A stretch of DNA of 64,000 nt. Source: Candidatus Micrarchaeota archaeon (GTDB lineage: Archaea; Micrarchaeota; Micrarchaeia; Anstonellales; Anstonellaceae). Within the stretch, counting starts at the first letter, position 1. The number at the start of each line of letters is the position of its first letter. Shown here one piece after another: positions 1 through 64,000 of this stretch. A program made the position numbers and the translations under genes. Where the stretch lies: the NCBI GenBank assembly GCA_021814005.1, contig JAKAJC010000004.1, positions 230 to 64,229 of the forward strand. Reading direction: 5' to 3'. Under the pieces are notes generated by a model. The model did not search any database. It saw only the letters and a list, made by a program, of their open reading frames with translations, and was not told where the DNA came from.

Positions 1-49
1 CCTGAGCAAGTAATTTTTCAAGCAGGCAAGGGATTTTTCAAGCAGGCAG

Positions 50-3000
50 CTATTCTTCGCCGAATCTCATTTTGAATCCCTTGCGCGCGGTTTCGAGCGT
101 GAGCGGCACCGTAACTATCCCGCTGGTCGCGGTCACACTGACCTCATATTCCTTTTCAGCCACAATCAGGCTCCTGAATTTCGGCTTGTTCTTATCCAGC
201 GTCTTTGTGTCAAGCTGCCCCAATTTTCCGTACATTTCGGTCGTAGCGTTAAGTATCACGCTATGCTCCCCCTTGTGCTCGTGGATTTCAACGTTGAGCT
301 TGGTCAGAAGGTCGTCCACCGTAACCAGCGCATTCTGGCTTGCGGGGTCTTTCTTCTTTTCCAGCGTTGTCTTGATTTCAGCCAGAGCTGCCGCATAGCC
401 AACCATGGCTTTTTCTGCAGTGGTAAGCTCGAGCGAAAGCCCGCGGCTGACTCCGGCCTTTACTTCGGCGTCGGCCTTGGCCTTTTCCTTTGCCTTGGCC
501 GTTTCCTCTGCCTCGCCAAGCTTGACCTTGCCCATCTTCTCGACGCCCTGGGTCAGCTTCTGCTCGATTCTCACGGTGAGCTTGTTCATGCGCTCCAGTG
601 AACTCTTGAGCGTCTTCTCCTCGGCCGGGCTCAGCTTCTGCCCGCTCGCGGCCTTGCCCTCCAACTGGGCAACAGTCTGCTGCTCCTTGGCGAACCGGTG
701 CACCAAATCTCGTCCTTCGGCGTCTCCGGCAAGTTTTCTTAGCGCCTGCTTGGTGTCCCTTACAACTGCATCCTCGCCCGGCGCCGGCCTGCTCAGGTCT
801 TTGGCATATTGCTCGTAATTCTCGAACCTCTTCTCCAGCAAATGCGCCCGTTTGCTGATGATTTTGTGGGTGACTATGAAAGTGCCGATAAACGCCAGCG
901 CGGCCATCTCCTGCGCGTTGAACTTGCCCTCCCTGACCAGCTCACTTACGAATTCAGTCGATTTCACTCCAAACAGCGCCTCGAGCATCTTGGTCGACAG
1001 CTGTTCGCTCACTTCCATAATCTCGTTTGTTGCCCCGACAACCTTGGCGCCGAATTTGGCATTGCTTGTGACGAGGTCAACTCCGGCCTGCTGGTATCCT
1101 GCCGCCTCAAGACTTGCCTGCTCGAAAAATGCACCGGCCTTGGTGCCGTTCAGGGCGCGGCCCATCATTTTCACCACGCTCGGCCCGCAGGCGCCTATGA
1201 TGGCGAGCGATATGCCGCCCTCCAGCAAAATTGAACCGGCGTTGCTTTGGGTGACTCCCTGCTTCTGCACCTCTTCATACAAGTTATACATTGTGTGGCC
1301 TGCGTCATATACGAAATAGACTGCCGCAATCGGCGCAACGACCGGAGCGGTGACCGGAACAATGGAGCCAATCATCAGCCCGCCCTGCAAAATAAGCGTG
1401 CCCCAGTCGTTCATGAACTGGCTGAACTCTATGCTCCCCTTGTGGTGCAGCGACTTGCCGGCCTCCCACTGTTTCTTGAGGTCTGTGCTGATTTCCTTCA
1501 CAGCCTCCTGATTTGCCTCGTGCTTGAGCGAGTATCTGATGCGGGCCAAATCGGCCGGGCTGGTCTCGGCCATCCTCTCCCTGCCGCCCGGGTAATAGTT
1601 GCCGTCCTTGTCACGGTGGCCGGTTGCTCCGTACCTCCCGTTAAAGTAGTCCTCGACGCTCTTGGCCTCTATCTTGAATCCTTGGGGGTGCGTCTTCTCA
1701 ACATAAACGCGGTATTTGCCGGTGCCGCTTCCCTCCTGCGGCACTAGAGTACCGTTCCCGTAATGGGCGTCCACCATGGCAGATGTGGCGTTCTCCAGCG
1801 TGGTGAATGCGTAGAACTGCCTTGTTCCTGTTTGGACATCAACATAATCGTCCATCATTTTGCGCCTTTGCATAATGCTCTCGGTGTTCTGTCCGAGCGG
1901 CGCCGGCTGGTCTTTCCACTCAATGGAGAAGCTGGTCATGTTGCTGGCGACTTTTTGCAGGCTCTTGCTCCGCTTGTCCTCTGCCCTGCTCAGCTCGTCC
2001 CAGAATTCCGGAGTTGCCTTGAGCCTGTCGATTGTCGCGCCTTTCAAATCCCCGTTGAAAATTCCGGGCGAGATGATGTCCATGACCGTGCTTGTAACCT
2101 GATTTACCTGCGCGCCTGTCGGGTTTTGCGCAAGCGTTGAGAGTGAAAGCCGCAGAGCCTGCAGTTTCATCCGCATGCCGCCTATCGAGCCTTCGGCCTC
2201 CTCGGCCAACTCAAGGCCCTCGCCGAAAAACATCCTGCGCTCGCGGTCTGTGTATTTGCGCAAAACGGCCGCCACGCCGTTCTCGTCAAATCCGCCGCCG
2301 GCCTTCTTGCTTTTGAGTTGCGCCTCAAGATATTCGATGTCTTTTTCCATCTGCGGAACAAGCTCTGCTCCAAGAGAAACAAGCGACTGCTGGAGCTGGC
2401 CGGCTGTTGATGGCGCAACCACTTTTGTCAAATCAACCTCTATGGGCCGCAGCAGCACTTCTGCGCCGCCCAAAATGTCCCTCTCCATGCTTCCAATCAA
2501 AAAGTCTGCCGGCAGCACTCCGTTGTTTTCCACGCAGGCCTCCAACGCTCTAATCGTAAGTTCAAGCGCCTCCGGAGTTTTGCCGCAATATTTCTGGACT
2601 ATGTCGGGATTGTATTTGTATTCTTCAACCAGCTTCTTGAGTTTGGTGATGCCAACCTCGAAATCCCCGTTGCCGATGGCTGCTTTTGCCACCTTCCAGT
2701 TGTTCGCCACCTCGTCGCTTATGCGGATGTAAGACTCCTCGAATATCTCCCGCTCGTCCTGGCTTTTGGCCTTGTTGAATTTTGCCCTGACACTGGTGCG
2801 GCCCTCCTTGATGCCTTCCTGTATTCTGATGTTCTCGTCCGTCTGCCGCTGCACAACCCCTTTCGGGCCGGTGTAATCGCTGGGCATGACATAAGGCATG
2901 GGGGCAATACCGCTGCCGGGCTTGTTCATTTCCTCGTGATTGTAATCCATCTGGCCTTTGAGGTCCTGCCTTAGCTTCTCAAGCAGGCCTTCCTGCCCTT

Positions 3001-4177
3001 TTGCTTTTTCATTGTCAACAAGTTGCGCCATTTTCGCAAGAGTTTCGATTTTGACAGCCACATTGAGGTCCGGGCTCATCACAATGTAATCCGCCTGTCC
3101 CGCAATGCTCTGGTCAATGGCATTGCGCTGTGTCTGGCCTTTGGTTTTTTCGTGCAAATCAAGAAGCGACTGCACCTTGTCAACGGAATTCTGCTCGGTA
3201 TTGACAATTGCGTCAATTTTTTTCTGAAATGCTGAACTGACCGGTTTGCCGGCCTTTTTCTCGCCTGTTTGCTTTTGTTTTTCCGCAATCTCGCGCACCA
3301 CTACTGCGCCGCCCTCGTTCGAGGCGAGCAAATTGTCAATTTCGTAATTATGCAAAATTCCTTTTTCGTCCTTGAGTGAAAACTTTCCTTTTTCATAATC
3401 ATCCATTGCAATCTGCACAAGCTGCCCGTTCGGCAAAGTTACCTGCGTTTTTTCATTTTCCCGCCTCATCTGCTCATACTGCTCGGGCGTGAGTCCGGCG
3501 TCCTCCTGCTGTTGCACGACTTTGCCCTGCTGCTGCACTATCTGGGCCGTTTCATGCAGGCTTTCGGCCTGCTGCGTTGTTTGCGCCAGAGGCATCTGTC
3601 CGGCGCCGGCCGGCACAATGCTCCCGTTCTCGCGAACCACCAGTTCGTATTTCTCGTACTCCGGGCCATTGACCTGATCCAAGACTGCCAGTATGTACTG
3701 TTTTGCATTTTCCTCGGTCAAGCCGAGGCCGATGACCGTGCTTGCAAGATGCGTGATGCTTTCCGGACCCTCTTGCCGGATTTTCTTGACCGCTTCTGTA
3801 AGGTCCATTCTCGTGCCGGCCGGCAGCGAAACAGGGGTGGAATTATCCATGGTCGCAATCATCGGGCTGTGCGCCGGCGCAGAAAGCGTGAGCTGGTTGC
3901 CGACAATCTGAAAAGCGTCTTTATTCATGTTGAGCGATTTGGCAGCGATGTCGATAATCTGCTCTTTTGGCAGGTTGATGAGGCTGATATCAATTGCCGC
4001 CATTATCGGCGCGCCTGTCGGATGCATGGATTCAAGATGCAGGATGGCCTGCCGGTTGTAATTTACCACCAAATCGCGCAGGCCGCATGAAAGCTTGTAG
4101 ATGTTTTCGCTCAGCTTCTGCACTGCGTCATCCGGCTTGGGGGCATATACCCCTCCCGTCAAGTCGAAAACAAACAT
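50..4177 (-). CDS. Giant hypothetical protein (1375 aa). Mostly hydrophilic with coiled-coil-like Lys/Glu/Gln-rich stretches and about three central transmembrane helices.
   Basis: Long uninterrupted ORF on the same strand, immediately downstream of rpoP. The AT-rich upstream region at 4180-4282 has a TATA-like 'aaaatattttta'. Central hydrophobic segments include WGTLILQGGLMIGSIVPVTAPVVAPIAAVYFVY, GSILLEGGISLAIIGACGPSVV and MAALAFIGTFIVTHKII. I recognise no family. Confidence 0.6.
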   Translation of the reverse strand: MFVFDLTGGVYAPKPDDAVQKLSENIYKLSCGLRDLVVNYNRQAILHLESMHPTGAPIMAAIDISLINLPKEQIIDIAAKSLNMNKDAFQIVGNQLTLSAPAHSPMIATMDNSTPVSLPAGTRMDLTEAVKKIRQEGPESITHLASTVIGLGLTEENAKQYILAVLDQVNGPEYEKYELVVRENGSIVPAGAGQMPLAQTTQQAESLHETAQIVQQQGKVVQQQEDAGLTPEQYEQMRRENEKTQVTLPNGQLVQIAMDDYEKGKFSLKDEKGILHNYEIDNLLASNEGGAVVVREIAEKQKQTGEKKAGKPVSSAFQKKIDAIVNTEQNSVDKVQSLLDLHEKTKGQTQRNAIDQSIAGQADYIVMSPDLNVAVKIETLAKMAQLVDNEKAKGQEGLLEKLRQDLKGQMDYNHEEMNKPGSGIAPMPYVMPSDYTGPKGVVQRQTDENIRIQEGIKEGRTSVRAKFNKAKSQDEREIFEESYIRISDEVANNWKVAKAAIGNGDFEVGITKLKKLVEEYKYNPDIVQKYCGKTPEALELTIRALEACVENNGVLPADFLIGSMERDILGGAEVLLRPIEVDLTKVVAPSTAGQLQQSLVSLGAELVPQMEKDIEYLEAQLKSKKAGGGFDENGVAAVLRKYTDRERRMFFGEGLELAEEAEGSIGGMRMKLQALRLSLSTLAQNPTGAQVNQVTSTVMDIISPGIFNGDLKGATIDRLKATPEFWDELSRAEDKRSKSLQKVASNMTSFSIEWKDQPAPLGQNTESIMQRRKMMDDYVDVQTGTRQFYAFTTLENATSAMVDAHYGNGTLVPQEGSGTGKYRVYVEKTHPQGFKIEAKSVEDYFNGRYGATGHRDKDGNYYPGGRERMAETSPADLARIRYSLKHEANQEAVKEISTDLKKQWEAGKSLHHKGSIEFSQFMNDWGTLILQGGLMIGSIVPVTAPVVAPIAAVYFVYDAGHTMYNLYEEVQKQGVTQSNAGSILLEGGISLAIIGACGPSVVKMMGRALNGTKAGAFFEQASLEAAGYQQAGVDLVTSNAKFGAKVVGATNEIMEVSEQLSTKMLEALFGVKSTEFVSELVREGKFNAQEMAALAFIGTFIVTHKIISKRAHLLEKRFENYEQYAKDLSRPAPGEDAVVRDTKQALRKLAGDAEGRDLVHRFAKEQQTVAQLEGKAASGQKLSPAEEKTLKSSLERMNKLTVRIEQKLTQGVEKMGKVKLGEAEETAKAKEKAKADAEVKAGVSRGLSLELTTAEKAMVGYAAALAEIKTTLEKKKDPASQNALVTVDDLLTKLNVEIHEHKGEHSVILNATTEMYGKLGQLDTKTLDKNKPKFRSLIVAEKEYEVSVTATSGIVTVPLTLETARKGFKMRFGEE

Positions 4178-4282
4178 GGCGGATGGACTCTCGCGAGCTT
4201 AATAAAACTGACTAGCCGGACAAAACTGACGATAAGAAGAACTTTTTGAAAAAGAGAATTTTTGGAAAAATAAAAATATTTT

Positions 4283-4414
4283 CTAATCTGTGCCGACTTC
4301 TTTGGCTATGGGCTGGCGCGCCTTGTAGAGCACCCTCCAGCCGCAGTGGGGGCAGCGGGTGAACTTGGCGTCAATTGCCTTGACGTCTTTTTTGCATTTT
4401 GCACAGCGGTACAT
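4283..4414 (-). CDS. rpoP: DNA-directed RNA polymerase subunit P (RpoP/Rpo12, Rpb12-like zinc ribbon), 43 aa. This ORF is not in the ORF track because it is under 60 aa.
   Basis: My translation of the minus strand gives MYRCAKCKKDVKAIDAKFTRCPHCGWRVLYKARQPIAKEVGTD. This is a CxxC...CxxC zinc ribbon of the right length, sitting directly downstream of L37ae as in the conserved archaeal superoperon. A GGGGT SD-like element lies about 8 nt upstream. Confidence 0.75.
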   Translation of the reverse strand: MYRCAKCKKDVKAIDAKFTRCPHCGWRVLYKARQPIAKEVGTD

Positions 4415-4438
4415 AGAGATACCCCTAATTTACCGATT

Positions 4439-4705
4439 CTAGGCGTTCTTCGCCTTTGCTTCCTTTTCGCGGCGGTCGAAGTCTGCCGTCAGGCGGCTGG
4501 CCACCTCTCCTGCCGGAGTGGTGAGCGCATATGTCGCACCCGCGAACTCCTTGCCGCAGGCGCGGCATTCCCACAAAGCGTTGCTCACGCGGTGAACCTG
4601 CACCTTGGAGCAGCGCGGGCAGGGGTATGCGGCGCGCCTTGTCTGCGCTGTCGCCGAGGCGCGTTTGCGCAATTCCATGCCGTATCGAACATTGAAGTCT
4701 GCCAT
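4439..4705 (-). CDS. rpl37ae: 50S ribosomal protein L37ae (eL43)
   Basis: The RYG...LRKR N-terminus and a C4 zinc finger (CPRC...CRAC) are present. Its position between Rrp42 and RpoP matches the superoperon. Confidence 0.85.
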   Translation of the reverse strand: MADFNVRYGMELRKRASATAQTRRAAYPCPRCSKVQVHRVSNALWECRACGKEFAGATYALTTPAGEVASRLTADFDRREKEAKAKNA

Positions 4706-4735
4706 TTGAGAATCACCATTAGTTCATTTCATCAA

Positions 4736-5524
4736 TTATTGCTGTATCAAGCGCCTAAGCTCGGCGCCTTTCTTAAAGGATATATCCACGAACTCCATTA
4801 TATCCTTTTGGGTGACCCCCTTCCAGCCCGTTTTCTGGGCCGCGCACACGAAATCGGGGGTGGTGGCGAGCGTGAAGCGCCCGTCCAGCCCCTTCTCCTC
4901 GTCAAGCGTGGGGTCGAGCAAATATGTGTTGCCCGCCATGCCGAATGTGCAGCTGACAGGCAGGCACGAAATGGGCAGATTGCCCTCGTACTCGCCGCGA
5001 ACAAGCTTCTCGCCCTCCATCTTGGGCATGCGCGTATTCGCAAGCGCGGCTACGGCCGCAAGCATGGCGGCGTCGAAAAGGTTGCCGTCGTGGTCCATAA
5101 TCCACAAATCCACGTAGACCGCCTTGACTTTTGTCACGCCCTCCACTTTGAGCGAAGACAAATCAATCATGTTGGCCGAGCGGATGCCGCGGTCAACCAC
5201 GCGGGCAAGCTCGATTGCCTCCACGCGGGGCGGGCCGGGCTCGAAAAGATGGCTGCCCAAAGGCGAGAATTCTGCGCCTGTGGAGAGCACGCCCTCTTCG
5301 GGGCGGTCTGGGAACGGGGTGGCCAAATCAATTTTCACGCCGGCCAGCACCTGAGTGCGGCCCAAATGGCACACTGCCGACCCTTCTGCATTTTGCAGCG
5401 GGTTTCTCTGCAGGCTGATGGAGCGGTATGTGAGCATGTCACGTCCGTCCTCGCGCTTGCCCGAGGCGAGCATCGAAAGCAGCTGGCTGTGCTTGAGTTC
5501 TTCCTGTACTTCCATGAACATCAC
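4736..5524 (-). CDS. rrp42: Exosome complex component Rrp42 (RNase PH-like, inactive subunit)
   Basis: RNase PH fold sequence, 262 aa, immediately downstream of Rrp41 in the conserved order. Confidence 0.85.
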   Translation of the reverse strand: MMFMEVQEELKHSQLLSMLASGKREDGRDMLTYRSISLQRNPLQNAEGSAVCHLGRTQVLAGVKIDLATPFPDRPEEGVLSTGAEFSPLGSHLFEPGPPRVEAIELARVVDRGIRSANMIDLSSLKVEGVTKVKAVYVDLWIMDHDGNLFDAAMLAAVAALANTRMPKMEGEKLVRGEYEGNLPISCLPVSCTFGMAGNTYLLDPTLDEEKGLDGRFTLATTPDFVCAAQKTGWKGVTQKDIMEFVDISFKKGAELRRLIQQ

Positions 5525-5525
5525 C

Positions 5526-6314
5526 TTATTGCCTGATTTCGCCGGGCGTGAGGTAGAGCGGCACGCTCACCTCGCCTCCGCGCTCATAGACGCGGCGCAG
5601 GGCCGCCGTCTGAATGGCATGCACTTTCTTCGAGGCCGCCATGCCCATTGTCATGGCCTGGTCAAGCTCCTCGCGTGTGAGCTGGCCGTCCATCTGGTAG
5701 AGCAAAACCTCGCCGTTGCGGCTTGCAAATGCGACGGGGTTGTCGGAGTCGCCCCAGTTGTCCTCCTCTTTGGACAGGTCGAGGGCGAGGTGGCCTTCCA
5801 CCTTGCCGACCGCAACTGCGGACACCATGTCTTTCATGGGAATGCCTGCGTCGGCCAGAGCAACTGCGGCCGCCGTTACTGCGGCGCAGCGCGTGCCGCC
5901 GTCAGACTGCAGCACGTCGATGAAAACATCAATGGCGCTCTTTGGGTAGGATTCGGCAATAACAACATTTTCGAAAGCCTCGGAAATTACCTTGGACAAC
6001 TCCTGGCTGCGGCGCGACGGGCCGGACCTTCCGTGCTCCTCAAGAGAGCAGAATGGAGCCATGTTGTAGCGGCACCGAATCACGGCGCGGTACGGGCTCT
6101 CGTCATGGCGGGGAATGCATTCGCGCGGGCCGAATACGCCTGCGAGAATTTTGTTCTTGCCCCAAATTACCAGCGCCGAGCCTGCGGCGTCGTTGAGCAC
6201 GCGGGCCTCTATGGAAAGAGGGCGCAGTTCGTCGAACGCGCGCCCGTCAAGGCGTTTGCCGTCCTCGCGAAGAAGAGGCGGTTTGCTTTTGGATGCACCA
6301 GTCATCATAGTCAC
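5526..6314 (-). CDS. rrp41: Exosome complex exonuclease Rrp41 (RNase PH)
   Basis: RNase PH-like sequence (GRxxDELR..., DGGTR motif region). It lies 2 nt from Rrp42 and downstream of Rrp4. Confidence 0.85.
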   Translation of the reverse strand: MTMMTGASKSKPPLLREDGKRLDGRAFDELRPLSIEARVLNDAAGSALVIWGKNKILAGVFGPRECIPRHDESPYRAVIRCRYNMAPFCSLEEHGRSGPSRRSQELSKVISEAFENVVIAESYPKSAIDVFIDVLQSDGGTRCAAVTAAAVALADAGIPMKDMVSAVAVGKVEGHLALDLSKEEDNWGDSDNPVAFASRNGEVLLYQMDGQLTREELDQAMTMGMAASKKVHAIQTAALRRVYERGGEVSVPLYLTPGEIRQ

Positions 6315-6353
6315 CTTTTACAAAAATTATCTAATTTCATCAGAATAATTCAA

Positions 6354-7082
6354 TCAAACTTGGGGCTGATTCGGATTCTGCGGCGCTCTTGCCGAGCGGG
6401 GCGAATAATCTGAATCAGCCGCCTCGTCTCCCTGTCCGCCCGATGAGTGCACCGGAGCTGCCGGCGCTTTGGGCATTGCTTTGCCGCCCTTCTCCCTCAA
6501 GAGCGCGGCCACGCGGTCTGTCAATCCAGTGGTGTGGGCCTGCGCCTCCACCATGCGAATCGCCTCGACCGCCAACGCATGATTGCCGCCGAATGAAACA
6601 AACACATAGCCGTTGCGCCCGACTATCACCTGACAGCCGGTCATCTGCGCGATTGTGTTAATCATGGAATTCCGCTTGCCGATAAGGCGCGGCACCTTGA
6701 CTGGGGAAATGCGCTCAAGCCAGCCGCCCTCCAATGGGCGCGCGTCGGCCAAATCAATCGACTTCACTTCGTCGACGTTGATTACCCTTGCCTGCACCAT
6801 GCTGCCGAGGCGGAAAGTGGCCCTCGAATCTCGGCTGGACAAAAAGCCGGAGAACGGCTCGCCCAGCTCGACATTGTAGCCTGTGAAGCGGATGTCTGTG
6901 ACATAACCGACCACAATATCCTCGACAAGGGGCTCGTAAGGCCCTTCAAGGGGCACAAGGTGGCCGTCATCGCTCAAAAGGCTGAGCGCGGTCGCATATG
7001 TCTTGTGGCCGTCTGAAAAAGTGTAGGCCATGCGCTGGGGCTGGTCTGAAACGACTTCGCCTGGAACGACGATTTTGGACAT
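6354..7082 (-). CDS. rrp4: Exosome complex RNA-binding protein Rrp4 (S1 + KH domains)
   Basis: S1/KH-type sequence. I chose the start at the ATG (MSKIVVPGE...) preceded by a strong AGGAGGG SD, rather than the TTG at 7112 used by the track. Confidence 0.8.
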   Translation of the reverse strand: MSKIVVPGEVVSDQPQRMAYTFSDGHKTYATALSLLSDDGHLVPLEGPYEPLVEDIVVGYVTDIRFTGYNVELGEPFSGFLSSRDSRATFRLGSMVQARVINVDEVKSIDLADARPLEGGWLERISPVKVPRLIGKRNSMINTIAQMTGCQVIVGRNGYVFVSFGGNHALAVEAIRMVEAQAHTTGLTDRVAALLREKGGKAMPKAPAAPVHSSGGQGDEAADSDYSPRSARAPQNPNQPQV

Positions 7083-7258
7083 AAGAATATCCCTCCTAAA
7101 TGCTTGGCCCAAACAGGGGCCATGGAACTACTAATCAGGTTCCGTTTTTGTTTCGAGTGTACGAGAGATAGTGGGGGCCCTATCTATAATAATATATATG
7201 GTTGGGCGGGCCCGCGAAAGCAGCCGGTTTGGCTCAAGCGGCCGGTTTGGCCAAATAT

Positions 7259-7969
7259 CTATTTTCCGGCATCCAGCATCTTGGTCTGGTTGTCGCCCGA
7301 TGTGGCCTTGTTCAGTTTGTCCAAAAATTCTCCAACCATGCCGGCCGGAATGGTGATGACGCCCATCAGACTTCCGTCCGAGCCCCATTCCTCGCGCTCC
7401 ATGTGCTGGCTTTTGAGCAAACCGAATGCGCGGTGCGCGTGAATTGCAGGAACCTTGATTGCAATGCGCTTTTTCTCCATCTTGATAGGCAGCTCAAGGC
7501 GCAATGCGGAAATGACTTTGTCCATTTGCGCGGCCGCATCCTGCATGGGGTCGATGTCAAGGCGCACCTTGTCCATGGACGCCTCTATGCGTGCAAGAGG
7601 ATGGGGCGCGCCCGTGCGCGGGTCTGTCGCCTCGCGCGCAATGAGCTGTGCAATCTGCTTTCTTTTCTGCTCCATCATCTTGTGCTTCTGGTCGGTGGTG
7701 AGGGCCAGCTCGCCGTCCTTGAGAATTTTCTCGGCAATAACGAAAACGTCCTGAGTGTGAAACGCTTTCTGCAATTCAGCCGCCTTGGCCCGCTCAGATG
7801 CCTTGGCGTCTGTGAAAATTTCCTCTACAACAAGAACATTGTTCAATTCTTTTTTCTGGCCCAAGCGATAGGCAAGTCCTGCGTCGGGGTCAACGTAGAT
7901 TTCGAACAGCTTGCCCTCTATCTTCATGTGCGCGATGATTGCCTTGTCAAGTGAAACCATGTTTATCAC
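7259..7969 (-). CDS. sdo1: SBDS/Sdo1 family ribosome maturation protein
   Basis: MVSLDKAIIA...FEIYVDPD N-terminus is typical of Shwachman-Bodian-Diamond proteins. Its position between the proteasome alpha subunit and Rrp4 is conserved in archaea. Confidence 0.85.
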   Translation of the reverse strand: MINMVSLDKAIIAHMKIEGKLFEIYVDPDAGLAYRLGQKKELNNVLVVEEIFTDAKASERAKAAELQKAFHTQDVFVIAEKILKDGELALTTDQKHKMMEQKRKQIAQLIAREATDPRTGAPHPLARIEASMDKVRLDIDPMQDAAAQMDKVISALRLELPIKMEKKRIAIKVPAIHAHRAFGLLKSQHMEREEWGSDGSLMGVITIPAGMVGEFLDKLNKATSGDNQTKMLDAGK

Positions 7970-8745
7970 GACACAATCGAATTTTCGCCGGCATCAACCA
8001 CGTTCGTGGTCGGCAGCACGAATTCATCGTCCCAATAAACCGGGGCCACATATACAATCGCTTCCTGCACGATGCCGTTCCCTCTGTCGAATGACAGCAG
8101 GGCCCCGTCTTTGGGGTTATAGCAGTAGGTGCCTGAATTGACCGTGAATTTTGTCTCAAAGCATTCGGTCTGGATTGTGCCCCATTTTTTGGATTCCACT
8201 TTCTGCACGCGAGTCATCGTCCGGTTTTTCAGTTCGCCCAGCAGTCCGTTGTCCGGGCTGTAGAGCACAGACCGCGGCTTGGACTGGTTGTAGCACACCC
8301 ATTCCCCCTCGCGCGCGCCGGCCGAGGTTGTCCCGCTGTCATCGCAAAGATAGTAAGCCGGCCCGTTGAGGGCGTAATAGCGGAAGGTGCCGTCGCTGGC
8401 GCGCCATTGGCTTTTTCCGTCGTATGAACGGTTGACGTATCCCATAACCTCTGTGCCGTTCCAAATGATTTTGTATTCGGCATGCCACGAATGATTGGTC
8501 TCCAGTTCAAGAAGGCGCATCATCTCGTTTCTCGCGTCGCCTGCCGCCGCGGGTGCGGGAGTTCCATTTTGCGGAAGAGCCGCGCCGGCCGAGTTGTTAG
8601 GTTTCACCGCGCCGACCGTATTTTTGTCTTCAACCGGGCCCGAGCCGCCCGCCGCAGGCTGCTGATTTTGCGCCTGGGTGCAGCCGATGAAAATAAAACC
8701 GACGAAAATAAGAGAAATTAAAAAAAGAAATTTCAGCATGTTCAA
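7966..8745 (-). CDS. Secreted lipoprotein-like hypothetical protein (259 aa)
   Basis: The N-terminal signal peptide has a lipobox-like FIGC. It is followed by a Gly/Pro/Ala-rich linker and then a Cys-containing domain with several N-x-S/T sequons. The 5' end uses AT-rich codons. The gene is inserted between psmA and SBDS. Confidence 0.6.
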   Translation of the reverse strand: MNMLKFLFLISLIFVGFIFIGCTQAQNQQPAAGGSGPVEDKNTVGAVKPNNSAGAALPQNGTPAPAAAGDARNEMMRLLELETNHSWHAEYKIIWNGTEVMGYVNRSYDGKSQWRASDGTFRYYALNGPAYYLCDDSGTTSAGAREGEWVCYNQSKPRSVLYSPDNGLLGELKNRTMTRVQKVESKKWGTIQTECFETKFTVNSGTYCYNPKDGALLSFDRGNGIVQEAIVYVAPVYWDDEFVLPTTNVVDAGENSIVS

Positions 8746-8753
8746 TCACTCAC

Positions 8754-9464
8754 TCAAGCCTTGAGGTGCTTCTCAATCTCCTTTGTCGAGAGCACTTCAA
8801 ACACCTTGGTCTTGCTCGGGCAGATGGCGATTTCGACGTTCTGCGCCTCCAGCTTCAAATCGCCGGATTTGCGCAGCGCCTTGAGAGCGAGCGAGATGCC
8901 GGCGTCGAGGGTGAGGGATTCCTTGTATTCTTTTTCAAAGAACTCCTCAACCTCTTTGCGGCCCGAGCCGATGGCGCAGGCCTTGTAGCCTGTGAGAGCG
9001 CCCGAGGGTTCTGCCTCGTAGAGGCGCGGCTTGTCGTCAACGCCTGCCACAAGCAGTGTAACCCCGAAGGGTCTTACGCCGCCGTATTGAGTATATACCT
9101 GCATCAAATCGCACATCTCTTTTGCCATTGCCTCCAGACTCATGCTTTCGGCATAGGCCATGCGGTGGCGCTGCGCCTCGAGGCGCGCGATGTCCACCAA
9201 ACGGCGCGCGTCGGCAATCAGGCCGGACGCGGTGGTTGCGATGTGAGTGTCAATCTCAAACACCTTCTTCATCGACTCGGGCACAAGCAGGCCGGAGCCG
9301 GCGTTTTTGTAGGCAACAAGCGCCACTCCGTCGGCGCACACTATTCCGATTGCGGTTGCGCCGCGCCTCACCGCCTCTTTGGCGTATTCCACCTGAAACA
9401 GGCGGCCGTCTGGCGAGAAAACCGTGCTGGCGCGGTCATATGCTTGGGGCGATACGGGGTACAT
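8754..9464 (-). CDS. psmA: Proteasome subunit alpha
   Basis: YDRASTVFSPDGRLFQVEYAKEAV is a canonical alpha-subunit N-terminus. I took the start at the Met 8 residues before YDR. The track's 9488 start is an alternative. Confidence 0.9.
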   Translation of the reverse strand: MYPVSPQAYDRASTVFSPDGRLFQVEYAKEAVRRGATAIGIVCADGVALVAYKNAGSGLLVPESMKKVFEIDTHIATTASGLIADARRLVDIARLEAQRHRMAYAESMSLEAMAKEMCDLMQVYTQYGGVRPFGVTLLVAGVDDKPRLYEAEPSGALTGYKACAIGSGRKEVEEFFEKEYKESLTLDAGISLALKALRKSGDLKLEAQNVEIAICPSKTKVFEVLSTKEIEKHLKA

Positions 9465-9614
9465 GAAGACACCTCGAAGATAATGCACTGCATAACCGAA
9501 GAAGATTTATAATTGGGGCGCAGCGGCCCCAGACTTGCGCGGGCGAGAAGCTAATTCTGTTTTTGATTTTTTTGTTTTCCGGCCTTTGCCACCTCTTTTC
9601 GCATTCGACGGGAG

Positions 9615-9623
9615 TTTTATAAA
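9615..9623 (+). promoter_or_regulatory. TATA box (TTTTATAAA) centred about 27 nt upstream of the G1 ATG, predicting a leaderless transcript
   Basis: AT-rich box in a divergent intergenic region shared with psmA. The spacing matches the archaeal TATA-to-TSS distance. Confidence 0.45.
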
Positions 9624-9645
9624 CGATATCAGTGTTGCATCGTCA

Positions 9646-12600
9646 ATGTCCCGCTCTAGGCCGCCTTCATATGCAGTATATGGCATAGCCCTCATTCTCA
9701 CCCTCTCATTCCTGCTTATTCTCATTCCGCCAGCGTCTGCCGGCGCAATCTGCTACGACTCGGCCAACACGACATATGTGCAGCTCAATTCAGACTGCAA
9801 CGCGCCGGGCCAGTTCTGCAATGTCGAGGCCTATGTCTACACCATGGTTTCGGCCCCGGGAGCCACCACTCCCAAATCGGAAGGAGTCAGCGGCGGGCTG
9901 GTAATCCTCAGCTGGGGGCAGGGCACAAGCAGGGCCTGCAAAATGGTCACCGGCTCCGACGGCAAGAACACGGCCAAACTGTCAGGCCCGAACTACCCTC
10001 CCGGCGCAACCTGCTGGAACGTGCGCGCAGTCTTCTGCCCGTTCACAAAAGACAACACAATAGAAAGCGGGCAGACCACGATGGCCGCCTGCGCCGGCCT
10101 GGTCGACGACGCCGGCAAATCCATCACTCGCATTGACTGGAATCAGGCGAGTCAGCTGCCAGACTGCGCCGCGCCTGCGCATGCGGTGAACAATTCAGCG
10201 ATGAATCAGGACCTCTCGCCATTTTTCCGCCCCTCGCAGGACTCGACAATGATATGCAACAGCGGCCCTTCTGCGGGGCAGGTGTCATTCTGCTGGGGCC
10301 TGGCCCTGGTGTTCGGGCTTCTCTTCTCGGCCTCTTTCCTCTCGGGCCGCAACCCGCTGATGTTCTTTGATTTCGGGGTGGCGCGCGGCGTGCGCATGAA
10401 CCGCGCGGCCGGCATATACACTCCAATCACCCAGAACGTGTCCATCAACCCGGTTGCCATTCTGCAGGCAATCGACAAGGCCGGCAGCATGGCTTCGACC
10501 GCGGTCGGCTCAGGCAGCAAGGACGACGAATACAACAAGAACTCGGACGGCACGGAAAAAAGCTTTGGCCAGAAGATGGATGCCGCCGGCCGGAAAGGAT
10601 TTATCACAAACGCGGTCGGCAAGACAATCAACGGCCTGTCGGACAGCTTGTTCGGCAAACTGACCGGCCAGTCGAGCGACGACTTGACCAAATCGCGGAA
10701 CGCGGCCTCGAAAGGTTTCACCTTGTCCAATGCGCTCAATTCGGTCGGGCAGAGGGCCATGGAAGGAATGGTGCTCGGCGCGCTCGGCACCCTGGCGGGC
10801 GGCAAGTTCGGCAAAATCGCGCTCGCCCACACTGGCAAGGAAGTTGCCAGCCAGATGTCGAAGGCGGCCGGTCACGGCATAGCGAGCGGGCTGGAAGCCG
10901 TCACTCCCAACGCCGACCTGGCCAAGAATGAAGGCAACAAAGGCCTTAGCGACAAAGACAGGGCCGAGCAGCTGAAAGTGCAGATTGCAGCCGCGCTTGA
11001 CAAGGATGTAAGCCTCTTCAACGTCGTGTCCGACGGCCGCGGCGGTTATTCAGTCAAGATGGGCGACGTGGTGGTCGGCGGCGTCACCCGGCCGAACGGC
11101 GCTGACGGGCCGCCGCTCTGCACATTCAACGACATCAGCTCCACGGGGCTGAGAGTGTCCAACGTGCTCCAAAATCTTGCCTTCGGCTCCAGCGCCGTGA
11201 CCTGGGTAATCCTCGATCCAGGCAAAGGTGTTGTAAAGGGGGCGGATGGCAAGTGGGCGCTTGCCGACCCCAATAACAACGGCATAACCGGGGCTTCCAA
11301 CATTTTCAACCGCGAGCAGATGATTGTTTCGGCTTCCAGCGGAGGCGTGAGAATACAGCTTCCCAACGGCCAGTGGGTGTCGATGAGCGGCAGCAGCGCC
11401 TTCTCCGACCATGTCGCCACCATACTGGATTCTATCGGGCTTTTCGTTCAGGGGCAACTCAACATCTTGGATTTGCTCAAGTCCATACTTTCGCCGGTGC
11501 TGTCCGTCGGGACGGTGGCCTCCAACGCCTTTGCCGCCCAGAACCACCCGACTGTGCAGGACGCAACCCGCATTATAGAGTTCAACAACCAGAATATTTT
11601 CATCAAGTCAAGCGGCGTCTATGAAAAAGACGAAACCACCGGCGAACTCAAGCCAATCGGCACCTATGACGTGAAAACAGAAACAATCAAATTCACCAAC
11701 GACATCCATGACCCCAAAAATCCGGCAAGCGAATCTTATCTGGAGGCCGGCGCCACCTACAAGCTCTCGCCCGACGGCACCATGACACTGGTGGACAAAG
11801 CGCATCCGCCAAAAGCACTTCCGGTTGTCATCACCACTGCCGCCAAAACCTCTGTAATCACAATAGATTCAGACAGCAACATCAAGAGCAAGGGGCTTGA
11901 CGGCGAAAAGGTCGCGCCGCCGGCCGCGCCGGCCGAAAAGGTCAATGTCGCGGTCAAACTCGCGAACGTGAACGGCGGCGGGGAGGAGAAGCTCGATTTC
12001 ACAATCACCCCGATGACATCAGACCACTCCGGCACGCGCGAGCTTGTCACCCTCTCGCACTTTGACCCGGTCGCGAAAGTCAACCTCCAGGTAATCGCCG
12101 AAGTGGACAACACCAAGAAGCCGACCGATACCGACTATATCGTGGGCGTGAAAGCCATTGTCAACCGCGCGCCTGAGACCGGCGGCCATGTTGTGGTCGG
12201 AGAGGTGCTGAGCATCGGTGACAGAAACGGCACGCCGTTGAAAGACGGCAAGTTCACATTTGACAACAACACATATGGCATCGGAAGCGCCACACTCTCA
12301 AGCGATGTCAAGATTGAACTCAAGTCCCCCGCCACTCAGACTGCGCCGGTGAAAGAGATATCAATCTCACCCACTACTCCGCCCGAAAAGATGACCGTTA
12401 TTCCGCTTGGCGCAACAGCCACGAGCGGTGATCCCGACGCCAAACTTGTGCTGGCCACCACGCTTAACACCAATACCCAGTACGTGATGGACAACACAAA
12501 CGAGGCCAATCCGAAAGTGCTGGCAGTAATCAAACGCGACGAGGACGGGCACGCGACAGCATACAAACCGAATGCCGACGGCACGGCCAGCTCGACCGAA

Positions 12601-13956
12601 ATCGACAAATTCGTTTTCCACGGCACGCAGCATGAAGTCGACATCACGACCAGGCACTATCCTCTCGGCAGCGAGCCGAGCACTGTTGTCATCTCCGACA
12701 CGCGCGTGGTGGACGGCGCAAGCGGCGACGCGTGGAAGGCGCAGCAAACCCTGCCCAGCGGCGAAAAGGTCATCTCATTCAACGGCACCACCTGCACTGT
12801 GCGCGAAACCGAAGTGGCATATGGCGCGGGTTCCAAGCCAGAAATGGTGGTATATGACGGCGGCCTGCCGGTCGGCACGGCTCAGTTCGATGACAAAGGC
12901 CATCTTCAAAGCGTGACAATAGACTACGACAATCAGGGCAGGAAGCTCTACGACCTGCCGCCCGTCGGTCCCAACCCCCCGTCAGTGCCTATTGCAGTGT
13001 TTGGCGACTATGCGCCCGGCACCGTGGTAAAGGCCAGCGGGCCGGAGGGCAAGGACCCCGAGCTCACAGAATATCTCAATTCTTCGCAAATGAACCGCCA
13101 CATGGTATTCGACGCAATCGGCGCGCAACTGGCCTCGGGCATAGACAGATTCGCCTCAGGCATGGACTACTTCGGCCTGTTCGGCAAGAAATTCTCTCCA
13201 GAAGGCGGCATGCAGTGGCTCACTGCATCGCTTTACAGCGAATATGTGAAATCTCCCATCGAAACAGCGCAACCTGGCCGGGGCTTTGACAGCATCAGGC
13301 GGGACGAGCTTAGGGAACTTTACGAAAAGTCGGGCGCAGAAGACTATGACGCCATGCGCCGTGAGGCAGAAGAGAAAAAGCAGCAGGAAGTTACGAAGTG
13401 GGTTCAGGATGTTGACAAGTTCAACAAGAGCGGCGCTGCCGGCCCTACTCCGCCCATGCCAGAGCCGCTGGAAAGAACCATGCCCTCGCGCTATGTCGAT
13501 TATCTGGTCAAACAGGTGGACGCTGGCATTGCCCCCGTCCTTTCCGCCCCGTTCACGGAAGGAATTCCCTATCGCGTTCAGGACAAAGAGGCGCGGCATG
13601 AGTCAGTTCTTTTCAAAAACCAGGCGGAGTTCGACGAGCTCAACTCAAACAATGACCCGAACAAGTATGCGATGAAAATAATCGAAAAAATAAATGCATA
13701 TGAAAACGACCTGCTCAAGCGCGTGAACAGCAGCGCGCAGAGCGGCGACCCCAACTACAAGCCGTTCACCAACTTGGGCGAGGCGCTCCTCGCTCACAGT
13801 TTCGCCACAACCGAGGACCCGAACATTGTCAAGCCCACGTGGGCCAAGAATCTTGACCCAGACCTTGTGAACGAGATGAGCAATTACATGAAAGTCTCAT
13901 CGTCTGTCAAGAAACTCGACAACCTGACGAAATACTATGAAAAGCAGGGCCAATGA
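9646..13956 (+). CDS. Giant membrane protein G1 (1437 aa). It has an N-terminal signal-anchor, a roughly 220-aa Cys-containing extracytoplasmic loop, a second TM, and then a roughly 1180-aa hydrophilic domain of unknown function.
   Basis: Start taken at the Met of MSRSRPPSYAVYGIALILTLSFLLILIPPASAGA. The second TM is VSFCWGLALVFGLLFSASFL. It is the first gene of a same-strand, tightly packed cluster. Confidence 0.7.
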   Translation: MSRSRPPSYAVYGIALILTLSFLLILIPPASAGAICYDSANTTYVQLNSDCNAPGQFCNVEAYVYTMVSAPGATTPKSEGVSGGLVILSWGQGTSRACKMVTGSDGKNTAKLSGPNYPPGATCWNVRAVFCPFTKDNTIESGQTTMAACAGLVDDAGKSITRIDWNQASQLPDCAAPAHAVNNSAMNQDLSPFFRPSQDSTMICNSGPSAGQVSFCWGLALVFGLLFSASFLSGRNPLMFFDFGVARGVRMNRAAGIYTPITQNVSINPVAILQAIDKAGSMASTAVGSGSKDDEYNKNSDGTEKSFGQKMDAAGRKGFITNAVGKTINGLSDSLFGKLTGQSSDDLTKSRNAASKGFTLSNALNSVGQRAMEGMVLGALGTLAGGKFGKIALAHTGKEVASQMSKAAGHGIASGLEAVTPNADLAKNEGNKGLSDKDRAEQLKVQIAAALDKDVSLFNVVSDGRGGYSVKMGDVVVGGVTRPNGADGPPLCTFNDISSTGLRVSNVLQNLAFGSSAVTWVILDPGKGVVKGADGKWALADPNNNGITGASNIFNREQMIVSASSGGVRIQLPNGQWVSMSGSSAFSDHVATILDSIGLFVQGQLNILDLLKSILSPVLSVGTVASNAFAAQNHPTVQDATRIIEFNNQNIFIKSSGVYEKDETTGELKPIGTYDVKTETIKFTNDIHDPKNPASESYLEAGATYKLSPDGTMTLVDKAHPPKALPVVITTAAKTSVITIDSDSNIKSKGLDGEKVAPPAAPAEKVNVAVKLANVNGGGEEKLDFTITPMTSDHSGTRELVTLSHFDPVAKVNLQVIAEVDNTKKPTDTDYIVGVKAIVNRAPETGGHVVVGEVLSIGDRNGTPLKDGKFTFDNNTYGIGSATLSSDVKIELKSPATQTAPVKEISISPTTPPEKMTVIPLGATATSGDPDAKLVLATTLNTNTQYVMDNTNEANPKVLAVIKRDEDGHATAYKPNADGTASSTEIDKFVFHGTQHEVDITTRHYPLGSEPSTVVISDTRVVDGASGDAWKAQQTLPSGEKVISFNGTTCTVRETEVAYGAGSKPEMVVYDGGLPVGTAQFDDKGHLQSVTIDYDNQGRKLYDLPPVGPNPPSVPIAVFGDYAPGTVVKASGPEGKDPELTEYLNSSQMNRHMVFDAIGAQLASGIDRFASGMDYFGLFGKKFSPEGGMQWLTASLYSEYVKSPIETAQPGRGFDSIRRDELRELYEKSGAEDYDAMRREAEEKKQQEVTKWVQDVDKFNKSGAAGPTPPMPEPLERTMPSRYVDYLVKQVDAGIAPVLSAPFTEGIPYRVQDKEARHESVLFKNQAEFDELNSNNDPNKYAMKIIEKINAYENDLLKRVNSSAQSGDPNYKPFTNLGEALLAHSFATTEDPNIVKPTWAKNLDPDLVNEMSNYMKVSSSVKKLDNLTKYYEKQGQ

Positions 13957-14000
13957 TGAAGCGAACAGATGAGAAAAACAAATGATGAAGCGAACAAATG
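13952..14000 (+). repeat. Two 20-bp direct repeats (aatgatgaagcgaacaRatg, one mismatch), the first overlapping the G1 stop codon. They lie upstream of a TATA-like AAATTTATTG at 14011-14020 and of the G2 ATG at 14033.
   Basis: Read directly from the sequence. The geometry fits transcription-factor sites upstream of an internal leaderless promoter. Confidence 0.5.
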
Positions 14001-14032
14001 GGATTTGCAAAAATTTATTGAAGTGATTTGAA

Positions 14033-14971
14033 ATGGCAGACGAACTCGAACCGCCCGTCAACCGCCTCGGCATGAGCGCGGCGGAATTCAGCGAACTGGC
14101 GATGCGCCTGCGCGCGAAGCAGCCGCAGCTGCGCGCCATTGCCCAGCGCCTGCTGGCCGCGCGGGTCGTTATCAATTCAGTCGAGGAGCCGCTGCGCGAC
14201 GCCACAAGCAAACTGCTGGAGGCCGGGGAAATCCCGCCGGCAAAACTCAAAGACCAGTTCCTGTCCATGCGCCGCGTCAAGGAGGATGCAGAGCGCACTG
14301 CCGACTTCTACAAAGCGGCCGGCAACGCCCTCTCGTCGCTCTTTCTCTCCCCGCTGCCGCAGCAAAAGCATGCGGACGCGGCCGGCAAGAGAATGATTGA
14401 GCTTGGAGACGAATGGGAAAAATGCCGCTCAACAAATAGGCCCCGCGCCGATTACATCCGCCTGCTGCTCCGCGATTTGAGTTACACGATATTCTCCCTG
14501 CCCCTCACCCCGCCCGCCGACGGCATGGGCGCGGACCAGCGGCGCGAACTGCTGATGAGCGAAGCGATGGGGCGCGCAAAAGTCCAGACTCTTCAAACGC
14601 AAATTCCATTCGACACCGGCAACGGCATCATCTACCGCTCGCTGGAGCAGGCGCAGGCCGAAGCCGCGCAGCAAGCCGGACAAAAACTGGCGCCAATGCC
14701 GGGCCAGCCTTCGCGCCGCCCGTTGTCGGCCGTGGTCTATTCCCCTCCTCCGTCCATCGCCTCCGCTCCCCGCTCCAGAGCAAGCGGCGCCGGCATAAAG
14801 CCGGACCGCGCGGAGATGGTGCGGCAGATGGCGGTGCAATCGGCCCGCACGCGGCGCATCACTCCCGCGATAAGGCCGATTCCCCCCGCCGGAAAAACAA
14901 AATCATCCAAATCAAAATCTTCAGCGCGAAAACCAGCGGCAAAGAAAAAGAAACCAGAGCGGGGTGCCTGA
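14033..14971 (+). CDS. Hypothetical soluble protein G2 (312 aa) with a Lys/Ser-rich basic C-terminal tail
   Basis: No TM segments. The C-terminus is KTKSSKSKSSARKPAAKKKKPERGA. It lies 3 nt upstream of the first membrane-module gene. Confidence 0.6.
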   Translation: MADELEPPVNRLGMSAAEFSELAMRLRAKQPQLRAIAQRLLAARVVINSVEEPLRDATSKLLEAGEIPPAKLKDQFLSMRRVKEDAERTADFYKAAGNALSSLFLSPLPQQKHADAAGKRMIELGDEWEKCRSTNRPRADYIRLLLRDLSYTIFSLPLTPPADGMGADQRRELLMSEAMGRAKVQTLQTQIPFDTGNGIIYRSLEQAQAEAAQQAGQKLAPMPGQPSRRPLSAVVYSPPPSIASAPRSRASGAGIKPDRAEMVRQMAVQSARTRRITPAIRPIPPAGKTKSSKSKSSARKPAAKKKKPERGA

Positions 14972-14974
14972 GCA

Positions 14975-16141
14975 ATGGTCGATTTTCTGGTGGCTGTCCC
15001 ATACGGCATAGCCATCGGCACCGGAATCGTCGCATTCGCCTACATGATAGGCTCGCTTCTGCAGTCGGACGCCATGAAATCGTGGAGCCGCCTTGAGCTT
15101 GGAGAGCTTGTGGTCTCGGCCATTCTTGTGGTGCTGGTTGCCGAGGCGCTCAGTCCGGCGGGGCAGGCCGGCATCATCAAGGCCTTCACCGGCGTGTCGA
15201 TGGGAATAGACGAGCTGCAGTCGAGGATGTATGTCTACATGGAGCTGCCGCTGGAAAAAGTGACAGAAGCCGTCGCAATAAGCAGCATGCATCTCAGCCG
15301 CATCATTTCCTACAATTACAACTACCAGCTGCCAATTCCCTACTTTTCGCCCACCGGCTCATCCAGCCCGGGCGCGGGAGCGGGGCCGCTGCAACTGTCG
15401 GTAATGATTGGCATGGATTCCACCGCTCTCAATCTCATGCTGGTCCATGCGGTCAAGCTGGTGTTTGTCTTCCTGATTTTCCTGCTGGGCACGTTCTTCA
15501 TGCCGCTCGGCATCATCCTGCGCTTCATCCCGCCTTTGCGGAAAATCGGAAGCATGCTGCTGGGCACGGGCCTGGCCGTCTATCTGGTGTTTCCCATCGC
15601 CATCTTCTGGGGCACGTCACTGCTGGCATTTTCGGTGAGCCCGCCCGATTACGACGCTGGCCGCCTGGTGCAGGACCCCGGCCGGCCTCCAACTTCCGGA
15701 TTCGTGTGCAGCACCGTCACGTCCGCCCTCTACAGCGCGGGCGAGCAGATTCCCGCATGGATAATCGGCGGAATAGTCTGCATCCCGACAATCATCACCG
15801 GCGGATACGTGGCCTGCGTCGGCACGCCCGGCTCGCCTCCGACATACGGGGGCGGAGTTGCCGGCATCGTTGCATACCTGATGTGGCTGTTCCAGTACGG
15901 CTTCCCCATCGCCACAACACAGTCGCTCAAGAGCGCGGGCGACACGCTGACGCCGGACTTCGTCTCCTCCGGCGTGTACCAGCCCATGGTGGGCTACCTT
16001 CTTCCATTGGCGGTGGTGCGAAATCTTGCGGTTCTTTTCATCGTAATCCTCGCGCTGGCGGCAACAATAATCCTGGCGCGCCAGTTCGCGCAGGTGCTGG
16101 GCGCGGAAGGGCAGTTCTACGGGCTGACAAAACTGGTGTAA
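14975..16141 (+). CDS. Polytopic membrane protein, paralogous module family member M1 (388 aa)
   Basis: Shares three motifs with five neighbours. The TM1 end is AYMIG, followed by KSWSRLEL. The central motif is FMPLGIILRFIPPLRKIGSMLLGTGLAVYLVFP. The C-terminal motif is YLLPLAVVRNL...LGAEGQFYGLTKLV. Confidence 0.7.
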   Translation: MVDFLVAVPYGIAIGTGIVAFAYMIGSLLQSDAMKSWSRLELGELVVSAILVVLVAEALSPAGQAGIIKAFTGVSMGIDELQSRMYVYMELPLEKVTEAVAISSMHLSRIISYNYNYQLPIPYFSPTGSSSPGAGAGPLQLSVMIGMDSTALNLMLVHAVKLVFVFLIFLLGTFFMPLGIILRFIPPLRKIGSMLLGTGLAVYLVFPIAIFWGTSLLAFSVSPPDYDAGRLVQDPGRPPTSGFVCSTVTSALYSAGEQIPAWIIGGIVCIPTIITGGYVACVGTPGSPPTYGGGVAGIVAYLMWLFQYGFPIATTQSLKSAGDTLTPDFVSSGVYQPMVGYLLPLAVVRNLAVLFIVILALAATIILARQFAQVLGAEGQFYGLTKLV

Positions 16142-16144
16142 TGG

Positions 16145-17197
16145 ATGGAAAACACGGCAGGAAAAATCGGTTCGGTTTCCCGTTTCGGGTTCGCCCCACT
16201 CGCAGTCCTCTCCCTGCTGTTTCTAGTCTCATCCTCTTCGGCCATCTTCGAGCCGCAGCTCTCGTGCTTCAACCAGACCTACAACATGGTGTATGATTTC
16301 GGCTCGCCAATCATCGCCGTCATTTTCATCATGGGCGTGCTCATCGCGATTGCGTACATGCTCGCGCAGCTTTTGGAAAAACCCGAGCTGTCGGTGTGGG
16401 CCAAGAGCGAAATAGTCACCCTGGGCTTTTCCATCCTTCTCATCGGCGCGGTGGTGGGCACGTTCGGACTTTCCTGCACAATCTCGAACTCGATGGTGTT
16501 TTCCGACTCGCGCGAATTCGCCAACAGCAGCGTGGTGGGGTCCGGCGCGCCGGCCAACGTTTTCACCAGCCCCGCGCAGAGGGCGGTGCAATATATCGAC
16601 AAGCTCACGCAGACCTACGGCCTGCGCCTCGCATCCGACCTCACCCGCCAGGCGGTGAACGACCAGCTCGGCGCGGTGGCATACGCGTACTGGTCCGTGC
16701 CGGTGCTTGACGGCGGCGGGCTTGCATACAAAGCCAACCAGCGCGCATGGGCGGCGCAGAAAGACATTCTCATCGACCTCTACATGCCGATGATGATTTC
16801 GCTGCAGGTGCAGAAATTCATGCTCAACCTGGCCATGGTCGGCGTGCTGAACATTCTTCTGCCGGCCGCGCTGCTTTTGCGCACGTTCTTCTTTTCGCGC
16901 GACATCGGCAACCTGCTCATCGCGCTCTCGTTTGCAATCTTCTTTGCCCTGCCGGTAGTCTATTCGTTCGGCTTCGAGGCGTCGGCAAATCTGCAGAAAC
17001 AGCTCTGTCCGTCGGGCTGCGACCCGCTCAATCCGTTCGGGCAGCTGAACATAGTCAAGGACCGCGTGGTTGGCGACAGCTATGCGAGAATCGGCTTCAT
17101 CTCCACACAAGCGATTTTAATCCCTAATCTCGCGCTGGTTGTGATGATAACCATGACCATGGCCCTAAACAAGGCCTTGAGAGGGTTCACAGGATGA
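16145..17197 (+). CDS. Polytopic membrane protein, paralogous module family member M2 (350 aa)
   Basis: The motifs are AYMLAQLLEKPELSVWAKSEI, LLPAALLLRTFFFSRDIGNLLIALSFAIFFALP and a C-terminal ILIPNLALVV...LRGFTG. It overlaps G5 by 4 nt (ATGA). Confidence 0.7.
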   Translation: MENTAGKIGSVSRFGFAPLAVLSLLFLVSSSSAIFEPQLSCFNQTYNMVYDFGSPIIAVIFIMGVLIAIAYMLAQLLEKPELSVWAKSEIVTLGFSILLIGAVVGTFGLSCTISNSMVFSDSREFANSSVVGSGAPANVFTSPAQRAVQYIDKLTQTYGLRLASDLTRQAVNDQLGAVAYAYWSVPVLDGGGLAYKANQRAWAAQKDILIDLYMPMMISLQVQKFMLNLAMVGVLNILLPAALLLRTFFFSRDIGNLLIALSFAIFFALPVVYSFGFEASANLQKQLCPSGCDPLNPFGQLNIVKDRVVGDSYARIGFISTQAILIPNLALVVMITMTMALNKALRGFTG

Positions 17198-20100
17198 GAA
17201 ATGAAAACGAAAACCCGGCGCGCCGCGAATCCGGCGTTTGCTTTGCGCCAGTCAATACGGCGCCAGCCGGCTTCCTGCCGCTGCACGCGCCGCATGTTTT
17301 CCTCTTCCTCCTCTGCCTTCTCTGTATCTCTCCAATAATTTTCTCCCAAAACACCACAATCCAGCCCGTGCTCACCGCCCAGAACGCGACTTTCGGGTTC
17401 GACAATTACGTGCGGGCAACCCTCGCGGCCGCCGCCCTCATGGCCGCAATCATGGCTCTGGTCTACATGGCAGGCATATTTTTCCAGAGCGAGGATGCCA
17501 AACAGCTGGCGCGCACTGAAATTCTGCAGACTGCTCTCAGCGTGATAATAGTCGCATTTCTTCTGGCCATTCTGCTCGGCGTCGACACCGGCCTTCGCCT
17601 TACCTCGGCCGAAATAGTCTCGCCCTGCGTGGGCCGCACCCTGCCCGCAAGCATCACGTCCGCCACTCTTCTCAACCAGTATGCATTCTGCTATGCGCAG
17701 GGCCTCAACGAAATGGCCATCGCGCAGGGCGACACCACAATCCGCAAGTCTGTCACATTTGCCAAGAAAGCGTATCGCATGGAAGGTTTCCAGACAGATT
17801 TGTGGTGGCTGCTCTACGGCGGCCTGACGCGCCGGCCCGATGCCAACCTGCGCCTTGACTCGGAAATCATGGGACAAGAGTTCACTCTTCTCACGTCATT
17901 CATGGTGAGCCTGCAGGGGCAGCTGGCATTTCTGCAATATATCGTGCCCGCGCTCGCGCCGGCGCTGCTTTTCCTTGGCGTCATCCTCCGCTCGCTTTTC
18001 TTCACCCGCAAACTTGGTGGCATGATGCTGGCAGCGGGAGCCGGATTATTGCTGGTGTGGCCGGCCACCTATCTGCTCTCATGGTTCACATTGCAGGTTG
18101 CGGTGTTCGGGCCGTCGGTGATGGGCGAGGAGCCGGGCTCGACCTGTCCAACCTCATGCAAAATCCTTCCCCCCGCCGGCTACAACATCTCAACAGCAAA
18201 TCCCGATTCATGGGGCAGTCCGCCTGCGGGTTCGCCTTATGCAACCGGCGCAATCAGCGCAAAGCAAATGGCAAGCGCCGGCGGCAGCTCGATTGCGCCT
18301 GACATCGGCGACGAGGCGGCCTGGAAACTGCGGGGCGTCCAGACCTGTTATCCGCAATACAATTACACTGAAGACAAGACAACCGGCACCCGCACATACA
18401 CTCTGCCGGCCGGCTATTCCAGCAGCGTGCCCGTGCAGTCTTCGGACAAGTGCCCCTCGGAGTGCCGCTTCCTTCCCACCCCGACGGATTTGAACTGCGA
18501 CCTGGCCGCCTGTGACAACATACCAATAGCCTGCAAGGCAATCAGGGCCATGAACCTTTCCACCTCGCCCCTGCCGAACCCGCCGGACAACTGCAACTCG
18601 TGCACCAGCTGCCCGGCGTTCTGCCGCACAATTTTGCCGCAGGTGAAATATGCAAACCCCGCAAACCCGGCCGCCGGAGTTGTGCCGACAACGAACGCGA
18701 ATTCATGCTCGGCCAATCCCGGCAATGCAACCCTATGCCCGCTCTACTGCCGCTCCTATTTGCACACGGACGCCAGCAACACGATTTCCTATTCCACTCC
18801 CGACTGCCAGGCCGCATGCCAAGCGACTCTTGACAACAAGAAAGACGCGGCAACGAGCCAGCCCGACTGCATGCTCGGCATTCCGGCCGCCATGATGGAG
18901 TGCAACACCCCCAACGTGTGCGGCCCTGCCATGAACCTTGAGGCTGCCATCGCCTCGGGCCGCACCGACCTCTGCCCGATTGAATGCCGCGTGAATTTCA
19001 ATTCATCTGGCACCGAGGACAGATACAAGGACCCGACATTCAACCAATACTGCACCGGCTCCGGCAAGTTCGGCACCGCGTGCGACACGCAATGCCCGAG
19101 CACGTGCAAGGTGAAAGCAAGCGCCGAGAACGCGGCGCTGCCAAATTCATTCTCGCTGGGCGTGCCCAACTCGTTCATAGTTTCGACCGGCGCAGGCAGT
19201 GTTCTTTGCGCGGCAGCCCCCACTTTCACAAACGGCCAGATGGACTCGAGCGTGAACGGGCAGTGCGCACGCTGCCCGCTCTCATGCCGCCTGCGCAACC
19301 CCTCCTCCATCCTCGACCTTGACAACAACCACAGCACTTACTTCTTCTCGCAGTCGCATTATGCCCTCACCTGCAATTACCGCAACACCACCCCAATCAT
19401 CCTGTACTCCGGCGCGTGCAGAAATTCCACATTCCCGCCCGGCTGGCTTGCGTTCGCTTCCGAAGATCCATCCGGCATTTCGTTGAGCCAAATCGGCCGC
19501 GGCCCGCCGGAATGCGCGCCAACCGCCCGCATTTACCTGCGCATGGATTCGTCAGACCCGCTCTGCCCGCTCTTTCTGGCCCCAATCCCGCCTTACATCA
19601 AGGACGGCACTCTTTCAAACGACCCTTCCAATTCCGCGGTGTCTGCCATCATTCCGCCAAACACCGACGTGTCGGCCGAATGCTCCACTCCCGATGCGCA
19701 GAAATACTGCCTCGGCAAAGACCCGCAGGGCCAGCCCTATTGCGACATTTCCTGCCAGCCAGACCGCGCCGTGAACGGGCCGTTCTACTGCCACTTGACC
19801 GACCTCTACAGCCCGCTCTCCAGCATTCCCGACAACACGCAGCGCTGCGGCGCCTGTTCGAGCCCGGCAGCAGACAATTCCAAGGGGCCGCAATGCCAAG
19901 TCATGCTGACAAGCGGCAGCACCCTCTATCTGCCCAAAGGCTGCGACCCGTCCTGCGCGCCCGGCTCGCTTGACACTGCGACCGGAATAATCCTCAACCC
20001 CGACACAGACCCCAAGTCGAGGGCTTCATGCGGCGGCTTCTGCTATCCGCGCCTGCCCATCCCCTCGTGCAGCGCATATGCCCCCGCCAGCACAACCAAT

Positions 20101-21423
20101 CCCAACGGCCGCGCGTTCGCCTCCTGTGCCGCCTGCCCAACCGACTGCCGCTATGATTATCTCACTGCCGCGGGCATCAGGCGCCCAAACAGCCAGGACA
20201 ACTACTGCGGCTGGAGCTTCACCGCGCCAACCGCATGCTTTTCCATCACGCTGGAGCGCCTGCGCGGCAGCGACATCCCAAGCGTGAACAACACCCGCTA
20301 TTATTCGTGCACGCAGACCGAAGCAGGCCAATACCACTGGGTGCGCACAAGCAGCGGCGTTGACAACAGAAGCGACAGCGGCTGCAACGCGGCCTGGTAT
20401 CCGATTGGCCACTTCACCAACCAAACCGTTGCCAACCTCGCGTGCGGCCCAGGCACTTTCAGCAACACCACGAGCGATGTCTACTCATGCACGCCGGTCC
20501 ACAAGTATCCGGCCCTCGACAGCCTTGTCACCTCTTCGGGCGGGCCTTCCGATTACCGCGAATGCGGAGACATAAGCGTCAACGGCCAGAATCCGAACAA
20601 CAACCTCTGCGGCGCGCGCACGTTCGGCGGCGCAAGCGTCCAGCTGTGCAAGAACGACCGCGCGGCAACAGATTCGTGCTTTGCCCACTTCAACGCGCTC
20701 GCGGTTGCCTGCCTGCCGATTACCGGCGTGGTGAATGATTACACAGACCCCGCCAACAATCCGACCAAGGCGGAGGAGAGCTGCCAGAACTGCCCGCTCT
20801 TCTGCCGCATAGACAACGGCGGCCAGATATGCTCGCCGTGGTCTGCCGGCGGCGAGCCTCCCAAATGTGATTTCCCCAACCAGTGCGACCGGCGCACTGC
20901 TCAGGGCAGCGGCTACTGCGGCATCCCGTCATCAGCATTCAAAATTGGCCAGGGCTGCGCGAATTACACCGGCGGCTCCGGCGTGGGCTGCCCCGCCCGC
21001 TGCCGCGTTTCACTGCCGTCCGGCAACGTGCCATACGGCTGCTCGGGCGGTGAAATCGGCAACGCATGCTCGCCCGGCAATCTTGATTCGGCATGCACCG
21101 CCACCCCGCCCGACAATCCGTGCGCAGGCTGCGGCGAATGCGACACCGACTGCCGCTCCACGCCTTATGTGCGGCAGAACTGCGACGACCTCTGCCTGCC
21201 GACAGACTTTGCCACCGGAGCCTCGCCCATCACGCCCAAGGACCTTTTGATGTCGTGGGAAGGCGCGTCGGGCAACCCCGACTGGCGCTCATTGGGCTCT
21301 TTGGGCATCGCCGCTTTCCTGCTGCCGATTCTCAACATCATACTCACTCTTGCATTCATCCGCAGCCTCTCGCCGGTGCTGGGCGGCGACATCGAGATTC
21401 CGGGAATACTCAAGGTGCTGTGA
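17194..21423 (+). CDS. Giant Cys-rich membrane glycoprotein G5 (1409 aa). An N-terminal paralogous membrane module is fused to a roughly 1000-aa Cys-rich ectodomain, followed by a C-terminal TM.
   Basis: The motifs are VYMAGIFFQSEDAKQLARTEI and LAPALLFLGVILRSLFFTRKLGGMMLAAG. The ectodomain has at least 13 copies of C-[PD]-x-x-C-[RKQ], for example CPSECRF, CPAFCRT, CPLYCRS, CPIECRV, CPLSCRL, CPTDCRY, CPLFCRI, CPARCRV and CDTDCRS. It also has many N-x-S/T sequons. The C-terminus is AFLLPILNIILTLAFIRSLSPVLGGDIEIPGILKVL. Confidence 0.75.
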   Translation: MRNENENPARRESGVCFAPVNTAPAGFLPLHAPHVFLFLLCLLCISPIIFSQNTTIQPVLTAQNATFGFDNYVRATLAAAALMAAIMALVYMAGIFFQSEDAKQLARTEILQTALSVIIVAFLLAILLGVDTGLRLTSAEIVSPCVGRTLPASITSATLLNQYAFCYAQGLNEMAIAQGDTTIRKSVTFAKKAYRMEGFQTDLWWLLYGGLTRRPDANLRLDSEIMGQEFTLLTSFMVSLQGQLAFLQYIVPALAPALLFLGVILRSLFFTRKLGGMMLAAGAGLLLVWPATYLLSWFTLQVAVFGPSVMGEEPGSTCPTSCKILPPAGYNISTANPDSWGSPPAGSPYATGAISAKQMASAGGSSIAPDIGDEAAWKLRGVQTCYPQYNYTEDKTTGTRTYTLPAGYSSSVPVQSSDKCPSECRFLPTPTDLNCDLAACDNIPIACKAIRAMNLSTSPLPNPPDNCNSCTSCPAFCRTILPQVKYANPANPAAGVVPTTNANSCSANPGNATLCPLYCRSYLHTDASNTISYSTPDCQAACQATLDNKKDAATSQPDCMLGIPAAMMECNTPNVCGPAMNLEAAIASGRTDLCPIECRVNFNSSGTEDRYKDPTFNQYCTGSGKFGTACDTQCPSTCKVKASAENAALPNSFSLGVPNSFIVSTGAGSVLCAAAPTFTNGQMDSSVNGQCARCPLSCRLRNPSSILDLDNNHSTYFFSQSHYALTCNYRNTTPIILYSGACRNSTFPPGWLAFASEDPSGISLSQIGRGPPECAPTARIYLRMDSSDPLCPLFLAPIPPYIKDGTLSNDPSNSAVSAIIPPNTDVSAECSTPDAQKYCLGKDPQGQPYCDISCQPDRAVNGPFYCHLTDLYSPLSSIPDNTQRCGACSSPAADNSKGPQCQVMLTSGSTLYLPKGCDPSCAPGSLDTATGIILNPDTDPKSRASCGGFCYPRLPIPSCSAYAPASTTNPNGRAFASCAACPTDCRYDYLTAAGIRRPNSQDNYCGWSFTAPTACFSITLERLRGSDIPSVNNTRYYSCTQTEAGQYHWVRTSSGVDNRSDSGCNAAWYPIGHFTNQTVANLACGPGTFSNTTSDVYSCTPVHKYPALDSLVTSSGGPSDYRECGDISVNGQNPNNNLCGARTFGGASVQLCKNDRAATDSCFAHFNALAVACLPITGVVNDYTDPANNPTKAEESCQNCPLFCRIDNGGQICSPWSAGGEPPKCDFPNQCDRRTAQGSGYCGIPSSAFKIGQGCANYTGGSGVGCPARCRVSLPSGNVPYGCSGGEIGNACSPGNLDSACTATPPDNPCAGCGECDTDCRSTPYVRQNCDDLCLPTDFATGASPITPKDLLMSWEGASGNPDWRSLGSLGIAAFLLPILNIILTLAFIRSLSPVLGGDIEIPGILKVL

Positions 21424-21428
21424 GAAAA

Positions 21429-22718
21429 ATGGCGCGAGCTCAAAAAACAAAAACAAAAAATGAAAAAGAAAACGGCTGCTCCCGTTTCGCGAGCATTGGC
21501 TTCGCGCGCGCCAGCCCTGCGCGCGCCAGCCCCGCGTTTTCTTCGGCGCGCTCGAGCGCGCTGCGGCATTTTGTTTTCTTGTTTATTACGGCCTCTCTGT
21601 TCCTTATCCCATCAATTCACGCGGCCGCCGCATGGCAGCCGGCAGTTTTCGCAGCCGTGCTCATCTCCGTCTCCGTGCTGGCAGTCGTTTACATGATTGT
21701 AACCGTGCTGAAATGGGACAGGTTCAAGGGCATCATAAAAGACGAGCTCGGCCAGACGTTCATCACATTTCTTCTGGTGGTCCTGCTTGTTGCAGGCATG
21801 TCCGAAGGCGAAACCCAAGCGTCGAAACTTGTGTGCGGCATTTCCGGCATGCCAGACTCCGGCTTCTGCCCGACTCCCGCGCGCGACACCATGATTTTCT
21901 GCAAAACTGCCGGAAGCAATCCCACCACATGCCCCATCACCGGCAGCCAGCCGCTCAACAACTGGGCCCTCTCGCTCAACACCAACGCGCAGTCTCTCCT
22001 GAGCACCAACCTGCTCGCCAAGGCGCTGGAGTTCAACCAAAAACTCGGCTATGTGAGCTCGGTGTCGGGCTTCTGCAACATGCTTGGCGTGGGCTTCTCC
22101 ATCGCCGGCTGCTCCACTTACGGCGTGCTGCGCGGACCCGTCGGCCAGCTGCTCAACGCAATCGGCATCGGATTGATGGATTTGCAGGCAGAGCGGATTC
22201 TGCTCCAGCTCAACACTGCCGGTTTCACGCTGAGCCTGCTTTTGCCGCTTGGCATCCTGCTCCGCGCGCTGCACTGGACCAGAAAGGCGGGCGGCACGCT
22301 CATCGCCCTCGCACTCTCGCTCTACTTCATTTTCCCCGCGTCGCTTTTGCTTGGGCAGGCGATGGCAGACCAGTTCATCAAGACGGGCAGCCCGTATCAG
22401 GCCCTCGCAGCCGGCCCGACGTTTCCGGCAATGAGCGGCAGCTACAATCCGCTCGACACATCTACCGTCGAATGCAATCCATTTGACCCAAGCACCGGCA
22501 AGATGGTCAACACCATGAACAGCTTCCTCACGCGCAGTCCTTCCGACCCCGCGAACGTCAAGAATCCATCCACCATCGACCAGATTCTTTTCGTTGTGAT
22601 GATACGCAACCTGATGATAACCATCGTGGCGCTCACAGTCACCCTCTCCGCCACGCGCGTGCTGGGCCACGCCCTTGGCGCGGAAATCGACGTGTGGGGC
22701 ATTGCGAGGCTGAGCTAA
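21429..22718 (+). CDS. Polytopic membrane protein, paralogous module family member M4 (430 aa)
   Basis: Start taken at MARAQKTK; the track's 21093 start overlaps G5 and is unlikely. The motifs are AVVYMIVTVLKWDRFKGIIKDEL, LLPLGILLRALHWTRKAGGTLIALALSLYFIFP and a C-terminal LGAEIDVWGIARLS. Confidence 0.7.
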   Translation: MARAQKTKTKNEKENGCSRFASIGFARASPARASPAFSSARSSALRHFVFLFITASLFLIPSIHAAAAWQPAVFAAVLISVSVLAVVYMIVTVLKWDRFKGIIKDELGQTFITFLLVVLLVAGMSEGETQASKLVCGISGMPDSGFCPTPARDTMIFCKTAGSNPTTCPITGSQPLNNWALSLNTNAQSLLSTNLLAKALEFNQKLGYVSSVSGFCNMLGVGFSIAGCSTYGVLRGPVGQLLNAIGIGLMDLQAERILLQLNTAGFTLSLLLPLGILLRALHWTRKAGGTLIALALSLYFIFPASLLLGQAMADQFIKTGSPYQALAAGPTFPAMSGSYNPLDTSTVECNPFDPSTGKMVNTMNSFLTRSPSDPANVKNPSTIDQILFVVMIRNLMITIVALTVTLSATRVLGHALGAEIDVWGIARLS

Positions 22719-25700
22719 ATGGAGAAAAAGAACCGGCCGCATTCACCGAAGTTCTCATCGCCATCGCCCATGCCGCACCTTGCGCTGTTATTTCTCTTGG
22801 CCGCAGTTCTGCTCGCTCCATTTGTTTCGGCAGACATAACCGCAACAATTGATTACAACAGCGCCCCTCCCCCGCCCGCCTCGCCCTGGCTCACCATAAC
22901 TCCGATGACTGTGGGCGTGAGCGCCGACTGCGGCACCATACCGCCCTGCGTGCCGCCGTTCAGAATCAATTTCCAGTTCGTCTGCGGCGGCACCCCTGTG
23001 CAGGAAACATTCACAAACGTCCCGCCGGCCTCCCGAACAGCATACACCTATTATCCAAACTCCGACCCCGCATGCCGCGAGCCGACGCCGCTGAATTCCA
23101 TAATCACAATCACCGACACTACTGGACAATCATTTTTCACGCAAAGTTTCCCCGTAGCTCTGGCAAATGGTACAGACACCACTCCGCCGGGCATCTCGTG
23201 GAATCCCGTGCCGCCGCCAGAATATGATGCGGGCGCAACCATCAGCTTCGGCTTCACAGTCACCGACCCTGACGACAACACCAACGCGATTCCGACATTG
23301 TATCCAAATGTCGCCACGGCCGAGGTGGAAATCACCGACTTGGGAAACGGCCAGGTCTATGGGCCATATGACATGGGCCCGTTCCCTCCACCGAACGGCT
23401 GGAGCACCCAAGTCTTTCATATAGAAGGCACCCCCAGCGCCGACCACACTGTTGAAATCAACTGCAGCCGCCTCAACTGCGTCGGAGATTTGCAAATAAA
23501 AGTCAGGTCCCACGACCCTGCGGGCCTTGGCATTACCCTGCCGCCAATGATTGTGCGCAGGCGCGGCGGCCTGGTTCTTCCCTCTCCCATATTGGGCATC
23601 ATCCCGCCCGCACCCGTCTGCCCCAACGCGGCCATCCGCGCCATGGCAAACCAGCCGTCTGGCTCCCCTGCAATAGACAGCCATGAATACAGCTGGTCCA
23701 TCACTCCAAATCCTCCGGTGCAGATAGATACTGTGCCCGACACCGCCAAAACGGGCGCCACTTCAGACACATTCGACTGCGCGGCGCGCAACTGCCAGAA
23801 CGGCCAGACCGTGTCAGTAAGCGTGCTCGCCATCGCCGGCGCCCAGCGCTCCCCTCCCAACGCCACCCTGATTCTCGTCGACGGCAGCAGCCTTGACTGC
23901 AGAATGCCGGCAGCCCCGCTTCTCACCAACCAGACAATATCCATCTCGCCCTTCAACGCGATAGTGCTGGCAAACCAGAGCAACAACGATCCGCGAGCCG
24001 TGCTCCACCGCTATGTCTGGACCATGGCCGACGGCACAGTCATCGAATCCCCGCTCATGCCCCTGCCAATCCAAAATGTCACATCAGCTCCCGTGCCCTG
24101 CGCCGCGAATCCAAACCTCTACTGCCCGTCGGGAGGAACCGTCCTTCTCACGGTCTATTCATACACTGCGCAGAATGTGCAATCCCAGCCAGCATTTATC
24201 TCCATCTTAATTCCGGCGCGCTCAGCCCTCAATCCGCCGGTGGTTGTCACCAAGCCCTTCAGCCCGTATGACAACGACACCATCGTGCTTGTTGCAAACA
24301 ACCAGAACGAAGAGGTGGACCGGCACCAGTACCGCCTGCTCATCATCAATGCGGACGGCACTATATACCAAGAAATCGATGCTCCAATCTACGACACTGT
24401 TTCCACAACCGCGGCAGACAAACACACCACCACATCCAAGCCATTCACCTGCACGACAAGCGTATGCAGGGGCCGCTTTGCCAACATAACCGCCCGCGCC
24501 TACAATTCCCTTGGCTGGTCAGACTGGTCTCCCTGGCTGAGCGTCCCATTCGGCCCGCCGCCGATTCCTGCGCCAATACTTGTGCGCATCGACCCGATTC
24601 CACCCGGCAATTCGATGCTGTCAGACATCAATTCCGGACTTGGCGCGCTCCTCAACACCTCGCTTGCCTACAGCTTCACAATAACCCCGCCCGCCGGCCA
24701 GCCGCCGTTCAACGACTATATTCCAACCCTCACAGTCAACGGCGCAGACGCGCCGGTTTCATCCAGCCGCTCGGGCAACAATCTCATCATCACTCTGGCC
24801 TGCACCCCGTCATCATGTCCGAACGGCTCAATCCTCACATACAAGGTAATCGGCGTGCAGGCGGGAGCGAATTCCACTCCCCTGTATTTCTCGCTTGTAG
24901 TTCCGCAGGCGAGCGGCATGCCCGCGCAGGTGGGCGTCATCTGTTCCGGCGCCGAACTGCAAAGATGGCTGCAGGTGATGGCCATCGGCATGATGGCCCT
25001 TCTCGCCCTTATCGCGCTCGTCTATATGATTGGCGAGGCGCTGCACCACCCGCAGCTTTTGGAATGGTCCAAATCAGAAATCGGGCACGTGGGCATGACC
25101 ATCATCCTCTTCTTCCTCATCGTATGGCTGATTCAGTTCCAGTGCAACCTGACGGTGGGCGAATTCCTCAACTGGTCTGGCTCGTCAAACCCCCTCTACT
25201 CGTCAGGCATGACGCTTTCACAGGCAGGTCTCAAATCGCTTGAATGGGGCATCACCCAGACGCGGCTCACCCTCGTGGCCATGCGCTACGAGATGGGAGT
25301 GCTCAACATGCGGGCCACCTATTCCTCCTACTCCACCCAGTTCCCCGGAATGGGCGGCAACGGCTACAGCTTCATGCCCTTCTCGGGCGATTACACCCTG
25401 CTCGGCTCGTTCGGCATGCTCACCAACCTCAACTCCACTTTCCTGCTCGCGCTCCTCTTCCAGCTATTCTCGCTGTTCTTCTTTTCCTCTTCCAGCGGGC
25501 TGTTCATATTCCTCGTGCCGGTCGGCCTCATACTGCGCTCGGTTCCGTTCATACGCGGATTCGGCGGCTCGCTGGTGGCCATCGGCATCGGCTTCTACAT
25601 ATTCTATCCGATTCTGCTTGCCTTCACCGGCCTTCTGCTCGCGCCGCTCTACTCGGGCATTGACTCCACCAGCCAGCTCGGCATCGCCGACGCCTCGCAG

Positions 25701-25991
25701 CTGGAGGCAAAAGAGCTTGCGATTCACACGCCATTCAGCAGCACCGGCCTTGCTGGCGACAACATTTTCAGCTACAATCCGGGCGACCCGTATCCGGGGC
25801 CGCTGATGCCCACCGCCGGCAAGGACTCGCCGCCGAAGCTGGGAATATATTTCAATCTAACTGCCCTGAATTTCCTGCGCGCCATCCTCATTCCGACCGC
25901 AGGGCTGATAGTGACCGTGTCATTTGTGCGCGACCTCGCGGCCATTTTCGGCGAAGAGGTGGACGCGTCGAAACTGATTGCCATGATTTAG
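22719..25991 (+). CDS. Giant surface glycoprotein G7 (1090 aa). It has a signal peptide, a roughly 700-aa sequon-rich ectodomain and a C-terminal paralogous membrane module.
   Basis: The signal peptide is LALLFLLAAVLLAPFVSADI. There are many N-x-S/T sites (NGT, NCS, NQT, NAT, NVT, NDT, NIT, NTS, NGS, NST). The module motifs are LVYMIGEALHHPQLLEWSKSEI, LVPVGLILRSVPFIRGFGGSLVAIGIGFYIFYP and a C-terminal ILIPTAGLIV...FGEEVDASKLIAMI. Its ATG abuts the stop of the upstream gene. Confidence 0.75.
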   Translation: MEKKNRPHSPKFSSPSPMPHLALLFLLAAVLLAPFVSADITATIDYNSAPPPPASPWLTITPMTVGVSADCGTIPPCVPPFRINFQFVCGGTPVQETFTNVPPASRTAYTYYPNSDPACREPTPLNSIITITDTTGQSFFTQSFPVALANGTDTTPPGISWNPVPPPEYDAGATISFGFTVTDPDDNTNAIPTLYPNVATAEVEITDLGNGQVYGPYDMGPFPPPNGWSTQVFHIEGTPSADHTVEINCSRLNCVGDLQIKVRSHDPAGLGITLPPMIVRRRGGLVLPSPILGIIPPAPVCPNAAIRAMANQPSGSPAIDSHEYSWSITPNPPVQIDTVPDTAKTGATSDTFDCAARNCQNGQTVSVSVLAIAGAQRSPPNATLILVDGSSLDCRMPAAPLLTNQTISISPFNAIVLANQSNNDPRAVLHRYVWTMADGTVIESPLMPLPIQNVTSAPVPCAANPNLYCPSGGTVLLTVYSYTAQNVQSQPAFISILIPARSALNPPVVVTKPFSPYDNDTIVLVANNQNEEVDRHQYRLLIINADGTIYQEIDAPIYDTVSTTAADKHTTTSKPFTCTTSVCRGRFANITARAYNSLGWSDWSPWLSVPFGPPPIPAPILVRIDPIPPGNSMLSDINSGLGALLNTSLAYSFTITPPAGQPPFNDYIPTLTVNGADAPVSSSRSGNNLIITLACTPSSCPNGSILTYKVIGVQAGANSTPLYFSLVVPQASGMPAQVGVICSGAELQRWLQVMAIGMMALLALIALVYMIGEALHHPQLLEWSKSEIGHVGMTIILFFLIVWLIQFQCNLTVGEFLNWSGSSNPLYSSGMTLSQAGLKSLEWGITQTRLTLVAMRYEMGVLNMRATYSSYSTQFPGMGGNGYSFMPFSGDYTLLGSFGMLTNLNSTFLLALLFQLFSLFFFSSSSGLFIFLVPVGLILRSVPFIRGFGGSLVAIGIGFYIFYPILLAFTGLLLAPLYSGIDSTSQLGIADASQLEAKELAIHTPFSSTGLAGDNIFSYNPGDPYPGPLMPTAGKDSPPKLGIYFNLTALNFLRAILIPTAGLIVTVSFVRDLAAIFGEEVDASKLIAMI

Positions 25992-26004
25992 GAGAGAACC
26001 TGCC

Positions 26005-27198
26005 ATGACAAAACAAAAAATAAAATCAAAAACAAATTCGGCCCCCATGTCGGGATTGCTTTCGGCCAGCCGCGCACGTTTCACCCTCTCCTCCTTCTTC
26101 CTCACATTCTTCTTCATCCTCTTCCTCTCGTCAATTCTCGCGGCTCTCGACCCCAACGCCCTCACATGGAGCAATCCCGACAAGCTCATGGTCCGCTCGG
26201 CCGGCTACTTCCAGCCAACCTCGCCCAACAGCTGGTACCGCATGGTCATTCCCGCTCTGGCCATCTGCATTTTTGCCAACACTCTTGTCTATGTGTTCGG
26301 GCGCGTTGCGAACGCGCCGCACGTGGTCCAGTTCGCGAAATCAGAATTCTACCAGGTCACGGCCTCGGCAGTCATGATATTCATTTTGGTGGCCGCGGGC
26401 GCGGAATCATTCCGCTATATTCAGGACAGCGGCCTGCTGCCCGCAGGCACCACGACTTTGTGCTACGGACAGGCGATGTCAGTTTGGGATGTGGGGCCGT
26501 TCGGCATAATCCGCTGCAAGCTGCAGGAGAAAATCGACTATGTTGAAGACCTCTACAATCAGGCATGGACTCTCAACGCCAATGTCGAGCCTCTCACCAC
26601 CTATTCGCTCTACCTCTTCAACATACCCGTCTATGTGTGGGACTGGAACACCGCCCTGCATTCGCAGATGGAGCAGGCCCACTTCATAGCCAACAAGCTC
26701 ACGCCAATCGGCATCAGCCTTCACGCGCAATTCATGTTTGCAGAATATCTTGCCCAGAACATGCTCAACGTATTTTTGCCGGTCGGCCTGCTGCTGCGCA
26801 TCTTCCCCATCCTGCGCGGCATCGGCTCTCTCATGGTGGCCATCTCAATCGGCTTCTTCTTCGTGTTCCCCATCGCATACATTTTGATGGACCCGACAAC
26901 CGTGCGGCCCGACCCTGCCACCCTCATACCGGCGGTCAATGACAACAAGGCCAACGTGTGCTACACTTCGTTCAGCGGCATGGTGACCACCTACACCCAA
27001 ATCGCCCCGAAGGTGGCGCAAAAGGCGGAGACGGCCGACATCACCCAAATAGGCTCGGAACTTGCCAAACTGCAGATAGAGGCGTTCTTCTATCCGCTTG
27101 CCGCGCTTGCCACCGCGCTGGTGTTCATCTCCATCGCCACGCCAATCTTGGGCGGCGACTCGGGGGAAATCATGCACTTCCTCACAAAGGTGATATGA
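26005..27198 (+). CDS. Polytopic membrane protein, paralogous module family member M6 (397 aa)
   Basis: The motifs are LVYVFGRVANAPHVVQFAKSEF, FLPVGLLLRIFPILRGIGSLMVAISIGFFFVFP and a C-terminal FFYPLAALATALVF...LGGDSGEIMHFLTKVI. Confidence 0.7.
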   Translation: MTKQKIKSKTNSAPMSGLLSASRARFTLSSFFLTFFFILFLSSILAALDPNALTWSNPDKLMVRSAGYFQPTSPNSWYRMVIPALAICIFANTLVYVFGRVANAPHVVQFAKSEFYQVTASAVMIFILVAAGAESFRYIQDSGLLPAGTTTLCYGQAMSVWDVGPFGIIRCKLQEKIDYVEDLYNQAWTLNANVEPLTTYSLYLFNIPVYVWDWNTALHSQMEQAHFIANKLTPIGISLHAQFMFAEYLAQNMLNVFLPVGLLLRIFPILRGIGSLMVAISIGFFFVFPIAYILMDPTTVRPDPATLIPAVNDNKANVCYTSFSGMVTTYTQIAPKVAQKAETADITQIGSELAKLQIEAFFYPLAALATALVFISIATPILGGDSGEIMHFLTKVI

Positions 27199-27199
27199 G

Positions 27200-30100
27200 T
27201 TGGGAAAAGAAAAAGAAATTGAGAGCATGCGCGCACAGGCGCCGCACCCGTCGCGGGAATCGGACAGTGGAACAAATATCAATCTGTTGTTTTTGGCCGC
27301 CATCTCCCTCTCCCTTCTCTCCCTCATTTTCCTCTCGGGCTGCGTGCAGCCCAACTCCAACCTCTCCTACGGCGCGTGCTGCATGCAGAGCAATTCGTTC
27401 TATACCTGCCAGGTGCGCACCGACGCCAACGGCACGCAGCAGCGGGATTCGAACGGCAACCTTCTCATCGACGGCTGCGGCCCCTGCATTGCCGTTGCCA
27501 AGAACGGCACGGTTTACAACTCGTCCGGCCCAACCGACGCCGCGCTCTGCACAAACAACTGCAACTTCAAGCAGTCCAACTGCACCAATTTCGACGGCAA
27601 AAACACCTGCTATCTTGTGGACAAGAACATGCAGACAACCAACGAATCGGTGGGCCCGATTTGCATGGCCGCAACCGACCCGTGCGTGCAGAACAACTGC
27701 ACTGCCATGGTTTACGGCAAGCCGCTTCCATCCCCCAAGCGCAGCATCAACTCCCAGTCGGTGCAGCAGTCCAACAACCCGGACGGCAACGCGTTCAAGC
27801 AGGACGCGGCCAACCAGAAGACCGGCCTTGTGGGCCGCATCATGCAGTTCAGCCAGTTCAACACCCGCCTTGCCCGCCTCTTGAAAAGTCCGGACTGGTC
27901 TGTGAACACTTTGCGCCTCGGCCTCCAAGGACAATTTTCCGACTACGACCGCGCGCGTTTCTATCTTCCGCCCTCGGATTACTTCTGCCCGCAAAACAAC
28001 CCCAACGCAATAGTTGACCGCTACACCGCCTATCTGGACGGGTTGAGCGCGCTCCCGCCTTTCCGCTCATACTACACTGTCAATTACGCAACAACCTGCA
28101 GCCCCGGCCACAAAAAACCCCCGTATGGCGGCTGGTATTCAACATGCACCTGCACTCCCTCCAGCCCTCCCGCCCCGCCGTGCGGCAAGGATTTCATGGG
28201 TTCTTCTGCCCTTGATGCAGAAGACATGTGCAACTCCTCCTGCACGAATTTCAGCCGTGTATACAGCACGCCCAATTTCAAGAATCCGCTCAGCCTCTGC
28301 CGCCTCGAGCCGGCATCAGGCGCCAATCTCTCCTACTTCTACTGCGATGTCAATCCCGGGCTCAAGTTCACCATCGCCGACCCGTCCGACCAGCTGCGCG
28401 CATATCTTTCCTGCCAGAAAGCATGCAGTTACAGCCAATACCGCACATGCAGCCAGAATCAGGACCTTCTGACCTACAACGCCAATCTCCACCCCAATAT
28501 TTATTCGCCCTCCAATTGGCCTCCACAAACACCTCCGGCCGGCTCAATCCAGCCGTTCATCGACATCGACCAATATGCCAAGGCGCTTGCGAACGCTTAT
28601 CCGACTCCGACCGGGCCGGCCTGGTGCCCCGCGCTTGTGGCGCTAAGACCCGACCCTGCCAAGGAGGCGGCGATGAAGAATGACCCGCGCAATTACTACA
28701 AATGCCTTCTGCCCGAACCCAACAGTGCCGGCGCCAACCAGACCATAGCCGCCTACGGCATCACGGCCGACCAGTACAACACCACCTATATGAGCGAGGG
28801 CATCAAGCCCGGGCCTGCCGGCGGCAAGGTGTTTGAGTGCACCGGCGGCGGCGACTGCCTCTCCGGCATCTGCGACAAATCCACCTATTCGCGCACCTCA
28901 TGCTTCCTCAAAGACGGCTCTGCGGTTGACTGCGCCTGCCGCTGGGTAACCAATTGCAAGCTCGCGTACCAATGCTCGGGTTACGAAGCCCGCAGCATCA
29001 GAAAAGACCAGTGCGAGGTGAACCTCAACAACTGCCAGGAGGCACAGGGAGGCTCGGACTATCCGGTGCTGATGTGCGAGTACCGCATCAATCCGCTCAC
29101 TCCCCAGACCGCCAATCCGCCCATCCATGGCCTGCGCACCCCCTACGCCTCCAGTGGCAACTATGTTTTCAACGACGGCCGCAACGGCTACGGCATTCTG
29201 CATATCGAGGAATTCAACAAATACATCGACGCTGCGGTCGCGGACGCCGAGCTTGCCACGGTGCAAAGGCCCTCCACTTCGCTCGAATTGTGCCCAAGCC
29301 GCGTGCGCCGGCCATGCGCCTCTTCAACAGAACAGGGCTGCTATGTGAGGAACACCAATCCTCCCGACGTGTCGGTGCTCTGGCAGCATGACGGCGACAG
29401 CGACGTATACCAGAACATACCGGCCTACACGCCCACCTACGACGCCTGCCCAAGCGGCGGCACGCTGTCCAATGTCTCTGGCTGGAAAGACACTCCCAAG
29501 GCATTTGGCGACTATTTGCGCGACAGTTCCTACCCCTCGCGCGAAACATTTGCTCTCGTGCCCACGCAGCAGGCGGTGGCCGGGCCGGGAGGCGCGCATT
29601 TCATCACCACCAGCCGCTATGTGACATGGCAGAATGACAACTGCTATTTCTCGCTCTCCGGCTACACTCTGAGCGGCTCAAAATGTCCGGCAGACCAGGT
29701 CCGCTTCCCGCTCTTTCAGGCCTGCAACATGAGCGTTAATTCCGAATATTTCAACAAAGCCGCAGGCAGCAGGAGCTATCCTTATCAGGACGCGTATCAG
29801 GCCGAAATATACAATGCCCGCGGGCAGGATGCGGCCGGCTCCGCGTTTGATGTGAAATATGTGGACGGCTATTCCTACGACCCAAACAACAACGACACCC
29901 TTTATTCCTACGGCGGCTCTGACCCCTACCGCATAGACAAGACGTGGGCAATCTACAGTTTCGGCGCCTGCCAGGTCCAGCCAAGCACCCCATCCGCTCC
30001 GGCGGTGTCGGGCAAGAGCCCGCCGCCGGTGGTGTTCAGCTACGGCATGTGCCGCTCGTGCGGCACCCTGCTGTCCATGGCTTACCAGCCGGTGAAGGAT

Positions 30101-31864
30101 TCGCCTCTGGCCTTCCCATACGACTTCAACGGCTACTGCCCCTCGGGCTGCAAAAAGTATATTTGGAACGGCTTTCTGAATATGGGGCCGAAATTCTCGT
30201 GGTGCGCCGAGTGCCCGTCCAGCTATCCTGCGCAGACTTTCAGCCAATTCGCAAGAGGCTCGCCGGCAATGTATCCTGATTTCGGATTTCTGGCCGACAA
30301 AATCAACGAATACCAGTCATCCAACATCCTGCCAGTTCTGGATGTGCGCAACTACCACTATGCCGACGGGGGCAGCACTGTTGTGAGAGTGCCGTTCTCA
30401 AATCTCTGCCAGACGCTCGGCGGCAAGAGGGGCGGCTCCGGCGCAATCAACCAAAACGGCGGCGTGTATCAGGGTTCTGCCTGGGACTGCACCCTTCCCG
30501 CACAGCCCGACTGGCTGCTTGCATATCTGAACAAGAACCACTCGGCCGCGGTTCTTATCGTGGCCAACCTGCCCCCCGCCGCAATCGACCCGGCTGTCGT
30601 GCAGGCGGAGGTGGACCGCTCTGCGAAGGCCTGCCCCAACTGCCTGCGGGCGCTCGAATACGTCCCGCTTCTCACGCCTTCCGACGTGACGGGGGCAGAC
30701 TACAATTATCCTTCAGCCCTCAACGACTCGGTGGCTTCATACACGAACGTGTCATTCAATCCCCTGCGCGTCAGCACGCCTCCCGAATGGCTGTCCAACC
30801 GCGGCAAGAAGCCCGACAACGTGCGGCAGGTGGACATGATAGTGCTTGAGCTTGACATGTCCGGCGTGGACATGACCAACGAGACGACCGTGGACAACGC
30901 AGTCCTCGCTTATGTCAACCTCTCGCGCCGCCTGCTGCAGCACGTGGGCTGGCCGACAATTTGGAAAATCAATTACAGATTCGGCATGTACCCCTCCGCG
31001 CTCACCAACGACGTCCTCTACCGCCGCATCATAGCGCACGAGCGCGAGATGACGCTGGCAGGGGTGAGCGGCGTGCTTATGCCGGCCATGGACAACGGCG
31101 ACCCGGACGGGCACATCACCGGCCCGCCCACCGAGCAGTTCGGCCGCCTTCTTCCCAACACCGGCGGCTTGAGCGGCTCGAGCCTTATCCGCGCATCCGG
31201 CACGCCTTTCTGCGCCCTGCAAAATGCCTCGGCCGAATTCCTGCATCCCAAGATGATGGTCGGCACCCAGAAAATTCTGGCCAAGAACAACTGCTCCTGC
31301 CTGCCGTGCAGCGACATGGACCTTCTGGCCGGCAACTGCAACAACAAGTGCTATGACGGGCTGGCCTGCGAGGCTCCCGGCGGCGGCACAAGCGCCGGCA
31401 GCAAGTGCGAGCCATACTGCGTGCGCAACAGCTTCTGCCAAAACAACCTGTGCAACGGCACCCAGATTGGAAGCAAGACAACAACCTGCACCGCCCTGCG
31501 CCCCACCAACCTGCCGCCTGTCTCCTGCGGCGCCAACAACGCCCTCTTCCCCAAGTGCGACGTGCTGGCCGATGCCGCGCTCAAAGACATAGCCGCATTG
31601 CCGCAGGCGCCGCAGCTTATCGGCGGATTGCCGCCGGGGCAGGGCTGCTGCCTGTCGCAGAATCGCACCTATTACACCTACCGCTCTGCCGGTTCTGCCG
31701 CCACTTCAGCAGAGCCGGTCATTTTCCCCGGCTACGGCGCCAACACCACAGACTGCGGGCGCGTGCCGGACCCGGGCGACCCCTATTCCGACCCGTCCGC
31801 AAACTGCGCCGTGCCGCCTGCTCCGCTAAGCAATGTGATGTGGACCTGCACCCCGCCGAGATGA
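27200..31864 (+). CDS. Giant Cys-rich secreted lipoprotein-like protein G9 (1554 aa) with no membrane module
   Basis: The track gives a TTG start; the ATG at MRAQAPH is an alternative. The signal peptide ends in the lipobox-like LSGC. It is extremely Cys-rich, with CxxC, CPxxCK and CPxC pairs. It has many sequons and a hydrophilic C-terminus. It is the last gene of the cluster. Confidence 0.75.
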   Translation: MGKEKEIESMRAQAPHPSRESDSGTNINLLFLAAISLSLLSLIFLSGCVQPNSNLSYGACCMQSNSFYTCQVRTDANGTQQRDSNGNLLIDGCGPCIAVAKNGTVYNSSGPTDAALCTNNCNFKQSNCTNFDGKNTCYLVDKNMQTTNESVGPICMAATDPCVQNNCTAMVYGKPLPSPKRSINSQSVQQSNNPDGNAFKQDAANQKTGLVGRIMQFSQFNTRLARLLKSPDWSVNTLRLGLQGQFSDYDRARFYLPPSDYFCPQNNPNAIVDRYTAYLDGLSALPPFRSYYTVNYATTCSPGHKKPPYGGWYSTCTCTPSSPPAPPCGKDFMGSSALDAEDMCNSSCTNFSRVYSTPNFKNPLSLCRLEPASGANLSYFYCDVNPGLKFTIADPSDQLRAYLSCQKACSYSQYRTCSQNQDLLTYNANLHPNIYSPSNWPPQTPPAGSIQPFIDIDQYAKALANAYPTPTGPAWCPALVALRPDPAKEAAMKNDPRNYYKCLLPEPNSAGANQTIAAYGITADQYNTTYMSEGIKPGPAGGKVFECTGGGDCLSGICDKSTYSRTSCFLKDGSAVDCACRWVTNCKLAYQCSGYEARSIRKDQCEVNLNNCQEAQGGSDYPVLMCEYRINPLTPQTANPPIHGLRTPYASSGNYVFNDGRNGYGILHIEEFNKYIDAAVADAELATVQRPSTSLELCPSRVRRPCASSTEQGCYVRNTNPPDVSVLWQHDGDSDVYQNIPAYTPTYDACPSGGTLSNVSGWKDTPKAFGDYLRDSSYPSRETFALVPTQQAVAGPGGAHFITTSRYVTWQNDNCYFSLSGYTLSGSKCPADQVRFPLFQACNMSVNSEYFNKAAGSRSYPYQDAYQAEIYNARGQDAAGSAFDVKYVDGYSYDPNNNDTLYSYGGSDPYRIDKTWAIYSFGACQVQPSTPSAPAVSGKSPPPVVFSYGMCRSCGTLLSMAYQPVKDSPLAFPYDFNGYCPSGCKKYIWNGFLNMGPKFSWCAECPSSYPAQTFSQFARGSPAMYPDFGFLADKINEYQSSNILPVLDVRNYHYADGGSTVVRVPFSNLCQTLGGKRGGSGAINQNGGVYQGSAWDCTLPAQPDWLLAYLNKNHSAAVLIVANLPPAAIDPAVVQAEVDRSAKACPNCLRALEYVPLLTPSDVTGADYNYPSALNDSVASYTNVSFNPLRVSTPPEWLSNRGKKPDNVRQVDMIVLELDMSGVDMTNETTVDNAVLAYVNLSRRLLQHVGWPTIWKINYRFGMYPSALTNDVLYRRIIAHEREMTLAGVSGVLMPAMDNGDPDGHITGPPTEQFGRLLPNTGGLSGSSLIRASGTPFCALQNASAEFLHPKMMVGTQKILAKNNCSCLPCSDMDLLAGNCNNKCYDGLACEAPGGGTSAGSKCEPYCVRNSFCQNNLCNGTQIGSKTTTCTALRPTNLPPVSCGANNALFPKCDVLADAALKDIAALPQAPQLIGGLPPGQGCCLSQNRTYYTYRSAGSAATSAEPVIFPGYGANTTDCGRVPDPGDPYSDPSANCAVPPAPLSNVMWTCTPPR

Positions 31865-31908
31865 GCGGGCATCAGCGCAATCGCCGTCTCGGCAGGTCCG
31901 ACCTCTTC

Positions 31909-31918
31909 GTTTATATTG
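31909..31918 (+). promoter_or_regulatory. TATA box (GTTTATATTG) about 30 nt upstream of tRNA-His
   Basis: AT-rich box at the appropriate distance from the tRNA 5' end. Confidence 0.4.
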
Positions 31919-31945
31919 TTACTTCGTCCCAGATTAATTTATCGT

Positions 31946-32058
31946 GGCCAAGGTGGTGTAGCCTGGTAGCACTGGGGATTGTGGAAACCCCTTGCCCGGA
32001 TTGTCGGGCAATTAGTTGCAGACCTCCCTTAGCCCGGGTTCAAATCCCGGCCTTGGCC
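31946..32058 (+). tRNA. tRNA-His (anticodon GUG) with an encoded G-1 and a roughly 39-nt intron in the anticodon loop
   Basis: Manual fold. Acceptor GCCAAGG/CCTTGGC. G-1 is opposite discriminator C. D-stem GTGT/GCAC. Anticodon stem GGGGA/TCCCT. Loop TTGTGGA gives anticodon GTG. T-arm CCGGG-TTCAAAT-CCCGG. An extra roughly 39 nt (AAACCCC...GCAGACC) lies 3' of the anticodon and contains a CCCGG...CGGG hairpin, as in bulge-helix-bulge introns. A T-tract follows the gene. Confidence 0.7.
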
Positions 32059-32060
32059 CA

Positions 32061-32070
32061 TTTTTTTATT
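32061..32070 (+). terminator. Oligo-T tract (TTTTTTTATT) immediately after tRNA-His. It overlaps the stop of the convergent Nmd3-like gene.
   Basis: Archaeal terminators are U-tracts. Read directly from the sequence. Confidence 0.4.
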
Positions 32071-32740
32071 CTCTGCGCCTGTCTTTTACCGGCTCTTCCT
32101 TTTCGCCTTTCTCAAGCCGAAGCAAAAACGTGGAGCGCAAAAGCGGCTTGCCGTTTTTCTCGCCGACCAGCTTTTCTGTTCGCACGAATTTGTAGCCCTC
32201 GAGGCGGATGATGTTTTCCACATCCTTTTTTTCGCCGACCTGAATGTCCATGCCGCCGTGCATGGGTGCAACATCCTGCAAAAACGTCCTGCGCTCGAGG
32301 CGGCGCACCAGCCTCTTTCTCGCGCTCTCCACACGCACCGGGTCTCCGCGAATCTGAATTATTGCCTCATGATAGCTGCTTCCAATGCGGCCGCAGTTGG
32401 GGCACATATGCTCCGTGTACTTGACTGTAAATGGATGCGTATATGCAATTTTCGCCCCCTCCTCGTTGAATATGCCCTCCCACTGCTGCGCCTCTATATT
32501 GTAATGGCCATTCAGCCCCTTTTTCTCGAACTGGTGAGACACCAAATCCGAAACCAGCTGCGCGTCGGGGTGTTTCCACTCCCTGTCCCGATAAACGCGC
32601 TTGCAGGTGGGGCACTGCTTGAGCTCAAGGCCGCTCGGCCAGTCCTTGCGGCTGCGGTCAAGCGTGCATTCCACGCACAGCTCGCCAACAAAAGGCCTCT
32701 CGTTGGATGACTTGCCGCAGACTGGGCATATTCTTTCCAT
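32066..32740 (-). CDS. Nmd3-like zinc-binding protein (ribosomal large-subunit export/maturation factor homolog), 224 aa
   Basis: The N-terminal cluster CPVCG...LCVEC...CPTCK...CPNCG resembles the Nmd3 N-terminal zinc-binding domain. The protein is shorter than eukaryotic Nmd3. Confidence 0.5.
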   Translation of the reverse strand: MERICPVCGKSSNERPFVGELCVECTLDRSRKDWPSGLELKQCPTCKRVYRDREWKHPDAQLVSDLVSHQFEKKGLNGHYNIEAQQWEGIFNEEGAKIAYTHPFTVKYTEHMCPNCGRIGSSYHEAIIQIRGDPVRVESARKRLVRRLERRTFLQDVAPMHGGMDIQVGEKKDVENIIRLEGYKFVRTEKLVGEKNGKPLLRSTFLLRLEKGEKEEPVKDRRRE

Positions 32741-32748
32741 GATGTCTT

Positions 32749-33012
32749 TTGGCGCGTCCGGACATTATAATATATACTTTTACTCGTCCACCCAATCCCA
32801 TGGAAGAAGAGAAGGCCAACGCCAATTCGGAGCTGCGCTATATCGCGCTCGAGCTGACCAAACTCGCCGAGAAGCGCAAAAAGCCGTTCAAAATCGTGGC
32901 TGCCGAATACATGCTCAATGTTTTCGAATTGGAAAGCATGCTGCGCGCAGCCCCGCCAGTTCCGCGCACAGGCCGCAAAACGCGCCACTCCATAAGCGAG
33001 CGCGAACAATAA
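32749..33012 (+). CDS. Small hypothetical protein (about 70-87 aa)
   Basis: The ORF is in an otherwise empty gap. It has a charged, helical composition and no recognisable motif. It may start at the internal Met (MEEEKANAN). Confidence 0.3.
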   Translation: MARPDIIIYTFTRPPNPMEEEKANANSELRYIALELTKLAEKRKKPFKIVAAEYMLNVFELESMLRAAPPVPRTGRKTRHSISEREQ

Positions 33013-33107
33013 TTTCATTTTCCTCTTTTTTCATTTTCTTGTTTTTGTGTTTTTCTTAATTTCAGCCAATCCCTCATCTTTTTAGCCCCTCGCGTTGTTC
33101 CTCTCCT

Positions 33108-34910
33108 ATGGAATCAGCCAAGACGGCGCTGGGGCTCACCCGCTATTTCGTGGCCCTGCCGCCCGCCAAGCACATGCTCGCCTTTCTCCTTCTCTCCACG
33201 CTCATAGGCGGCGCGCTGCTTGACTGGGCCCGCTCCGGCCGCCTTGACGGCGTTTCTCTTATGAGCGGCGCGGGCAGCGCGCTTATCACCATCGCCATTC
33301 CCTCCCTCATTGCCGCGGGCGCATTGGCGGTTTTGCGCAGGCGCGTAACCCCGCAGCGCGCCTTGGCGGTCGGCCTGATTTCAGGGCTGACCTATCTGTT
33401 CTTTTTCATCTGTGCCGCCGCCCTGAGCCACTTCTATCTTCCGGCATCCAACCTTGTCTTTGTGGGTTTTGGCGTCGCATTTCTTCTCTGGCTCACGGTT
33501 CTCAAATACGCGTTCGGCCTCACCCGCTCGGCATGGCTGTTTGCCATCGCCCAGCTTTTGGGCTACACTTTCTTCATGCTGGCCGGCTCCTCGCTCTATC
33601 TGGAGGCCCCCACCGACACCCTGATGCGCGTGGTGCTTGCAGCATCCGTGTTCGTGGCCGCCCTTTATGCAGTGCTCTCATTTGCCTCCGGCCCCCTCAA
33701 GCGCAATCTCGGGCTCAAATCAGGCGACATATTGTCAGGCTTTTCCAGCCAGTGGCTTTTTGGTGAAAACGATTTGGAGGAGGCGTTTGACGAAATCGGC
33801 GAAAACGTGCAAACCTATGTTGGCATGGCCGAGTGGCGCACAAAGCACGGCAATCTGCGGTGGGTGGTGCCCTATGTCCACTTCGGCCCGTTCGGCTCAT
33901 TGGGCGGCAGCCACTTTTCCTACAAAATGGCCGAGGCCCTCTCAAACCAGCGCACAATGGCAATGGTGTTTCACGGCACCTGCACCCACGACTTTGACCC
34001 GGTTTCATCCAAGCAAATCAACGCACTTCTGGCGGCCTGCCAGACCATGAGTTCAAAATTCTCTTTCAAACCCGCGCGCTTCACATACAAAGAGGGCAGT
34101 GCCGGCGCCAGCCGCTGCTACTTTCTGGCTGTAAACAATTCCGCCCTGCCAAGCTTTTCGCGCGCGCCACTTTCCACAGAAGACGTGAATTTCGGAGTGG
34201 GCCTTGCGCTTATGGCAAGGGCCGAAACAGCATATTCAAACGCCCTTGTCTTCGACTGCCACAATGCCGAGACGGGAGATTTGGATTATATCGAGCCCGG
34301 CTCGGCCGAGTCGTTTGAAATGATTGACTCTTTGGAGCACGCATTGTCGAGCATGGCCAAAAATACAAAATCCTCCCCAATGTGCGCAGGCTGGTCTGCA
34401 TCAGATGCAGAAGGCATAGGCGGCATCGGAGACGGCGGAATAAAGGTGAGCTGCTTTGCGCCCGCAGGCCGCGCAGACGAATCCCTTTTCTACATCCTCA
34501 TCGACTCCAACGGCATCACCGCCGGCGCGCGCGACCGGCTTATCGGCGCTGTGCGCACCTATTACCCGCGCTCATCGTTTATCGAAGTGCTCACAACCGA
34601 CACCCACCAGCTCAATTCAGTGCGCGGCGTGTTCAACCCCGCAGGCGCGACAGACGAGGCCGCGCTTGAGAAAATGGCGGTGCAATTGTGCGCGCAGGCG
34701 CACGGCCGCCTCTCGCCCGCCACATTCGCAATGGCAAAGCAGAGGGTAGAGGTGAAAGTGCTAGGGCCTTATCAGTCAGCCGAAATAGTCGCAACCCTAA
34801 ATTCGGTTGTCGCGGTGCTCAAATTCGCCCTGCCAATAATATTTTTGGCAGCCATCGCGCTGGTGCTGTTCATACTCGGCAAAATTCCGGGAAGCACGAT
34901 AGCATTATAA
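33108..34910 (+). CDS. Polytopic membrane protein (600 aa), possibly the archaeal DUF2070-type family
   Basis: It has about 6 N-terminal TM helices, a roughly 350-aa soluble domain and a final TM (VLKFALPIIFLAAIALVLFILG). The family call is from memory of the architecture only. Confidence 0.55.
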   Translation: MESAKTALGLTRYFVALPPAKHMLAFLLLSTLIGGALLDWARSGRLDGVSLMSGAGSALITIAIPSLIAAGALAVLRRRVTPQRALAVGLISGLTYLFFFICAAALSHFYLPASNLVFVGFGVAFLLWLTVLKYAFGLTRSAWLFAIAQLLGYTFFMLAGSSLYLEAPTDTLMRVVLAASVFVAALYAVLSFASGPLKRNLGLKSGDILSGFSSQWLFGENDLEEAFDEIGENVQTYVGMAEWRTKHGNLRWVVPYVHFGPFGSLGGSHFSYKMAEALSNQRTMAMVFHGTCTHDFDPVSSKQINALLAACQTMSSKFSFKPARFTYKEGSAGASRCYFLAVNNSALPSFSRAPLSTEDVNFGVGLALMARAETAYSNALVFDCHNAETGDLDYIEPGSAESFEMIDSLEHALSSMAKNTKSSPMCAGWSASDAEGIGGIGDGGIKVSCFAPAGRADESLFYILIDSNGITAGARDRLIGAVRTYYPRSSFIEVLTTDTHQLNSVRGVFNPAGATDEAALEKMAVQLCAQAHGRLSPATFAMAKQRVEVKVLGPYQSAEIVATLNSVVAVLKFALPIIFLAAIALVLFILGKIPGSTIAL

Positions 34911-34986
34911 ACTAAAACAACACTATCTATAACAAGCATATCATCCAATCTTCAGCGGCCAGCTTGAAGCTTAGAGGTGCATTTCG

Positions 34987-35460
34987 ATGAAAGACAAAAT
35001 ATTCATAGCCAAACTAATGAAGCTCCCGGTGCCCATAGTCAGCATCAGCGGCATCCCCACCCTGCCTGAGCTCAAGCAGCACATCCACCTTGCGAATGCC
35101 GGCTCCAAGCACATAGTGATAAGCGCCCACCACATCTTCAACGCCCGCCATGTTCCGTCAGATGAAAAAATCTCATGGGCTCAGGACAAGCTGAAAGCAA
35201 TCAAAACGTCTGAAAACGCCATTAACGGCTTTTCAGAGCTTTTGAATCAGGATTCGGCCCTGCTTGCCCACTGGTACAATGTCCGAATTTTTGATTTGGC
35301 CGACAGAAAAGACACCCTTATCAGCATGGTGTACAAGCTGCAATACTGGGATTTTGTCCAGGAGGAAACAAGGAACGGAAGGGAGCCCATAAACCTGCAT
35401 CTTCAGAAAACCGAAGACAAAATCGCCATCTTTGTGGACGGCAAACACATCAACCCTTAG
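34987..35460 (+). CDS. Hypothetical protein (157 aa) in a lower-GC segment
   Basis: ORF with AT-richer codon usage than its surroundings and no recognisable motif. Confidence 0.5.
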   Translation: MKDKIFIAKLMKLPVPIVSISGIPTLPELKQHIHLANAGSKHIVISAHHIFNARHVPSDEKISWAQDKLKAIKTSENAINGFSELLNQDSALLAHWYNVRIFDLADRKDTLISMVYKLQYWDFVQEETRNGREPINLHLQKTEDKIAIFVDGKHINP

Positions 35461-35509
35461 GCCGGCCAAGTATAATTCGAGAATAATGAAGATAATTAGT
35501 TTTCCAAGG

Positions 35510-35530
35510 TTTTTTGCCTCGAGCAAAAAA
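35510..35530. terminator. Bidirectional terminator-like hairpin TTTTTTGC-CTCGA-GCAAAAAA. It lies between the convergent 157-aa gene and tRNA-Phe.
   Basis: Perfect 8-bp inverted repeat with A/T tracts on both arms. Confidence 0.5.
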
Positions 35531-35533
35531 GCT

Positions 35534-35607
35534 TGCCAATGGCCGGATTTGAACCAGCAACACATCGGTCTTCAGCCGATTGCTCTCCCAGGTTGAGCTA
35601 CATTGGC
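35534..35607 (-). tRNA. tRNA-Phe (anticodon GAA)
   Basis: Manual fold of the reverse complement. Acceptor GCCAATG/CATTGGC. D-arm GCTC-AACCTGGGA-GAGC. Anticodon arm ATCGG-CTGAAGA-CCGAT. T-arm GCTGG-TTCAAAT-CCGGC. Discriminator A. A TATA-like TTTTTATTC lies about 27 nt upstream on the minus strand. Confidence 0.8.
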
Positions 35608-35660
35608 GCGAATGAACTAGGCACAAGCAAAGAATAAAAACAAGCGTTTGGGGGCAGACG

Positions 35661-36263
35661 TCATTTTCCGCCGCCTATCTTCGGCCTTGAGGTCAAAAGC
35701 TGCCTGCCAAGCTCTCGGTGCCCGTCCCGCATGGCGTCATTTTCCAAAAGCCGGCGGATGGCCTCCCAATCCCTGTTGCAGGCCATTTCAACCAGCACGC
35801 CGGGCACTATGTGCATGTTTTCAAAATTCTCGTGGGCCAGATTTACCAAAAGCTCCTTTTTCCCGCCCAGCGAGAGCAATTTGATTGAATTGGCAATAAG
35901 CGTCTTGCGCTGGCGCATGTCGAACTCCCCTTTAGTGGCTCCCACCACGCAGGCCTTGAGCAGGCCCTCGGTCACGCTCATCCCGACTTCGGGGTGGCTG
36001 ACCAGCAGGTGCGAGGACGGGTCTGATGCCAGCGCATTCACCAGCTGAAAAGTTTTGTCATAGCGGCCCACTTTTATTGACGGCATTATCCATTTGCCTA
36101 CGCTAAGTGTAATCTCGCCCAGCGGCACGCGGTCTTTGCCCTCCTTTTTGGCCTGCGTGATGCGGTGCTCCAAATCTTTTTTGAACAAATGAGGCCAGAA
36201 CCTTTTGTCGTTGGCCTTATTCGCCTGCGGATTAGCCCACCATCTGTTTTGCATACCCGTCAC
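35661..36263 (-). CDS. Hypothetical protein (200 aa)
   Basis: ORF in a lower-GC segment next to tRNA-Phe. No recognisable motif. Confidence 0.5.
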   Translation of the reverse strand: MTGMQNRWWANPQANKANDKRFWPHLFKKDLEHRITQAKKEGKDRVPLGEITLSVGKWIMPSIKVGRYDKTFQLVNALASDPSSHLLVSHPEVGMSVTEGLLKACVVGATKGEFDMRQRKTLIANSIKLLSLGGKKELLVNLAHENFENMHIVPGVLVEMACNRDWEAIRRLLENDAMRDGHRELGRQLLTSRPKIGGGK

Positions 36264-36320
36264 CTGTATTTTCAGCCCCCTTCTTGAGGCTAAGGCTGAG
36301 CTTTTGATATTCTATTTTTT

Positions 36321-36390
36321 TGCTGTTTTGCTGTTGCCTATTTTTGCTATTCTGTTACTGCCTATTGTTCGCTGTTCTGCTTTGCCTGCT
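36321..36390. repeat. Pyrimidine-rich low-complexity tract of degenerate short repeats (TGCTGTT, TGCCTATT, TGCTATT, CTGTTCTGC) in the promoter region of the Lon-like ATPase gene
   Basis: Read directly from the sequence. The track's 36320 start would translate this tract as Leu/Phe/Cys repeats, which is implausible. Confidence 0.5.
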
Positions 36391-36487
36391 TCAATTCGGG
36401 CATAAAAGAATATATACCCCAATCAGGGCACGGGGAGCGCATAAGCCAATCCATCTCCCTTTTATTCCTCCATGCCTTTATTTTTTT

Positions 36488-37924
36488 GTGGGAAACCCGT
36501 TTGATTTCGACGACACGTCGAGCGTAAAAGTGCCGTCCACTTTGCTCGAGCAGGTAATCGGGCAGGAGGAAGCCGTGCGCCTTGCCCGCGTCATCGCAAA
36601 GCAGCGCCGCCATCTTCTGCTGGTAGGCCCGCCCGGCACAGGCAAATCCATGGTGGCGCAGGCCATCTCCTCTATCTTGCCCAGGCCGACTCAGGAAGTT
36701 TCCGTGCTTCACAATCCTGCCAAACCAGAGCGCCCATTCCTAGAAGTACGCACCCGCCCCCAAATCGAGGAGCAGGTCCGCGGCAGGCCTCCCGCAGGCC
36801 TTCTAATGCCAATCGAGCAGGCGCCCCCCTTTGTGACCGAGCGCCTCGGCTACCGCTGCCACGCATGCAGCCGCAACTCATCTCCAGACGCGCCTCTCTG
36901 CCCGCATTGCGGCGCCGAGAAATTCCGCGGCGGCGCGGGCCCGTTCGATGATTTGGTTGTGGGCCTTGGCGCGCCCGAGCGCGAGGAATCTGTTTCCACC
37001 ACCCGCATAATGGGCGGCAAGGAAGAGCTTGTGGTGTTCGAGCGCTTTGACGACCGCTGCGTGCGCGCGCTTGACCAGAAAGAGCTTTCCAAGCTCGACC
37101 ATTCCGACACGCAGCTGCCGCGCAACATTCTTCTCAATCTTGAGCGCCCCTGCTTTGTGCAGGCGACAGGCGCGTCAGAAACAGAGCTTCTGGGCGATGT
37201 GCGCCACGACCCGTACGGAGGGCATTACCAAATCGGCACTCCGCCCTATTCGCGCGTGGTGGCTGGAGGCGTGCACGAGGCGCACGAGGGTGTGCTGTTT
37301 ATCGACGAGCTGGTCTCTCTGGGACGGCTGCAGCGCCACCTTCTCACCGCAATGCAGGAGCGAAAATTCCCAATCACCGGGCGCAACGCATCCTCAACCG
37401 GCGCGTCTGTGCGCGTGGATTCAGTGCCGTGCGAATTCATTCTTGTCGCGGCAGTAAACACATCCGACTTGCGCAAAATCCTGCCACCACTGCGCTCGCG
37501 CATAGGCGGCAACGGCTACGAGCTGCTCATCAACACCACCATGCCCGACACCGAGGCAAACGTGCAGAAGCTGGCCCAGTTCGCGGCTCAGGAAGTGCGG
37601 CGCGACGGCCGCATTCCGCACGCAAGCCGCGCGGCCGTGGAGGCGCTGGTGGGCGAGGCGCGCCGCCGCGCCAAATCTGTTGACCACGCGGCCGGCCTCA
37701 CGCTGCGCCTTCGCTCTTTGTCAGGCATTCTCAAAATGGCCGGAGACTGGGCGGTGTCAGACACTGCCCCGCTTATCGAGGAAAAGCATGTGAAGCTGGC
37801 GATTGAGCGCGGCAAGCCTGTTGAAGAGCAGATTATGGGCCGCTACGGCAGCGCATACAAGGCCGCCATGTCGGACTGGGGGCTTTCAAACCGCGTGCCC
37901 ACTGATGACAAAAACATCGGCTAG
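36488..37924 (+). CDS. LonB-like AAA+ ATPase lacking the C-terminal protease domain and the membrane insert, with a CxxC...CxxC zinc-ribbon insertion
   Basis: The N-terminus FDFDDTSSVKVPSTLLEQVIGQEEAV...LLLVGPPGTGKSMVAQAISSIL is typical of archaeal LonB. Walker B is VLFIDEL. The sensor-2 region is present. Between Walker A and Walker B lies a hydrophilic insert containing GYRCHACSRNSSPDAPLCPHCGAEKF instead of the LonB TM hairpin. The ORF ends about 40 aa after the AAA+ module. I chose the GTG start, preceded by TTTTATT about 25 nt upstream. Confidence 0.65.
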   Translation: MGNPFDFDDTSSVKVPSTLLEQVIGQEEAVRLARVIAKQRRHLLLVGPPGTGKSMVAQAISSILPRPTQEVSVLHNPAKPERPFLEVRTRPQIEEQVRGRPPAGLLMPIEQAPPFVTERLGYRCHACSRNSSPDAPLCPHCGAEKFRGGAGPFDDLVVGLGAPEREESVSTTRIMGGKEELVVFERFDDRCVRALDQKELSKLDHSDTQLPRNILLNLERPCFVQATGASETELLGDVRHDPYGGHYQIGTPPYSRVVAGGVHEAHEGVLFIDELVSLGRLQRHLLTAMQERKFPITGRNASSTGASVRVDSVPCEFILVAAVNTSDLRKILPPLRSRIGGNGYELLINTTMPDTEANVQKLAQFAAQEVRRDGRIPHASRAAVEALVGEARRRAKSVDHAAGLTLRLRSLSGILKMAGDWAVSDTAPLIEEKHVKLAIERGKPVEEQIMGRYGSAYKAAMSDWGLSNRVPTDDKNIG

Positions 37925-37947
37925 AAAAAGCCGATTAAGCATTCGGA

Positions 37948-38769
37948 CTAATTAGCCGCCTTTTTCATGCGCCCGGCCCAGGCAGTCTCGCGGGCGCGCT
38001 CTTCTCCGTAAATGTATATGTCCTCGAGCATTTTTTCGCCAGTTTTCACCCATTTCAAAAACGCGCGCTGCTCAGCCCCGTCCATGTACATCGCAGTCTT
38101 GTGCATTATTCCGGTCATGAAATAAATCAGTTCGGCCGCTTTCGGCTCTGGCGCATCAGGATTGTTTTTGAAATACCGCTGGCGGGAAATGGCATCTTCC
38201 AAATCATTGAACCGATAGACAAACCACTCAACCGAAATTGCGAACGCTATGGATTTCACCAGCGCAACCTGCTCCGCGCTCGCCTCTTTTCTCGGACCCG
38301 CTTCGGCGAAAAAGGCCTGATTCTCCTCAGGTGTTCTCTTCATGGCCCGCATGACTGAAGGGCCCCAAAGCACGAGATTCATATATGCCTCGAAGGGGCT
38401 TCCGCGCTTGTGATACAACACCTGAGGCGAGTCGGACAGCGCGCCAAGCCATTGCTTCATGGGGCCGGTGATTGATTCCGGCGCCTGCCCCTCAAACGGC
38501 TTTATTTCTTTAATCAATTCAAACCACTGGCTGGCTGCGGCGCCAAATTCGCGGATTTGCTGCATCCGATATTCTGAAACCGCTATGCCCATTTTTGATT
38601 TGTCTATCTCCGGCGCCAGCCGTTCTATCTTATGGCGTCCCCTGCGGTTGAGGCGAATCGGCACAATCTCCGGCGTCAGCCGTTCAATCTTATGGAGTCC
38701 ACTGCGGTTGAGGCGAATCGACGCAATGTCAAGCTTGCCGCTCGGCGTGGAGTTTATCGCTTTTCGCAT
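37948..38769 (-). CDS. Hypothetical protein (about 273 aa) with an N-terminal 2 x 20-aa tandem repeat
   Basis: I prefer the start at MRKAINSTPSG, with a TATA-like CTATTAAAAACAAC 16-28 nt upstream (leaderless). A start at 38592 (MGIAVSEY) is an alternative. The track's 39084 start adds a GC-driven Arg/Gly-rich extension that overlaps the HerA promoter, and I reject it. Confidence 0.5.
   Translation of the reverse strand: MRKAINSTPSGKLDIASIRLNRSGLHKIERLTPEIVPIRLNRRGRHKIERLAPEIDKSKMGIAVSEYRMQQIREFGAAASQWFELIKEIKPFEGQAPESITGPMKQWLGALSDSPQVLYHKRGSPFEAYMNLVLWGPSVMRAMKRTPEENQAFFAEAGPRKEASAEQVALVKSIAFAISVEWFVYRFNDLEDAISRQRYFKNNPDAPEPKAAELIYFMTGIMHKTAMYMDGAEQRAFLKWVKTGEKMLEDIYIYGEERARETAWAGRMKKAAN
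38608..38727. repeat. Two contiguous 60-bp tandem direct repeats, about 88% identical
   Basis: Unit 1 is ctccggcgccagccgttctatcttatggcgtcccctgcggttgaggcgaatcggcacaat. Unit 2 is ctccggcgtcagccgttcaatcttatggagtccactgcggttgaggcgaatcgacgcaat. The length is a multiple of 3 and in frame with the minus-strand ORF, where each unit encodes HKIERL(T/A)PEI(V)PIRLNR(S/R)G. Confidence 0.7.
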
Positions 38770-38809
38770 GTTGTTTACTATGGTTTTTGTTGTTTTTAAT
38801 AGCAGAGGG

Positions 38810-38935
38810 GCGGAAAAGCGCCTCCCATCTCTTTCCGAACCGCGGAGGGGGGCTTTGGCCCCCCTCCCCAGTTTGAGGTTCTTCCTGACCCTCCCCCCAC
38901 GAATATTTGAGCGGAAAAGCGCCTCCCATCTCTTT
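38810..38935. promoter_or_regulatory. Divergent-promoter element. It has two perfect 25-bp direct repeats (gcggaaaagcgcctcccatctcttt at 38810-38834 and 38911-38935) flanking a perfect 10-bp GC hairpin (GGAGGGGGGC-TTTG-GCCCCCCTCC at 38844-38867).
   Basis: Read directly from the sequence. Repeat B abuts the HerA TATA (CTTTTTATTG at 38931-38940, about 25 nt before the ATG). Repeat A lies about 13 nt from the TATA of the minus-strand gene. Confidence 0.55.
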
Positions 38936-38961
38936 TTATTGTTCACGACGTAAAGCGAGAC

Positions 38962-40506
38962 ATGGTTTCCGGCCCAACCACCTCCCCTCTTCCCGCTTCC
39001 GCGCTGGGCACTGTCATCTCCACTTTCGAGGGCACCCCCAACACGGCCGAATTTCATTTTGTCATCCAGTCGGGCGACGTGCACAAGGGCCAGTTCGTGC
39101 AGGTTGTCACCCCTTCCGGCCCTGTCCTTGGCTCGATAACCGAAATCTCGCGCGCCAACCGCTATTTCGAGCGCGCCGAATCTGTTGCAGAATACGAGCG
39201 CCTTGGCGTGCTATCATCGCAGTTCCCCACAACCGAATGGGAATACATGGTTGCGGTGGTGCGGGTGCAGGGCGTGCTCAACGGCGCGCACATGGGCCGC
39301 TGCTCCATCCCCGTCGCCCCCGGCGCGGCCGTTTCGGCAGCAACAGAGGAGCAGCTCAAATCTTTTCTTGGGTTTGACGATTCGGGCCTTCATGTGGGCA
39401 CAGTGGCCTATCATACGCTGCCAGTGCGCCTTGGTTTGGGCCGCCTTTTGCAAAAGCATCTGGCAATTCTGGCCATGTCTGGCGCAGGCAAATCCTATCT
39501 TGCCTCTGTTCTAATCGAGGAGCTGCTTGACCGGCCGGCAGCCAGCGGCCGCCTGGCCGTTGTTGCGCTTGACCAGCACGGAGAATATGTTGGCTTCAAA
39601 GATTCAATTTACCGCGACCGCGTCACCGTGGTGCCGGGCAAGAAAATCCGCATCGGCCTTCGCCATCTCTCAGCCTCCCATCTGGCCGAATGGTCTGAAA
39701 TGTCATCCACCGCGCGCCGCGCTCTTGACAAGCATGTGGCTGCCCTCAAGGCCGAGATAAAAGAAAAGCAGGAGCCGGTTGGCCTCTCCGAATTGATTGA
39801 GCGCGTGCGCGACGATGCCGACCTCAACAAAAAGGAAAATGTGCGCGGCCCCCTTCTTGCCGCGCTCGAAGAGCTTGAGCATCTGCACCTCATAGGCACA
39901 ACCGACACCCTCAAACTTTCCGAGCTGATAAAGCCCGGACATCTCATAGTGCTCGACCTTTCCGACATTGACGATTTGCGCAAAAAGCAGATGATTGTCG
40001 CATACTACGGCCGCAAACTGTTCCGCCAGCGCAAGAAAGGCCTTATCCCGCCCTATGTCATGCTGGTGGAAGAGGCGCACAATTTTGCGCGCGAAAAGGC
40101 CGAGCGGCGCAACGCGCTTTCAAAATCCATGATTGAAACCATTGCGCGCGAGGGAAGAAAATTCGGCGCAAGTCTTTGTCTCATCACCCAGCGCCCCGTC
40201 CAATTGTCCACAACCGCCCTCTCGCAATGCAATTCCAACATCATTTTGCGTGTAACAAATCCGTTCGACCTCAAGCACATCGGCGAATCATGCGAGGGCA
40301 TCGACTCGCACATGCTTGACTCCATCACCTCATTGCGCGTGGGCGAGGCCCTTGTGGTGGGCGAGGCCGTGGGCGCGCCCATCTTTGTCAAGGTGAGGCA
40401 GCGCAAAAGCAAAGTTGTGGCGCGCGGCGAGTCTTTGGAAAAGCTGGCAAAAGAATTTGAGGAAAAAGACAAAAGAAAAGAGGACGAGATTGAGGCATTT
40501 CTCTAA
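38962..40506 (+). CDS. HerA-like ATPase (HAS-barrel + DUF87/FtsK-HerA superfamily)
   Basis: The N-terminal HAS-barrel-like beta region is GTVISTFEGTPNTAEFHFVIQSG...GQFVQV. Walker A is LAMSGAGKSY. Walker B is YVMLVEEAH. LITQRP is the typical HerA motif. No NurA, Mre11 or Rad50 genes are nearby. Confidence 0.7.
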   Translation: MVSGPTTSPLPASALGTVISTFEGTPNTAEFHFVIQSGDVHKGQFVQVVTPSGPVLGSITEISRANRYFERAESVAEYERLGVLSSQFPTTEWEYMVAVVRVQGVLNGAHMGRCSIPVAPGAAVSAATEEQLKSFLGFDDSGLHVGTVAYHTLPVRLGLGRLLQKHLAILAMSGAGKSYLASVLIEELLDRPAASGRLAVVALDQHGEYVGFKDSIYRDRVTVVPGKKIRIGLRHLSASHLAEWSEMSSTARRALDKHVAALKAEIKEKQEPVGLSELIERVRDDADLNKKENVRGPLLAALEELEHLHLIGTTDTLKLSELIKPGHLIVLDLSDIDDLRKKQMIVAYYGRKLFRQRKKGLIPPYVMLVEEAHNFAREKAERRNALSKSMIETIAREGRKFGASLCLITQRPVQLSTTALSQCNSNIILRVTNPFDLKHIGESCEGIDSHMLDSITSLRVGEALVVGEAVGAPIFVKVRQRKSKVVARGESLEKLAKEFEEKDKRKEDEIEAFL

Positions 40507-41030
40507 GCCTTCTTTGACTTCCTGCCTCTTGCCGCCATTTCCTTTCTCTCTTTTTTGATATAATCATCCAAAAGCGCGTTTTCGGCCAGAGCGTAGAACT
40601 CTGTTTTTATGTTTTTCAGCATATGGCGCGCCTGGTCGTAAAATCCGGCGTCTCTCAGACCGGTGGAAATGTCAATCCACACGAAGTCGCGGTCGTACAC
40701 CGACATGGCGTCAGTTTCAACAACTTTTTGCGCCTGCAATATGGCATCCTCGAAAGTGTGGCTTGCCACCTTCCACATCCCGTGTTTGGCCTCCTCCACG
40801 GCGCACGACACCTTGTCTTTTATGTTAAAGGTGGCGAGCATGCCAAACTCGTTCAGTATGGCCTTTTTGTTGCGGTTGTGCCAGTAGATGTTGAAAACAT
40901 TGCGTTTTATCTGCGCCGGTATTTTTTTTATCTGGTTGAATTTTTCCGGCCTGCGCCAGTCTGGAAAAGGAGAAGGTTTCAATTCGGGGTTCGGGGCCAA
41001 TGTCTGTATCCTCAGTCCCTCCATATACAA
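40503..41030 (-). CDS. Hypothetical protein (175 aa), lower GC
   Basis: The ORF is convergent with HerA and overlaps it by 4 nt. No recognisable motifs. Confidence 0.5.
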   Translation of the reverse strand: MYMEGLRIQTLAPNPELKPSPFPDWRRPEKFNQIKKIPAQIKRNVFNIYWHNRNKKAILNEFGMLATFNIKDKVSCAVEEAKHGMWKVASHTFEDAILQAQKVVETDAMSVYDRDFVWIDISTGLRDAGFYDQARHMLKNIKTEFYALAENALLDDYIKKERKEMAARGRKSKKA

Positions 41031-41113
41031 TCAATACGCGTGGGAAAAGAATAAAAATCGGTGTTTTCGTCAATTCCCAAACCGATAAAACACAAGGCTG
41101 TGAGAACTTCATC

Positions 41114-42013
41114 ATGCGCAAAATCAACGCCGTGGCCAATCTTCCGCTGCAGTTGCGAAACTTCTGGCACGGCAAAATAGGCAATCAGCAGATGCAGTTC
41201 CACCTCTATACTGCCTCCGCGCGCGCCGCATTGCGAACCGAAGTAGAAAAAGCAGTAGAAAAATACGAAAATTCGGGCAATATGCTTTCCGCAGACAGGC
41301 TTTCGCGCTACTGGGAATATTTGTCTGCCTACATTGCGGCGCAAAACGAGAATAGCGGCGGCAAACCTGTCAGGCCCTCCTTCGATCTCTCGTCTTTTCT
41401 GCGCCTTCTTTACGCCGGCAAAAAACCTGCAAAATTCTGGCATGATTTTTCGCACACTTACAATTTGCGTGCGCCAATCGGCGGAATGTTCTGGGATTAT
41501 TTTGAGGAATTTCAAATCAGGCGGCTGGACATTGCCAATTGGCTTGCCGAAAATTCAAAAGGAAAAATCCTTGACATCGGTGCGGGCGCACATTCCTATA
41601 TTCCGGTCGATACGGCAGCCGACATTTCGAAAACTGCGCTGGCCGAAAATAAAAACGCAAAAAGAAAAATCGTGATAAATCCGCTGGACGAAATGACGGC
41701 CAATAACTGGCCGTTTGCGCGCCATTCGTTTGACACCGTCATGCTCAATTCAATTCTTTCTTATGTGAAAAATCACAAGCGTCTGCTGGCACTTATCCGC
41801 TCAACTCTGCGAAATGGCGGGGTTCTTCTCATCACAAATGCGCCGATTCTGCCGCACCATCCTGCCGCATTTTTTGTCAAAAAAGAAGTAAGCGCAAAAT
41901 CTCTTGCCCGTTCCCTCCATCAGGCAGGATTTGAGTTTGAAAACCACTCGCGCGGCGAAATTCTTCTAATCAAATCCACGCCACGCTCCACGCGCCGGCA
42001 TAAGCCAGCATGA
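41114..42013 (+). CDS. Class I SAM-dependent methyltransferase with an N-terminal roughly 150-aa domain of unknown function
   Basis: Motif I is KILDIGAGAHS. The C-terminal half has a Rossmann-fold MTase layout. Start taken at the first ATG (MRKINAV). Confidence 0.55.
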   Translation: MRKINAVANLPLQLRNFWHGKIGNQQMQFHLYTASARAALRTEVEKAVEKYENSGNMLSADRLSRYWEYLSAYIAAQNENSGGKPVRPSFDLSSFLRLLYAGKKPAKFWHDFSHTYNLRAPIGGMFWDYFEEFQIRRLDIANWLAENSKGKILDIGAGAHSYIPVDTAADISKTALAENKNAKRKIVINPLDEMTANNWPFARHSFDTVMLNSILSYVKNHKRLLALIRSTLRNGGVLLITNAPILPHHPAAFFVKKEVSAKSLARSLHQAGFEFENHSRGEILLIKSTPRSTRRHKPA

Positions 42014-42563
42014 TGAAGCGCACTATTCTTCCTGCAATGCACCAGAAAAGAAATTCATACCATTTCATCCCCATCAGGCCTGCCGCAATTCCTGCAAAAT
42101 CAAAGAACGGATTGGGCAGGGCCGAGAGAAGAAACACGCCCGCCCCCGCCCATCGCGTGAGAATTGATGACTGCAGTTTCAAAAGCCACTTCAAAGTTTT
42201 GTCTTTTGTTTTGAGAAGATGGGTGGAGCCCTGTCCGATGAAAAATCCTGACAATTCTCCAATGCCCGAGCCTATGCCTGCAACCAAACCGAGCAGAAGC
42301 GGGTCAAGCGTGCGGCCAAGGCCGACAATTGCAAATTGCAGCGGCCCTGCAGGCACGAAAACCGTTGCAGATGCAAGAAACGCGATAAGAAATGCGCCAA
42401 AATAGGAGTATCTGCCCAAGATGCGGGCCAGATGGGGCGCGGCAAGCCAGATAATGGCCGAAACCAGCAGCATTGCGGCTATTTCAAAAAGCCCGATGCG
42501 AAATTCCTTTCCTGACTTGGCGCGAGAGGCAATATTTGTTTTTTTCCCTCTGTTCTTGCCCAT
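41970..42563 (-). CDS. Small polytopic membrane protein, DedA/YqaA (VTT-domain)-like
   Basis: It has 4-5 TM helices and a proline-containing re-entrant-like segment (LSALPNPFFDFAGIAAG). The family assignment is tentative. Confidence 0.45.
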   Translation of the reverse strand: MGKNRGKKTNIASRAKSGKEFRIGLFEIAAMLLVSAIIWLAAPHLARILGRYSYFGAFLIAFLASATVFVPAGPLQFAIVGLGRTLDPLLLGLVAGIGSGIGELSGFFIGQGSTHLLKTKDKTLKWLLKLQSSILTRWAGAGVFLLSALPNPFFDFAGIAAGLMGMKWYEFLFWCIAGRIVRFIMLAYAGAWSVAWI

Positions 42564-42607
42564 ATGTCCAGTCGTTCGTCTTATCGTTTTAAATCCTCTG
42601 CCCTCAT

Positions 42608-43618
42608 TTGCCCATTGGCGTTTCTATGGCATCTCTTCCGAATTCAGAGCCTGAAGCCAACGAGCTTCGCACAGACTTCCTGGGCCGCAGCGTGGTGCTC
42701 ACCCCGCGCCGCGCATCCCGCCCCCATGATTTCGCCCCGGTAGTGCCGCAAAAGAGCGGCCTTCCCGCCCAATGTTTCTTCTGCCCAGGCAATGAAAGCA
42801 AAACTCCGCCCGAAATCGAGCGCGTGGCGGCCGACGGCTCATTCAAGCCGGCAGTCTCGCTCAATTCTCCCGACGTTTCCAAATGGCTTACGCGCGTTTT
42901 CCCAAACAAATTCCCAGCATTTGGCAAAAATTCCAAATCAGCATACGGCGCTCACGAGGTTATTGTGGAAACTTCCGACCACACCAAAACCCTTTCGCAA
43001 TTGGATGAGGCGGCTTTTGTGCGCTACTTGGGCATGATGGCCCGCCGCCTGCGCGCGCACGCAAAAGACCGCAAAATCAAATACACCTGCGTTTTCAAAA
43101 ACGAGTGGGCGGATGCGGGCGCATCTTTGGAGCACACCCACACCCAAATGGTTGCCATGAATGTGGTGCCTGACAACATCAAGAAGCAGAAGCGTTTGTG
43201 CGCATCCTCCTGCCCCTTCTGCCTTTTGGCTGTTGATGACAAATTTTCCAAAATCATAGACACTGGCCCGTTCCTTGTTGTTGCCCCCTATGCCCCGCGC
43301 TTTAACCACGAGGTCTGGATTGTGCCCCGCATGCACACTGCCAACATAGTTGATTTGGACGAGGAGGCTATCAAAGCCCTTGCGCGCACATTGCGCACAG
43401 TGCTGCGCGCGCAAGATTCCTATCTCAACTACCCAGCCTACAACATCCTCTTCTTCCTCGCCCCGCACCGCGAGAAGGCGTTCCACTTCCACATCGAAAT
43501 CTGCCCGCGCATGGCCAAATGGGCGGGCTTCGAGTACGGGGCCGAAACCGTGATGAATTCCATCAAGCCCGAATGGACTGCGGCCGAATACAAAGAGGAA
43601 ATTTCAAAGTTGAAATGA
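42608..43618 (+). CDS. HIT-superfamily nucleotidyltransferase of the galactose-1-phosphate uridylyltransferase (GalT) type
   Basis: The zinc-binding CFFCPGNE motif and the H-x-H-x-Q motif (HTHTQMV) are both present, and the length is typical. Confidence 0.6.
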   Translation: MPIGVSMASLPNSEPEANELRTDFLGRSVVLTPRRASRPHDFAPVVPQKSGLPAQCFFCPGNESKTPPEIERVAADGSFKPAVSLNSPDVSKWLTRVFPNKFPAFGKNSKSAYGAHEVIVETSDHTKTLSQLDEAAFVRYLGMMARRLRAHAKDRKIKYTCVFKNEWADAGASLEHTHTQMVAMNVVPDNIKKQKRLCASSCPFCLLAVDDKFSKIIDTGPFLVVAPYAPRFNHEVWIVPRMHTANIVDLDEEAIKALARTLRTVLRAQDSYLNYPAYNILFFLAPHREKAFHFHIEICPRMAKWAGFEYGAETVMNSIKPEWTAAEYKEEISKLK

Positions 43619-43666
43619 GGCTGCCTACCCCCACCTTTTTTTAGCTCTCCTCTCTATTGCTAGCCC

Positions 43667-45046
43667 GTGTACTCCAACCAGATAGAGCCGGTCCTCAAGT
43701 CGGCAGGAATCAAAATCGGTGAGCGCCTCCGCTATGAGCGCGAGGGCTGGTCAATCGAGGGACTTCTCATGCCGCGCCCCGATGTCGGCGACCCGGACTG
43801 CATTGTGCTCAAGCTGTCGTCAGGCTACAACATCGGCCTCTGCATGGAGGGCGCGAAAATAGAGAAAATCAAAGGCGAGGCGGTCAGCATTGCAGGCAGG
43901 GGCGGCTCAAAAGAGAGTGTTTCGGCACCCGCCCAATCCTCCCCATCACCTCATCGCCCCCATATTTTCCTTCTTTCAACCGGCGGCACCATCACATCCA
44001 AAGTCGACTATGTCACCGGCGCTGTTCATCCTGTCATGGATGCCGAGCAGCTGCTCTCCACCTACCCCCGCCTTGCACCCTTGGGCCCTTTCAAATCTGT
44101 TTCACTCATGCGCATCCTGTCCGAGGACATGCACCCGTTGCGCTGGACCACTCTGGCGCGCGGTGTTGCGGACGCGCTTCGCGATGGCTCGGAAGGCATT
44201 GTGATAACCCATGGCACAGACACCATGGGCTATTCTGCAGCCGCCCTCTCATTCGCCCTCCAAAATCTGCCAGTTCCTGTGCTGCTCACAGGCGCGCAGC
44301 GCTCGCCCGACCGAGGCTCGTCAGATGCGGGCGACAATTTATTCTGCGCAGCAGCCGCGGCCCGCGCCAATTTTGCCGGAGTGGGTTTGTGCATGCCCAC
44401 CGAACCTGCCGGCGGCCGCTGCAATCTTCATCTCGGCACGCGCGTGCGCAAATGCCACACATCAGCCCGCTGGGCTTTCCGCTCAATCGGCGCGCAGCCG
44501 TTCGGCACAGTGGATATGCGCACAGGCGATGTGCGCCTCGAGCCGAATTCACCCGTCGCGGCCCGCGACCATTCGCGCAGTCTTCACATGAGTGAGAAAT
44601 TCTCGGAAAATGTTCATCTTGCATGGGTGTATCCCGGCCTCACGCCCAAAACAGTTTCCTCGTGGGCTGATTATGATGGCGTGGTGCTGGCAGCCACCGG
44701 CCTTGGCAACGCTCCTGTTTCTGCAGACGAGCCAAACTCGCCCCGCTCCGTGCTTCCCGCCATTCGCGAGCTTGTAGAGTCCGGAGTTATAGTTGCCATT
44801 GCCCCGCAAACACTGGAGGGGCGCATCAACATGGATGTTTATTCGGCCGGCCGCCTGCTGCACGAGGCCGGTGTAATCGGACAGGGGGCCGACTGGCTGC
44901 CCGAAACAGCCTATGCCAAATTGTGCTGGGCTCTGGGGCAGGGCCATGATGCAGCACTTGTGAAAAAACTTATGATGACTCCAATCGCAGGCGACATCAC
45001 CCCGCGCTCGGGCGCGCCTGATGGCCTCGGGCAGCAGACAATCTGA
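43667..45046 (+). CDS. gatD: Glutamyl-tRNA(Gln) amidotransferase subunit D
   Basis: Asparaginase-like core with LSTGGTITSK and HGTDTM motifs plus the archaeal GatD N-terminal domain. GatE is directly downstream. Confidence 0.85.
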   Translation: MYSNQIEPVLKSAGIKIGERLRYEREGWSIEGLLMPRPDVGDPDCIVLKLSSGYNIGLCMEGAKIEKIKGEAVSIAGRGGSKESVSAPAQSSPSPHRPHIFLLSTGGTITSKVDYVTGAVHPVMDAEQLLSTYPRLAPLGPFKSVSLMRILSEDMHPLRWTTLARGVADALRDGSEGIVITHGTDTMGYSAAALSFALQNLPVPVLLTGAQRSPDRGSSDAGDNLFCAAAAARANFAGVGLCMPTEPAGGRCNLHLGTRVRKCHTSARWAFRSIGAQPFGTVDMRTGDVRLEPNSPVAARDHSRSLHMSEKFSENVHLAWVYPGLTPKTVSSWADYDGVVLAATGLGNAPVSADEPNSPRSVLPAIRELVESGVIVAIAPQTLEGRINMDVYSAGRLLHEAGVIGQGADWLPETAYAKLCWALGQGHDAALVKKLMMTPIAGDITPRSGAPDGLGQQTI

Positions 45047-45057
45047 TTTTTTGGGTT

Positions 45058-46905
45058 TTGTTTATGGAAGAACTCACCTGCGGACTGGAAATTCACCAGC
45101 GCCTGGCGGGGCGCAAACTGTTCTGCTCCTGCCCCTGCCCCTCTCCTGACGAGGCGGTGCCAGCAGACGCTCCCCATCTTGTCCGCCGCATGTCACTGGC
45201 TGTGGGCGAATTGGGCGGAGTGGACAAGGCGGCAGCATTTGCAGTGGCCCAAGGCCGTGAAATTGACTACACCCTTCCTCCGGCATTCACCTGCCTTGTT
45301 GATGCAGACGAGGAGCCGCCCCACGAAATCAACCCCCAGAGCCTTGCCGCCGTTCTTACTCTTGCGCGCGCCTGCGGCTCAAACATTTCAGGCGAAGTGC
45401 AGGTGATGCGCAAAACAATTTTGGACGGCTCGGCAGTCACCGGCTTTCAGCGCACCTCACTGGTCGCCCTCGGCGGCAGCATCCCCTCTCCTAAGGGCGG
45501 CAAGCCGATTGCATTGCAAACCATTTGCATTGAAGAGGAAAGCGCAGGCATTCTGCCACCAATCGCGGGGCGCACATCTTTCCGCCTCGACCGCCTCGGC
45601 ATTCCGCTCATTGAAATCGCAACCGACCCGGTCTTTCATTCCGCGCAAGAGGCATTGGAGGGCGCAGAAGCAATCGGCCTCTTTTTGCGCATGCTGCCCC
45701 AAGTGATGCGAGGCTTGGGCACCATCCGCCAAGACGTCAACATTTCAATTCCGCACGGCGCGCGCGTGGAAATCAAGGGCATGCAGGAATTGCGCATGCT
45801 GCCTGTTCTTATTGAAAATGAAGTGACAAGACAAAAGGCACTCTTGGAAATAATCTCGGAATTGAAGAAGAGGGGCATCGGATTTGGCGTGAGCGAAAAA
45901 GAGAAAAAAGAAAAAAATGCCGAACACTTGTGGCTCGACGTCACACCCATCTTCGCGCATTCCACCTGCAAGGTGGTGAGCCGCGCTCTTGCTTCTGGCG
46001 GAGTTGTTCTTGCTGCGCGCCTGGCAGGTTATGCCGGCCTTTTGGGCCGCGCAACAGGCCCCAACAAACGTTTTGGCACCGAATTGTCTGATTACGCGAA
46101 AATGGCCGGCGGCGTGCACGGGCTTATTCATTCTGACGAAGACATGCAGAAATATGGGTTTGCGCCCGAAGAGCTGGCAAACCTTCACAAGGCCCTTCAC
46201 CTCGAAAAAGAGGATGCGTTCATTCTCATCGCAGATGCGCGCCAAAAGGCCGAGCCAGCCATTGTCGCAGCCATATCGCGCGCGGGCCGCCTTGAAATTC
46301 CGGGCGAAACGCGCAGGGCGAACGAGGACGGCACCTCATCTTTCATGCGCCCTCTTGCAGGCGCGCACCGCATGTATCCCGAAACGGACGTGCGGCCCAT
46401 TCGCATTACTGAAGAAATGCTGGCAAACCTGCCAAAGCTGGAAACTCCCGCCGCCCGCCGCTCGCGTCTGGTTTCCATCCTCGGTCCAGAGCTTGGCGAG
46501 CAGATGATGGGTTCATCCAATTTCGCAGACTTTGAAAAATTGACTGCCGGCGGAAATGTTGATGCAAAGCTTGCCGCAGTAACATTGGAGCAGACAATTG
46601 TTTCGCTGCGAAGAGAAGGCGTTGCGGTGGAAAAAATTTCTCTCGATTCAATCTCTCAATTGCTCGAAATGGCCACTTTAGGCCAAATAACAAAGGCAGT
46701 AATTCCCGAAGTGCTCAAAGAACTGGCAAAAACTACTGGCGCCAAACCCGAAGCAGTCATCGCATCGCACAGCTGGAACCGCCTGTCCGGCCCAGCGCTC
46801 GCGCAGGCATGGGCAGCATCCGGGGGCGACATGCGCGCCTTCATGGCCAAAAACCGCCTTGTTGTCGACGGCTCGGACGTAGCGGCGCTTATGAAAAAGA
46901 AATAG
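45058..46905 (+). CDS. gatE: Glutamyl-tRNA(Gln) amidotransferase subunit E
   Basis: The N-terminus LTCGLEIHQRL...KLFCSC is typical of GatE. It is 615 aa and adjacent to gatD. Confidence 0.85.
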   Translation: MFMEELTCGLEIHQRLAGRKLFCSCPCPSPDEAVPADAPHLVRRMSLAVGELGGVDKAAAFAVAQGREIDYTLPPAFTCLVDADEEPPHEINPQSLAAVLTLARACGSNISGEVQVMRKTILDGSAVTGFQRTSLVALGGSIPSPKGGKPIALQTICIEEESAGILPPIAGRTSFRLDRLGIPLIEIATDPVFHSAQEALEGAEAIGLFLRMLPQVMRGLGTIRQDVNISIPHGARVEIKGMQELRMLPVLIENEVTRQKALLEIISELKKRGIGFGVSEKEKKEKNAEHLWLDVTPIFAHSTCKVVSRALASGGVVLAARLAGYAGLLGRATGPNKRFGTELSDYAKMAGGVHGLIHSDEDMQKYGFAPEELANLHKALHLEKEDAFILIADARQKAEPAIVAAISRAGRLEIPGETRRANEDGTSSFMRPLAGAHRMYPETDVRPIRITEEMLANLPKLETPAARRSRLVSILGPELGEQMMGSSNFADFEKLTAGGNVDAKLAAVTLEQTIVSLRREGVAVEKISLDSISQLLEMATLGQITKAVIPEVLKELAKTTGAKPEAVIASHSWNRLSGPALAQAWAASGGDMRAFMAKNRLVVDGSDVAALMKKK

Positions 46906-46991
46906 ACGCTTTTTGAAATCCGACTTCCCGCCATTTTGTCAAAACCTCTTTTATCGGAACCTTTTTCTTCTTCGCCGCCCGAATTCATTTC

Positions 46992-48506
46992 GTGCCAGAA
47001 GAGCTGCTTTCCCCCGTTTCCTTGGCCGGCGCCGCCCAATTCAAGCTTGGGCTTGAGCATTTCCCGCACACCTCTCTCGACCCGCAAGTGAGCGCCAAGC
47101 TTTCCGAGCTATTGCCTCTCGTGCACGGAAAAGACGCCCAGTATCAGCAATACTTCCAGCGCCAGATGGAGCGTTACCTGAATTCAACAAATTCGGCTCC
47201 GGTCTCTGAGCAGCTTCGCGCGCTTTCGGAAATCCAGCAGATATGCGCGAAGCAGCCCTCTCTGGAACTCGGGGCTGTTCTCGCGCTCTATCAGGCGGTG
47301 TCCGGCGCCCCGGCAGGACCGTCTCTCGGCCCAGAGCAGAAGGCCGAAAAGATTTTGCAGATGCAGGCGGTCCTCGGCCAAAATTACGGCATCAACGGCG
47401 CCCGCTGGTGCTCCATTCCGCCCGAATACCTCGCTTCCACCTACGAGAATCATTTCAAGCCAGACAAGAAGGGGCTCACACTGGTGATAGTCTCCCCCGA
47501 GGCGGGCGACATCCAATCAACCGACATGGTCGGCATGGGCCTTTTCGGCATCCTGCGCCCGTCACTGGCCGCATCTGATGTCATAGTGTGCGTGGCGCAT
47601 GACGACTCGGAAGTCGGCCGCCGCGTGCTGGGCCGCGGGACGCTCACCGAGGTTCCCGACGCGCAGAAAGCGGGGGCATATTCGGACGCCTTCGTAGTCT
47701 CGCATGCGCGGGCGGAAGGCCTGCTCATCGGCCAGCTGCCCGACTCATATTCCCCCGAGCAGTTCGGCTCGGCATATTCCTCCATCGACAGCAAGGTGTT
47801 CGACCCGGGCGATTACACAAAATTCCCGGCAACCCGTGCGCGTGCGTGGTCCGGCATGTTCAGCCCGGACGCCGGCATCTATCTCATCGCCTGCTCGGCC
47901 GGAGGCATTGCGAACACCCCGATTCCGCACATCGAGTCATTCGGCAACGTTGCGCGCTTTCTCGCCGCCCTCTCAGACCGGCCGGTTCATGCCTCCGCCA
48001 TTCCAATGGACGCCACCACAAAAGTGACGCGCCGGCCCGACGGCCACTATGCAATGTCCTTTGTCAAGGACGGCATCGAACGCGTCGCGGTCTTCACGGC
48101 GCCCCATCTCGAAGCATTCCCTATCAAAAACGAAATGCTTATGGCGGACAACAGCCAGACAAAAACCGGCCCGTTCATTGGCATCGAGCAGGAATATTCG
48201 AAGATAAAGTCGGCCATCTCAGACCTGCTGGCATATCGGAACTTCGGCCTTCACGTGTCAAAGAACGGCATCGCCCGGGCATATGCGTCTTCCCGAACGC
48301 GGGAAATCCGCTTATGCGACCCGCAGGGGGCCGTCCTCTCGTCAGAAACTGTCAAGTCCGAAGGCGGCATCCTCGCCGTGCCGGCTGGCCTGCCGGACGG
48401 CGTCTATCGGCTGGTGTTCGAGCCGAAGAATCCATCCGCCAAAACACCCACTCTGGATTTCGCAATAATCGACGGCAAATTCTATGCGGGAGGCAAGAGG
48501 AAATAG
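46992..48506 (+). CDS. Hypothetical protein (504 aa)
   Basis: Long ORF starting at GTG. No TM segments and no motif I can name. Confidence 0.5.
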   Translation: MPEELLSPVSLAGAAQFKLGLEHFPHTSLDPQVSAKLSELLPLVHGKDAQYQQYFQRQMERYLNSTNSAPVSEQLRALSEIQQICAKQPSLELGAVLALYQAVSGAPAGPSLGPEQKAEKILQMQAVLGQNYGINGARWCSIPPEYLASTYENHFKPDKKGLTLVIVSPEAGDIQSTDMVGMGLFGILRPSLAASDVIVCVAHDDSEVGRRVLGRGTLTEVPDAQKAGAYSDAFVVSHARAEGLLIGQLPDSYSPEQFGSAYSSIDSKVFDPGDYTKFPATRARAWSGMFSPDAGIYLIACSAGGIANTPIPHIESFGNVARFLAALSDRPVHASAIPMDATTKVTRRPDGHYAMSFVKDGIERVAVFTAPHLEAFPIKNEMLMADNSQTKTGPFIGIEQEYSKIKSAISDLLAYRNFGLHVSKNGIARAYASSRTREIRLCDPQGAVLSSETVKSEGGILAVPAGLPDGVYRLVFEPKNPSAKTPTLDFAIIDGKFYAGGKRK

Positions 48507-48567
48507 CTGGCAGCGGAAAGCAGCCCCCTCCAAAATCAGTTAAGGCCCGCCCGCCCTCTTTCTCCCT

Positions 48568-48792
48568 ATGGTTCTTTTGCTCAAGCACCACGCGCTTCTC
48601 TGCCCCTCCTGCGGGCAGGTGCAGTCCAGTTCAGCCAAAACGCGGGCGAAATGCCTCTCATGCAACCATTCATGGGCTCTTTCGCAAAAAGGCATGTCTA
48701 TCGGCGTGCTGGGCTCCTATTGGCGGCCGGCAGAAGCCGGCGCGCATGTAAAAATGGCAAAAGAAGCAAGAGCCGGCGCGCAGTGCGGATAA
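48568..48792 (+). CDS. Small zinc-ribbon protein (74 aa)
   Basis: CPSCG...CLSCNH is a two-CxxC zinc ribbon. It is isolated and has a basic C-terminus. Confidence 0.4.
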   Translation: MVLLLKHHALLCPSCGQVQSSSAKTRAKCLSCNHSWALSQKGMSIGVLGSYWRPAEAGAHVKMAKEARAGAQCG

Positions 48793-48828
48793 TTGGTCGG
48801 GAGCGTGCCGAGGCGCACGGCTGATTAA

Positions 48829-49650
48829 TTATTCTTTTCTGCTCGGCTGCAAATAGTTCTGGTCTTCAAGATGCTTTTTCTTTCCATGCCACAAAATGTC
48901 AAGCCGCTGCCTTGAATATTCCAGATAGTGCCTGTCTTCGGAATGCACTTCCAAAGTGATTGTGCCGTCGTATTTCTCCTTTAGCGCGGCAACTGTTTTC
49001 TCCACATCAATCTTGCCGGCGCCAAGAGGCAGATGGTCATCGGTCTGCCCCATGTTGTCGTGCAGATGCACGTGCCTTATGCGGGGGGCGAAATGCTTGA
49101 GATAGGTTTCCAGCCCCTCGCCTTTTGCCGTGTTGGCATGGCCGACGTCAAACGTCATGCCCATGTCAACTTCGGAAAAGAGGCGGGTGAATTCGCGCAC
49201 TGAAAATGACTTGGAATCCAGATTCTCAATCAGCAGGTCAAGCCCCATGTTCATTGCTTCCTTGTGCAAAGTCTTGAGGCTGCGAATGGTTCCGTCCACG
49301 TGTGACTCGCGGCTCTGAATCGAGGGCGAAAGCGTCTCGGTGTGAAGCGTGATTTTCTTTGCGCCCAAAAGCGCGGCAATGCGGAAAGCGGAAATGAATT
49401 CTGTGTGGGTGGCCTTCTCAATGCGCTCGTAGGGGTTGGCAAGCGAAAAATACCACGGCAAATGCGTGACAATCCCCAAATTGTAGGTGGAAAGCGCGTC
49501 CAGTATGTCTTTCTTGTTTTTCTCGATAAATTCGGGCCGCGCATGCGGATGTTCAATCGTTATCTCGGCATAATCAAAATTCATTTCGCCGAAAAGCATG
49601 AGCTCCTCGATAAGCTTCTTGTGTGGGTTGTTCATTGCGCCGATAATCAT
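48829..49650 (-). CDS. Sugar phosphate isomerase/epimerase (xylose isomerase-like TIM barrel) family protein
   Basis: The pattern of His/Asp/Glu metal ligands (HxH...D...E...H...D...E) fits the AP-endonuclease-2/xylose-isomerase TIM-barrel fold. Start taken at MIIGAMNN; the track's N-terminal extension is rejected. Confidence 0.55.
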   Translation of the reverse strand: MIIGAMNNPHKKLIEELMLFGEMNFDYAEITIEHPHARPEFIEKNKKDILDALSTYNLGIVTHLPWYFSLANPYERIEKATHTEFISAFRIAALLGAKKITLHTETLSPSIQSRESHVDGTIRSLKTLHKEAMNMGLDLLIENLDSKSFSVREFTRLFSEVDMGMTFDVGHANTAKGEGLETYLKHFAPRIRHVHLHDNMGQTDDHLPLGAGKIDVEKTVAALKEKYDGTITLEVHSEDRHYLEYSRQRLDILWHGKKKHLEDQNYLQPSRKE

Positions 49651-49867
49651 GAACAGAGTTGGCCTACAAGAGGATAAAAAGAAGACGGGTAAGGGGGGCG
49701 GGCGGCTCTTCTTTTCCAAACCCGCCCGTTTCTTGGCCGCCTTATTCGCCATATTTAAATAGTTGTTTAGAAATGTAAAAACGTGAAGCGCATCCCCTAT
49801 ACTTTAAATACACTCATTCTCAATTATCCACTTACTTTCGTTCTAATCCATTGAACATATAGGTGAC

Positions 49868-50266
49868 TTGATGTCTGGCGAGAAACTGTTCTCAGAAGCC
49901 AAAGAGCTCAAAGAAGGAAAATACATCCTTATCGACGACATACCCTGCCGCGTGGTGGGCATCGACACGTCGAAACCCGGCAAGCACGGCGCAGCCAAGA
50001 TGCGCGTGACGGCCATCGGCGTGTTCGACGGCCAGAAGAAGCAGTGGCTGGGCCCGTCCGACCAGGATGTCGAGGTTCCGGTCATCGACCGCGGCAACGC
50101 GCAAATCGTGTCGCTCAACGGCAAGGTCGCGCAGCTGATGGACACCGTCACATTCGAAACATTCGAGCTTGAAGTGCCCGAAGAAATGCTGAAGGATGCG
50201 GCGCCCGGCAAGGAAGTCGAGCTGCTGTCCGCAATGGGCCGCCGCGCGATTCAGCGCATCCGCTAA
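49868..50266 (+). CDS. eif5a: Translation initiation factor 5A (aIF-5A)
   Basis: The hypusination loop is STSKPGKHGAAK. It is 132 aa. An AGGTGA SD lies upstream. Confidence 0.85.
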   Translation: MMSGEKLFSEAKELKEGKYILIDDIPCRVVGIDTSKPGKHGAAKMRVTAIGVFDGQKKQWLGPSDQDVEVPVIDRGNAQIVSLNGKVAQLMDTVTFETFELEVPEEMLKDAAPGKEVELLSAMGRRAIQRIR

Positions 50267-50303
50267 ACAAAAAATCTGTTCCGTTCTTTAGGAGGTAATA
50301 TTT

Positions 50304-50633
50304 GTGAACATCTCAATTGATTCCAAAAACACCAACGCGCTCTTAGGCCGCACCGACGTGAAGTTCTCCATCGAGTTCGAGGGCGGCGTTCCGTCGCGAA
50401 AAGCAGTGCGCGAGGCGCTCGCAGCCGCGCTCTCGGTTCCGGCTGAGCGCATAGTCGTGGTTCGCCTGGACAGCTCGTTCGGCGTGCACACCTTGAGAGG
50501 CATTTCCCACCTTTATCAGACTCCCGAGGCCGCGCTCAAAAACGAGAAAAAGCACCTTCTCATCCGCGACGGCCTTGCTGTCAAGGAAGAGAAAAAGAAA
50601 GAGGAGAAAAAGGCCGCTCCGGCCAAGAAGTAG
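50304..50633 (+). CDS. rps24e: 30S ribosomal protein S24e
   Basis: The N-terminus NALLGRTDVKFSIEFEG resembles S24e. It has a Lys-rich tail and a GGAGGT SD. It is adjacent to S27ae as in many archaea. Confidence 0.8.
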   Translation: MNISIDSKNTNALLGRTDVKFSIEFEGGVPSRKAVREALAAALSVPAERIVVVRLDSSFGVHTLRGISHLYQTPEAALKNEKKHLLIRDGLAVKEEKKKEEKKAAPAKK

Positions 50634-50664
50634 GTAAAAACCAAATTATTTTGATGTGATTTTC

Positions 50665-50817
50665 ATGGCAGACGAAAAGAAAGCACCCGCAAAAAAGAAA
50701 TCGTTCAAGCCCTACAAGGCCGGCAAGTCCTGCCCCAAGTGCGGCTCAGGCATCCGCCTCGCCGACCACAAGGACCGCCGCTCCTGCGGCAAGTGCGGCT
50801 ACTTCGAGAAAAAATAA
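50665..50817 (+). CDS. rps27ae: 30S ribosomal protein S27ae (zinc-binding), 50 aa. It is not in the ORF track because it is under 60 aa.
   Basis: My translation is [50 protein letters not shown]. This is a C4 zinc ribbon directly after S24e. Confidence 0.8.
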
Positions 50818-50889
50818 ATTAAAAAGAAATAAAATAAAAAGAAAAATAAAATAAAAATACTTTTTGTCTTTTTTCGTTCTCTATTTTTT

Positions 50890-51153
50890 CTACGCCTTGT
50901 TATACGCCCAGGCGAAGACATAGGCAGCCGCGGCTCCGGCAACCGCGCCCCAGAGCAGGCCCGACACCCATGCCAGCGGGGTGAAGCCGTAGCCATAATA
51001 GCGGCCCATCATCCCATATCCCCAGCCGCCCATCATGGCGCCAAAGCCCATCAGGCCCATGCATATTGCGCCAATCAGCGCGCCGGCAAGCGCCATCTTG
51101 CGCTCATCAAGGCGCATTGCCGTCTTTGCGGGCATGTTTTGTTTTTTAGCCAT
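50890..51153 (-). CDS. Small Gly/Met/Tyr-rich membrane protein (87 aa)
   Basis: Two hydrophobic helices with a GMMGGWGYGMMGRYYGYG linker. The ORF fills the gap before kae1. Confidence 0.4.
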   Translation of the reverse strand: MAKKQNMPAKTAMRLDERKMALAGALIGAICMGLMGFGAMMGGWGYGMMGRYYGYGFTPLAWVSGLLWGAVAGAAAAYVFAWAYNKA

Positions 51154-51174
51154 TTTCTCACCCCTCTTTCCATC

Positions 51175-52173
51175 TCAAACAATCTGGTCTATTCTCCATT
51201 TCTGTTCATACCACATTTTTTCCGGCAGAATAGCGGCCTCTTTGCCTTTGCGCTCCATTTCGCGCGCGCCTAAAAGCGCAATCATGCCGCCGTTGTCTGC
51301 ATTATACTGGTTTTCACACGTCGAGCATTTTGCATTGTGCAAACCAGCCATTGCCTTCATCTTGTCCATAAGCACGGTGTTCTGCGCCACGCCGCCGCAG
51401 ACAACAACCTCTTCCTTGTTTGTCATCAACAGCGCCCTCTCGCTCGCCTCACACAATTCCGCGAAAGCGGTTTCCATCAATGAATAGCACAAGTCATTTG
51501 CCTCGATTTTTCCAACTCTTTTCGAGGCATAAGTCAAGAGGCCAGAAAAGGCGAAATTCATCCCCTTCACGGTGTAGGGCAGCTCATGATAATTTTTGCC
51601 CACCATCGCCATTTTTGCCACAACCGAGCCGTGGGCAAATTCCAAGCCCAGCTCGCGGGCAAACGCGTCAAACAAATTTCCGATGCCTATGTCCAGAGTT
51701 TCGCCAAGAACAGTAAATGGCGGGCCGTAAATTTTGCCTTTTTTCGTGCCTGTCAATATTTGTGTGTTCCCGCCGCTGACATAAAGCACGAGCGGGTCAT
51801 CAAATCCAGACTGCCAGCGCGCGGCCTCAATGTGCGCAGGCCCGTGATGCACTGGGATAAGCGGCTTGTGGTGCAGTCCTGCCAAAAAGGCGGCCGAACT
51901 CGCTCCAATCTGCAGGCAGGGGCCCAAGCCCGGACCTGCTGCATAAGAAATCGCATCAATGTCTTGCCAGCTGCTTTTGCTTTGCTCAAGCGCCTGTCTG
52001 ATTATTTCCTGCGCATGCTCCCGATGATGCTCTGCCGCCACAATAGGAACAATGCCCTGCCCTGCAGGCGATTTGTAAAATGCCTTCGGGTTTGCGAGCA
52101 TGGCGTCTGCTGTCGAATCAAATACGCCAACCCCGAATGTGTGGGCAGTGGATTCTATTCCAAGCACTCGCAT
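51175..52173 (-). CDS. kae1: tRNA N6-adenosine threonylcarbamoyltransferase Kae1 (KEOPS catalytic subunit)
   Basis: The N-terminus MRVLGIESTAHTFGVGV is a canonical Kae1/TsaD sequence. Confidence 0.85.
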   Translation of the reverse strand: MRVLGIESTAHTFGVGVFDSTADAMLANPKAFYKSPAGQGIVPIVAAEHHREHAQEIIRQALEQSKSSWQDIDAISYAAGPGLGPCLQIGASSAAFLAGLHHKPLIPVHHGPAHIEAARWQSGFDDPLVLYVSGGNTQILTGTKKGKIYGPPFTVLGETLDIGIGNLFDAFARELGLEFAHGSVVAKMAMVGKNYHELPYTVKGMNFAFSGLLTYASKRVGKIEANDLCYSLMETAFAELCEASERALLMTNKEEVVVCGGVAQNTVLMDKMKAMAGLHNAKCSTCENQYNADNGGMIALLGAREMERKGKEAAILPEKMWYEQKWRIDQIV

Positions 52174-52203
52174 AATCAATTTTGGCCAAAGGGGGCTTAT
52201 TAA

Positions 52204-52740
52204 TCAATTCGCAAACGAGCCGAGGCAGCCGCCCTGCGAGATAGTGTTGTTTATTTTGCCGCATGCCGTCCGGCAGGCGTCCTTGTCCAAAACAAGGATA
52301 TTTTCATTGCACGTCTTGACGCACTCCTGTCCGAACTTGTCTCCCAAATCGGGCGCAGCGCCGATTATGCGCCGCTCTCCGACAAGAGAAGCGTAAATCA
52401 CAATATTTTGCTCATCTAAAGGCAGGCCGTAGCGTATGGTGGAGTTGGCAAAATAGGCCCACCCCTCGCGCCTCACCGAGCGCACCGCTATTTCGGTTTT
52501 GTTTATGCCGCGAATAAGATAAGATGAAATCAGTTTCGCATATGTATCTGACTGGTTCGGGGCGTCATATGGCGCGAGCCGGTCAATGAGGCAGTTTTTT
52601 GTTTTGTTGAATTCGCCTTTCACTCCCGCGCGCAGCGCATCTTCACTAAAGGCAGTGTACATCAAAACTTCGGCAACAAGAAAAACTAAGACTAGAATTA
52701 TGGTCAAAACAACAAGCCAGCGGGGGATATGTTCAAGCAT
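52204..52740 (-). CDS. Hypothetical N-terminally membrane-anchored protein (178 aa) with a Cys-containing extracytoplasmic domain
   Basis: One N-terminal TM (WLVVLTIILVLVFLVAEVLMY), then a domain with 6 Cys and N-x-S/T sites. Confidence 0.45.
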   Translation of the reverse strand: MLEHIPRWLVVLTIILVLVFLVAEVLMYTAFSEDALRAGVKGEFNKTKNCLIDRLAPYDAPNQSDTYAKLISSYLIRGINKTEIAVRSVRREGWAYFANSTIRYGLPLDEQNIVIYASLVGERRIIGAAPDLGDKFGQECVKTCNENILVLDKDACRTACGKINNTISQGGCLGSFAN

Positions 52741-52757
52741 GCCGTCCCCCCGCGTCT

Positions 52758-53777
52758 TTACATCAAATTGATTTTTTTGCCGGCCTGCACAAGCGTCACG
52801 CCCTCCTCTTTGACCACGCGGCCGATTTGCCGGCTTTCCATTCCGCTCTTTTTCACGATTTTCATCACGCTTTCCGCCGCCGCCGGCTCGCAGGCAATCA
52901 CCATGCCGATGCCCATGTTGAATGTGCGGTAAGCTTCGCGCGCGTCTCCCATCTTTTTGTAAAGCTCTGCCATTACCCCCTGCGGCTTTGGCATATTGTC
53001 AAGCTCAAAACCGACAGAGGCGTGCGCGCCTATTCTTGCAAGCTTGGAAAACGCCCCGCCGGTTATGTGGGCAATGCCGTGAACAGAAGACGGGTGCGCC
53101 TTGAGCATTTCCAGCACCGGCTTGACATAAAGCGCGGTCGGCTCAAGCATCTCCTCGCCCCACTCGTCTGTTGAGAGAAGCTTTCGCGCGAGCGTGTATC
53201 CGTTTGAATGCAAACCCGAAGAGGCAAGGCCGACAAGCGCGTCCCCAGCCTTCATCTTCGCGCCAGTAATCGGCTCGCCGTTCAGCGTGCCGACAACAGT
53301 CATAGCCAAATCATAATCTGCGCGGGCCGGATTTTTCTTCACGTCCCCCTTTATCATGTCGGGCAATATTGCCGTCTCGCCGCCGATGAGCGCCACTCCG
53401 CTCTCGCGGCAGCCGGCCACGAGCCCGCGCATCACCTGCTCCACAAGAGCGTCGTCCAGCTTTGAGAGGGCCAGATAATCCACGCCCACAATTGGCGTCG
53501 AGCCCACGCAAACAATGTCGTTGGCGTTCATTGCCAGCGCGTCAATTCCAATCGTGTCATGCTTGTCAAGCGCCTGCGCAACAAGGATTTTCGAGCCCAC
53601 GCCGTCGCAGTGCATTGTCATCTTCTGCCCGCCCGCCTCAAACACTCCGGCATAATGGCCTGCCAGAAAGTGCGGGGTGTGCTTGTTGGATGTGGAGCCG
53701 ATGAGGGCGTTTATGCGCGCCTGAACCGCCTTGACCGCCCGAACATCCACTCCGCTGTCCGCATAAGTAGCTTTCAT
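52758..53777 (-). CDS. purM: Phosphoribosylformylglycinamidine cyclo-ligase (AIR synthase)
   Basis: ATYADSGVD..., the GLHSNGYTL region and the PurM-like N- and C-domains are present. Confidence 0.85.
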   Translation of the reverse strand: MKATYADSGVDVRAVKAVQARINALIGSTSNKHTPHFLAGHYAGVFEAGGQKMTMHCDGVGSKILVAQALDKHDTIGIDALAMNANDIVCVGSTPIVGVDYLALSKLDDALVEQVMRGLVAGCRESGVALIGGETAILPDMIKGDVKKNPARADYDLAMTVVGTLNGEPITGAKMKAGDALVGLASSGLHSNGYTLARKLLSTDEWGEEMLEPTALYVKPVLEMLKAHPSSVHGIAHITGGAFSKLARIGAHASVGFELDNMPKPQGVMAELYKKMGDAREAYRTFNMGIGMVIACEPAAAESVMKIVKKSGMESRQIGRVVKEEGVTLVQAGKKINLM

Positions 53778-53868
53778 GCATCTCACATGTAAGCAATCTT
53801 TAAAAACTCTAGACGGATGTGCTCTCTATCAGGACCTTTTACCTTAGGTTAGGTCTTGGGGTGAATCA

Positions 53869-54423
53869 ATGACTCTTGAATTAGGTGTGGTTTTGGGCGA
53901 GGTCGTCATCGGCCTGCTGTCCGGCGTGCTCCAGCTCTTGATTGGCCTCGGCCTTGCCATGAGCTCGGTGTATCTGGGCCTGCGCATGTTCGACCGCATG
54001 ACCAGCGGCATCAACGAAATGGCGGAGCTGAAGAAAGGGAACGTGGCTGTCGGCATTCTCATGGCCGCCGTCATCTTCTCCATCGCCAACGTGATACAGG
54101 GCGGCGTGGCGCGCCTCACGGCTGTCATCCACCCGGGTGCGCCAATGGCTGTGGTCGTCATCGGCCTGCTGTTCGGCATCCTGCAGCTCCTCATCACAAT
54201 CGCGGCTGCGGCTTTCTCCATCAACCTTGCGCTCAAGGTGTGGGACAAGATAACAACCGAGATTGACGAGACCAAGGAGCTCAAGCGCGGCAACGTGGCG
54301 GTCGCCATCGTTATGGCCGGCGTGCTTCTGGCGGTTTCGGTGATTGTCGCCTCAGGCGTTGTGGGCCTTGCGTCAGCCGTTGACCCGGTCCGCCTTGCCT
54401 CAGCACTCGGCCTTCTGGCCTAA
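53869..54423 (+). CDS. DUF350-type membrane protein (tandem repeat of the KGNVAV-containing module)
   Basis: The ELKKGNVAVGILMA and ELKRGNVAVAIVMA motifs are each followed by hydrophobic helices. Confidence 0.55.
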   Translation: MTLELGVVLGEVVIGLLSGVLQLLIGLGLAMSSVYLGLRMFDRMTSGINEMAELKKGNVAVGILMAAVIFSIANVIQGGVARLTAVIHPGAPMAVVVIGLLFGILQLLITIAAAAFSINLALKVWDKITTEIDETKELKRGNVAVAIVMAGVLLAVSVIVASGVVGLASAVDPVRLASALGLLA

Positions 54424-54545
54424 ACCCAGCTCAAAATCCATTTTTTCTTTTTTCGGGGCTCCGGAGCGGGCCCCACCTATATCTATTATATACATGATTA
54501 AACCAACCTTTCTTTAGCTCATTCAATTAGAGTCGAGGTTTTCAC

Positions 54546-54842
54546 ATGACCAATGTATCAGAAATACGCCCCGGCACCGGCAATGTTACGGTTGAGGGCG
54601 AAATCTCAGCAAAAGACGAGCCCCGCGACGTTGTGTCGAAATTCGGCAAGCGCCTGCGCGTCTGCTCCGCCACCCTCAAGGACGAGAGCGGCGAAATCAC
54701 CCTGTCTTTGTGGAACGATGACATCGACCGCATCAACGTGGGCGACAAGGTCAAGATTGAGAACGGCTGGGTGTCCGACTTCAAGGGTCAGGCCCAGATT
54801 TCAGCCGGCAAATACGGCAAAATCACGGTGATGGGCAAGTAG
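54546..54842 (+). CDS. Small OB-fold nucleic-acid-binding protein (SSB/RPA-like single OB domain), 98 aa
   Basis: The pattern NVTVEGEI...LRVCSATLKDESGEITLSLWNDD...GDKVKIENGWVSDFKG is typical of anticodon-binding/SSB-type OB folds. Confidence 0.4.
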   Translation: MTNVSEIRPGTGNVTVEGEISAKDEPRDVVSKFGKRLRVCSATLKDESGEITLSLWNDDIDRINVGDKVKIENGWVSDFKGQAQISAGKYGKITVMGK

Positions 54843-55007
54843 AAAATAAGGGTGGCCGCCCATCGAGCGGCCCCGGCCCGCGCCAATCAACATAAATTTT
54901 TTATTTTTTCACAACAATAATTGGCTTGAAACGCATTTAGGGGACATCTTCTCTCCCAAGTGCATATTCTCTTGCAAAACAAACGCGATTTATCGAGGTG
55001 TTTTAAT

Positions 55008-56648
55008 ATGGCAGACAGAATGCAGAACCAGAACGGCCTGCCTGAGGGCAGCCAGCGCGTTTTGGGCCGCGACGCTCAGCGCACCAACATCATGGTGGGC
55101 TATGCAGTGGCCAACATCGTGCGCACCACGCTCGGGCCCAAGGGCATGGACAAAATGCTTGTGTCCGACCTTGGAGACATCATCATCACAAACGACGGCG
55201 CCACCATCTTGGAGGAAATGAACGTCGAGCACCCGGCCGCCAAAATCATGGTCGAGATTGCCAAGACGCAGGACAAGGAGGTCGGCGACGGCACCACGAC
55301 AGCGGTCGTCATTGCAGGCGCTCTCTTGAAGAACGCGGGCGATTTGCTTGACCAGGACATCCATGCCTCCACCATTGTCAAGGGCTACATGGACGCGGCC
55401 GCGCGCTGCGAAGAGTTTTTGGGCAACATCAGCCAGCCCGTCAGCCTCAACGACACGGCCAACCTCGAGAAAATGGCCTCCATCTCAATGGGCTCCAAGT
55501 CTATTGCGGGCGGCGCTGTCAAGGACGAGCTTGCCAAGCTGGTTGTCAAGGCGGTCACGCAGGTGGCCGAGAAGAAGGGCAACAAATATTTTGTTGACGA
55601 CGAGCTCATCAAGATTGAAAAGAAGTCTGGCGGCGACATCCACGACACCAAGCTGATTCAGGGAGTATTGGTGGACAAGGAGGTCGTGCACTCGGGAATG
55701 CCCAAGACGCTGAACAAGGCCAAAATCGCCCTCGTTGACTCGGCCCTCGAAATCGAGAAGACCGAAATCGACGCCAAGATTGACATCAAGTCCCCCGACC
55801 AGATGCAGTCTTTCCTCGATCAGGAGGAGAAGATGCTCAAGGACATGGTGGACAAAATCGCCAAATCGGGCGCCACTGCCGTCTTCTGCCAGAAGGGCAT
55901 CGACGACATGGCCCAGCATTTCCTGGCCAAGAAGAATATTATGGCGGTTAGGCGCGTGAAGAAGTCCGACATGGAGAAGCTTGCCCGCGCAACAGGCGCG
56001 CGCATAGTCTCCTCGCTCGACGACCTCGCGTCCAAGGATTTGGGCGACGCGGGAACGGTGGAGGAGCGCTCCATCTCCGGCGAGAAGATGGTCTTTGTCG
56101 AGAACTGCAAAGACCCCAAGTCGGTCACGCTCTTTGTGCGCGCATCAACCGAGCACGTGGTTGCCGAGGCCGAGAGGGCCATTGTGGACGCAATCGGCGC
56201 GGTTTCAGCCGCAATCGAGGAAGGCCACTATGTCTATGGCGGCGGCTCTGCCGAAATGGAGCTGGCTGCGCGCCTGGGCGAGTATGCCAAAAAGGTGGGC
56301 GGCCGCGAACAGCTGGCCATCAACGCCTTTGCCGAAGCGCTCGAGTTCATCCCCCGCACGCTGGCGGAGAACACGGGCATGGACGCCATCGACACGCTGG
56401 TGTCCCTGCGCTCCAAGCACAGCTCTTCGGGCAACGCCTCATGGGGCATTGACGTCTATGCGGCCAAGGTGGCCGACGTCAAGACCACTGGTGTTCTCGA
56501 GCCGGCCAAGGTCAAGAGGCAGGCAATCCAGTCGGCCTCAGAGGCCGCGCGCATGATTTTGCGCATCGACGACATGATTTCCTCCAAGGCCAAGGCGCCA
56601 CAGGGCGGCCCCGGCGGCATGGGAGGCATGGGCGGCGACGACTACTAA
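55008..56648 (+). CDS. ths: Thermosome subunit (group II chaperonin)
   Basis: The N-terminus [35 protein letters not shown], the GDGTTT motif and the GGM C-terminal tail are present. Start taken at MADRMQ, with GAGGTG 7 nt upstream. Confidence 0.9.
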
Positions 56649-56814
56649 GTTTTTTTCTTTTTATTTTTCATTTTTTCCTAATATTATACAATACATGCAA
56701 TTCCGCCTTTTCCACCGAACATTAAACAAAGCAGCTATAACCAGATTTTGCCAATTTTCTCTCGTATTCAACAGCCGTTTTTGGGCCTTCTCCAAAGCCC
56801 CGTATAGTTTCGAA

Positions 56815-56826
56815 ACCTATATAAAC
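56815..56826 (+). promoter_or_regulatory. TATA box (CCTATATAAAC) in a roughly 260-nt AT-rich region upstream of the secreted beta-rich protein gene
   Basis: Canonical TATA. The ATG at 56911 is preceded by GGTGA. The box implies a roughly 60-nt leader. Confidence 0.4.
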
Positions 56827-56910
56827 ATGTAAGTTTATACTCATGTCAATATGTGGTAATGCACATAATGCATTGCTGAATTCACCTTTTGGAAAGGTGT
56901 GGGTGATTAG

Positions 56911-57984
56911 ATGAAAATGAACACTGTTGGTAAACTTGTTGTTGGAGCGGGCATCGGCGTCAGCTCCATCGCCGGCGTTAATGCTGCCAAGGCGCAGGAA
57001 GTCGGCCAGATGTCGATTAATGACATCAAGGCCGCGCATGCGCGCACTCTCGATTCCTTGAAAACTGTCATCAAGACAACCAAGGCAATCAACGAGGCCA
57101 AGCTTGACTACAAGCTCGACAGCCTTTCCTATCAGAAAGAGCTCAATGCAGCGCAGAAAGCGTATCTCCGGGAAATGAACGCCCTGTTGGCTGACACGAC
57201 CGGCGAGCTTTCGGCTTCGACCAAGGTCAAAATCACAGCAGAAGGCGGCATGCTTACAGCGACCGACATGAACAGCAACGTGCCACTTTCAGGCAAGTAC
57301 TTTGGCACAACCATTGACTGGAATGCCTCAAAGACATTGCAGCCCTATGCGCGCGTGCAGGGCAACTTCGGCATGACCACGCCCAACACAACGGCCGGTC
57401 AGACCGTAACGCAGGCGATTGCGGGCGCAAAAATCAACCTTGAGCCCGTCAATCTCGACATCGCAGGTTTCTATGCCGACCGCCCCTCTCCGGGCGTGCG
57501 CGGAGCCGGCGGTGTTATCGGGGAGGCAAAAGTGAGCGTGCCCCAGAGTTCTGACAGCCCGATTGGTTTCAGCATGACAGCCGGCGGCGCAGGCCAGTAC
57601 TCCAAAGAGGGATTCTTTCCGGTCTACCGTTTTGACTCCAAGCTGCAGTTGGCGCTTGAGGACTCGCAAATCCTTTCCTCAATCTTTGGCCTGCCGATTT
57701 CAGCCGAGGTCAATTACTCGCCCATCCACAACATCAACACCCTCTTGAAAACAAACGGCTTGTATGCCCCGCTCACGACCAGCACAATCGGCGGCAAACT
57801 CAAGTTCAATACCTTGAGCGGTCTGGTGTTCAGCGGTGATGTCGAAGGCGGCTCCAGCCTGTTCCGCATGAATGCCGGCGTCGGCACCAACAGCTGGCAG
57901 CTCAACTTCAACCTTGAGCAGTACAACAACCGGGACCTGAACGTGCGCAAAGTCGGCGTTAAGGGCAGCGTGAATATCCGCTAG
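56911..57984 (+). CDS. Secreted Gly/Thr/Ser/Asn-rich beta-type protein with a Sec signal peptide
   Basis: The signal peptide is MKMNTVGKLVVGAGIGVSSIAGVNAAKA-QE. The mature part shows alternating polar/hydrophobic beta-strand periodicity with no Cys. Confidence 0.6.
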   Translation: MKMNTVGKLVVGAGIGVSSIAGVNAAKAQEVGQMSINDIKAAHARTLDSLKTVIKTTKAINEAKLDYKLDSLSYQKELNAAQKAYLREMNALLADTTGELSASTKVKITAEGGMLTATDMNSNVPLSGKYFGTTIDWNASKTLQPYARVQGNFGMTTPNTTAGQTVTQAIAGAKINLEPVNLDIAGFYADRPSPGVRGAGGVIGEAKVSVPQSSDSPIGFSMTAGGAGQYSKEGFFPVYRFDSKLQLALEDSQILSSIFGLPISAEVNYSPIHNINTLLKTNGLYAPLTTSTIGGKLKFNTLSGLVFSGDVEGGSSLFRMNAGVGTNSWQLNFNLEQYNNRDLNVRKVGVKGSVNIR

Positions 57985-58011
57985 TTGGGATTTTGGGCAA
58001 TGAACGGAACT

Positions 58012-58030
58012 GGCCGGTCAGACACCGGCC
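58012..58030 (+). terminator. Hairpin GGCCGGT-CAGAC-ACCGGCC downstream of the 56911-57984 gene (coordinates are within a few nt)
   Basis: Perfect 7-bp GC-rich inverted repeat about 27 nt after the stop. Confidence 0.35.
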
Positions 58031-58319
58031 AGTCCGCAAGCCCTTTTCCGTTTCTTCAGCCACCGCTCGGTGGGGAAGTTCGGTCTCTTGGTGAATGGAT
58101 GCGGCCGGGGCGCTTTTGCGTCTTGTACGCACGGGCGTCCCGTCGCAGGGACACACCATTCCCATAAAATCACCCCAACTTTCCAGCCCGGACCCCATGA
58201 CCGGCCGGAGGTTCTTTTTTCATTTTTAATTTTATTTTCGTCATACGCCGGATTTTGGGCCGCTTTTACATCGCTTATATAATGTTTCTTGTCCATGCTC
58301 TAACCAGTGTGGGATTGCC

Positions 58320-58721
58320 ATGAAACAGATTACTCTTGTAGTCGACGACAAGGTTGGCCTTCTGGCCGACGTCTCATATCTTTTGGGCCGCTCCAAAATC
58401 AACATTGAGGCCATCAGCGCCGCAATGGTGGGCGGCAAGTCAATCGTCACTCTTACAATCAAGGACAGCCGCCGCGCCCTCGAGGTTCTGGCGGCCAACG
58501 GCTACCACTGCCTTGAGGCGGACAGCCTTGTGGCAAAGCTCGACAACAAGGCGGGCGAGCTGGCCAAGATGTCACGCCTTCTGGCGGACAACAATGTCAA
58601 CATCGAGAGCGTCACCATGATAAGCCAGGACGACCGCGTCTCGATATACTCCCTGCGCGTGGACAAGCCGAGCAAGGCCGAGAAAATCCTCGGGCCTTAC
58701 CTGAGCGTAGAGAACATTTGA
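58320..58721 (+). CDS. ACT-domain protein (tandem ACT), paralog 1
   Basis: Two beta-alpha-beta-beta-alpha-beta repeats, each with a Gly-containing loop (VDDKVGLLADVS..., LDNKAGELAKMS...). Confidence 0.6.
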   Translation: MKQITLVVDDKVGLLADVSYLLGRSKINIEAISAAMVGGKSIVTLTIKDSRRALEVLAANGYHCLEADSLVAKLDNKAGELAKMSRLLADNNVNIESVTMISQDDRVSIYSLRVDKPSKAEKILGPYLSVENI

Positions 58722-58746
58722 TTTCCTAAAATTCGGGGGTTTTATC

Positions 58747-59145
58747 ATGAAGCAGCTCACTATTGTAGCCGATGACAAGGTAGGCCTTCTGGCCGACATC
58801 TCATACCTTTTGGGCCACGCCAAGGTCAACATCGAGTCGATTTCGGTGAGCGTGGCGGGCGGCAAGGCGTTCATCAACCTGGGCGTGCGCGACGACTCGC
58901 GCGTGCTGCAGGTGCTCAAAGCCAACGGCTACGACGTCATCGCGTCAGACCTTCTTGTGGTCAAGCTGGCCGACAAGCCCGGCGAGCTGGCCCGCATCGC
59001 CAAACTGCTCTCGGACGGGGGCGTCTCGATTGAGAACGTGGTGATTCTGGCCAAGATGGAGGGCATGGTGTTCGACTGCATCAAAGTCGACAAGCTGGAA
59101 AAGGCGCGCAAGCTTTTGGGCCCCTATTTGGATTTGGAGCGCTAG
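58747..59145 (+). CDS. ACT-domain protein (tandem ACT), paralog 2
   Basis: Collinear with paralog 1 at about 50% identity (MKQLTIVADDKVGLLADISYLLG... vs MKQITLVVDDKVGLLADVSYLLG...). Confidence 0.6.
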   Translation: MKQLTIVADDKVGLLADISYLLGHAKVNIESISVSVAGGKAFINLGVRDDSRVLQVLKANGYDVIASDLLVVKLADKPGELARIAKLLSDGGVSIENVVILAKMEGMVFDCIKVDKLEKARKLLGPYLDLER

Positions 59146-59192
59146 CCCGCATCCGTTCGGGTTTTTAACCCCGCCACACAAAATAATATCAT

Positions 59193-59264
59193 AGCCCCTT
59201 CGTCTAGCGGCAAGGACATCAGGCTCTGAACCTGAGGACATCGGTTCGAATCCGGTAGGGGCTA
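59193..59264 (+). tRNA. tRNA-Gln (anticodon CUG) with an archaeal-type A1:U72 first pair
   Basis: Manual fold. Acceptor AGCCCCT/AGGGGCT. D-arm GTCT-AGCGGCAA-GGAC. Anticodon arm TCAGG-CTCTGAA-CCTGA. T-arm ATCGG-TTCGAAT-CCGGT. Discriminator A. A T-tract follows. Confidence 0.75.
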
Positions 59265-59360
59265 AGCTTTTTTCTTTCTCTTTCTGCGGAAAGAGGAAAG
59301 AAAAAACCTTGGAAAAAAGAAAGAGAAAGACAAACTCCTTCTCAGTCAAAGCTCGCCAAA

Positions 59361-60431
59361 CTAACCTCTTCGCGCGGCCAAAACCGCGAACAATGCCACG
59401 ACCGAGAGGGCAAACATGCTCAGCGGGCAGGCGGCCGGCTTTGCGCCGCCGGAAGAAGCGGCCGCCGAAGCTGCCTTTTGCAGCGCGGCTGTCGAGGCGA
59501 TGTAGGCATCTTGAATCTCGTCTTGCGCGCTTCCGGCCTCCTGCGTTGAATTTTCAAACAGCGAATTACGTGCATCCCACTGCTCTTGCGTGAGCTGTGT
59601 GATATTCACCACTCCGCGCGCATCCACCACAGCCAATTGGCCGGCTTCCACAGTTTTTTTCAAATCTGTGCGGTTCACCCCGCCGACTATGGGCGTGACG
59701 TCAACAAGCCCCTCGTGCAGATAAAGCGTCGTGATGTTCTCGTTCTGTTCCAGAATAAATTCTGTTCCGCGCGGCGCAATGACCGCATTCGGGGTAAGAA
59801 TATAGAAATTAAACCATGACTTGGACATTCTCTCCGCCAGTTTCAAATCCCCATCAAGCAGGACGGGCGCAAGATTTTTCATCAGCGTCAAGATGGTGCC
59901 CCTGCCGGTTTTGTACATGTGGCCGTCCGGCATTGTCACCCATGCCAGCCCCCGCACGGTGTAGCTGTCTTCTTTCATGGTAACGCTTGTGCCTGAATAC
60001 ACATGAAGCCTTGTTCCGTCGCTGAGTTTGAGCGCGACATCACCTTTTGCAACGCGCAGGGTGTCGCCGGCCCTAAGATTATTGTCGCCCGGCGGCGCTA
60101 TCGTGCCGTCTGCATGAAAAATCCTAAAACTGCTGTTTTCACTCTCGATTGTGCCGGTGAGATTGGTCGGCGTGCCGGTAGTCTGGCCGGTTGAACCAGT
60201 TGTCTGGCCCCCCGTTGCGGCCGAACAGCCGGCATTGTTTTTGAAAGCCTCATACTGGCAGCACTCGGCGCCCTGGCAGCAGCCGCCCTGCTCTTTTGGA
60301 ATGTATTCTCCGCTGGCGGTGAATCCGCCGGCGCAAACTGCATCCGGAACCTCGGGCACCTGGGCCTGGATAATTCCGGCCGACAGCAAAAGGGCCATCG
60401 CCATGCACAGCATCACAAAGAGTCTGGCCAT
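59361..60431 (-). CDS. Secreted protein with an N-terminal Cys-knot-like segment, a Thr/Gly-rich linker and a C-terminal TM + Arg-Arg anchor
   Basis: The signal peptide is MARLFVMLCMAMALLLSAGIIQA. The Cys-rich segment is CAGG...CCQGAECCQ...GCS. The linker is TTGSTGQTTGTPTNLTG. The C-terminus is PAACPLSMFALSVVALFAVLAARRG. Confidence 0.6.
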   Translation of the reverse strand: MARLFVMLCMAMALLLSAGIIQAQVPEVPDAVCAGGFTASGEYIPKEQGGCCQGAECCQYEAFKNNAGCSAATGGQTTGSTGQTTGTPTNLTGTIESENSSFRIFHADGTIAPPGDNNLRAGDTLRVAKGDVALKLSDGTRLHVYSGTSVTMKEDSYTVRGLAWVTMPDGHMYKTGRGTILTLMKNLAPVLLDGDLKLAERMSKSWFNFYILTPNAVIAPRGTEFILEQNENITTLYLHEGLVDVTPIVGGVNRTDLKKTVEAGQLAVVDARGVVNITQLTQEQWDARNSLFENSTQEAGSAQDEIQDAYIASTAALQKAASAAASSGGAKPAACPLSMFALSVVALFAVLAARRG

Positions 60432-60471
60432 GGCGGCAGTTATGGGCAGGAGATATTTAACACAAACAGCT

Positions 60472-60544
60472 TGGACCCGGAGCGAATCGAACGCTCAGTC
60501 TTCTGCGTGTAAGGCAGACGTGTTAACCATTCCACCACGGGTCC
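60472..60544 (-). tRNA. tRNA-Val (anticodon UAC)
   Basis: Manual fold of the reverse complement. Acceptor GGACCCG/CGGGTCC. Anticodon arm TCTGC-CTTACAC-GCAGA. T-arm GAGCG-TTCGATT-CGCTC. Discriminator A. The D-stem has an imperfect fourth pair. Confidence 0.7.
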
Positions 60545-60604
60545 GATGGTTCCGAATTAGATTGAGCCGCCAATGATTAAAAAGCGGCTCCGGCATTTGG
60601 TTTT

Positions 60605-60907
60605 ATGCATCTCGTCTTCACCTCGGTTGCGAAAAAGGCGCAAGCGGCGAAAATGGCCAAATCCCTTGTCCGCTCGTCTCTTGCGGCCTGCGTGTCCTTG
60701 AGCCCCATTGAATCTGTCTATTCATGGAAAAACGAAATGATTCATGCGCGCGAATATTTGCTTGAAATCAAGACAGCAAATCCGGCCGCGGTCCGCGCAT
60801 GGCTGGCCAAACACCACCCCTACCGCCTCCCGATGATTTATTCTCAAAAAACAACGGCAGTGGAATCACGCTATGCCAAATGGGTAAAAAGCGCGCACAA
60901 GAGGTAA
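60605..60907 (+). CDS. cutA: Divalent-cation tolerance protein CutA
   Basis: LAACVSLSPIESVYSWKNEM...EIKT...HPYRLPMI matches the conserved CutA1 pattern. It is 100 aa. Confidence 0.75.
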   Translation: MHLVFTSVAKKAQAAKMAKSLVRSSLAACVSLSPIESVYSWKNEMIHAREYLLEIKTANPAAVRAWLAKHHPYRLPMIYSQKTTAVESRYAKWVKSAHKR

Positions 60908-60911
60908 GCAC

Positions 60912-61259
60912 ATGCCAAACCAGAAAGCTGCAAAACCGGCATCAAATTCCTCACTAATCCGTTTCCGGCTGCACAAGCAGGGGGACGAATTGGTGCTGGC
61001 TGCGGCAGATGAGGATGCTCTTGGCCTGCGCCACGAAGGCAATGGCCGCGTGCTCGACTTGGTCAAATTCGCGTCATTTTACGGGGAGGAAACCATCGAG
61101 GCAGCAGACTTGGCGCCCCACCTCTCTGCCTGCACTTCAGCCAATCTGGTCGGCGAAAAAGCGGTCGGCGCGGCCCTCTCAATGGGGCTGGCCGAAAAGG
61201 GGGCGGTGGTGCGAATCGGGGCCGTGCCCCATCTGCAGCTCTACCGCGCCCGCCCCTAA
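60912..61259 (+). CDS. Hypothetical small protein (115 aa)
   Basis: The ORF lies 5 nt after cutA, likely co-transcribed. No motif recognised. Confidence 0.45.
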   Translation: MPNQKAAKPASNSSLIRFRLHKQGDELVLAAADEDALGLRHEGNGRVLDLVKFASFYGEETIEAADLAPHLSACTSANLVGEKAVGAALSMGLAEKGAVVRIGAVPHLQLYRARP

Positions 61260-61338
61260 TCTGCTACCTTTTCACGTCGAGAGCGGGCAAAGCTATTTAA
61301 AATAAAAGGTGGTAGCGCAAGACAGAGTGAAAAGATAG

Positions 61339-61602
61339 GTGATACTCATGACGAAGATCGTCATCGCCAAGCAATTAGCAGGCAAGAAAATCATTACCAA
61401 CGACGGTGAGGAGCTCGGCAAGCTCATCGATTTGAACGTCCACGATGTGAGCGGGAAAATCGAGAGCATGCTGGTGGAGCCCAATCTGGACAACGCATTG
61501 GCGCGCGCGCTCAACAAGGAGGAAGGGCTCATCAACATCCCCTACTCCTCGGTGCTTGCGTCATCCGACCACATCATCGTCGACAAGAAAGCGATTCACT
61601 AA
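61339..61602 (+). CDS. PRC-barrel domain protein
   Basis: GKKIITNDGEELGKLIDLNVHDVSGKIESMLVEP is the typical PRC-barrel pattern. It is 87 aa. Confidence 0.55.
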   Translation: MILMTKIVIAKQLAGKKIITNDGEELGKLIDLNVHDVSGKIESMLVEPNLDNALARALNKEEGLINIPYSSVLASSDHIIVDKKAIH

Positions 61603-61664
61603 GTTTTTTCTATTTTAGTTTTTCATTTTTACTTTTAGTTTTTATCATTTCTTTGGGAGTTTGA

Positions 61665-62507
61665 ATGCTGATGGACCCTCTTTCTATTCTTATTCTGGGT
61701 GCCGTGCAGGGCATAGCAGAATGGCTGCCAATATCCTCCAAAACCCTTGACACCGCCGTCTTTCTCCAGATGCTGGGCGGCTCGCGCGAGGCGGTCGTTC
61801 CCCTCCTGCTCTACCTCCATCTGGGCACATTTCTCGCAGCCCTCGTCTACTTCCGCTCCCAGCTAATCGAGCTGATTCGCGCCGGATGGCAAATCGTGCG
61901 CAGCGCCGGCAAAAACAAGGAGCGGGGGAGCGAACTCCTCTTCTTTGTCTTTGCCCTCTTTGGCACAGGCCTAATCGCCTTGCCATTGCTGTGGCTGTCG
62001 AAAAACTTTCTTGCCAACCTTGATTTGGGCTTTTTGTTTGCCTTTATGGGCGCGGGGCTCATCATCACCGCGCTGCTTCTTCATTCGCAAAAAGGGCGGC
62101 GCCAGTACAGAACCACTTCAGCTGCCGGCCCTCTCGATGGCCTGACAGTCGGGTTGATGCAGGGCCTCAGCGTGCTGCCCGGCCTCTCCCGCTCCGGCGT
62201 GAGCACAACCGCCCTCATCTGGCGCGGCTTTGACGCCTACTCGGCCTTCGAGCTGAGCTTCATTCTATCCATTCCGACCGTGCTCTGTGCTGAGATGGTG
62301 CTGTGGGGCTACCAGCTTTTCGCCGACCGCTCGCTTTTGGGCGCGCTGGCAGTGGGAGACGGGCTCATGCTGGCCGCATCCAGCGCAGTCTTCGGTTATC
62401 TCACAATAGGCGCCCTTCTCAGGCTGGCCCGCAAGCTCGACTTCTCAGTCATTGCGGGCGCATTTGGCCTTCTCATGCTCATCGCGGGCCTTGTACGGCT
62501 GACCTGA
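61665..62507 (+). CDS. uppP: Undecaprenyl-diphosphatase (UppP/BacA family)
   Basis: AVQGIAEWLPISS and GLSVLPGLSRSGVSTT are conserved BacA motifs. It is an 8-TM protein. Confidence 0.8.
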   Translation: MLMDPLSILILGAVQGIAEWLPISSKTLDTAVFLQMLGGSREAVVPLLLYLHLGTFLAALVYFRSQLIELIRAGWQIVRSAGKNKERGSELLFFVFALFGTGLIALPLLWLSKNFLANLDLGFLFAFMGAGLIITALLLHSQKGRRQYRTTSAAGPLDGLTVGLMQGLSVLPGLSRSGVSTTALIWRGFDAYSAFELSFILSIPTVLCAEMVLWGYQLFADRSLLGALAVGDGLMLAASSAVFGYLTIGALLRLARKLDFSVIAGAFGLLMLIAGLVRLT

Positions 62508-62690
62508 TTTTGCAGATATTGTGCGGCTTGGCCTATCCAGTGCGGCAGGCCTGTTTTCCCTCATTTTGCCTGCGCGGGCGCGGGCATTTAAATCTCTTTT
62601 TCCCTATCTCTGTGCAATGATGAAATCGAGGTATTCCTGACGCCCGAACCTCAGAGCTTTGGGCGGCCATGAGGAAGATCTTGAGTACTG

Positions 62691-63752
62691 ATGCAAACTA
62701 CTGGTCATTTTATGCCACGGCATGCACGCGCAAAGCGCCATCAGCCAAAAAGCCAGCCCGCCCGCCCCAAACTTCTTGTTGCAGTGGCAGGCGCGTCGGG
62801 CCGATTGGGCCTTCACGTGCTGCGCAAGCTCCGCTCGCACAGATGGCGCTGCGTTGCGCTTGTGCGCTCGCGCGCGGCCGCGCAGAAGCTGCCAAAAGGA
62901 ATCAATTGGCGGCTGGTGGACTATTCCGACGTCGACGCGCTTGCGCTCACGCTGGCCGATGTCACCCACATAGTGAACTGCACCGGCAGGCCGGACCAGA
63001 ATTCCTCCCTGCACGAAATGATGGCTGCCAACGTGCTGCCCACCCGCGCCCTCCTGATTGCATCCCCGGCTGCCTTGCAGAAATTCGTGCACATCAGCTC
63101 CATTTCAGTCTATGGCTGGAATCCAAAAAGCGGGGCAGACGAATTCTCGCCCCGCCGGCCGGACACGCCGTATGCGCACAGCAAGCTGGAGGCGGAAAAA
63201 CTCGTGCTGGCGCAGGCCCACAAGCGGCCAGTCGTGGTGCTGCAGCCGGGCATGATATTTGGCACAGATTTTCACGAAGGATTCTGGCCCGCCCTGCGCA
63301 TGATTATGCAGGGGCAGATGAGAATTCTTGGAAGCGGAAAGAACCGCCTGCCCCTTGTGCATGTTGACGATGTTGCGAGAGGAATAATTTGCGCCCTTCG
63401 CGCCCCCGTCATTTCCGGCTCGGTATTTTTGCTTGTCGGCCCCGAACAAATCACGCAGGAAAAGGCAATCTCTTCAGCCGCCGTCGAGCTTGGCGTCATG
63501 GCACCGCAAAGCCATCTTTCTCTTCACCTTGCCAATCTTATGTCTCACAGCCATTCATTTGTGCGAAGTTTGCAGGGCCGCCAGTCATCCCTTAGCCCTG
63601 AAATGGTGCGCCAGATGTCGTCAGACCGTTTCTTCGACTGCTCGCGCGCGCGCACGCTTTTGCACTGGCGGCCTTCCGTACCATTTAAAATAGGTCTAAG
63701 GCAAGTCGTATCACAGTTCGAATCATCGCAGCGAGGCGAATCCTATGGCTGA
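62691..63752 (+). CDS. NAD(P)-dependent epimerase/dehydratase family protein (extended SDR)
   Basis: The Rossmann motif is VAVAGASGRLG and the catalytic motif is YAHSK. The true start may be internal. Confidence 0.7.
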   Translation: MQTTGHFMPRHARAKRHQPKSQPARPKLLVAVAGASGRLGLHVLRKLRSHRWRCVALVRSRAAAQKLPKGINWRLVDYSDVDALALTLADVTHIVNCTGRPDQNSSLHEMMAANVLPTRALLIASPAALQKFVHISSISVYGWNPKSGADEFSPRRPDTPYAHSKLEAEKLVLAQAHKRPVVVLQPGMIFGTDFHEGFWPALRMIMQGQMRILGSGKNRLPLVHVDDVARGIICALRAPVISGSVFLLVGPEQITQEKAISSAAVELGVMAPQSHLSLHLANLMSHSHSFVRSLQGRQSSLSPEMVRQMSSDRFFDCSRARTLLHWRPSVPFKIGLRQVVSQFESSQRGESYG

Positions 63753-64000
63753 CAAAACCTACCAATATCTTCTCGAGTCACTCTCGGCGCGCGGCGCATT
63801 GCTGGCCGCCCTAATCGACCCCCTCGACCACCCAAGCCCTGCCGCGGCAGTGAAGGCCGGCGTGTCGGCAGCCAATGCTGGCGCAGACTATGTGCTTATC
63901 GGCGGCTCCACCGGGGTGGGCGGAGAGCTCCTTGATGGAGTTGCAAAAGACATCAAATCCCAAATTTCGGTGCCGCTCGTTCTTTTCCCCGGCAATGTGA
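63745..64000 (+). CDS. Geranylgeranylglyceryl phosphate synthase (GGGPS/PcrB family). The 5' part of the gene continues beyond the window.
   Basis: ALIDPLD...YVLIGGSTGV...PLVLFPGN are characteristic GGGPS motifs. The ATG overlaps the upstream stop (ATGGCTGA). Confidence 0.7.
   Translation, partial: MADKTYQYLLESLSARGALLAALIDPLDHPSPAAAVKAGVSAANAGADYVLIGGSTGVGGELLDGVAKDIKSQISVPLVLFPGNV

Follow-up and report, generated by a model that had tools for sequence, protein, structure and literature searches.

A conserved nine-gene operon with six paralogous membrane proteins as a candidate envelope-spanning apparatus of Micrarchaeota

It is poorly understood how DPANN archaea make physical contact with their hosts and how they acquire lipids, metabolites or DNA. 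Micrarchaeota are a phylum of very small, symbiotic DPANN archaea, and the 64,000-nucleotide stretch of a Micrarchaeota genome that we analyzed (hereafter, the window) contains, beside proteasome and exosome genes, nine densely spaced genes on the plus strand (G1-G9; 9646-31864, about 22 kb). An initial annotation, made from the sequence, proposed that these genes encode an undescribed trans-envelope machine. What do the nine genes encode, do they form a unit, and could that unit be the symbiont side of a contact with another cell?

A compact operon next to proteasome and exosome genes

All nine open reading frames are present as initially annotated (Table 1), and so are the tight junctions between them: all gaps are 13 nt or shorter except for the 76 nt between G1 and G2. 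The G2-G3 and G3-G4 junctions are 3 nt each, G4 and G5 overlap by 4 nt (ATGA, 17194-17197), G5 and G6 are 5 nt apart, G6 and G7 abut (TAAATG, 22716-22721), and 13 nt and 1 nt separate G8 from G7 and G9 from G8, respectively, G9 having a TTG start at 27200. Each of the eight internal genes is preceded, 10-16 nt upstream, by a Shine-Dalgarno (SD)-like match of 4-7 nt, of which those of 4 nt are weak alone; the strongest, AGGTGAT, lies 12 nt upstream of the G9 TTG. No such match was found at the later starts of G7 and G8 in the public MAG annotation, nor at the in-frame ATG of G9 at 27227. G1, in contrast to all internal genes, lacks an SD-like match.

The operon is bounded by a TATA box at one end and an intron-containing tRNA-His at the other. 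The TATA-like element was confirmed at its annotated position, and its distance from the G1 ATG makes a leaderless start plausible. The tRNA gene, missed by ARAGORN and found by Rfam, is followed by a T7 run at about 32062-32068, in agreement with the proposed end of the block. The putative internal promoter that had been placed in the 76-nt gap lacks conservation: in one relative, G1 directly adjoins G2, and in another, the two are perhaps fused. The reported proteasome/exosome neighborhood is real: upstream of the block are psmA, SBDS, two genes for RNase PH and one for an Rrp4-like KH protein. The GC content of the block (0.56-0.62) is slightly higher than that of the rest of the window (0.50-0.59) and, as previously noted, does not look foreign.

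Table 1 Features of the nine-gene block (positions refer to the window; aa, amino acids; TM, transmembrane)
Feature	Length	Position	Strand	Description
TATA-box-like element TTTTATAAA		9615..9623	+	Read from sequence; about 27 nt 5' of the G1 ATG (9646); putative promoter
G1	1436 aa	9646..13956	+	Signal-like N-terminus, Cys-containing ectodomain of about 180 aa, one TM helix, about 1200 aa predicted to be cytoplasmic
G2	312 aa	14033..14971	+	Soluble, without signal peptide or TM helix; Pro/Ser-rich linker; Lys-rich tail
G3	388 aa	14975..16141	+	Module paralog 1, minimal copy, without signal peptide; orthologs at 36-65% identity
G4	350 aa	16145..17197	+	Module paralog 2; orthologs at 42-72% identity
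G5	1409 aa	17194..21423	+	Module paralog 3 with Cys-rich insert of about 1000 aa in the extracellular TM4-TM5 loop
G6	429 aa	21429..22718	+	Module paralog 4
G7	1090 aa	22719..25991	+	Module paralog 5 at residues ~719-1090, behind a signal peptide and an N-terminal ectodomain
G8	397 aa	26005..27198	+	Module paralog 6, best conserved across clades
G9	1554 aa (from TTG)	27200..31864	+	Signal peptide with lipobox-like LSGC, then extracellular Cys-rich protein
tRNA-His (GUG)		31947..32058	+	Rfam RF00005, 47.5 bits; intron of about 40 nt; boundary, not component

Six paralogs of a five-helix membrane module

A single module of about 350 aa, with five helices, the N-terminus outside and the C-terminus inside, is shared by all of G3-G8, which are therefore paralogous to one another. 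Pairwise BLASTP comparisons yield E-values down to 1e-9, a single family HMM matches all six proteins (134-347 bits), and sequence motifs are common to them. The initial annotation envisaged membrane modules alternating with giant ectodomain proteins; the membrane and the giant extracellular parts are both there, but the alternation is not, given that two of the six paralogs, G5 and G7, bear the ectodomains themselves. In G5, the module is matched by the HMM in two pieces (residues 20-414 and 1344-1409), and the insert includes 85 Cys residues and 11 CPxxC[RK] motifs. The N-terminal ectodomain of G7 (about 700-750 aa) is repetitive, with paired Cys, and its length is lineage-dependent, the G7 proteins of loci L007, L011 and L012 consisting of 975, 638 and 437 aa, respectively.

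Several lines of evidence converge on this topology. Hydropathy analysis delineates five hydrophobic helices. Across 100 family sequences, Lys and Arg account for 15-20% of the residues in the two short loops vs 5% in the long loops, and Cys residues, most of which lie in the long loops, are nearly absent from loop 1 and from the tail. Both the G5 insert and the N-terminal extension of G7 map to the predicted outside. The AlphaFold2 model of G3 (pLDDT 94.2, pTM 0.82) is all-helical, with long hairpins. The most conserved residues of the family, namely, a Glu in loop 1, R-x5-R-x2-G in loop 2 and an acidic LGGE tail, are all located on the cytoplasmic face.

G1, G2 and G9

The depiction of G1 as a membrane-anchored protein with a huge cytoplasmic domain holds: downstream of the signal-like N-terminus, 10 of the 12 Cys residues are confined to positions 36-216, and the single TM helix (about 213-231) is followed by an Arg-rich segment. 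The juxtamembrane motif, FLSGRNPLxFFDFGVxRGVRxNRAAGxYTPxTQNVS, is highly conserved. G1 has no match in Pfam, NCBIfam or PDB and lacks a Walker A motif. Its orthologs are found in the relative loci L007, L009, L010 and L011, and in L015 and L016 the G1 ortholog is placed after G9. G2, described earlier as a soluble, Lys-tailed protein, indeed has these properties; its tail terminates in a conserved (K/R)RGA, and orthologs are present in L009, L010 and L011. In L007, there is no separate G2 gene, and the C-terminal part of the G1 ortholog is matched by the G2 profile in two colinear segments (16.9 bits); a G1-G2 fusion is tentatively suggested for this locus. G9 contains 75 Cys residues and 25 sequons; the glycosylation of the ectodomains assumed in the initial annotation is putative and based on such sequon counts. 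Orthologs of G9 are encoded downstream of G8 in L013 (32% identity over the full length), L014, L015 and L016.

A large family conserved as a unit in Micrarchaeota

Word-index protein search is insensitive in this case (11 matches with the module profile, 2 with G1), so that an exhaustive HMM search was required. This profile search, an approach envisaged in the initial annotation, detected 2954 cluster representatives (E<=1e-3). The family, large and unannotated, thus extends beyond this locus. Among the 20 members looked up, all the named ones are hypothetical proteins from Micrarchaeota or an unclassified archaeon, most labeled Micrarchaeota, Anstonellaceae or Gugararchaeum and one just 'uncultured archaeon'. 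No viral contigs were found to encode a relative of the family. Scanning of the genome collection required a narrow alignment and returned 4 loci.

The block did not come together by chance: in Micrarchaeota loci, the same genes recur in the same order at 35-65% identity. The six-fold array and the gene order persist even where identity falls to 26%, and they were seen in all the complete arrays examined (the window, L011/L013, L012, L015, L018 and L023). In a neighbor-joining tree, each of G3-G7 clusters with the L007 and L013 proteins from the corresponding position, and G8 with its L013 counterpart; G8 also joins paralog 6 of the distant arrays, which is the only clear pairing between the paralogs of the window and those of the distant clade. 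The chromosomal neighbors psmA, NMD3 and DUF2070 recur in relatives as well. Together, these observations support the view of the block as a single conserved unit that combines cytoplasmic (G2 and most of G1), membrane and very large extracellular parts.

Lack of similarity to described families

The nine proteins produced no matches in Pfam, NCBIfam, PADLOC or the PDB sequences and a single match in PHROGs, at E 0.006. Neither did a Pfam search with 100 family members, or a comparison of the module profile with the PDB sequences, yield any matches. The initial view that the components cannot be assigned to known secretion, pilus or S-layer systems is upheld by the Pfam, NCBIfam, PHROGs, PADLOC and PDB searches, in which no secretion, pilus, ABC or S-layer family could be assigned. 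The S_layer_N domain (PF05123), as found in the S-layer protein of Micrarchaeum harzensis (bioRxiv 10.1101/2021.04.28.441871), was not detected in any of the nine proteins by the Pfam search, and their identity with the Micrarchaeota S-layer protein was rejected. With regard to ABC exporters, Pfam and NCBIfam searches detected no ABC ATPase or transmembrane domain, and G1-G8 contain no Walker A motif; Foldseek matches of the first G3 model to ABC transmembrane domains had E>0.2 and TM<0.16, and no significant match to this model was found in PDB. The type IV pilus/archaellum components searched for in Pfam and NCBIfam (T2SSE ATPase, T2SSF platform protein and prepilin-like subunits) were not detected, nor were matches to the NCBIfam Ced models.

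An ATPase coupled to the distant arrays

In three distant arrays (L018, L019 and L023), the gene for the sixth module is followed by genes for two 2-TM proteins and then by one for a 512-514-aa ATPase, with gaps of 11 nt or less. The six modules of these arrays and the ATPase, which is of the VirB4/CedB/HerA type, are translationally coupled. The ATPase matches the CedD, CedB, HerA, VirB4-like and TraC models as well as the VirB4 ATPase domain 4ag5; the best NCBIfam models are CedD (E 6e-19) and CedB (E 4e-18), with scores far below the model cut-offs. One copy of the ATPase contains an intein. Linkage of a VirB4-family ATPase to the channel protein is seen only in these distant arrays, and no ATPase gene is present within 9646-31864.

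The window contains a sole HerA-family gene (38962-40506), 7 kb from the block and separated from it by NMD3, DUF2070, a tRNA and a LonB-like gene. Its location behind these unrelated genes, the match of its product to DNA-repair HerA models over the full length and an identity of only about 22% to the array-linked ATPase led us to reject it as the missing motor. Homology of G1 to the 2-TM proteins that precede the distant ATPase (268 and 279 aa) was likewise rejected, the hhalign comparison being negative.

Sequence, topology and fold compared to VirB6

The VirB6 protein of Agrobacterium tumefaciens is reported to cross the membrane with five TM helices, from an external N-terminus to an internal C-terminus, TM2 being followed by a large loop. 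Hydropathy, the AlphaFold2 model, the distribution of positive charges and Cys, and the positions of the G5 and G7 ectodomains jointly assign the same arrangement to the module. VirB6 topology models have been discussed previously (PMC2653234). A weak VirB6-like fold signal was obtained, and VirB6 (7o3v_F) had already ranked second in the fold comparison with the first, weaker model of G3. At the sequence level, the TrbL/VirB6 domain (PF04610) was detected in 0 of the 9 proteins at E<=1 and in 0 of the 100 family members at E<=10; all 120 TrwI relatives listed (of the 215 found) carry it. VirB6 homology by sequence was rejected also in an hhalign comparison of the alignment of 100 family sequences with that of TrwI and 60 relatives (probability 0.5%, E 0.12), the sensitivity of which is limited by the shallow TrwI alignment (sequences at least 50% identical). 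The initial annotation had set the block apart from archaeal conjugation and Ted systems. This separation is blurred by the weak VirB6-like fold signal and by the ATPase of the distant operons, but it stands in that the proteins do not belong to these systems by sequence and that the locus lacks an ATPase gene. A small two-helix, pilin-like gene of the VirB2/CedA1/TedC kind is also lacking from the block: no Pfam or NCBIfam match was obtained, and with all gaps at 76 nt or less, there is no room for one.

A possible envelope-spanning platform

We infer, with a confidence that falls somewhat short of an even chance, that the locus encodes an envelope-spanning complex, in which a hetero-hexameric platform resembling the VirB6 stalk serves contact and exchange with a host. 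The stoichiometry and assembly that we propose would be as follows. One copy each of G3-G8 would form a pseudo-six-fold platform in the cytoplasmic membrane, with the helical hairpin (TM2-TM3 segment) of each module reaching into the space beneath the S-layer. A distal, Cys-stabilized part could be built from the G5 insert, the N-terminal regions of G7 (a domain array) and of G1, and G9, which resembles a lipoprotein. The conserved residues on the cytoplasmic face might either hold the ring together or dock the cytoplasmic domain of G1 along with G2. The platform would be the counterpart, and presumably a homolog, of the VirB6 stalk or channel of type IV secretion and of archaeal Ced/Ted DNA transfer, and would function at a site of contact or exchange with another cell, most likely, the host. 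The motor would be the operon-encoded VirB4/CedB/HerA-type hexameric ATPase in the distant relatives, and in the present lineage, either an ATPase encoded elsewhere or none. We consider the operon a strong candidate for the apparatus that connects Micrarchaeota cells to their hosts.

Cryo-electron tomography of the cultivated Micrarchaeon ARM-1 has revealed a 21-nm barrel-like docking platform in the envelope, at the point of entry of host nanotubes; its protein composition is unknown according to the authors, who also considered a host origin for the barrel (PMC11329633). The operon could conceivably encode the symbiont side of a host connection, for example this barrel, as a Micrarchaeota-specific cell-cell junction machine unrelated to type IV secretion that consists of a hetero-hexameric ring of six ancient paralogs and disulfide-rich ectodomains; we consider this version unlikely.

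Other readings have to be weighed against these. The modules might be anchors for adhesin-like ectodomains that bind a host or a matrix, in a structural surface organelle unrelated to type IV secretion that neither translocates anything nor needs an ATPase. The lack of an ATPase gene and a Walker A motif in the locus, the negative sequence-level tests for VirB6, and the length variation of the Cys- and sequon-rich ectodomains among lineages, with the module constant, all speak for this possibility. However, six distinct, strictly ordered paralogs, four of which (G3, G4, G6 and G8) have no large ectodomain, are more than anchoring demands, the most conserved residues are on the cytoplasmic side, conservation extends to the 1200-aa cytoplasmic domain of G1 and to the cytoplasmic G2, and in the distant arrays, a hexameric ATPase of the translocase type belongs to the same operon. 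On balance, we regard a purely structural role as unlikely.

A housekeeping function in envelope biogenesis that is not host-specific, with the proteins making up, for example, pillars for S-layer anchoring or spacing or a dedicated insertase/export route for the giant Cys-rich proteins, appears improbable to us: there is no PF05123 similarity, no data link the locus to S-layer genes, and the distant-array ATPase is a member of the translocase family rather than a known assembly factor. Such a role would nevertheless fit the chromosomal site among core genes (proteasome, exosome, NMD3), which is conserved across the phylum. According to a figure legend in PMC8975820, it is unknown how the S-layer of Micrarchaeota is anchored, and the hairpins and ectodomains might span a gap such as the pseudoperiplasm, which is 20-25 nm wide (bioRxiv 10.1101/2021.04.28.441871). 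An integrated conjugative or other mobile element, active or remnant, with a type IV secretion-like transfer apparatus is largely refuted and, in our estimate, very improbable. It would account for the VirB6-like fold lead and for the VirB4-like ATPase of the distant arrays with its intein-containing copy, but it is contradicted by the identical chromosomal neighbors in several lineages, the near-ambient GC content, the position-by-position clustering of the paralogs in the tree, the lack of relatives on viral contigs, and the failure to observe an integrase, a relaxase or repeat boundaries. Mobile or viral origin was rejected on the grounds of the conserved neighbors and of the absence of relatives from viral contigs.

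For the DPANN-host connection, the locus provides concrete candidates, namely, nine genes whose conservation extends over the Micrarchaeota loci examined, and a membrane-protein family that comprises about 3000 sequence clusters and has no entry in Pfam or NCBIfam. If the VirB6 relationship is valid, an archaeal branch of type IV secretion-like systems would extend from Ced/Ted of Thermoproteota to DPANN and would include a hetero-hexameric version of a subunit so far known as a homo-oligomer. If the relationship is false, this would be a new kind of envelope machine.

Comparison with known systems

The module resembles VirB6/TrbL (TrwI of plasmid R388, PDB 7o3v chain F) in being polytopic, all-helical and N-out/C-in, with five TM helices and a large extracytoplasmic segment after TM2, and its relatives in the distant arrays are operon-linked to a VirB4-superfamily ATPase. 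It differs in showing neither PF04610 nor profile-profile similarity. VirB6 is said to be a homo-pentamer, a finding attributed to Macé et al. (2022), whereas the locus encodes six different paralogs. Among the genes of type IV secretion systems, VirB2, B3, B5, B8 and B4 are missing from the locus, and conversely, no such system is known to include a counterpart of G1, G2 or G9.

The Rvh system of Rickettsiales offers a parallel in an obligate symbiont, with tandem, divergent channel-subunit paralogs that carry large lineage-specific extensions. Rickettsia encode five tandem extended VirB6 paralogs (RvhB6a-e, 674-1154 aa), with the other type IV secretion genes, including those for the ATPases, scattered elsewhere in the genome (PMC2653234). 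The Rickettsia proteins, however, contain a recognizable VirB6/TrbL domain and are accompanied by the rest of the secretion system, unlike the proteins of the locus, which have no such match.

The DNA import systems Ced (Sulfolobales) and Ted (Thermoproteales) are likewise archaeal and chromosomal and combine a VirB6-like polytopic protein with a VirB4/HerA-like ATPase. Components of Ced and Ted have no detectable sequence similarity to each other (PMC9905601). These systems include one CedA/TedA protein, which has 6-7 TM helices, together with a small pilin of the VirB2 type, in contrast to the six 5-TM paralogs, giant ectodomains, G1, G2 and G9 of the locus, with no pilin and no linked ATPase. 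Finally, the proposed complex may be compared with the ARM-1 barrel, which comes from the same phylum, spans the envelope and is situated beneath the S-layer at the site of host contact.

Six paralogs of one membrane module

Six of the nine genes in the plus-strand operon (G3, G4, G5, G6, G7, G8) encode paralogous copies of one membrane module, ~350 aa long. The relationship is detectable in pairwise BLASTP comparisons, down to E 1e-9, and a single family HMM matches all six proteins with 134-347 bits. Shared motifs mark TM1 with loop 1 (aLVYMiG...KSE(i/l)), TM3 with loop 2 (LLPLG(i/l)(i/l)LR..P..R..G) and TM4 (FP), and the C-terminal helix leads into LG(G/A)E...(G)L.K(l/v). The module has an outside N-terminus, five TM helices and an inside C-terminus: among 100 sequences, Lys and Arg make up 15-20% of the two short loops versus 5% of the two long loops, and most Cys are in the long loops, with none in the C-terminal tail. 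Positions that are invariant or nearly so (Glu41, Arg183, Arg189, Gly192 and Pro207, G3 numbering) are located at the cytoplasmic face or close to it, and so is the acidic C-terminal tail. The G3 model built from a 15-sequence alignment was mediocre (pLDDT 70.8), and the one built from 100 family members reached pLDDT 94.2 and pTM 0.82. It is all-helical, with long helices that extend TM2 and lead into TM3, forming an extracytoplasmic hairpin.

Two of the paralogs are enlarged, both on the predicted outer side. In G5, ~1000 aa are inserted between TM4 and TM5; this insert contains 85 Cys and eleven C-P-x-x-C-[RK] motifs. G7 has an N-terminal extension of ~700 aa with paired Cys. The G5 motifs are irregularly spaced (residues ~318-1321) and are kept in the ortholog from the related locus L007; they match no known domain.

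The remaining genes encode proteins of other architectures. G1 starts with a signal-like N-terminus and an ectodomain of ~180 aa in which 10 of the 12 Cys of the protein are found. A single TM helix comes next, then a juxtamembrane motif that is Arg-rich and highly conserved; the remaining ~1200 residues are predicted to be cytoplasmic. G2 is soluble, with a Lys-rich tail that is itself poorly conserved; the C-terminal end (K/R)RGA is common to G2 of the window, L009 and L011, and the L010 copy ends differently. L007 lacks a separate G2, and the G2 profile (16.9 bits) aligns colinearly with two segments at the C-terminus of the L007 G1 ortholog, tentatively suggesting a G1-G2 fusion that would unite G2 with the tail of G1 on the cytoplasmic side. 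G9 has a lipobox-like LSGC and a Cys-rich extracellular body of 1500 aa.

Layout of the operon and its surroundings

All nine ORFs, with their starts and junctions, are present as described in the initial annotation, including the seven junctions of 14 nt or less, among them one ATGA overlap and one TAAATG abutment. A candidate TATA box, read from the sequence, is located ~27 nt 5' of the G1 ATG, a distance typical of archaeal TATA boxes and leaderless mRNAs; no Shine-Dalgarno-like sequence was found before G1. A Shine-Dalgarno-like match of 4-7 nt, the four-base ones being weak individually, lies 10-16 nt upstream in eight of eight internal genes. AGGTGAT precedes the TTG start of G9, and there is no such match at the later G7 and G8 starts of the public annotation or at the later in-frame ATG of G9 (27227). 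Taken together, the start signals are consistent with a single polycistronic unit.

Positions of the operon and of other features in the window
Feature	Position	Strand	Details
Unassigned protein, 1375 aa	50-4177	-	
Lipobox-like protein, 257 aa	7966-8739	-	signal FIGC
Candidate TATA box	9615-9623		TTTTATAAA
G1-G9, nine ORFs	9646-31864	+	starts 9646, 14033, 14975, 16145, 17194, 21429, 22719, 26005, 27200
Tandem repeat in G1-G2 gap	13952-14000		degenerate, 16-nt unit, 3.2 copies
Overlap at G5 start	17194-17197	+	ATGA
Abutment at G7 start	22716-22721	+	TAAATG
G-1 of tRNA-His	31946		apparently genome-encoded
tRNA-His (GUG)	31947-32058	+	Rfam, 47.5 bits
Stretch without convincing gene	37925-38960		~1 kb
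Tandem repeat	38606-38725		60-nt unit, 2 copies, 90% identical
Direct repeat	38810 and 38911		25 nt, exact
HerA-family ATPase, 514 aa	38962-40506	+	HAS barrel + DUF87

The putative internal promoter that had been assigned to the 76-nt G1-G2 gap is not conserved, G1 and G2 abutting in one relative; the gap also holds a tandem repeat. The tRNA-His at the downstream end is real and is followed by a T7 run. ARAGORN missed it because of a ~40-nt intron, which follows the anticodon stem instead of occupying the canonical 37/38 site. The GC content, previously said to match the surroundings, is near that of the flanks but slightly higher (0.56-0.62 vs 0.50-0.59).

Upstream, the minus strand encodes PsmA, a lipobox protein, SBDS, a KH (Rrp4-like) protein and two RNase PH proteins; downstream, tRNA-His is followed by NMD3 (minus strand) and a DUF2070 membrane protein. 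The window belongs to a metagenome-assembled genome of Micrarchaeota (DPANN), and identical G3 and SBDS sequences are found on the NCBI contigs DAHXII010000005.1 (GCA_027332545.1) and DAHXIJ010000003.1 and on ENA assemblies. Some neighbors deserve mention in their own right. The lipobox-like protein between psmA and SBDS in the proteasome/exosome gene string has no family match. A large, unassigned protein adjoins these core genes at the end of the exosome-L37ae-RpoP string, with a hydrophobic patch at residues ~930-1010, a Lys/Glu-rich, coiled-coil-like tail and no Pfam or NCBIfam match. Farther downstream, the stretch without a convincing gene lies directly upstream of the HerA-family ATPase gene, which has no adjoining NurA-like partner and whose product also matches defence-associated HerA models of PADLOC.

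A large, previously undescribed family with conserved gene order

The initial annotation could not assign the components to known systems, and this assessment holds: searches with the nine proteins produced no match in Pfam, NCBIfam, PHROGs, PADLOC or PDB sequences, and no Walker A motif was found in G1-G8. A word-index protein search returned only 11 relatives of the module. When 1.84 billion cluster representatives were scanned exhaustively with HMMER, 2954 proteins matched at E<=1e-3, 2196 at E<=1e-10 and 287 at E<=1e-30, many of them with a split match (G5-like insert) or a G7-like N-terminal extension. No Pfam match was detected in the 100 members scanned. Relatives from species-representative genomes are all labelled Candidatus Micrarchaeota archaeon. 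The named members belong to Micrarchaeota, Anstonellaceae and 'Ca. Gugararchaeum', with one labelled only 'uncultured archaeon', and are annotated as hypothetical or uncharacterised throughout. Full-text literature searches found no account of the locus or the family. The module family is real, large and previously undescribed.

The order G1-(G2)-G3-G4-G5-G6-G7-G8-G9 is kept in related Micrarchaeota loci (L007, L009, L010, L011/L013, L012 and L014) at 35-72% identity, and in L013, NMD3 and DUF2070 follow as in the window. The G1 ortholog is placed after G9 in L015 and L016. The array can be interrupted, given that ~6 kb of other genes, some on the opposite strand, separate the G7-like and G8-like genes of L016 (~3600-9600). 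Every complete array examined contains exactly six modules; ectodomain length varies by lineage (437 to 1098 aa for G7-type proteins) and the module is constant. In a neighbor-joining tree, each of G3-G7 clusters with its positional counterparts from L007 and L013, and G8 with that from L013, so that the duplications are older than the split between these lineages, and the copies are non-redundant.

Distant arrays linked to an ATPase

A distant clade (L018-L024, from JGI metagenomes) shows 26-29% identity to G8 and a GC content of 41-46% (measured for L018, L019 and L023). In L018 and L023, where the contig is long enough, there are six tandem modules, with 106-230 bits to the family HMM, and the sixth clusters with G8 in the neighbor-joining tree. 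Next come two paralogous 2-TM proteins of 268 and 279 aa and a P-loop ATPase of 512-514 aa, no gap exceeding 11 nt. Beyond the ATPase are a small duplicate of its C-terminus, a Zn-ribbon/TM protein, a coiled-coil protein and a membrane protein of ~800 aa. DUF87, AAA_10, the TraG P-loop domain and TrwB all recognise this ATPase. Among NCBIfam models, CedD, CedB, HerA, VirB4-like CD1110 and TraC match as well, each of these far below its cut-off; the PDB matches of the ATPase are HerA proteins, with the longest stretch to the VirB4 ATPase domain 4ag5. In the L018 copy of the ATPase gene (13090-16257), an intein of ~540 aa (Intein_splicing and LAGLIDADG) is inserted directly after the P-loop.

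The Zn-ribbon/TM protein (L023, 14921-15271) has a homolog in L008 (15-404; 28% identity, E 2e-8), directly upstream of the first module, which hints at intermediate cluster architectures. The HerA-family gene of the window was considered as an array component and rejected: its product is only ~22% identical to the array-linked ATPase, DNA-repair HerA models align to it along their entire length (E 6e-51 and 3e-50, far below the cut-offs), and tRNA-His, NMD3, DUF2070, tRNA-Phe and a LonB-like gene intervene after G9.

Possible function

The observation behind the trans-envelope machine proposed in the initial annotation stands, and its interpretation is supported in part and sharpened. We infer, as the most likely reading although at slightly less than even odds, a six-module membrane platform with distal ectodomains for contact and exchange with a partner cell. 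Paralogy, topology, conservation, synteny, the link to the ATPase in the distant arrays and the lack of known domains are demonstrated; stoichiometry, assembly, homology to VirB6, the direction and kind of any transport and a role towards the host are proposals. As to stoichiometry and assembly, six different modules would form a pseudo-six-fold platform, their helical hairpins making a stalk or channel in the space under the S-layer, with the G5 insert, the G7 array, the G1 N-domain and the lipoprotein G9 contributing the distal part. The conserved cytoplasmic face would be the docking site for the tail of G1 together with G2 and, in arrays that have one, for a hexameric VirB4/CedB-type ATPase. 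A passive adhesion organelle seems rather unlikely, and an envelope scaffold or biogenesis complex less likely still. A mobile conjugative element is very improbable, given that the chromosomal neighbourhood is conserved and that no viral relatives were found.

PF05123, a domain of the Micrarchaeota S-layer protein (bioRxiv 10.1101/2021.04.28.441871), is absent from all nine proteins. In the cultivated Micrarchaeon ARM-1, imaged with Metallosphaera javensis, cryo-ET reveals nanotubes of the host that enter the symbiont via a 21-nm barrel-like docking platform (PMC11329633); according to the authors, its components are unknown and ARM-1 might build it (PMC11329633). The operon would be a candidate source of this barrel if ARM-1 carries it. 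What makes the locus interesting is that it yields testable candidate genes for the way in which Micrarchaeota link to their hosts.

Comparison with type IV secretion systems

A relation of the module to VirB6 is a lead, not a result. Identical topology, a weak fold signal and the VirB4-type ATPase in the distant operons speak for possible homology, whereas every sequence test goes against it: hhalign of the module family against the alignment of TrwI (VirB6 of plasmid R388) gives 0.5% probability. Foldseek found nothing with the first G3 model (pLDDT 70.8). Between Ced and Ted components, there is no detectable sequence similarity (PMC9905601), and Rickettsia have five tandem, extended VirB6 paralogs, with the remaining T4SS scattered in the genome (PMC2653234). 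That the locus encodes a categorically new junction machine appears unlikely, although the chance is appreciable; it is better regarded as an envelope platform that would work like a VirB6-centred, T4SS/Ced-like one, though not as a demonstrable member of that family.

Follow-up and report, generated by a model that had tools for sequence, protein, structure and literature searches.

What might six neighbouring genes on the plus strand of a Micrarchaeota chromosome build when each contributes one copy of the same membrane module of about 340 residues? The genes (g1 to g6, positions 14975-27198) lie in a 64-kb stretch of DNA, referred to here as the window, from a member of this DPANN phylum. 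DPANN archaea depend on imported lipids and metabolites, and to our knowledge no machinery for host attachment or for lipid or metabolite uptake has been identified in Micrarchaeota so far. A literature search returned no prior description of the cluster.

Six paralogues of one membrane module

A preliminary description of the locus, made from the sequence alone, had placed the same membrane module in six tandem genes starting at 14975, 16145, 17194, 21429, 22719 and 26005, and ORF calls in the window confirmed all six frames (Table 1). The open frame of g4 extends back to 21093, and gene callers start the gene at 21429. With spacers of 3, 3, -4, 5, 0, 13 and 1 nt, the cluster forms a tight operon, as suits co-expressed subunits. 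Within the loop between transmembrane helices 4 and 5 (TM4 and TM5), g1 has additional helices; in g3, whose whole protein contains 85 cysteines and 15 N-glycosylation sequons, TM4 is separated from TM5 by a Cys-rich insert of about 1000 residues that is predicted to be extracellular, and the module is recovered as two stretches of the family HMM (columns 3-268 and 271-343). The initial proposal that every module comes with a signal-like segment and a sequon-bearing stretch holds in part: the former is missing from g1, and g1, g4 and g6 contain no sequons.

Table 1. Positions in the window of the array genes and of the other features discussed.
Feature	Position	Strand	Length (aa)	Description
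Upstream giant	9535-13956	+	1473	likely true start ATG 9646
312-aa gene	14033-14971	+	312	soluble protein, lysine-rich tail
g1	14975-16141	+	388	module-only paralogue, without signal peptide
g2	16145-17197	+	350	minimal paralogue: signal peptide and module
g3	17194-21423	+	1409	split module, Cys-rich insert
g3 module, TM1-TM4	17299-18183			
g3 module, TM5 and tail	21208-21417			
g4	21429-22718	+	429	signal peptide and module
g5	22719-25991	+	1090	signal peptide, ectodomain of ~700 aa, then module
g5 module	24951-25988		345	C-terminal part of g5
g6	26005-27198	+	397	signal peptide and module
Downstream giant	27200-31864	+	1554	75 Cys, 25 sequons; directly after g6
HerA-like gene	38962-40506			

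The paralogues share only 17-23% pairwise identity, which would be in keeping with the view that the six genes are unrelated and owe their common motifs to TM-helix composition. Against this, BLASTP between pairs of the six gave colinear matches over 200-360 residues (E 1e-9 to 1e-4), and the four motifs of the preliminary description were all recovered, their strings colinear in a MAFFT alignment: x-Y-M-x-G at the end of the first TM, (W/F)-(A/S)-(K/R)-(S/T)-E-(I/L) leading into the next, L-P-x-G-L-L-L-R-x-x-P-x-x-R-x-x-G-G-x-L-x-A in a central TM, and a C-terminal TM with hhhP...R.L...(L/F)G(A/G)(E/D) and a short tail. In a leave-out test, an HMM built from 26 g6 orthologues alone and run against the window ORFs of at least 150 aa together with reversed decoys detected g2 (1e-14), g3 (1e-14), g5 (4e-12), g4 (3e-11) and g1 (5e-9), and matched neither the other 79 window ORFs of at least 150 aa nor any decoy up to E=10. 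Because this g6-only HMM finds the five paralogues and no decoy, the similarity of the modules reflects homology rather than TM composition. An exhaustive search extended the family to 3,039 representatives at 50% identity (E≤1e-3; 2,322 at E≤1e-10), and polar residues are invariant across its members. We conclude that g1 to g6 are six true paralogues; the compositional explanation, which the preliminary description had itself raised, has a negligible probability and, judged from these sequence comparisons, counts as already refuted by the family search, the leave-out HMM and the invariant residues.

Based on hydropathy and signal peptides, the module is predicted to have five hydrophobic helices with its N-terminus outside, a large extracytoplasmic region after TM2 and a cytoplasmic C-terminus. 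Cysteines and sequons fall in loops predicted to be outside, and the density of lysine plus arginine, 0.05-0.06 per residue in outside loops, rises to about 0.14 in the inside ones. Among 185 family members the HMM columns W24, E61, Q64, G206, R210, R216, G219, P234 and G332 are invariant, and conservation peaks in TM3, TM4 and the cytoplasmic loop between them (consensus L-R-x-F-x-F-T-R-G-x-G-G). AF2 models of g6 (pLDDT 76, pTM 0.67) and g1 (pLDDT 77.9) consist of about seven long helices.

Searches for a known family and the likeness to VirB6

None of the six module proteins matched a Pfam, NCBIfam or PDB sequence profile, which bears out the earlier statement that the module fits no sequence-defined family. 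The T2SSF domain of the PilC/FlaJ/TadC platform likewise found no match in Pfam or NCBIfam, and no PilB/FlaI ATPase neighbours the genes. When 94 family members were compared to Pfam, only weak single-member matches to LptF_LptG and MacB_PCD were obtained (E 0.03-0.1), which are at noise level for ABC permeases (FtsX/MacB, LptF/G), and none of the loci examined encodes an ABC ATPase.

The preliminary description had also set aside VirB6/TrbL, a dismissal that finds only partial support. PF04610 (TrbL/VirB6) matched neither the six proteins nor the 94 family members at E≤1; hhalign gave a probability of 1.3% to a TrwI-family profile and of 0.3%, with a score equal to that of the reversed control, to a wider one made from 13 plasmid VirB6 proteins and TrwI relatives; reciprocal hmmsearch between the module family and VirB6 stayed at decoy level; and VirB6 was not among the matches of the PDB profile search. 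The best local hhalign alignment sets L-P-L-G-x-x-L-R-x-F-x-F-T-R over the VirB6 G-P-x-F-I...L-F-x-x-T loop, and we do not count it as evidence because the reversed control scores as well. Membership of VirB6 by sequence is thus rejected as unsupported. TrwI/VirB6 was nevertheless the top structural match for the g6 model in two independent structure-comparison programs; for the g1 model it ranked only 18th, within the noise band of long-helix proteins, so that with this rank and with profiles at decoy level the module is not confidently placed in any described family.

The predicted topology matches that published for VirB6, which is N-out/C-in with about five TM helices and a large extracytoplasmic loop (PMC6120205). 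VirB6 is also built of about seven long helices (PMC9259494), and its conserved domain lies, as does that of the module, at TM3, the cytoplasmic loop and TM4 (PMC7648143). Unlike VirB6/TrbL, which has an invariant Trp in this central loop (PMC7648143), the module family has a Phe majority (61%) at the corresponding column, and Trp occurs only in g4. On balance the module bears a faint likeness to the VirB6 base of a bacterial type IV secretion system (T4SS) and may be related to it. VirB6 of plasmid R388 (TrwI; PDB 7o3v, 8rt9) is the homopentameric inner-membrane base of the T4SS stalk and carries the tip protein VirB5, an arrangement that resembles the role proposed below for the modules. The six obligatory, heterologous paralogues differ from such a homopentamer, as do the Cys-rich inserts of about 1000 aa and the archaeal, chromosomal setting of a cluster kept across a phylum.

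VirB6 operons also differ from the cluster in their neighbours. In the window and in flanks of about 10 kb at five related loci (L001, L003, L019, L020 and L021), we found no gene for VirB4, VirB2, VirB3 or VirB8, no VirB5 gene near the cluster, and no ATPase within or adjoining it. The only HerA/FtsK-class ATPase of the window is a repair-type HerA that scores far below any VirB4 model cut-off; we rejected it as the missing VirB4, given its type, its position 7 kb downstream behind housekeeping genes and its lack of synteny elsewhere.

Fixed gene order across Micrarchaeota and flanking genes

Using g6 orthologues alone as seeds, a search for related loci that sampled only Micrarchaeota found the cluster, strictly syntenic, in every lineage sampled. 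The genes fall into six separate orthologous groups, one per array position, and each gene's best match is the window paralogue at the same position (e.g. 250-870 versus 40-80 bits). Order and domain architecture are kept in 12 distinct loci, including Anstonellaceae at about 35% identity; wherever a locus is long enough for the array to be seen, the order is fixed, spacers are 0-13 nt or overlaps, and g1 orthologues hold the first position in eight of the loci searched. The best-conserved paralogue is g6, with 42-75% identity over 25 aligned orthologues and about 35% in Anstonellaceae. The g3 insert aligns over nearly its full length in 13 loci (28-51% identity), two further loci align with shorter parts of it, and g5 orthologues range from 437 to 1115 aa with a poorly conserved ectodomain of variable length. 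From these comparisons the six genes appear to be ancient, subfunctionalised copies.

The preliminary description had pointed to adjoining giant Cys-rich genes, and wherever the Micrarchaeota loci extend far enough, an orthologous Cys-rich predicted lipoprotein of about 1,300-1,600 residues follows g6. In the window a lipobox-like L-S-G-C (aa 45-48) closes its signal peptide, and [LVAI]-x-G-C and PNxNL motifs occur in 10 of the 10 orthologues read; the orthologues are alignable at 24-46% identity overall, five of them over nearly full length. We take this downstream giant to be a predicted surface lipoprotein and a probable conserved core component. On the other side of the array, the upstream giant has a signal/anchor (aa 46-64), a Cys-containing ectodomain of about 190 aa, a TM (aa 250-268) and then a Cys-poor region of about 1200 aa that is presumably cytoplasmic. 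Its residues ~117-728 are conserved in two of three other loci reaching upstream of g1, the third having only a 150-aa gene in its place, so it is probably an accessory, partly conserved component. It matched nothing in Pfam, NCBIfam or PDB, and a Walker A motif is absent from both this protein and the 312-aa protein, which by tblastn had no match in 15 related loci and is probably lineage-specific. A phmmer search of PDB sequences with the three giant proteins gave no match. We rejected the giants as S-layer protein, the Micrarchaeum S-layer protein being a different, Cys-poor protein with PF05123 encoded by a separate gene (bioRxiv 10.1101/2021.04.28.441871).

A candidate surface machine and its alternatives

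With its surface-exposed Cys-rich glycoproteins and its unannotated membrane module, present as six ancient paralogues, the operon is a concrete, testable candidate for the machinery of host attachment and of lipid and metabolite acquisition in Micrarchaeota. Our tentative reading, to which we give a probability of roughly 0.4, is that g1 to g6 form a hetero-oligomeric VirB6-like membrane base anchoring giant glycosylated ectodomains, as a surface or host-contact apparatus. Each of the six proteins would have its own, non-redundant place in a cytoplasmic-membrane machine specific to Micrarchaeota and would supply one five-TM module on the VirB6 blueprint with its N-terminus outside. A short cytoplasmic loop would join TM1 to TM2; TM2, one further helix and TM3 would project as a helical stalk beyond the membrane; the invariant cytoplasmic loop L-R-x5-R-x-x-G-G would join TM3 to TM4; and TM5, preceded by a variable outside loop, would lead into a short cytoplasmic tail, L-G-G-E. 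The modules may assemble next to one another as a hetero-oligomeric base, perhaps ring-shaped, for which the fixed order and tight spacing of the six orthologous groups give indirect support; the invariant E/R/R/G residues would then be its inter-subunit or cytoplasmic-vestibule surface. The outward loops would bear large glycosylated masses rich in Cys: the insert of g3, the N-domain of g5 and the 1554-aa giant with its lipid anchor. Together these might build a surface structure that spans the S-layer and serves for contact or exchange with a host cell.

A more speculative version, in our estimate unlikely, sees in the cluster a new kind of archaeal cell-envelope nanomachine: six different subunits, VirB6-like or convergently similar, would form a ring that works without an ATPase and nucleates a giant disulfide-rich glycoprotein spike (g3 insert, g5 ectodomain and 1554-aa lipoprotein) through the S-layer, as a structure for docking and exchange of material of Micrarchaeota with Thermoplasmatales or Sulfolobales hosts. 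Such a ring could stem from an archaeal T4SS-stalk branch predating VirB4 coupling, or be an independent invention. If the VirB6 link is true, Rickettsiales and Patescibacteria would be joined by a third group of ultrasmall symbionts with T4SS-derived architecture, and a VirB6 platform would operate without an adjacent VirB4 gene; if it is not real, the modules represent a large new membrane-protein family. Numbering over 3,000 clusters at 50% identity, the family deserves its own database model.

The likeness to VirB6 might be that of any generic helical bundle, the family being lineage-specific and a membrane anchor or scaffold for envelope proteins (e.g. to support the S-layer, space the periplasm or maintain cell shape) with no role in transport or host contact. 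We regard this as somewhat unlikely, since both structure programs rank VirB6 first for g6, the topology and the place of the conserved block agree with those of VirB6, a passive anchor would not be expected to keep charged residues invariant on its cytoplasmic face, and the S-layer protein is a different PF05123 gene (bioRxiv 10.1101/2021.04.28.441871). The six might also be a multi-subunit permease or channel for host nutrients or lipids, FtsX/MacB-like or LptF/G-like and driven by an ABC ATPase encoded elsewhere or by membrane potential. Such a role would suit polytopic proteins that carry a large extracytoplasmic domain amid their TM helices and conserve charged residues where the membrane begins, the weak LptF_LptG and MacB_PCD matches, and the need of DPANN archaea for imported lipids and metabolites; we find it improbable. 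A bona fide but highly diverged T4SS or DNA-transfer system, in which the six VirB6 homologues would make up the translocon and the genes of its VirB4-like ATPase and pilin would lie at other sites of the genome, agrees with the structural and topological resemblance to VirB6. We hold it to be improbable, as the sequence membership tests fail, VirB4, VirB2 and VirB3 are missing from the window and the surveyed flanks, and the sole HerA/FtsK-class ATPase is HerA-type.

Three comparable systems are points in favour of that alternative. The T4SS of Patescibacteria (CPR), reported to be essential for epibiotic growth (PMC12102498), is likewise a conserved chromosomal apparatus of ultrasmall episymbionts, of monoderm type and including VirB6. 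The CPR-DPANN parallel is an ecological analogy: standard VirB4, VirB6, VirB3 and VirB2 HMMs recognise the CPR system but not the Micrarchaeota cluster, which has no ATPase. In the Ced/Ted DNA-import systems, the link of the VirB6-like channel proteins CedA/TedA to VirB6 is barely detectable by sequence and visible only by sensitive profile or structure comparison (PMC9905601). Like the module, CedA/TedA are archaeal polytopic membrane proteins. By description they differ from it: they have about seven TM helices, occur in single copy in Thermoproteota and have a VirB4-like ATPase and a VirB2-like pilin encoded alongside. No CedB-like neighbour was seen beside the cluster, and the sole match of the NF053655 CedD model was the distant HerA-type gene, with a score well under the cut-off.

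In its organisation the array resembles the rvh T4SS of Rickettsiales, a precedent for the membrane base proposed above and likewise found in obligately host-dependent organisms with reduced genomes, in which 4-5 VirB6 paralogues (VirB6-1 to -4, RvhB6a-e) are tandem and co-transcribed, some reach thousands of residues by surface-exposed extensions, synteny is order-wide, and T4SS genes are split over distant loci (PMC7648143). Here too, tandem paralogues, some of them enlarged (g3 and g5), are kept in a conserved order (12 loci). The likeness is one of organisation only: the TrbL/VirB6 domain, with its invariant Trp, can be recognised in the Rickettsiales copies, which share an operon with virB3 and virB4, whereas the module domain fails the VirB6 sequence tests; the Rickettsiales extensions are terminal repeats, whereas the Cys-rich insert here lies in the TM4-TM5 loop.

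Paralogy and predicted topology of the membrane modules

The six ORFs of the preliminary description (g1 to g6) were all found at their positions, and every motif string quoted for them is present and colinear. BLASTP among g1-g6 yields colinear alignments (E 1e-9 to 1e-4), and an HMM trained on 26 g6 orthologues alone (alignment A4), with the other paralogues left out, detects all five of these (E 1e-14 to 5e-9). Of the 79 other window ORFs with at least 150 aa the same HMM matches none, and reversed decoys likewise gave no hit up to E=10; chance and TM-helix composition, against which the motifs had to be weighed, are therefore excluded and a compositional artefact is refuted. Near-invariant columns in 185 family members are W24, E61, Q64, G206, R210, R216, G219, P234 and G332.

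The common protein plan starts with a signal peptide and a variable ectodomain (~700 aa in g5); the signal-like start ascribed to each module is present in g2-g6 and missing only from g1. TM1 ends in Y-M-x-G and is followed by a 12-16-residue loop, TM2 is entered via K-S-E-I and leads into a loop of 110-130 residues, TM3 ends in L-P-x-G-x-x-L-R before a 7-10-residue loop (R-x-x-G-G), TM4 carries an invariant Pro and precedes a variable loop (40 to ~1000 aa; at its longest in g3, as a Cys-rich insert), and TM5 is followed by an L-G-G-E tail that closes the protein. Cys residues and N-glycosylation sequons fall in the long loops, where K+R density is 0.05-0.06 per residue; the short loops and the tail are richer in K+R (~0.14). 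Because signal peptides, Cys residues and sequons, and charge bias agree, the module is predicted from sequence to be N-out and C-in with five TM helices, which would place the four motifs first recognized and all invariant charged residues at the cytoplasmic membrane boundary.

Family extent, gene order and flanking proteins

A profile search with HMMER, run exhaustively over 1.84 billion representatives, retrieved 3,039 proteins at E≤1e-3, of which 2,322 reach E≤1e-10. Pfam and NCBIfam scans of the modules gave no match, in line with the initial failure to assign them, neither database holds a model of the family, and the few source names available are all 'hypothetical protein'; the family is unannotated. 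Named relatives are all Candidatus Micrarchaeota/Micrarchaeia, Anstonellales included, except for three, labelled 'Parvarchaeota', 'Acidobacteria' and simply 'bacterium'; of these, the 'Acidobacteria bacterium 37-65-4' and 'bacterium' members (P0139, P0160) probably stem from mis-binned Micrarchaeota contigs. In A5, another family alignment, one member has a strong DNA_pol3_alpha Pfam match (E 2e-42) and is probably a fused or mis-called ORF.

Related Micrarchaeota loci scanned with the module HMM, Anstonellaceae at ~35% identity among them, show the same array with order and architecture unchanged. Each of their genes has as its best match, by a wide margin, the window paralogue of equal position, so the paralogues form six old orthologous groups predating the split of the sampled Micrarchaeota lineages. 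In the window, successive genes of the cluster lie 3, 3, −4, 5, 0, 13 and 1 nt apart. The g3 insert is conserved across loci (near-full-length alignment in 13), and the g5 ectodomain varies in both length and sequence.

The Cys-rich 1554-aa giant downstream is conserved across related loci. Its signal peptide ends in a lipobox-like L-S-G-C (aa 45-48) followed by V-Q-P-N-S-N-L, and [LVAI]-x-G-C plus P-N-x-N-L recur in 10 of 10 giant orthologues inspected (the window, L001, L003, L005, L007, L009, L011, L014, L015 and L016), with 63-83 Cys each; this signature suggests a giant archaeal lipoprotein. The upstream giant (1473 aa) is only partially conserved and the 312-aa protein between it and g1 is not conserved among related loci. 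The TTG starts of the giants at 9535 and 27200 are probably too far upstream; ATG 9646 (aa 38, right before the signal anchor) and ATG 27227 are more plausible.

Resemblance to VirB6 and possible roles

AlphaFold2 models of g6 (pLDDT 76, pTM 0.67) and g1 (pLDDT 78, pTM 0.63) are long-helix bundles whose TM helices run well past the membrane; in g6 the outside loop comprises a 38-residue TM2 helix, a 34-residue helix and a 49-residue TM3 helix, capped by two β-hairpins. A Foldseek search of the whole PDB with the g6 model ranked TrwI/VirB6, the membrane base protein of the T4SS stalk of plasmid R388, first (probability 0.87; runner-up 0.18). For the g1 model, VirB6 ranks only 18th. VirB6 consists of seven long helices, of which five are hydrophobic, and assembles as a pentamer into a membrane base bearing the VirB5 tip (PMC9259494); its N-terminus is periplasmic and its C-terminus cytoplasmic, and it has about five TM helices with one large loop on the periplasmic side (PMC6120205). 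Its conservation peaks in the central TM helices and in the cytoplasmic loop that joins TM3 to TM4 (PMC7648143). In helix make-up, predicted topology and conserved region the module follows the VirB6 blueprint, and the models suggest, short of proof, a resemblance in fold. Rickettsiales, with 4-5 tandem VirB6 paralogues bearing giant surface-exposed extensions (PMC7648143), offer a precedent for such an array.

Because sequence and neighbourhood tests fail, we do not assign the module to the VirB6 family. No family member scanned matches PF04610; hhalign of the 185-sequence family profile gave a probability of 1.3% against a TrwI-family profile and 0.3% against a broader VirB6 profile (13 plasmid genes), where a reversed control scored equally; reciprocal hmmsearch stayed at decoy level; and the loop Trp conserved in VirB6 is not conserved in the module family. 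No VirB4, VirB2, VirB3 or VirB8 gene lies near the cluster, and neither here nor in any related locus examined is there an ATPase gene inside or next to the cluster. The HerA-like gene was rejected as the cluster ATPase, being of repair type and not syntenic with the cluster. A true but diverged T4SS, its ATPase encoded elsewhere, is distinctly unlikely, and a permease very unlikely.

The best-supported reading (probability roughly 0.4) is a six-paralogue hetero-oligomeric membrane base carrying a large glycosylated surface structure. The six non-redundant paralogues would assemble in the cytoplasmic membrane, their invariant cytoplasmic-face residues making subunit contacts or a vestibule, and the surface structure would combine the giant lipoprotein with helical stalks and Cys-rich ectodomains. 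In a host-dependent, S-layer-covered organism, such an apparatus would most plausibly serve host contact or exchange. We consider a lineage-specific envelope scaffold unrelated to VirB6 rather unlikely. The literature searched contains no description of the cluster, which also goes unmentioned in the cryo-ET and proteomic work on cultured Micrarchaeota. We see it as a variant of the VirB6-type membrane platform, with a substantial chance of its being an entirely new kind of machine.

Chromosomal setting

The window is part of an archaeal chromosome, in which a proteasome-exosome superoperon lies just upstream of the cluster and divergent to it.

Features of the window, with the form of cluster genes in related loci
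Feature	Coordinates	Strand	Remarks
ORF, 1375 aa	50-4177	-	4 Cys; hydrophobic segments ~aa 929-1001; no Pfam, NCBIfam or module-HMM match
Superoperon	4736-9488	-	
Rrp42	4736-5524	-	superoperon
Rrp41	5526-6314	-	superoperon
Rrp4	6354-7112	-	superoperon
SBDS	7259-7969	-	superoperon
ORF, 259 aa	7966-8745		inside superoperon; no family match
PsmA (proteasome-alpha)	8754-9488	-	superoperon
Upstream giant	9535-13956	+	
312-aa protein	14033-14971	+	
g1-g6 array	14975-27198	+	
g1		+	related loci: ~390 aa, no signal peptide
g2		+	related loci: ~325 aa, minimal form
g3		+	related loci: 1,300-1,600 aa, module split in every case
g4		+	related loci: 370-430 aa
g5		+	related loci: 437-1,115 aa, N-terminal ectodomain variable
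g6		+	related loci: ~380-440 aa, conservation highest
Downstream giant	27200-31864	+	related loci: ~1,300-1,600 aa, Cys-rich
LonB-related AAA+ protein	36320-37924		TIGR00764 at 347 bits, below cut-off
ORF, 378 aa	37948-39084	-	overlaps HerA-type gene; no family
HerA-type ATPase	38962-40506		DUF87 + HAS barrel; no recognisable NurA gene adjacent
ORF, 504 aa	46992-48506		no Pfam or NCBIfam match
ORF, 357 aa	56911-57984		no Pfam or NCBIfam match
ORF, 232 aa	62669-63367		no Pfam match
NMD3, DUF2070, GatD/GatE, Kae1, thermosome subunit			downstream of cluster

Linkage of superoperon and cluster also occurs in the related loci L001, L003 and L020, in either orientation. The 504-, 357- and 232-aa ORFs are exceptions in a neighbourhood of well-annotated housekeeping genes. 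All 2-kb bins of the window have a negative GC skew, which is strongest (-0.14 to -0.20) across 18-30 kb, the g3-to-giant portion of the cluster, where it may reflect the coding-strand composition of Cys/Pro/Thr/Ser-rich genes.

Follow-up and report, generated by a model that had tools for sequence, protein, structure and literature searches.

A fused Ig-like stalk and five-helix membrane module in a conserved Micrarchaeota operon, possibly part of a divergent VirB6-like pore

The question raised by this locus is whether a membrane module shared by neighboring genes serves only to anchor displayed domains or belongs to the core of a larger surface machine. The window, a 64,000-nucleotide stretch of a Candidatus Micrarchaeota contig, contains a cluster of such genes, among them G7, in which a large ectodomain precedes the module (Table 1). 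The G7 open reading frame is real and is one gene. Its product is identical on four independently assembled contigs (the NCBI MAG, the ENA assembly, and two Logan run assemblies), on all of which it was called as 1073 aa, and at least 17 diverged orthologue clusters have the same architecture, with the ectodomain at the N-terminal and the module at the C-terminal end, and continuous examples at 27–57% identity (P0003, P0007, P0010, P0013, P0015, P0017, P0032, P0036, and others). It could be argued that an assembly or sequencing error fused a secreted Ig-repeat gene to a module-only gene, and module-only G7 orthologues (L008, L009, L017) indeed make the split form biologically possible; however, the junction is spanned by a conserved cysteine (C742) and domain D6, and the identical independent copies and diverged continuous orthologues effectively refute a chimera, to which we assign a negligible probability. 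This agrees with the preliminary description of the locus, which had seen no internal stop.

We found the start at 22719 to be better supported than the gene caller's start at 22770, because a Shine-Dalgarno-like GAGG lies 10 nt upstream of the ATG, the M4 stop codon directly abuts this ATG, and the MEKK/MDKK N-terminus is kept in P0003 and P0007. The signal peptide claimed earlier is borne out, with a basic n-region (MEKKNRPHSPK), an h-region, a hydrophobic segment at aa 22–40, and a predicted cleavage site, VSA|D, at residues 36–39.

Table 1. Features of G7 and of the surrounding gene cluster (window positions; residues are those of G7).
Feature	Position	Strand	Residues	Description and basis
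G0	9643..13956	+		First gene of conserved cluster; signal peptide, one TM
cc	14033..14971	+		Soluble, 312 aa, Lys-rich C-terminal tail; conserved directly upstream of M1
M1	14975..16141	+		Module-only paralogue without signal peptide; BLASTP/HMM
M2	16145..17197	+		Module-only paralogue; BLASTP/HMM
G5	17194..21423	+		Paralogue; ~1025-aa ectodomain with 78 Cys between TM4 and TM5
M4	21420..22718	+		Module-only paralogue; BLASTP/HMM
G7 coding sequence	22719..25991	+	1–1090	1090 aa plus stop codon; single uninterrupted ORF
Signal peptide	22719..22832	+	1–38	Predicted from hydropathy and conserved N-terminus
Domain D1	22833..23165	+	39–149	Beta-sandwich; C71-x5-C77; all-beta in AF2 model
Domain D2	23181..23573	+	155–285	C249-x4-C254; AF2 model, Foldseek, Cys pair
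Repeat D3	23583..23891	+	289–391	H-x-Y-x-W, C354-x4-C359; AF2, hhalign
Repeat D4	23907..24221	+	397–501	C461-x7-C469; AF2, hhalign, Cys pair
Repeat D5	24231..24560	+	505–614	C578-x4-C583; AF2, hhalign, Cys pair
Pro-rich linker	24555..24608	+	613–630	PPPIPAPILVRIDPIPPG; between D5 and D6 in AF2 model
Repeat D6	24567..24911	+	617–731	Membrane-proximal; C695-x4-C700; AF2, hhalign, Cys pair
5-TM helical module	24957..25988	+	747–1090	N-terminus outside, C-terminus inside; HMM, AF2, hydropathy
Signature L-P-x-G-x-x-L-R-x5-R-x2-G	25512..25568	+		LVPVGLILRSVPFIRGFGG; cytoplasmic TM3-TM4 turn; R939, R945, G948
Acidic cytoplasmic tail	25947..25988	+		FGEEVDASKLIAMI; hallmark of G7 orthologue group
M6	26005..27198	+		Module-only paralogue, most conserved of six; gene caller start 26047
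G9	27227..31864	+		1545 aa, secreted or lipobox-like (LSGC), 74 Cys; last gene of cluster

In structural models, the G7 ectodomain is a string of six predicted Ig/FN3-like beta-sandwich domains. The full-length AF2 model (pLDDT 76) is all-beta from aa 22 to 715, and a Foldseek search with it matched Ig/FN3 arrays at E values of 1e-13 to 1e-9, in line with the Ig-like fold that had been suggested, while the Pfam Ig, PKD, fn3, and CARDB models found no match when searched against the repeats. Profile comparison aligned D3 with D4, D5, and D6 at hhalign probabilities of 96–98%, so that D3–D6 are homologous repeats; the similarity of D2 to D3–D5 was weak (24–52%). D6 is the domain most widely kept in orthologues, being found in P0010, P0013, P0015, and L010. 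The ectodomain is indeed large and has Pro-rich linkers (~710 aa, 12.7% Pro). It had also been described as having few cysteines, which is true only relative to G5 and G9: there are 17, of which 12 form six C-x4-7-C pairs, one per domain. The dense glycosylation sequons reported earlier did not stand up: there are 11, where composition alone predicts 7.4 ± 2.4 (P = 0.10).

The complete paralogous module described at the G7 C-terminus was recovered in full. The last 344 aa match M1, M2, G5, M4, and M6 (BLASTP E 1e-4 to 1e-9) and the module HMM (E 5e-128), which identifies exactly six module ORFs in the window, and all four module motifs could be located (VYMIG at 768, WSKSEI at 783, LVPVGLILRSVPFIRGFGG at 932, and FGEEVD at 1077). 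In G7, a large displayed ectodomain is genuinely fused to a paralogous membrane module. No protein of the operon matched Pfam, NCBIfam, PHROGs, or PDB sequences. The AF2 model of the module alone (pLDDT 86, pTM 0.82) comprises TM1 (~aa 744–775), TM2 (778–810), a helical/beta ecto-loop (811–890), a kinked TM3 (891–940), TM4 (943–978), a second ecto-loop (979–1040), and TM5 (1041–1076). Five of the six paralogues have a signal peptide, module sequons are confined to loops predicted to lie outside, and the large insertions across the family are all placed in such loops. The module is therefore always N-out/C-in. One scaffold has been enlarged only where it lies outside the cytoplasm: behind the signal peptide at the N-terminus in G7 and in some M4-type relatives, and within the TM4-TM5 loop in G5. 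The earlier view that G5 carries the module first, and that the module is combined with ectodomains in both orientations, is thus replaced: module profile positions 3–296 match G5 aa 62–346 and positions 310–346 match aa 1372–1408, a stretch of G5 that had not gone into the profile (independent E 3e-5), so that the G5 ectodomain is an insertion. This type of insertion ranges from 0 to 1158 aa among relatives.

The gene order cc-M1-M2-G5-M4-G7-M6-G9 is fixed across Candidatus Micrarchaeota. It is conserved in L005–L010 (retrieved with the G7 acidic tail, F-G-E-E-V-D-A, as a search pattern), L012, L016, and L017, and it still holds in L013 at 22–28% identity, where genes map one-to-one to the M1, M2, G5, and M4 profiles. 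Positional orthologues of M1 occur in L005, L008, L009, and L013, and G9 is syntenic in L005–L010, L012, and L017. G0 begins with a signal peptide and a Cys-containing ectodomain of ~185 aa, which a single TM separates from ~1200 aa of cytoplasmic sequence; orthologous fragments occur in L005 and L017, and a family search with G0 returned no match.

Within this constant order, the ectodomain of G7 is an accessory, exchangeable cargo, as judged by its variable length, its evolution at about twice the rate of the module, and its replacement by CARDB in one relative. In a set of 33 complete G7-group representatives, 16 lack an ectodomain, and the N-terminal extension measures anywhere between 3 and 857 aa. 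The G7-type relative P0135 carries CARDB in its place (Pfam E 8e-17), two M4-type relatives have an N-terminal ectodomain, one of them (P0108) with the same Y-x-W / C-x4-C repeat as G7, and Cys-rich swaps also occur; the further swaps that were to be looked for at homologous loci do exist. Identities are 78, 63, and 54% for the module against 45, 33, and 24% for the ectodomain. The invariant residues of the module face the cytoplasm. R939 and R945 are invariant in A2, A5, and A6, which represent three operon types, and G948 never varies in A2 and reaches at least 90% conservation in A5 and A6; across all three types, R, R, and P residues of the module are invariant and an E and a G nearly so. 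The F-G-E-E-V-D-A of the tail is invariant in A4.

The main new result is that ectodomain-free relatives of the module are linked to an ATPase. Among 40 metagenome loci with relatives of this ATPase, 25 were informative (at least 2.5 kb of upstream sequence), and all 25 carry module genes just upstream of the VirB4/CedB/CedD-like ATPase. Where the ATPases are 63–75% identical, there are six module copies if the contig reaches far enough and two to five on truncated contigs; at 38–49% identity there is exactly one. L014 and L015 each have six modules in tandem, then two TM-hairpin proteins and a 504-aa ATPase that matches CedD (1.5e-18), VirB4-like CD1110 (1.6e-18), CedB (1.3e-16), and TraC (6e-14), as well as Pfam DUF87, AAA_10, and P-loop_TraG, all far under the curated cut-offs and with HerA models not far behind. 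L051 places this type of locus on a 524-kb contig amid housekeeping genes. A search of ±10 kb around about 10 window-type operons found no such ATPase, hairpin protein, or pilin; G0, cc, and G9 have no profile similarity to these proteins, and the window's sole FtsK/HerA-superfamily ATPase (38962–40506) is HerA-type. The six paralogues of the linked type do not map one-to-one onto the six in the window.

These relatives bear on the reading of the module as an anchoring or docking unit. In its strict form, the six modules would be a structural raft that spaces envelope proteins without transport, and G7 would be analogous to SlaB, keeping the spacing to an S-layer or outer sheath constant. A signal peptide, a beta-sandwich rod, and a C-terminal membrane anchor do resemble S-layer stalk proteins, the window operon lacks an ATPase, and G5 and G9 are giant Cys-rich extracytoplasmic proteins. 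Furthermore, S-layer anchoring in Micrarchaeota is explicitly stated to be unknown (PMC8975820), and the S-layer of Micrarchaeon ARM-1 is six-fold symmetric with densities extending toward the membrane (PMC11329633). However, a stalk cannot be what G7 provides everywhere, since half of its orthologues lack the ectodomain, and a five-helix bundle with long protruding helices is excessive for a simple anchor. We consider this explanation improbable, though worth keeping in view. The module does have displays attached to it, but because it is the conserved part, has cytoplasmic invariant residues, and has ectodomain-free relatives partnered with an ATPase, it looks like a functional membrane-core or pore subunit with acquired displays rather than merely an anchor.

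A known pore component with a similar layout is VirB6, whose five TMs put the N-terminus in the periplasm and the C-terminus in the cytoplasm, with a large loop on the periplasmic side (PMC6120205). VirB6 is most conserved in its central TMs and in the cytoplasmic loop between TM3 and TM4 (PMC7648143); the module has its invariant Arg pair at the TM3-TM4 turn. By Foldseek probability (0.3–0.57), the best structural neighbor of the module is TrwI/VirB6 of R388 (8rt9_F, probability 0.57, TM 0.35; 7o3v_F and 7o3v_G, TM 0.36–0.37), at E values of 0.3–1.9 that are not significant. A TrbL-annotated viral model was also among the fold matches. R388 TrwI shares with the module long helices protruding from the membrane; it differs in being a homopentamer that carries VirB5, rather than a hetero-hexamer, and in having no ectodomain fusion and no profile similarity. 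PF04610 matched none of 66 family members at E ≤ 1, hhalign of the module gave a probability of 0.1% with TrwI, and its 0.5% with a five-sequence VirB6 alignment equaled the reversed-sequence control. Taken together, the ATPase linkage, VirB6-like topology, and weak best fold hits suggest a very divergent VirB6/CedA-like pore subunit.

The VirB6 likeness could instead be convergent and the ATPase unrelated to T4SS, the operon encoding an envelope-biogenesis complex or a lipid or solute transporter. The module has no detected homology to any known family, the ATPase does not reach any of the curated cut-offs, and in the neighborhood of none of the variants could a pilin, relaxase, or coupling protein be identified. 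Nevertheless, the topology, the places where conserved residues lie, the best (though weak) fold hits, and the type of ATPase agree in pointing toward VirB6 plus VirB4, and archaeal T4SS derivatives unrecognizable by sequence have a precedent in Ced and Ted, whose VirB6-like parts have no recognizable sequence similarity to one another (PMC9905601). An unrelated complex thus appears unlikely.

The closest parallel to the window operon is, by analogy, found in Rickettsiales, in their tandem "extended VirB6" paralogues (Anaplasma VirB6-1 to VirB6-4, Rickettsia RvhB6a-e). As here, the organisms are obligately host-dependent with reduced genomes, the polytopic paralogues are tandem and co-transcribed (four to five, against six here), some carry huge hydrophilic extensions that either precede or follow the module, depending on the paralogue, and only the central TMs and the cytoplasmic loop between TM3 and TM4 are conserved (PMC7648143, PMC2653234). 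The extensions are exposed at the surface and differ in their number of repeats, and some paralogues have signal peptides or lipoboxes. Unlike the window genes, these are bacterial, recognizable as TrbL/VirB6 by sequence, and encoded with VirB3 and VirB4, while the window operon has added Ig-like rods or Cys-rich insertions in a loop, every one of them at an extracytoplasmic site. Since extended VirB6-like TraG proteins work in mating-pair stabilization and entry exclusion (PMC7648143), G7 might be such a protein, like the F TraG C-terminal domain, of an integrated conjugative or mobile element. The link to a VirB4-like ATPase and a cluster GC skew unlike that of the flanks would fit; but the flanks are housekeeping genes (NMD3, DUF2070, GatD/E, proteasome), the GC content falls inside the range seen across the window, deeply diverged Micrarchaeota keep the genes in the same order and chromosomal position, no integrase, relaxase, or repeats were seen, and no relatives were found on viral contigs. 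We regard a mobile element as highly improbable.

As is proposed for the module relatives, Ced (CedA/CedE VirB6-like, CedB/CedD VirB4-like) and Ted (TedA and TedB, respectively) are chromosomal, domesticated archaeal T4SS derivatives with paralogue pairs (PMC9905601, PMC11868833), in which a polytopic VirB6-like protein pairs with a HerA/VirB4-clade ATPase; CedE is a 5-TM VirB6-like paralogue (PMC11868833), and the ATPase beside the module relatives scores best against CedD, CedB, and VirB4-like models. The NCBIfam Ced models did not match the modules, and a search for a CedA1/TedC-like pilin found none. Ced and Ted differ in belonging to Thermoproteota and in having neither six paralogues nor ectodomain fusions, and the window variant differs in having no ATPase. 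The Ig/FN3-like string itself resembles archaeal Ig-like/PKD/CARDB surface proteins, as does the true CARDB of P0135, and in Micrarchaeon Mia14, PKD and CARDB proteins have been proposed to act in cell-cell interaction (PMC5498576). Such proteins and SlaB stalks anchor by a single TM helix or a PGF/archaeosortase signal, whereas G7 uses a 5-TM paralogous module.

The best explanation, which we hold to have about an even chance of being correct, is that G7 is the stalk-bearing subunit of a divergent T4SS-derived VirB6/CedA/TedA-like pore, with its stalk or adhesin directed toward a host or the envelope. Counted against it are the lack of VirB6/TrbL sequence similarity, the non-significant Foldseek scores, a window operon without an ATPase and a window ATPase of HerA type, the lack of one-to-one paralogue mapping, the homopentameric state of R388 VirB6, and the absence of the stalk from half of the orthologues. 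G7 would be exported through Sec, its signal peptide removed, and held in the membrane by its C-terminal module, and six disulfide-stapled domains would form a rod outside the cell, ~20–25 nm long if extended. Six anciently diverged paralogues (M1-M2-G5-M4-G7-M6) would assemble into a hetero-oligomeric membrane core, most likely the pore component of a very divergent archaeal T4SS-derived apparatus and possibly homologous rather than analogous to VirB6. Its simpler relatives would be the one or six ectodomain-free modules directly upstream of a TM-hairpin protein and the ATPase, and in Micrarchaeota the core would have acquired outer decorations (the G7 N-terminal stalk, the G5 Cys-rich loop insertion, and the separate giant G9) and, on the cytoplasmic side, G0 and cc as new partners. 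The ectodomain of G7 would be a lineage-variable stalk or adhesin reaching through the pseudoperiplasm and S-layer. Five sister copies of the module in one operon, and simpler relatives always adjacent to a conjugation-type ATPase, suggest that this tiny symbiotic archaeon has a secretion-like surface machine not described before, which may serve host contact.

G7 was read as one uninterrupted ORF encoding 1090 aa, in which every motif quoted in the preliminary description was located (aa 613, 768, 783, 932, and 1077). Its ATG directly follows the TAA stop of the preceding gene, a GAGG lies 10 nt upstream, and the N-terminus MEKK or MDKK is kept in G7 orthologues; for these three reasons, we preferred this start over Met18, the start chosen by the gene caller. 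The window maps to contig DAHXIJ010000003.1 of MAG GCA_027332495.1, and an identical G7 product was called on an NCBI MAG, an ENA assembly, and two Logan run assemblies. The layout of ectodomain followed by membrane module also occurs in many homologous cluster representatives, among them P0003, P0007, P0010, P0013, P0015, P0017, P0032, and P0036 (27–57% identity to G7). The possibility that two genes had been joined by an assembly error was thus contradicted by an identical product in four assemblies and by continuous homologues, and we regard an artefactual G7 as vanishingly improbable.

The protein begins with MEKKNRPHSPK, followed by a hydrophobic region (hydrophobic segment aa 22–40) and VSA/D at aa 36–39. 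These n-, h-, and c-regions and the A-x-A-like site point to a Sec-type secretory protein whose signal peptide would be cleaved. Between the signal peptide and TM1 (~aa 745) lie ~710 residues with 12.7% Pro, in agreement with the ectodomain of roughly 700 aa, with Pro-rich linkers, described previously. Two compositional statements did not hold: the N-x-S/T sequons, said to be dense, were not significantly enriched (11 observed vs 7.4 ± 2.4 expected, P = 0.10), and the supposedly Cys-poor ectodomain has 17 Cys in all, each of its six domains (D1–D6) holding a C-x4-7-C pair that together account for 12 of them. The observation of G7 was largely correct.

To model full-length G7, we supplied AF2 with a 20-sequence orthologue alignment (mean pLDDT 76). 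In the resulting model, aa 22–715 are all-beta and aa 727–1072 are helical (numbering of the 1073-aa product). Foldseek against the PDB matched this model to the leptin receptor, RPTP sigma/delta, contactin, fibronectin FN3, and alpha-2-macroglobulin MG arrays (E 2 × 10−13 to 1 × 10−9). The ectodomain is therefore predicted to be a tandem array of Ig-like/FN3-like beta-sandwiches, in line with one of the two folds (Ig-like or cadherin-like) that the preliminary description had suggested for comparison. Profile–profile comparison showed D3–D6 to be homologous repeats, with 80–98% probability in five of six domain pairs and 40% for D5 vs D6; D2 is weakly related to them, and D1 is linked solely through the common Cys pair. 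These repeats show at the profile-to-profile level only, as BLASTP of the ectodomain against itself found none. A Pfam scan of G7 gave no match at E ≤ 0.1, with no fn3, PKD, Big, or CARDB model above threshold, and among 20 G7-type proteins scanned CARDB was found in P0135 only (E 8 × 10−17).

We classified the 150 best family representatives by their extracytoplasmic additions. The N-terminal extension in the G7 group ranged from 3 to 857 aa and was absent in 16 of 33 proteins; the short G7 orthologues in the related loci L008, L009, and L017 have only ~12–15 mature residues ahead of TM1. Insertions in the G5 group ranged from 0 to 1158 aa, an N-terminal ectodomain was present in 2 of 22 M4-group proteins, and the M1, M2, and M6 groups never carried one in this sample. 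Ectodomain identities of 45, 33, and 24% compare with 78, 63, and 54% for the module, indicating that the ectodomain diverges about twice as fast. In the M4 group, P0116 has a Cys-rich ectodomain and P0108 has a Y-x-W / C-x4-C repeat as in G7. Together with the CARDB-containing P0135, these genuine swaps support the preliminary view of ectodomains as exchangeable displayed cargo. Two further cysteines of G7 are conserved: C742, just before TM1, is invariant in G7 orthologues, and C809, at the start of the TM2–TM3 outside loop, is invariant in the G7-group alignment (A4) and at least 90% conserved in another alignment (A3). A C742–C809 disulfide may join the base of the stalk to the outside loop of the module.

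BLASTP and HMM searches from the window modules recovered exactly six module-bearing ORFs (M1, M2, G5, M4, G7, and M6). Positions 3–296 of the module profile matched aa 62–346 of G5 and positions 310–346 matched aa 1372–1408, the second piece with an independent E of 3 × 10−5 even though this part of G5 is absent from the profile. It follows from this two-piece match that G5, previously described as having the module first, instead has its ~1025-aa, 78-Cys ectodomain lodged in the loop that joins TM4 to TM5. Five TMs were indicated both by hydropathy and by the AF2 model, and a signal peptide precedes TM1 in five of the six window paralogues, which places the N-terminus of the module outside and its C-terminus inside. 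TM2 and TM3 are separated by an outside loop of ~80–130 aa, and giant insertions, whether Cys-rich or glycosylatable, are confined to the N-terminus and the TM4–TM5 loop. The N-terminal rod of G7 and the loop insertion of G5 thus occupy extracytoplasmic sites of one N-out/C-in scaffold, and the idea that the same module is used in both orientations was not supported.

A module-only model built from a 66-sequence alignment (pLDDT 86, pTM 0.82) is a bundle of 32–36-residue helices in which the outside loop joining TM2 to TM3 is helical/beta. Residues that are invariant or nearly so comprise an E where TM2 begins on the cytoplasmic side, R-x5-R-x2-G in the cytoplasmic TM3–TM4 turn, and a Pro in TM4; G7 orthologues have an additional acidic tail, FGEEVDA. 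The proposal that the module is a mere anchor was likewise not supported, leaving the preliminary interpretation partly correct. A related alternative, that the whole cluster is a purely structural S-layer or envelope anchor, we consider unlikely.

Word-indexed homologue searches, whether started from G7 alone or from the G7-type alignment, found nothing beyond the query. Homologues were obtained by a search with the module alignment and by an exhaustive profile search with the six window modules over 1.84 billion cluster representatives (E ≤ 1 × 10−3), yielding a module family of 2935 members (clusters at 50% identity). All members with public names are called "hypothetical protein." Searches of Pfam, NCBIfam, PHROGs, and PDB sequences gave no credible match for the nine cluster proteins and none for 66 family members, and we found no description of the operon in five Micrarchaeota/DPANN papers (PMC8204110, PMC5498576, PMC8975820, PMC8784108, PMC11329633).

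The window operon spans ~22 kb and nine genes, is translationally coupled, and encodes only unannotated proteins. Scanning one genome per species, we found six related loci (L005–L010), five labelled Candidatus Micrarchaeota and one "uncultured archaeon." ORF-by-ORF BLAST showed the order cc-M1-M2-G5-M4-G7-M6-G9 in all six, to the limit of each contig, and the same order was found in L012, L016, and L017. Even in the distant L013, genes mapped one-to-one and in order onto the M1, M2, G5, and M4 profiles, so the six paralogues are ancient, distinct orthogroups. Ordered, coupled orthogroups are the pattern expected of non-interchangeable subunits of one complex. In L012, the G5 orthologue is split into six consecutive ORFs while M4, G7, M6, and G9 are intact, reflecting either a pseudogene or assembly frameshifts.

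Of the remaining operon members, G0 consists of a signal peptide, a small ectodomain with Cys residues, a single TM, and a ~1200-aa cytoplasmic region without a Walker A motif, and cc is a soluble protein of 312 aa whose tail is rich in Lys; G0 and cc are each conserved ahead of M1. G9 (1545 aa, 74 Cys) has a lipobox-like LSGC past its hydrophobic region, is enriched in sequons (25 N-x-S/T vs 15.3 ± 3.4 expected, P = 0.007), has no family match, and invariably comes after M6 in related loci. G0 and cc matched no family and neither the module-linked ATPases nor the hairpin proteins described below; G0, cc, and G9 were also considered as cryptic ATPase or hairpin homologues and rejected for want of any signal. 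GC skew across the cluster is ~−0.19 vs −0.02 to −0.10 in the flanks, with GC content barely raised; the skew probably arises because Pro/Ser/Thr/Ala-rich ectodomains bias the composition of the coding strand, and not because the DNA is foreign. Elsewhere, the window has archaeal content (GatD/GatE, NMD3, DUF2070, Kae1, and a LonB-like ATPase). The LonB-like AAA+ protein (534 aa) matches the ATPase part of LonB only, its protease domain being apparently absent. A 1375-aa protein near the start of the window has no TM, no Pfam or NCBIfam match, and a Lys/Glu-rich C-terminus. Were the cluster a mobile conjugative element, it would be at odds with its housekeeping flanks and conserved synteny; no relaxase or integrase families were seen, and no relatives on viral contigs. 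We hold this explanation to be very improbable.

Coordinates of the features discussed (positions in the window or in the named locus)
Feature	Sequence	Position	Strand	Also found in
1375-aa protein	window	50–4177	−	
G0	window	9643–13956		
cc	window	14033–14971		
Region of negative GC skew	window	18000–30000		
G7	window	22719–25991	+	
G7 C742	window	24939–24944		
G7 C809	window	25143–25145		
G9	window	27227–31864		
LonB-like AAA+ protein	window	36320–37924		
HAS barrel + DUF87 ATPase	window	38962–40506		
Split G5 orthologue	L012	206–4511		
Operon type 2	L014	3846–20919		L015, L022, L023, L026, L031, L032, L034, L049
Minimal operon type	L051	8255–12160		L040–L043, L045, L047, L048, L050, L052, L055

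A distant family member, P0163, led to a link between the module and an ATPase through loci L014 and L015, which encode six tandem ectodomain-free modules, then two proteins with a TM hairpin and a cytoplasmic domain, then a 504-aa ATPase. This ATPase was most similar to CedD, to CedB, to TraC, and to a conjugation ATPase of VirB4-like type, and its Pfam matches were DUF87, AAA_10, P-loop_TraG, and TrwB_AAD_bind; against the CedD and CedB models, the L014 protein scored only 60–67 bits (cut-offs 600–700). A metagenome scan with the 504-aa ATPase returned 40 loci, and module genes were present in every one of the 25 with 2.5 kb or more of sequence upstream; in the remaining 15, which had no module gene, the upstream sequence was in each case shorter than 2.2 kb. 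Where the ATPase was 63–75% identical, there were six module copies if the contig reached far enough (two to five on truncated contigs), and where it was 38–49% identical there was exactly one. Single-copy modules share both the family signature (LPLGLxFRSFFxTRRLGG ... FGGE) and the invariant residues.

In L014, from a MAG labelled Candidatus Marsarchaeota by NCBI, this second operon type starts with a TM and basic coiled-coil protein ahead of the six modules, the two hairpin proteins, and the VirB4/CedB/CedD-like ATPase, and also holds small proteins and a 797-aa membrane protein. The minimal type comprises a single ~320-aa module, a 263-aa TM-hairpin protein, a VirB4-like ATPase, and a coiled-coil protein; the L051 unit lies on a 524-kb contig amid purD, PGM, and other housekeeping genes. 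The six modules of the ATPase-linked type could not be mapped one-to-one onto the six of the window. No ATPase, hairpin protein, or pilin was found within ±10 kb of the window-type operon (~ten loci), and the nine cluster proteins have no Walker A motif save a chance-like match in the secreted G9. An ATPase encoded 7 kb downstream of the cluster was considered as a directly orthologous cognate motor and rejected, as its HAS barrel and matches to HerA models (E 6 × 10−51) mark it as HerA-type; its 19–25% identity to module-linked ATPases is a superfamily-level likeness. Ted loci often include HerA (PMC9905601). Either a motor gene for the window operon lies elsewhere, or its core is exapted.

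Archaeal Ced and Ted are T4SS derivatives with VirB4-like, VirB6-like, and VirB2-like parts, whose correspondence from one system to the other cannot be recognised from sequence (PMC9905601). Of the Ced proteins, CedE is a VirB6-like paralogue with five TMs, and the ATPases CedB and CedD belong to the HerA clade but have N-terminal domains like that of VirB4 (PMC11868833). In VirB6, the N-terminus is periplasmic and the C-terminus cytoplasmic, with about five TMs and a large periplasmic loop (PMC6120205), a topology that the module shares. In Rickettsiales VirB6 paralogues, conservation is confined to the central TMs and the TM3–TM4 cytoplasmic loop; in Anaplasma, four co-transcribed paralogues bear huge extensions that are exposed at the surface and differ in their number of repeats, and three of the four have the module at the C-terminus and one at the N-terminus (PMC7648143). 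This extended set closely parallels what had been observed for G5 and G7. Polytopic and paired with a VirB4-type ATPase, and in agreement as to topology and the placement of conserved residues, the module family would appear to work like VirB6/CedA.

Membership in the VirB6 family is not established. None of 66 family members matched TrbL/VirB6 (PF04610) at E ≤ 1; hhalign of the family alignments A5 and A6 gave a probability of 0.1% against TrwI, and hhalign against a five-sequence VirB6 alignment gave 0.2–0.5%, equal to a reversed-sequence control. By probability, the best Foldseek matches to the module model were R388 TrwI/VirB6 chains (0.30–0.57, TM 0.35–0.37, non-significant E 0.3–1.9), and viral matches included a TrbL-annotated model. 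NCBIfam Ced models did not match the modules, and we recognised no two-TM pilin-like ORF of the CedA1/TedC type; judged by the CedA, CedB, and CedD models and a pilin, the system was not assigned to Ced or Ted. One G7-group protein, P0132, gave a weak Pfam T4SS_pilin match in its TM1–TM2 hairpin (aa 400–459, E 0.008, under the curated threshold), worth mentioning solely because the N-termini of CedA and VirB6 are reported to resemble their cognate pilins (PMC9905601). The cluster could instead be an unrelated membrane complex of unknown kind, which we think unlikely.

We would group the G7 system with archaeal T4SS derivatives and extended-VirB6 arrays, as a variant of them. On the most likely reading, to which we give about an even chance, a very divergent, T4SS-derived envelope apparatus of Micrarchaeota has a VirB6-like core of six paralogues, and G7 is the subunit of that core that bears a stalk or adhesin. 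A bolder version, with a smaller but appreciable chance, is that a T4SS-derived VirB6-like pore has become an ATPase-uncoupled envelope organelle, the long-sought device for DPANN host docking and exchange of material. In such an organelle, six fixed paralogues would form a hetero-oligomeric, possibly pseudo-hexameric, core that is no longer coupled to the VirB4-like ATPase of its ancestry. Ig-like stalks (G7) and giant domains rich in Cys (G5 and G9) would decorate this core, and the 1200-residue cytoplasmic protein G0 would be tied to it as a partner.

DPANN–host contacts and filaments are visible by cryo-ET, with no genes assigned to them (PMC8975820, PMC11329633). The operon provides a concrete phylum-wide candidate for DPANN host attachment or the uptake of lipids, nucleotides, and other building blocks, and its six-paralogue core has relatives in other archaea that accompany a conjugation-type ATPase. 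Bacterial parallels are found in Rickettsiales, obligate intracellular organisms with arrays of extended VirB6 paralogues, and in Patescibacteria, whose epibiotic growth requires a T4SS (PMC12102498). The module family is large and absent from Pfam, NCBIfam, and the PDB. The analysis defines its orthogroups, its invariant residues, and the sites that tolerate insertions, which allows experiments on localisation, pull-down, and multimer modelling to be planned directly.
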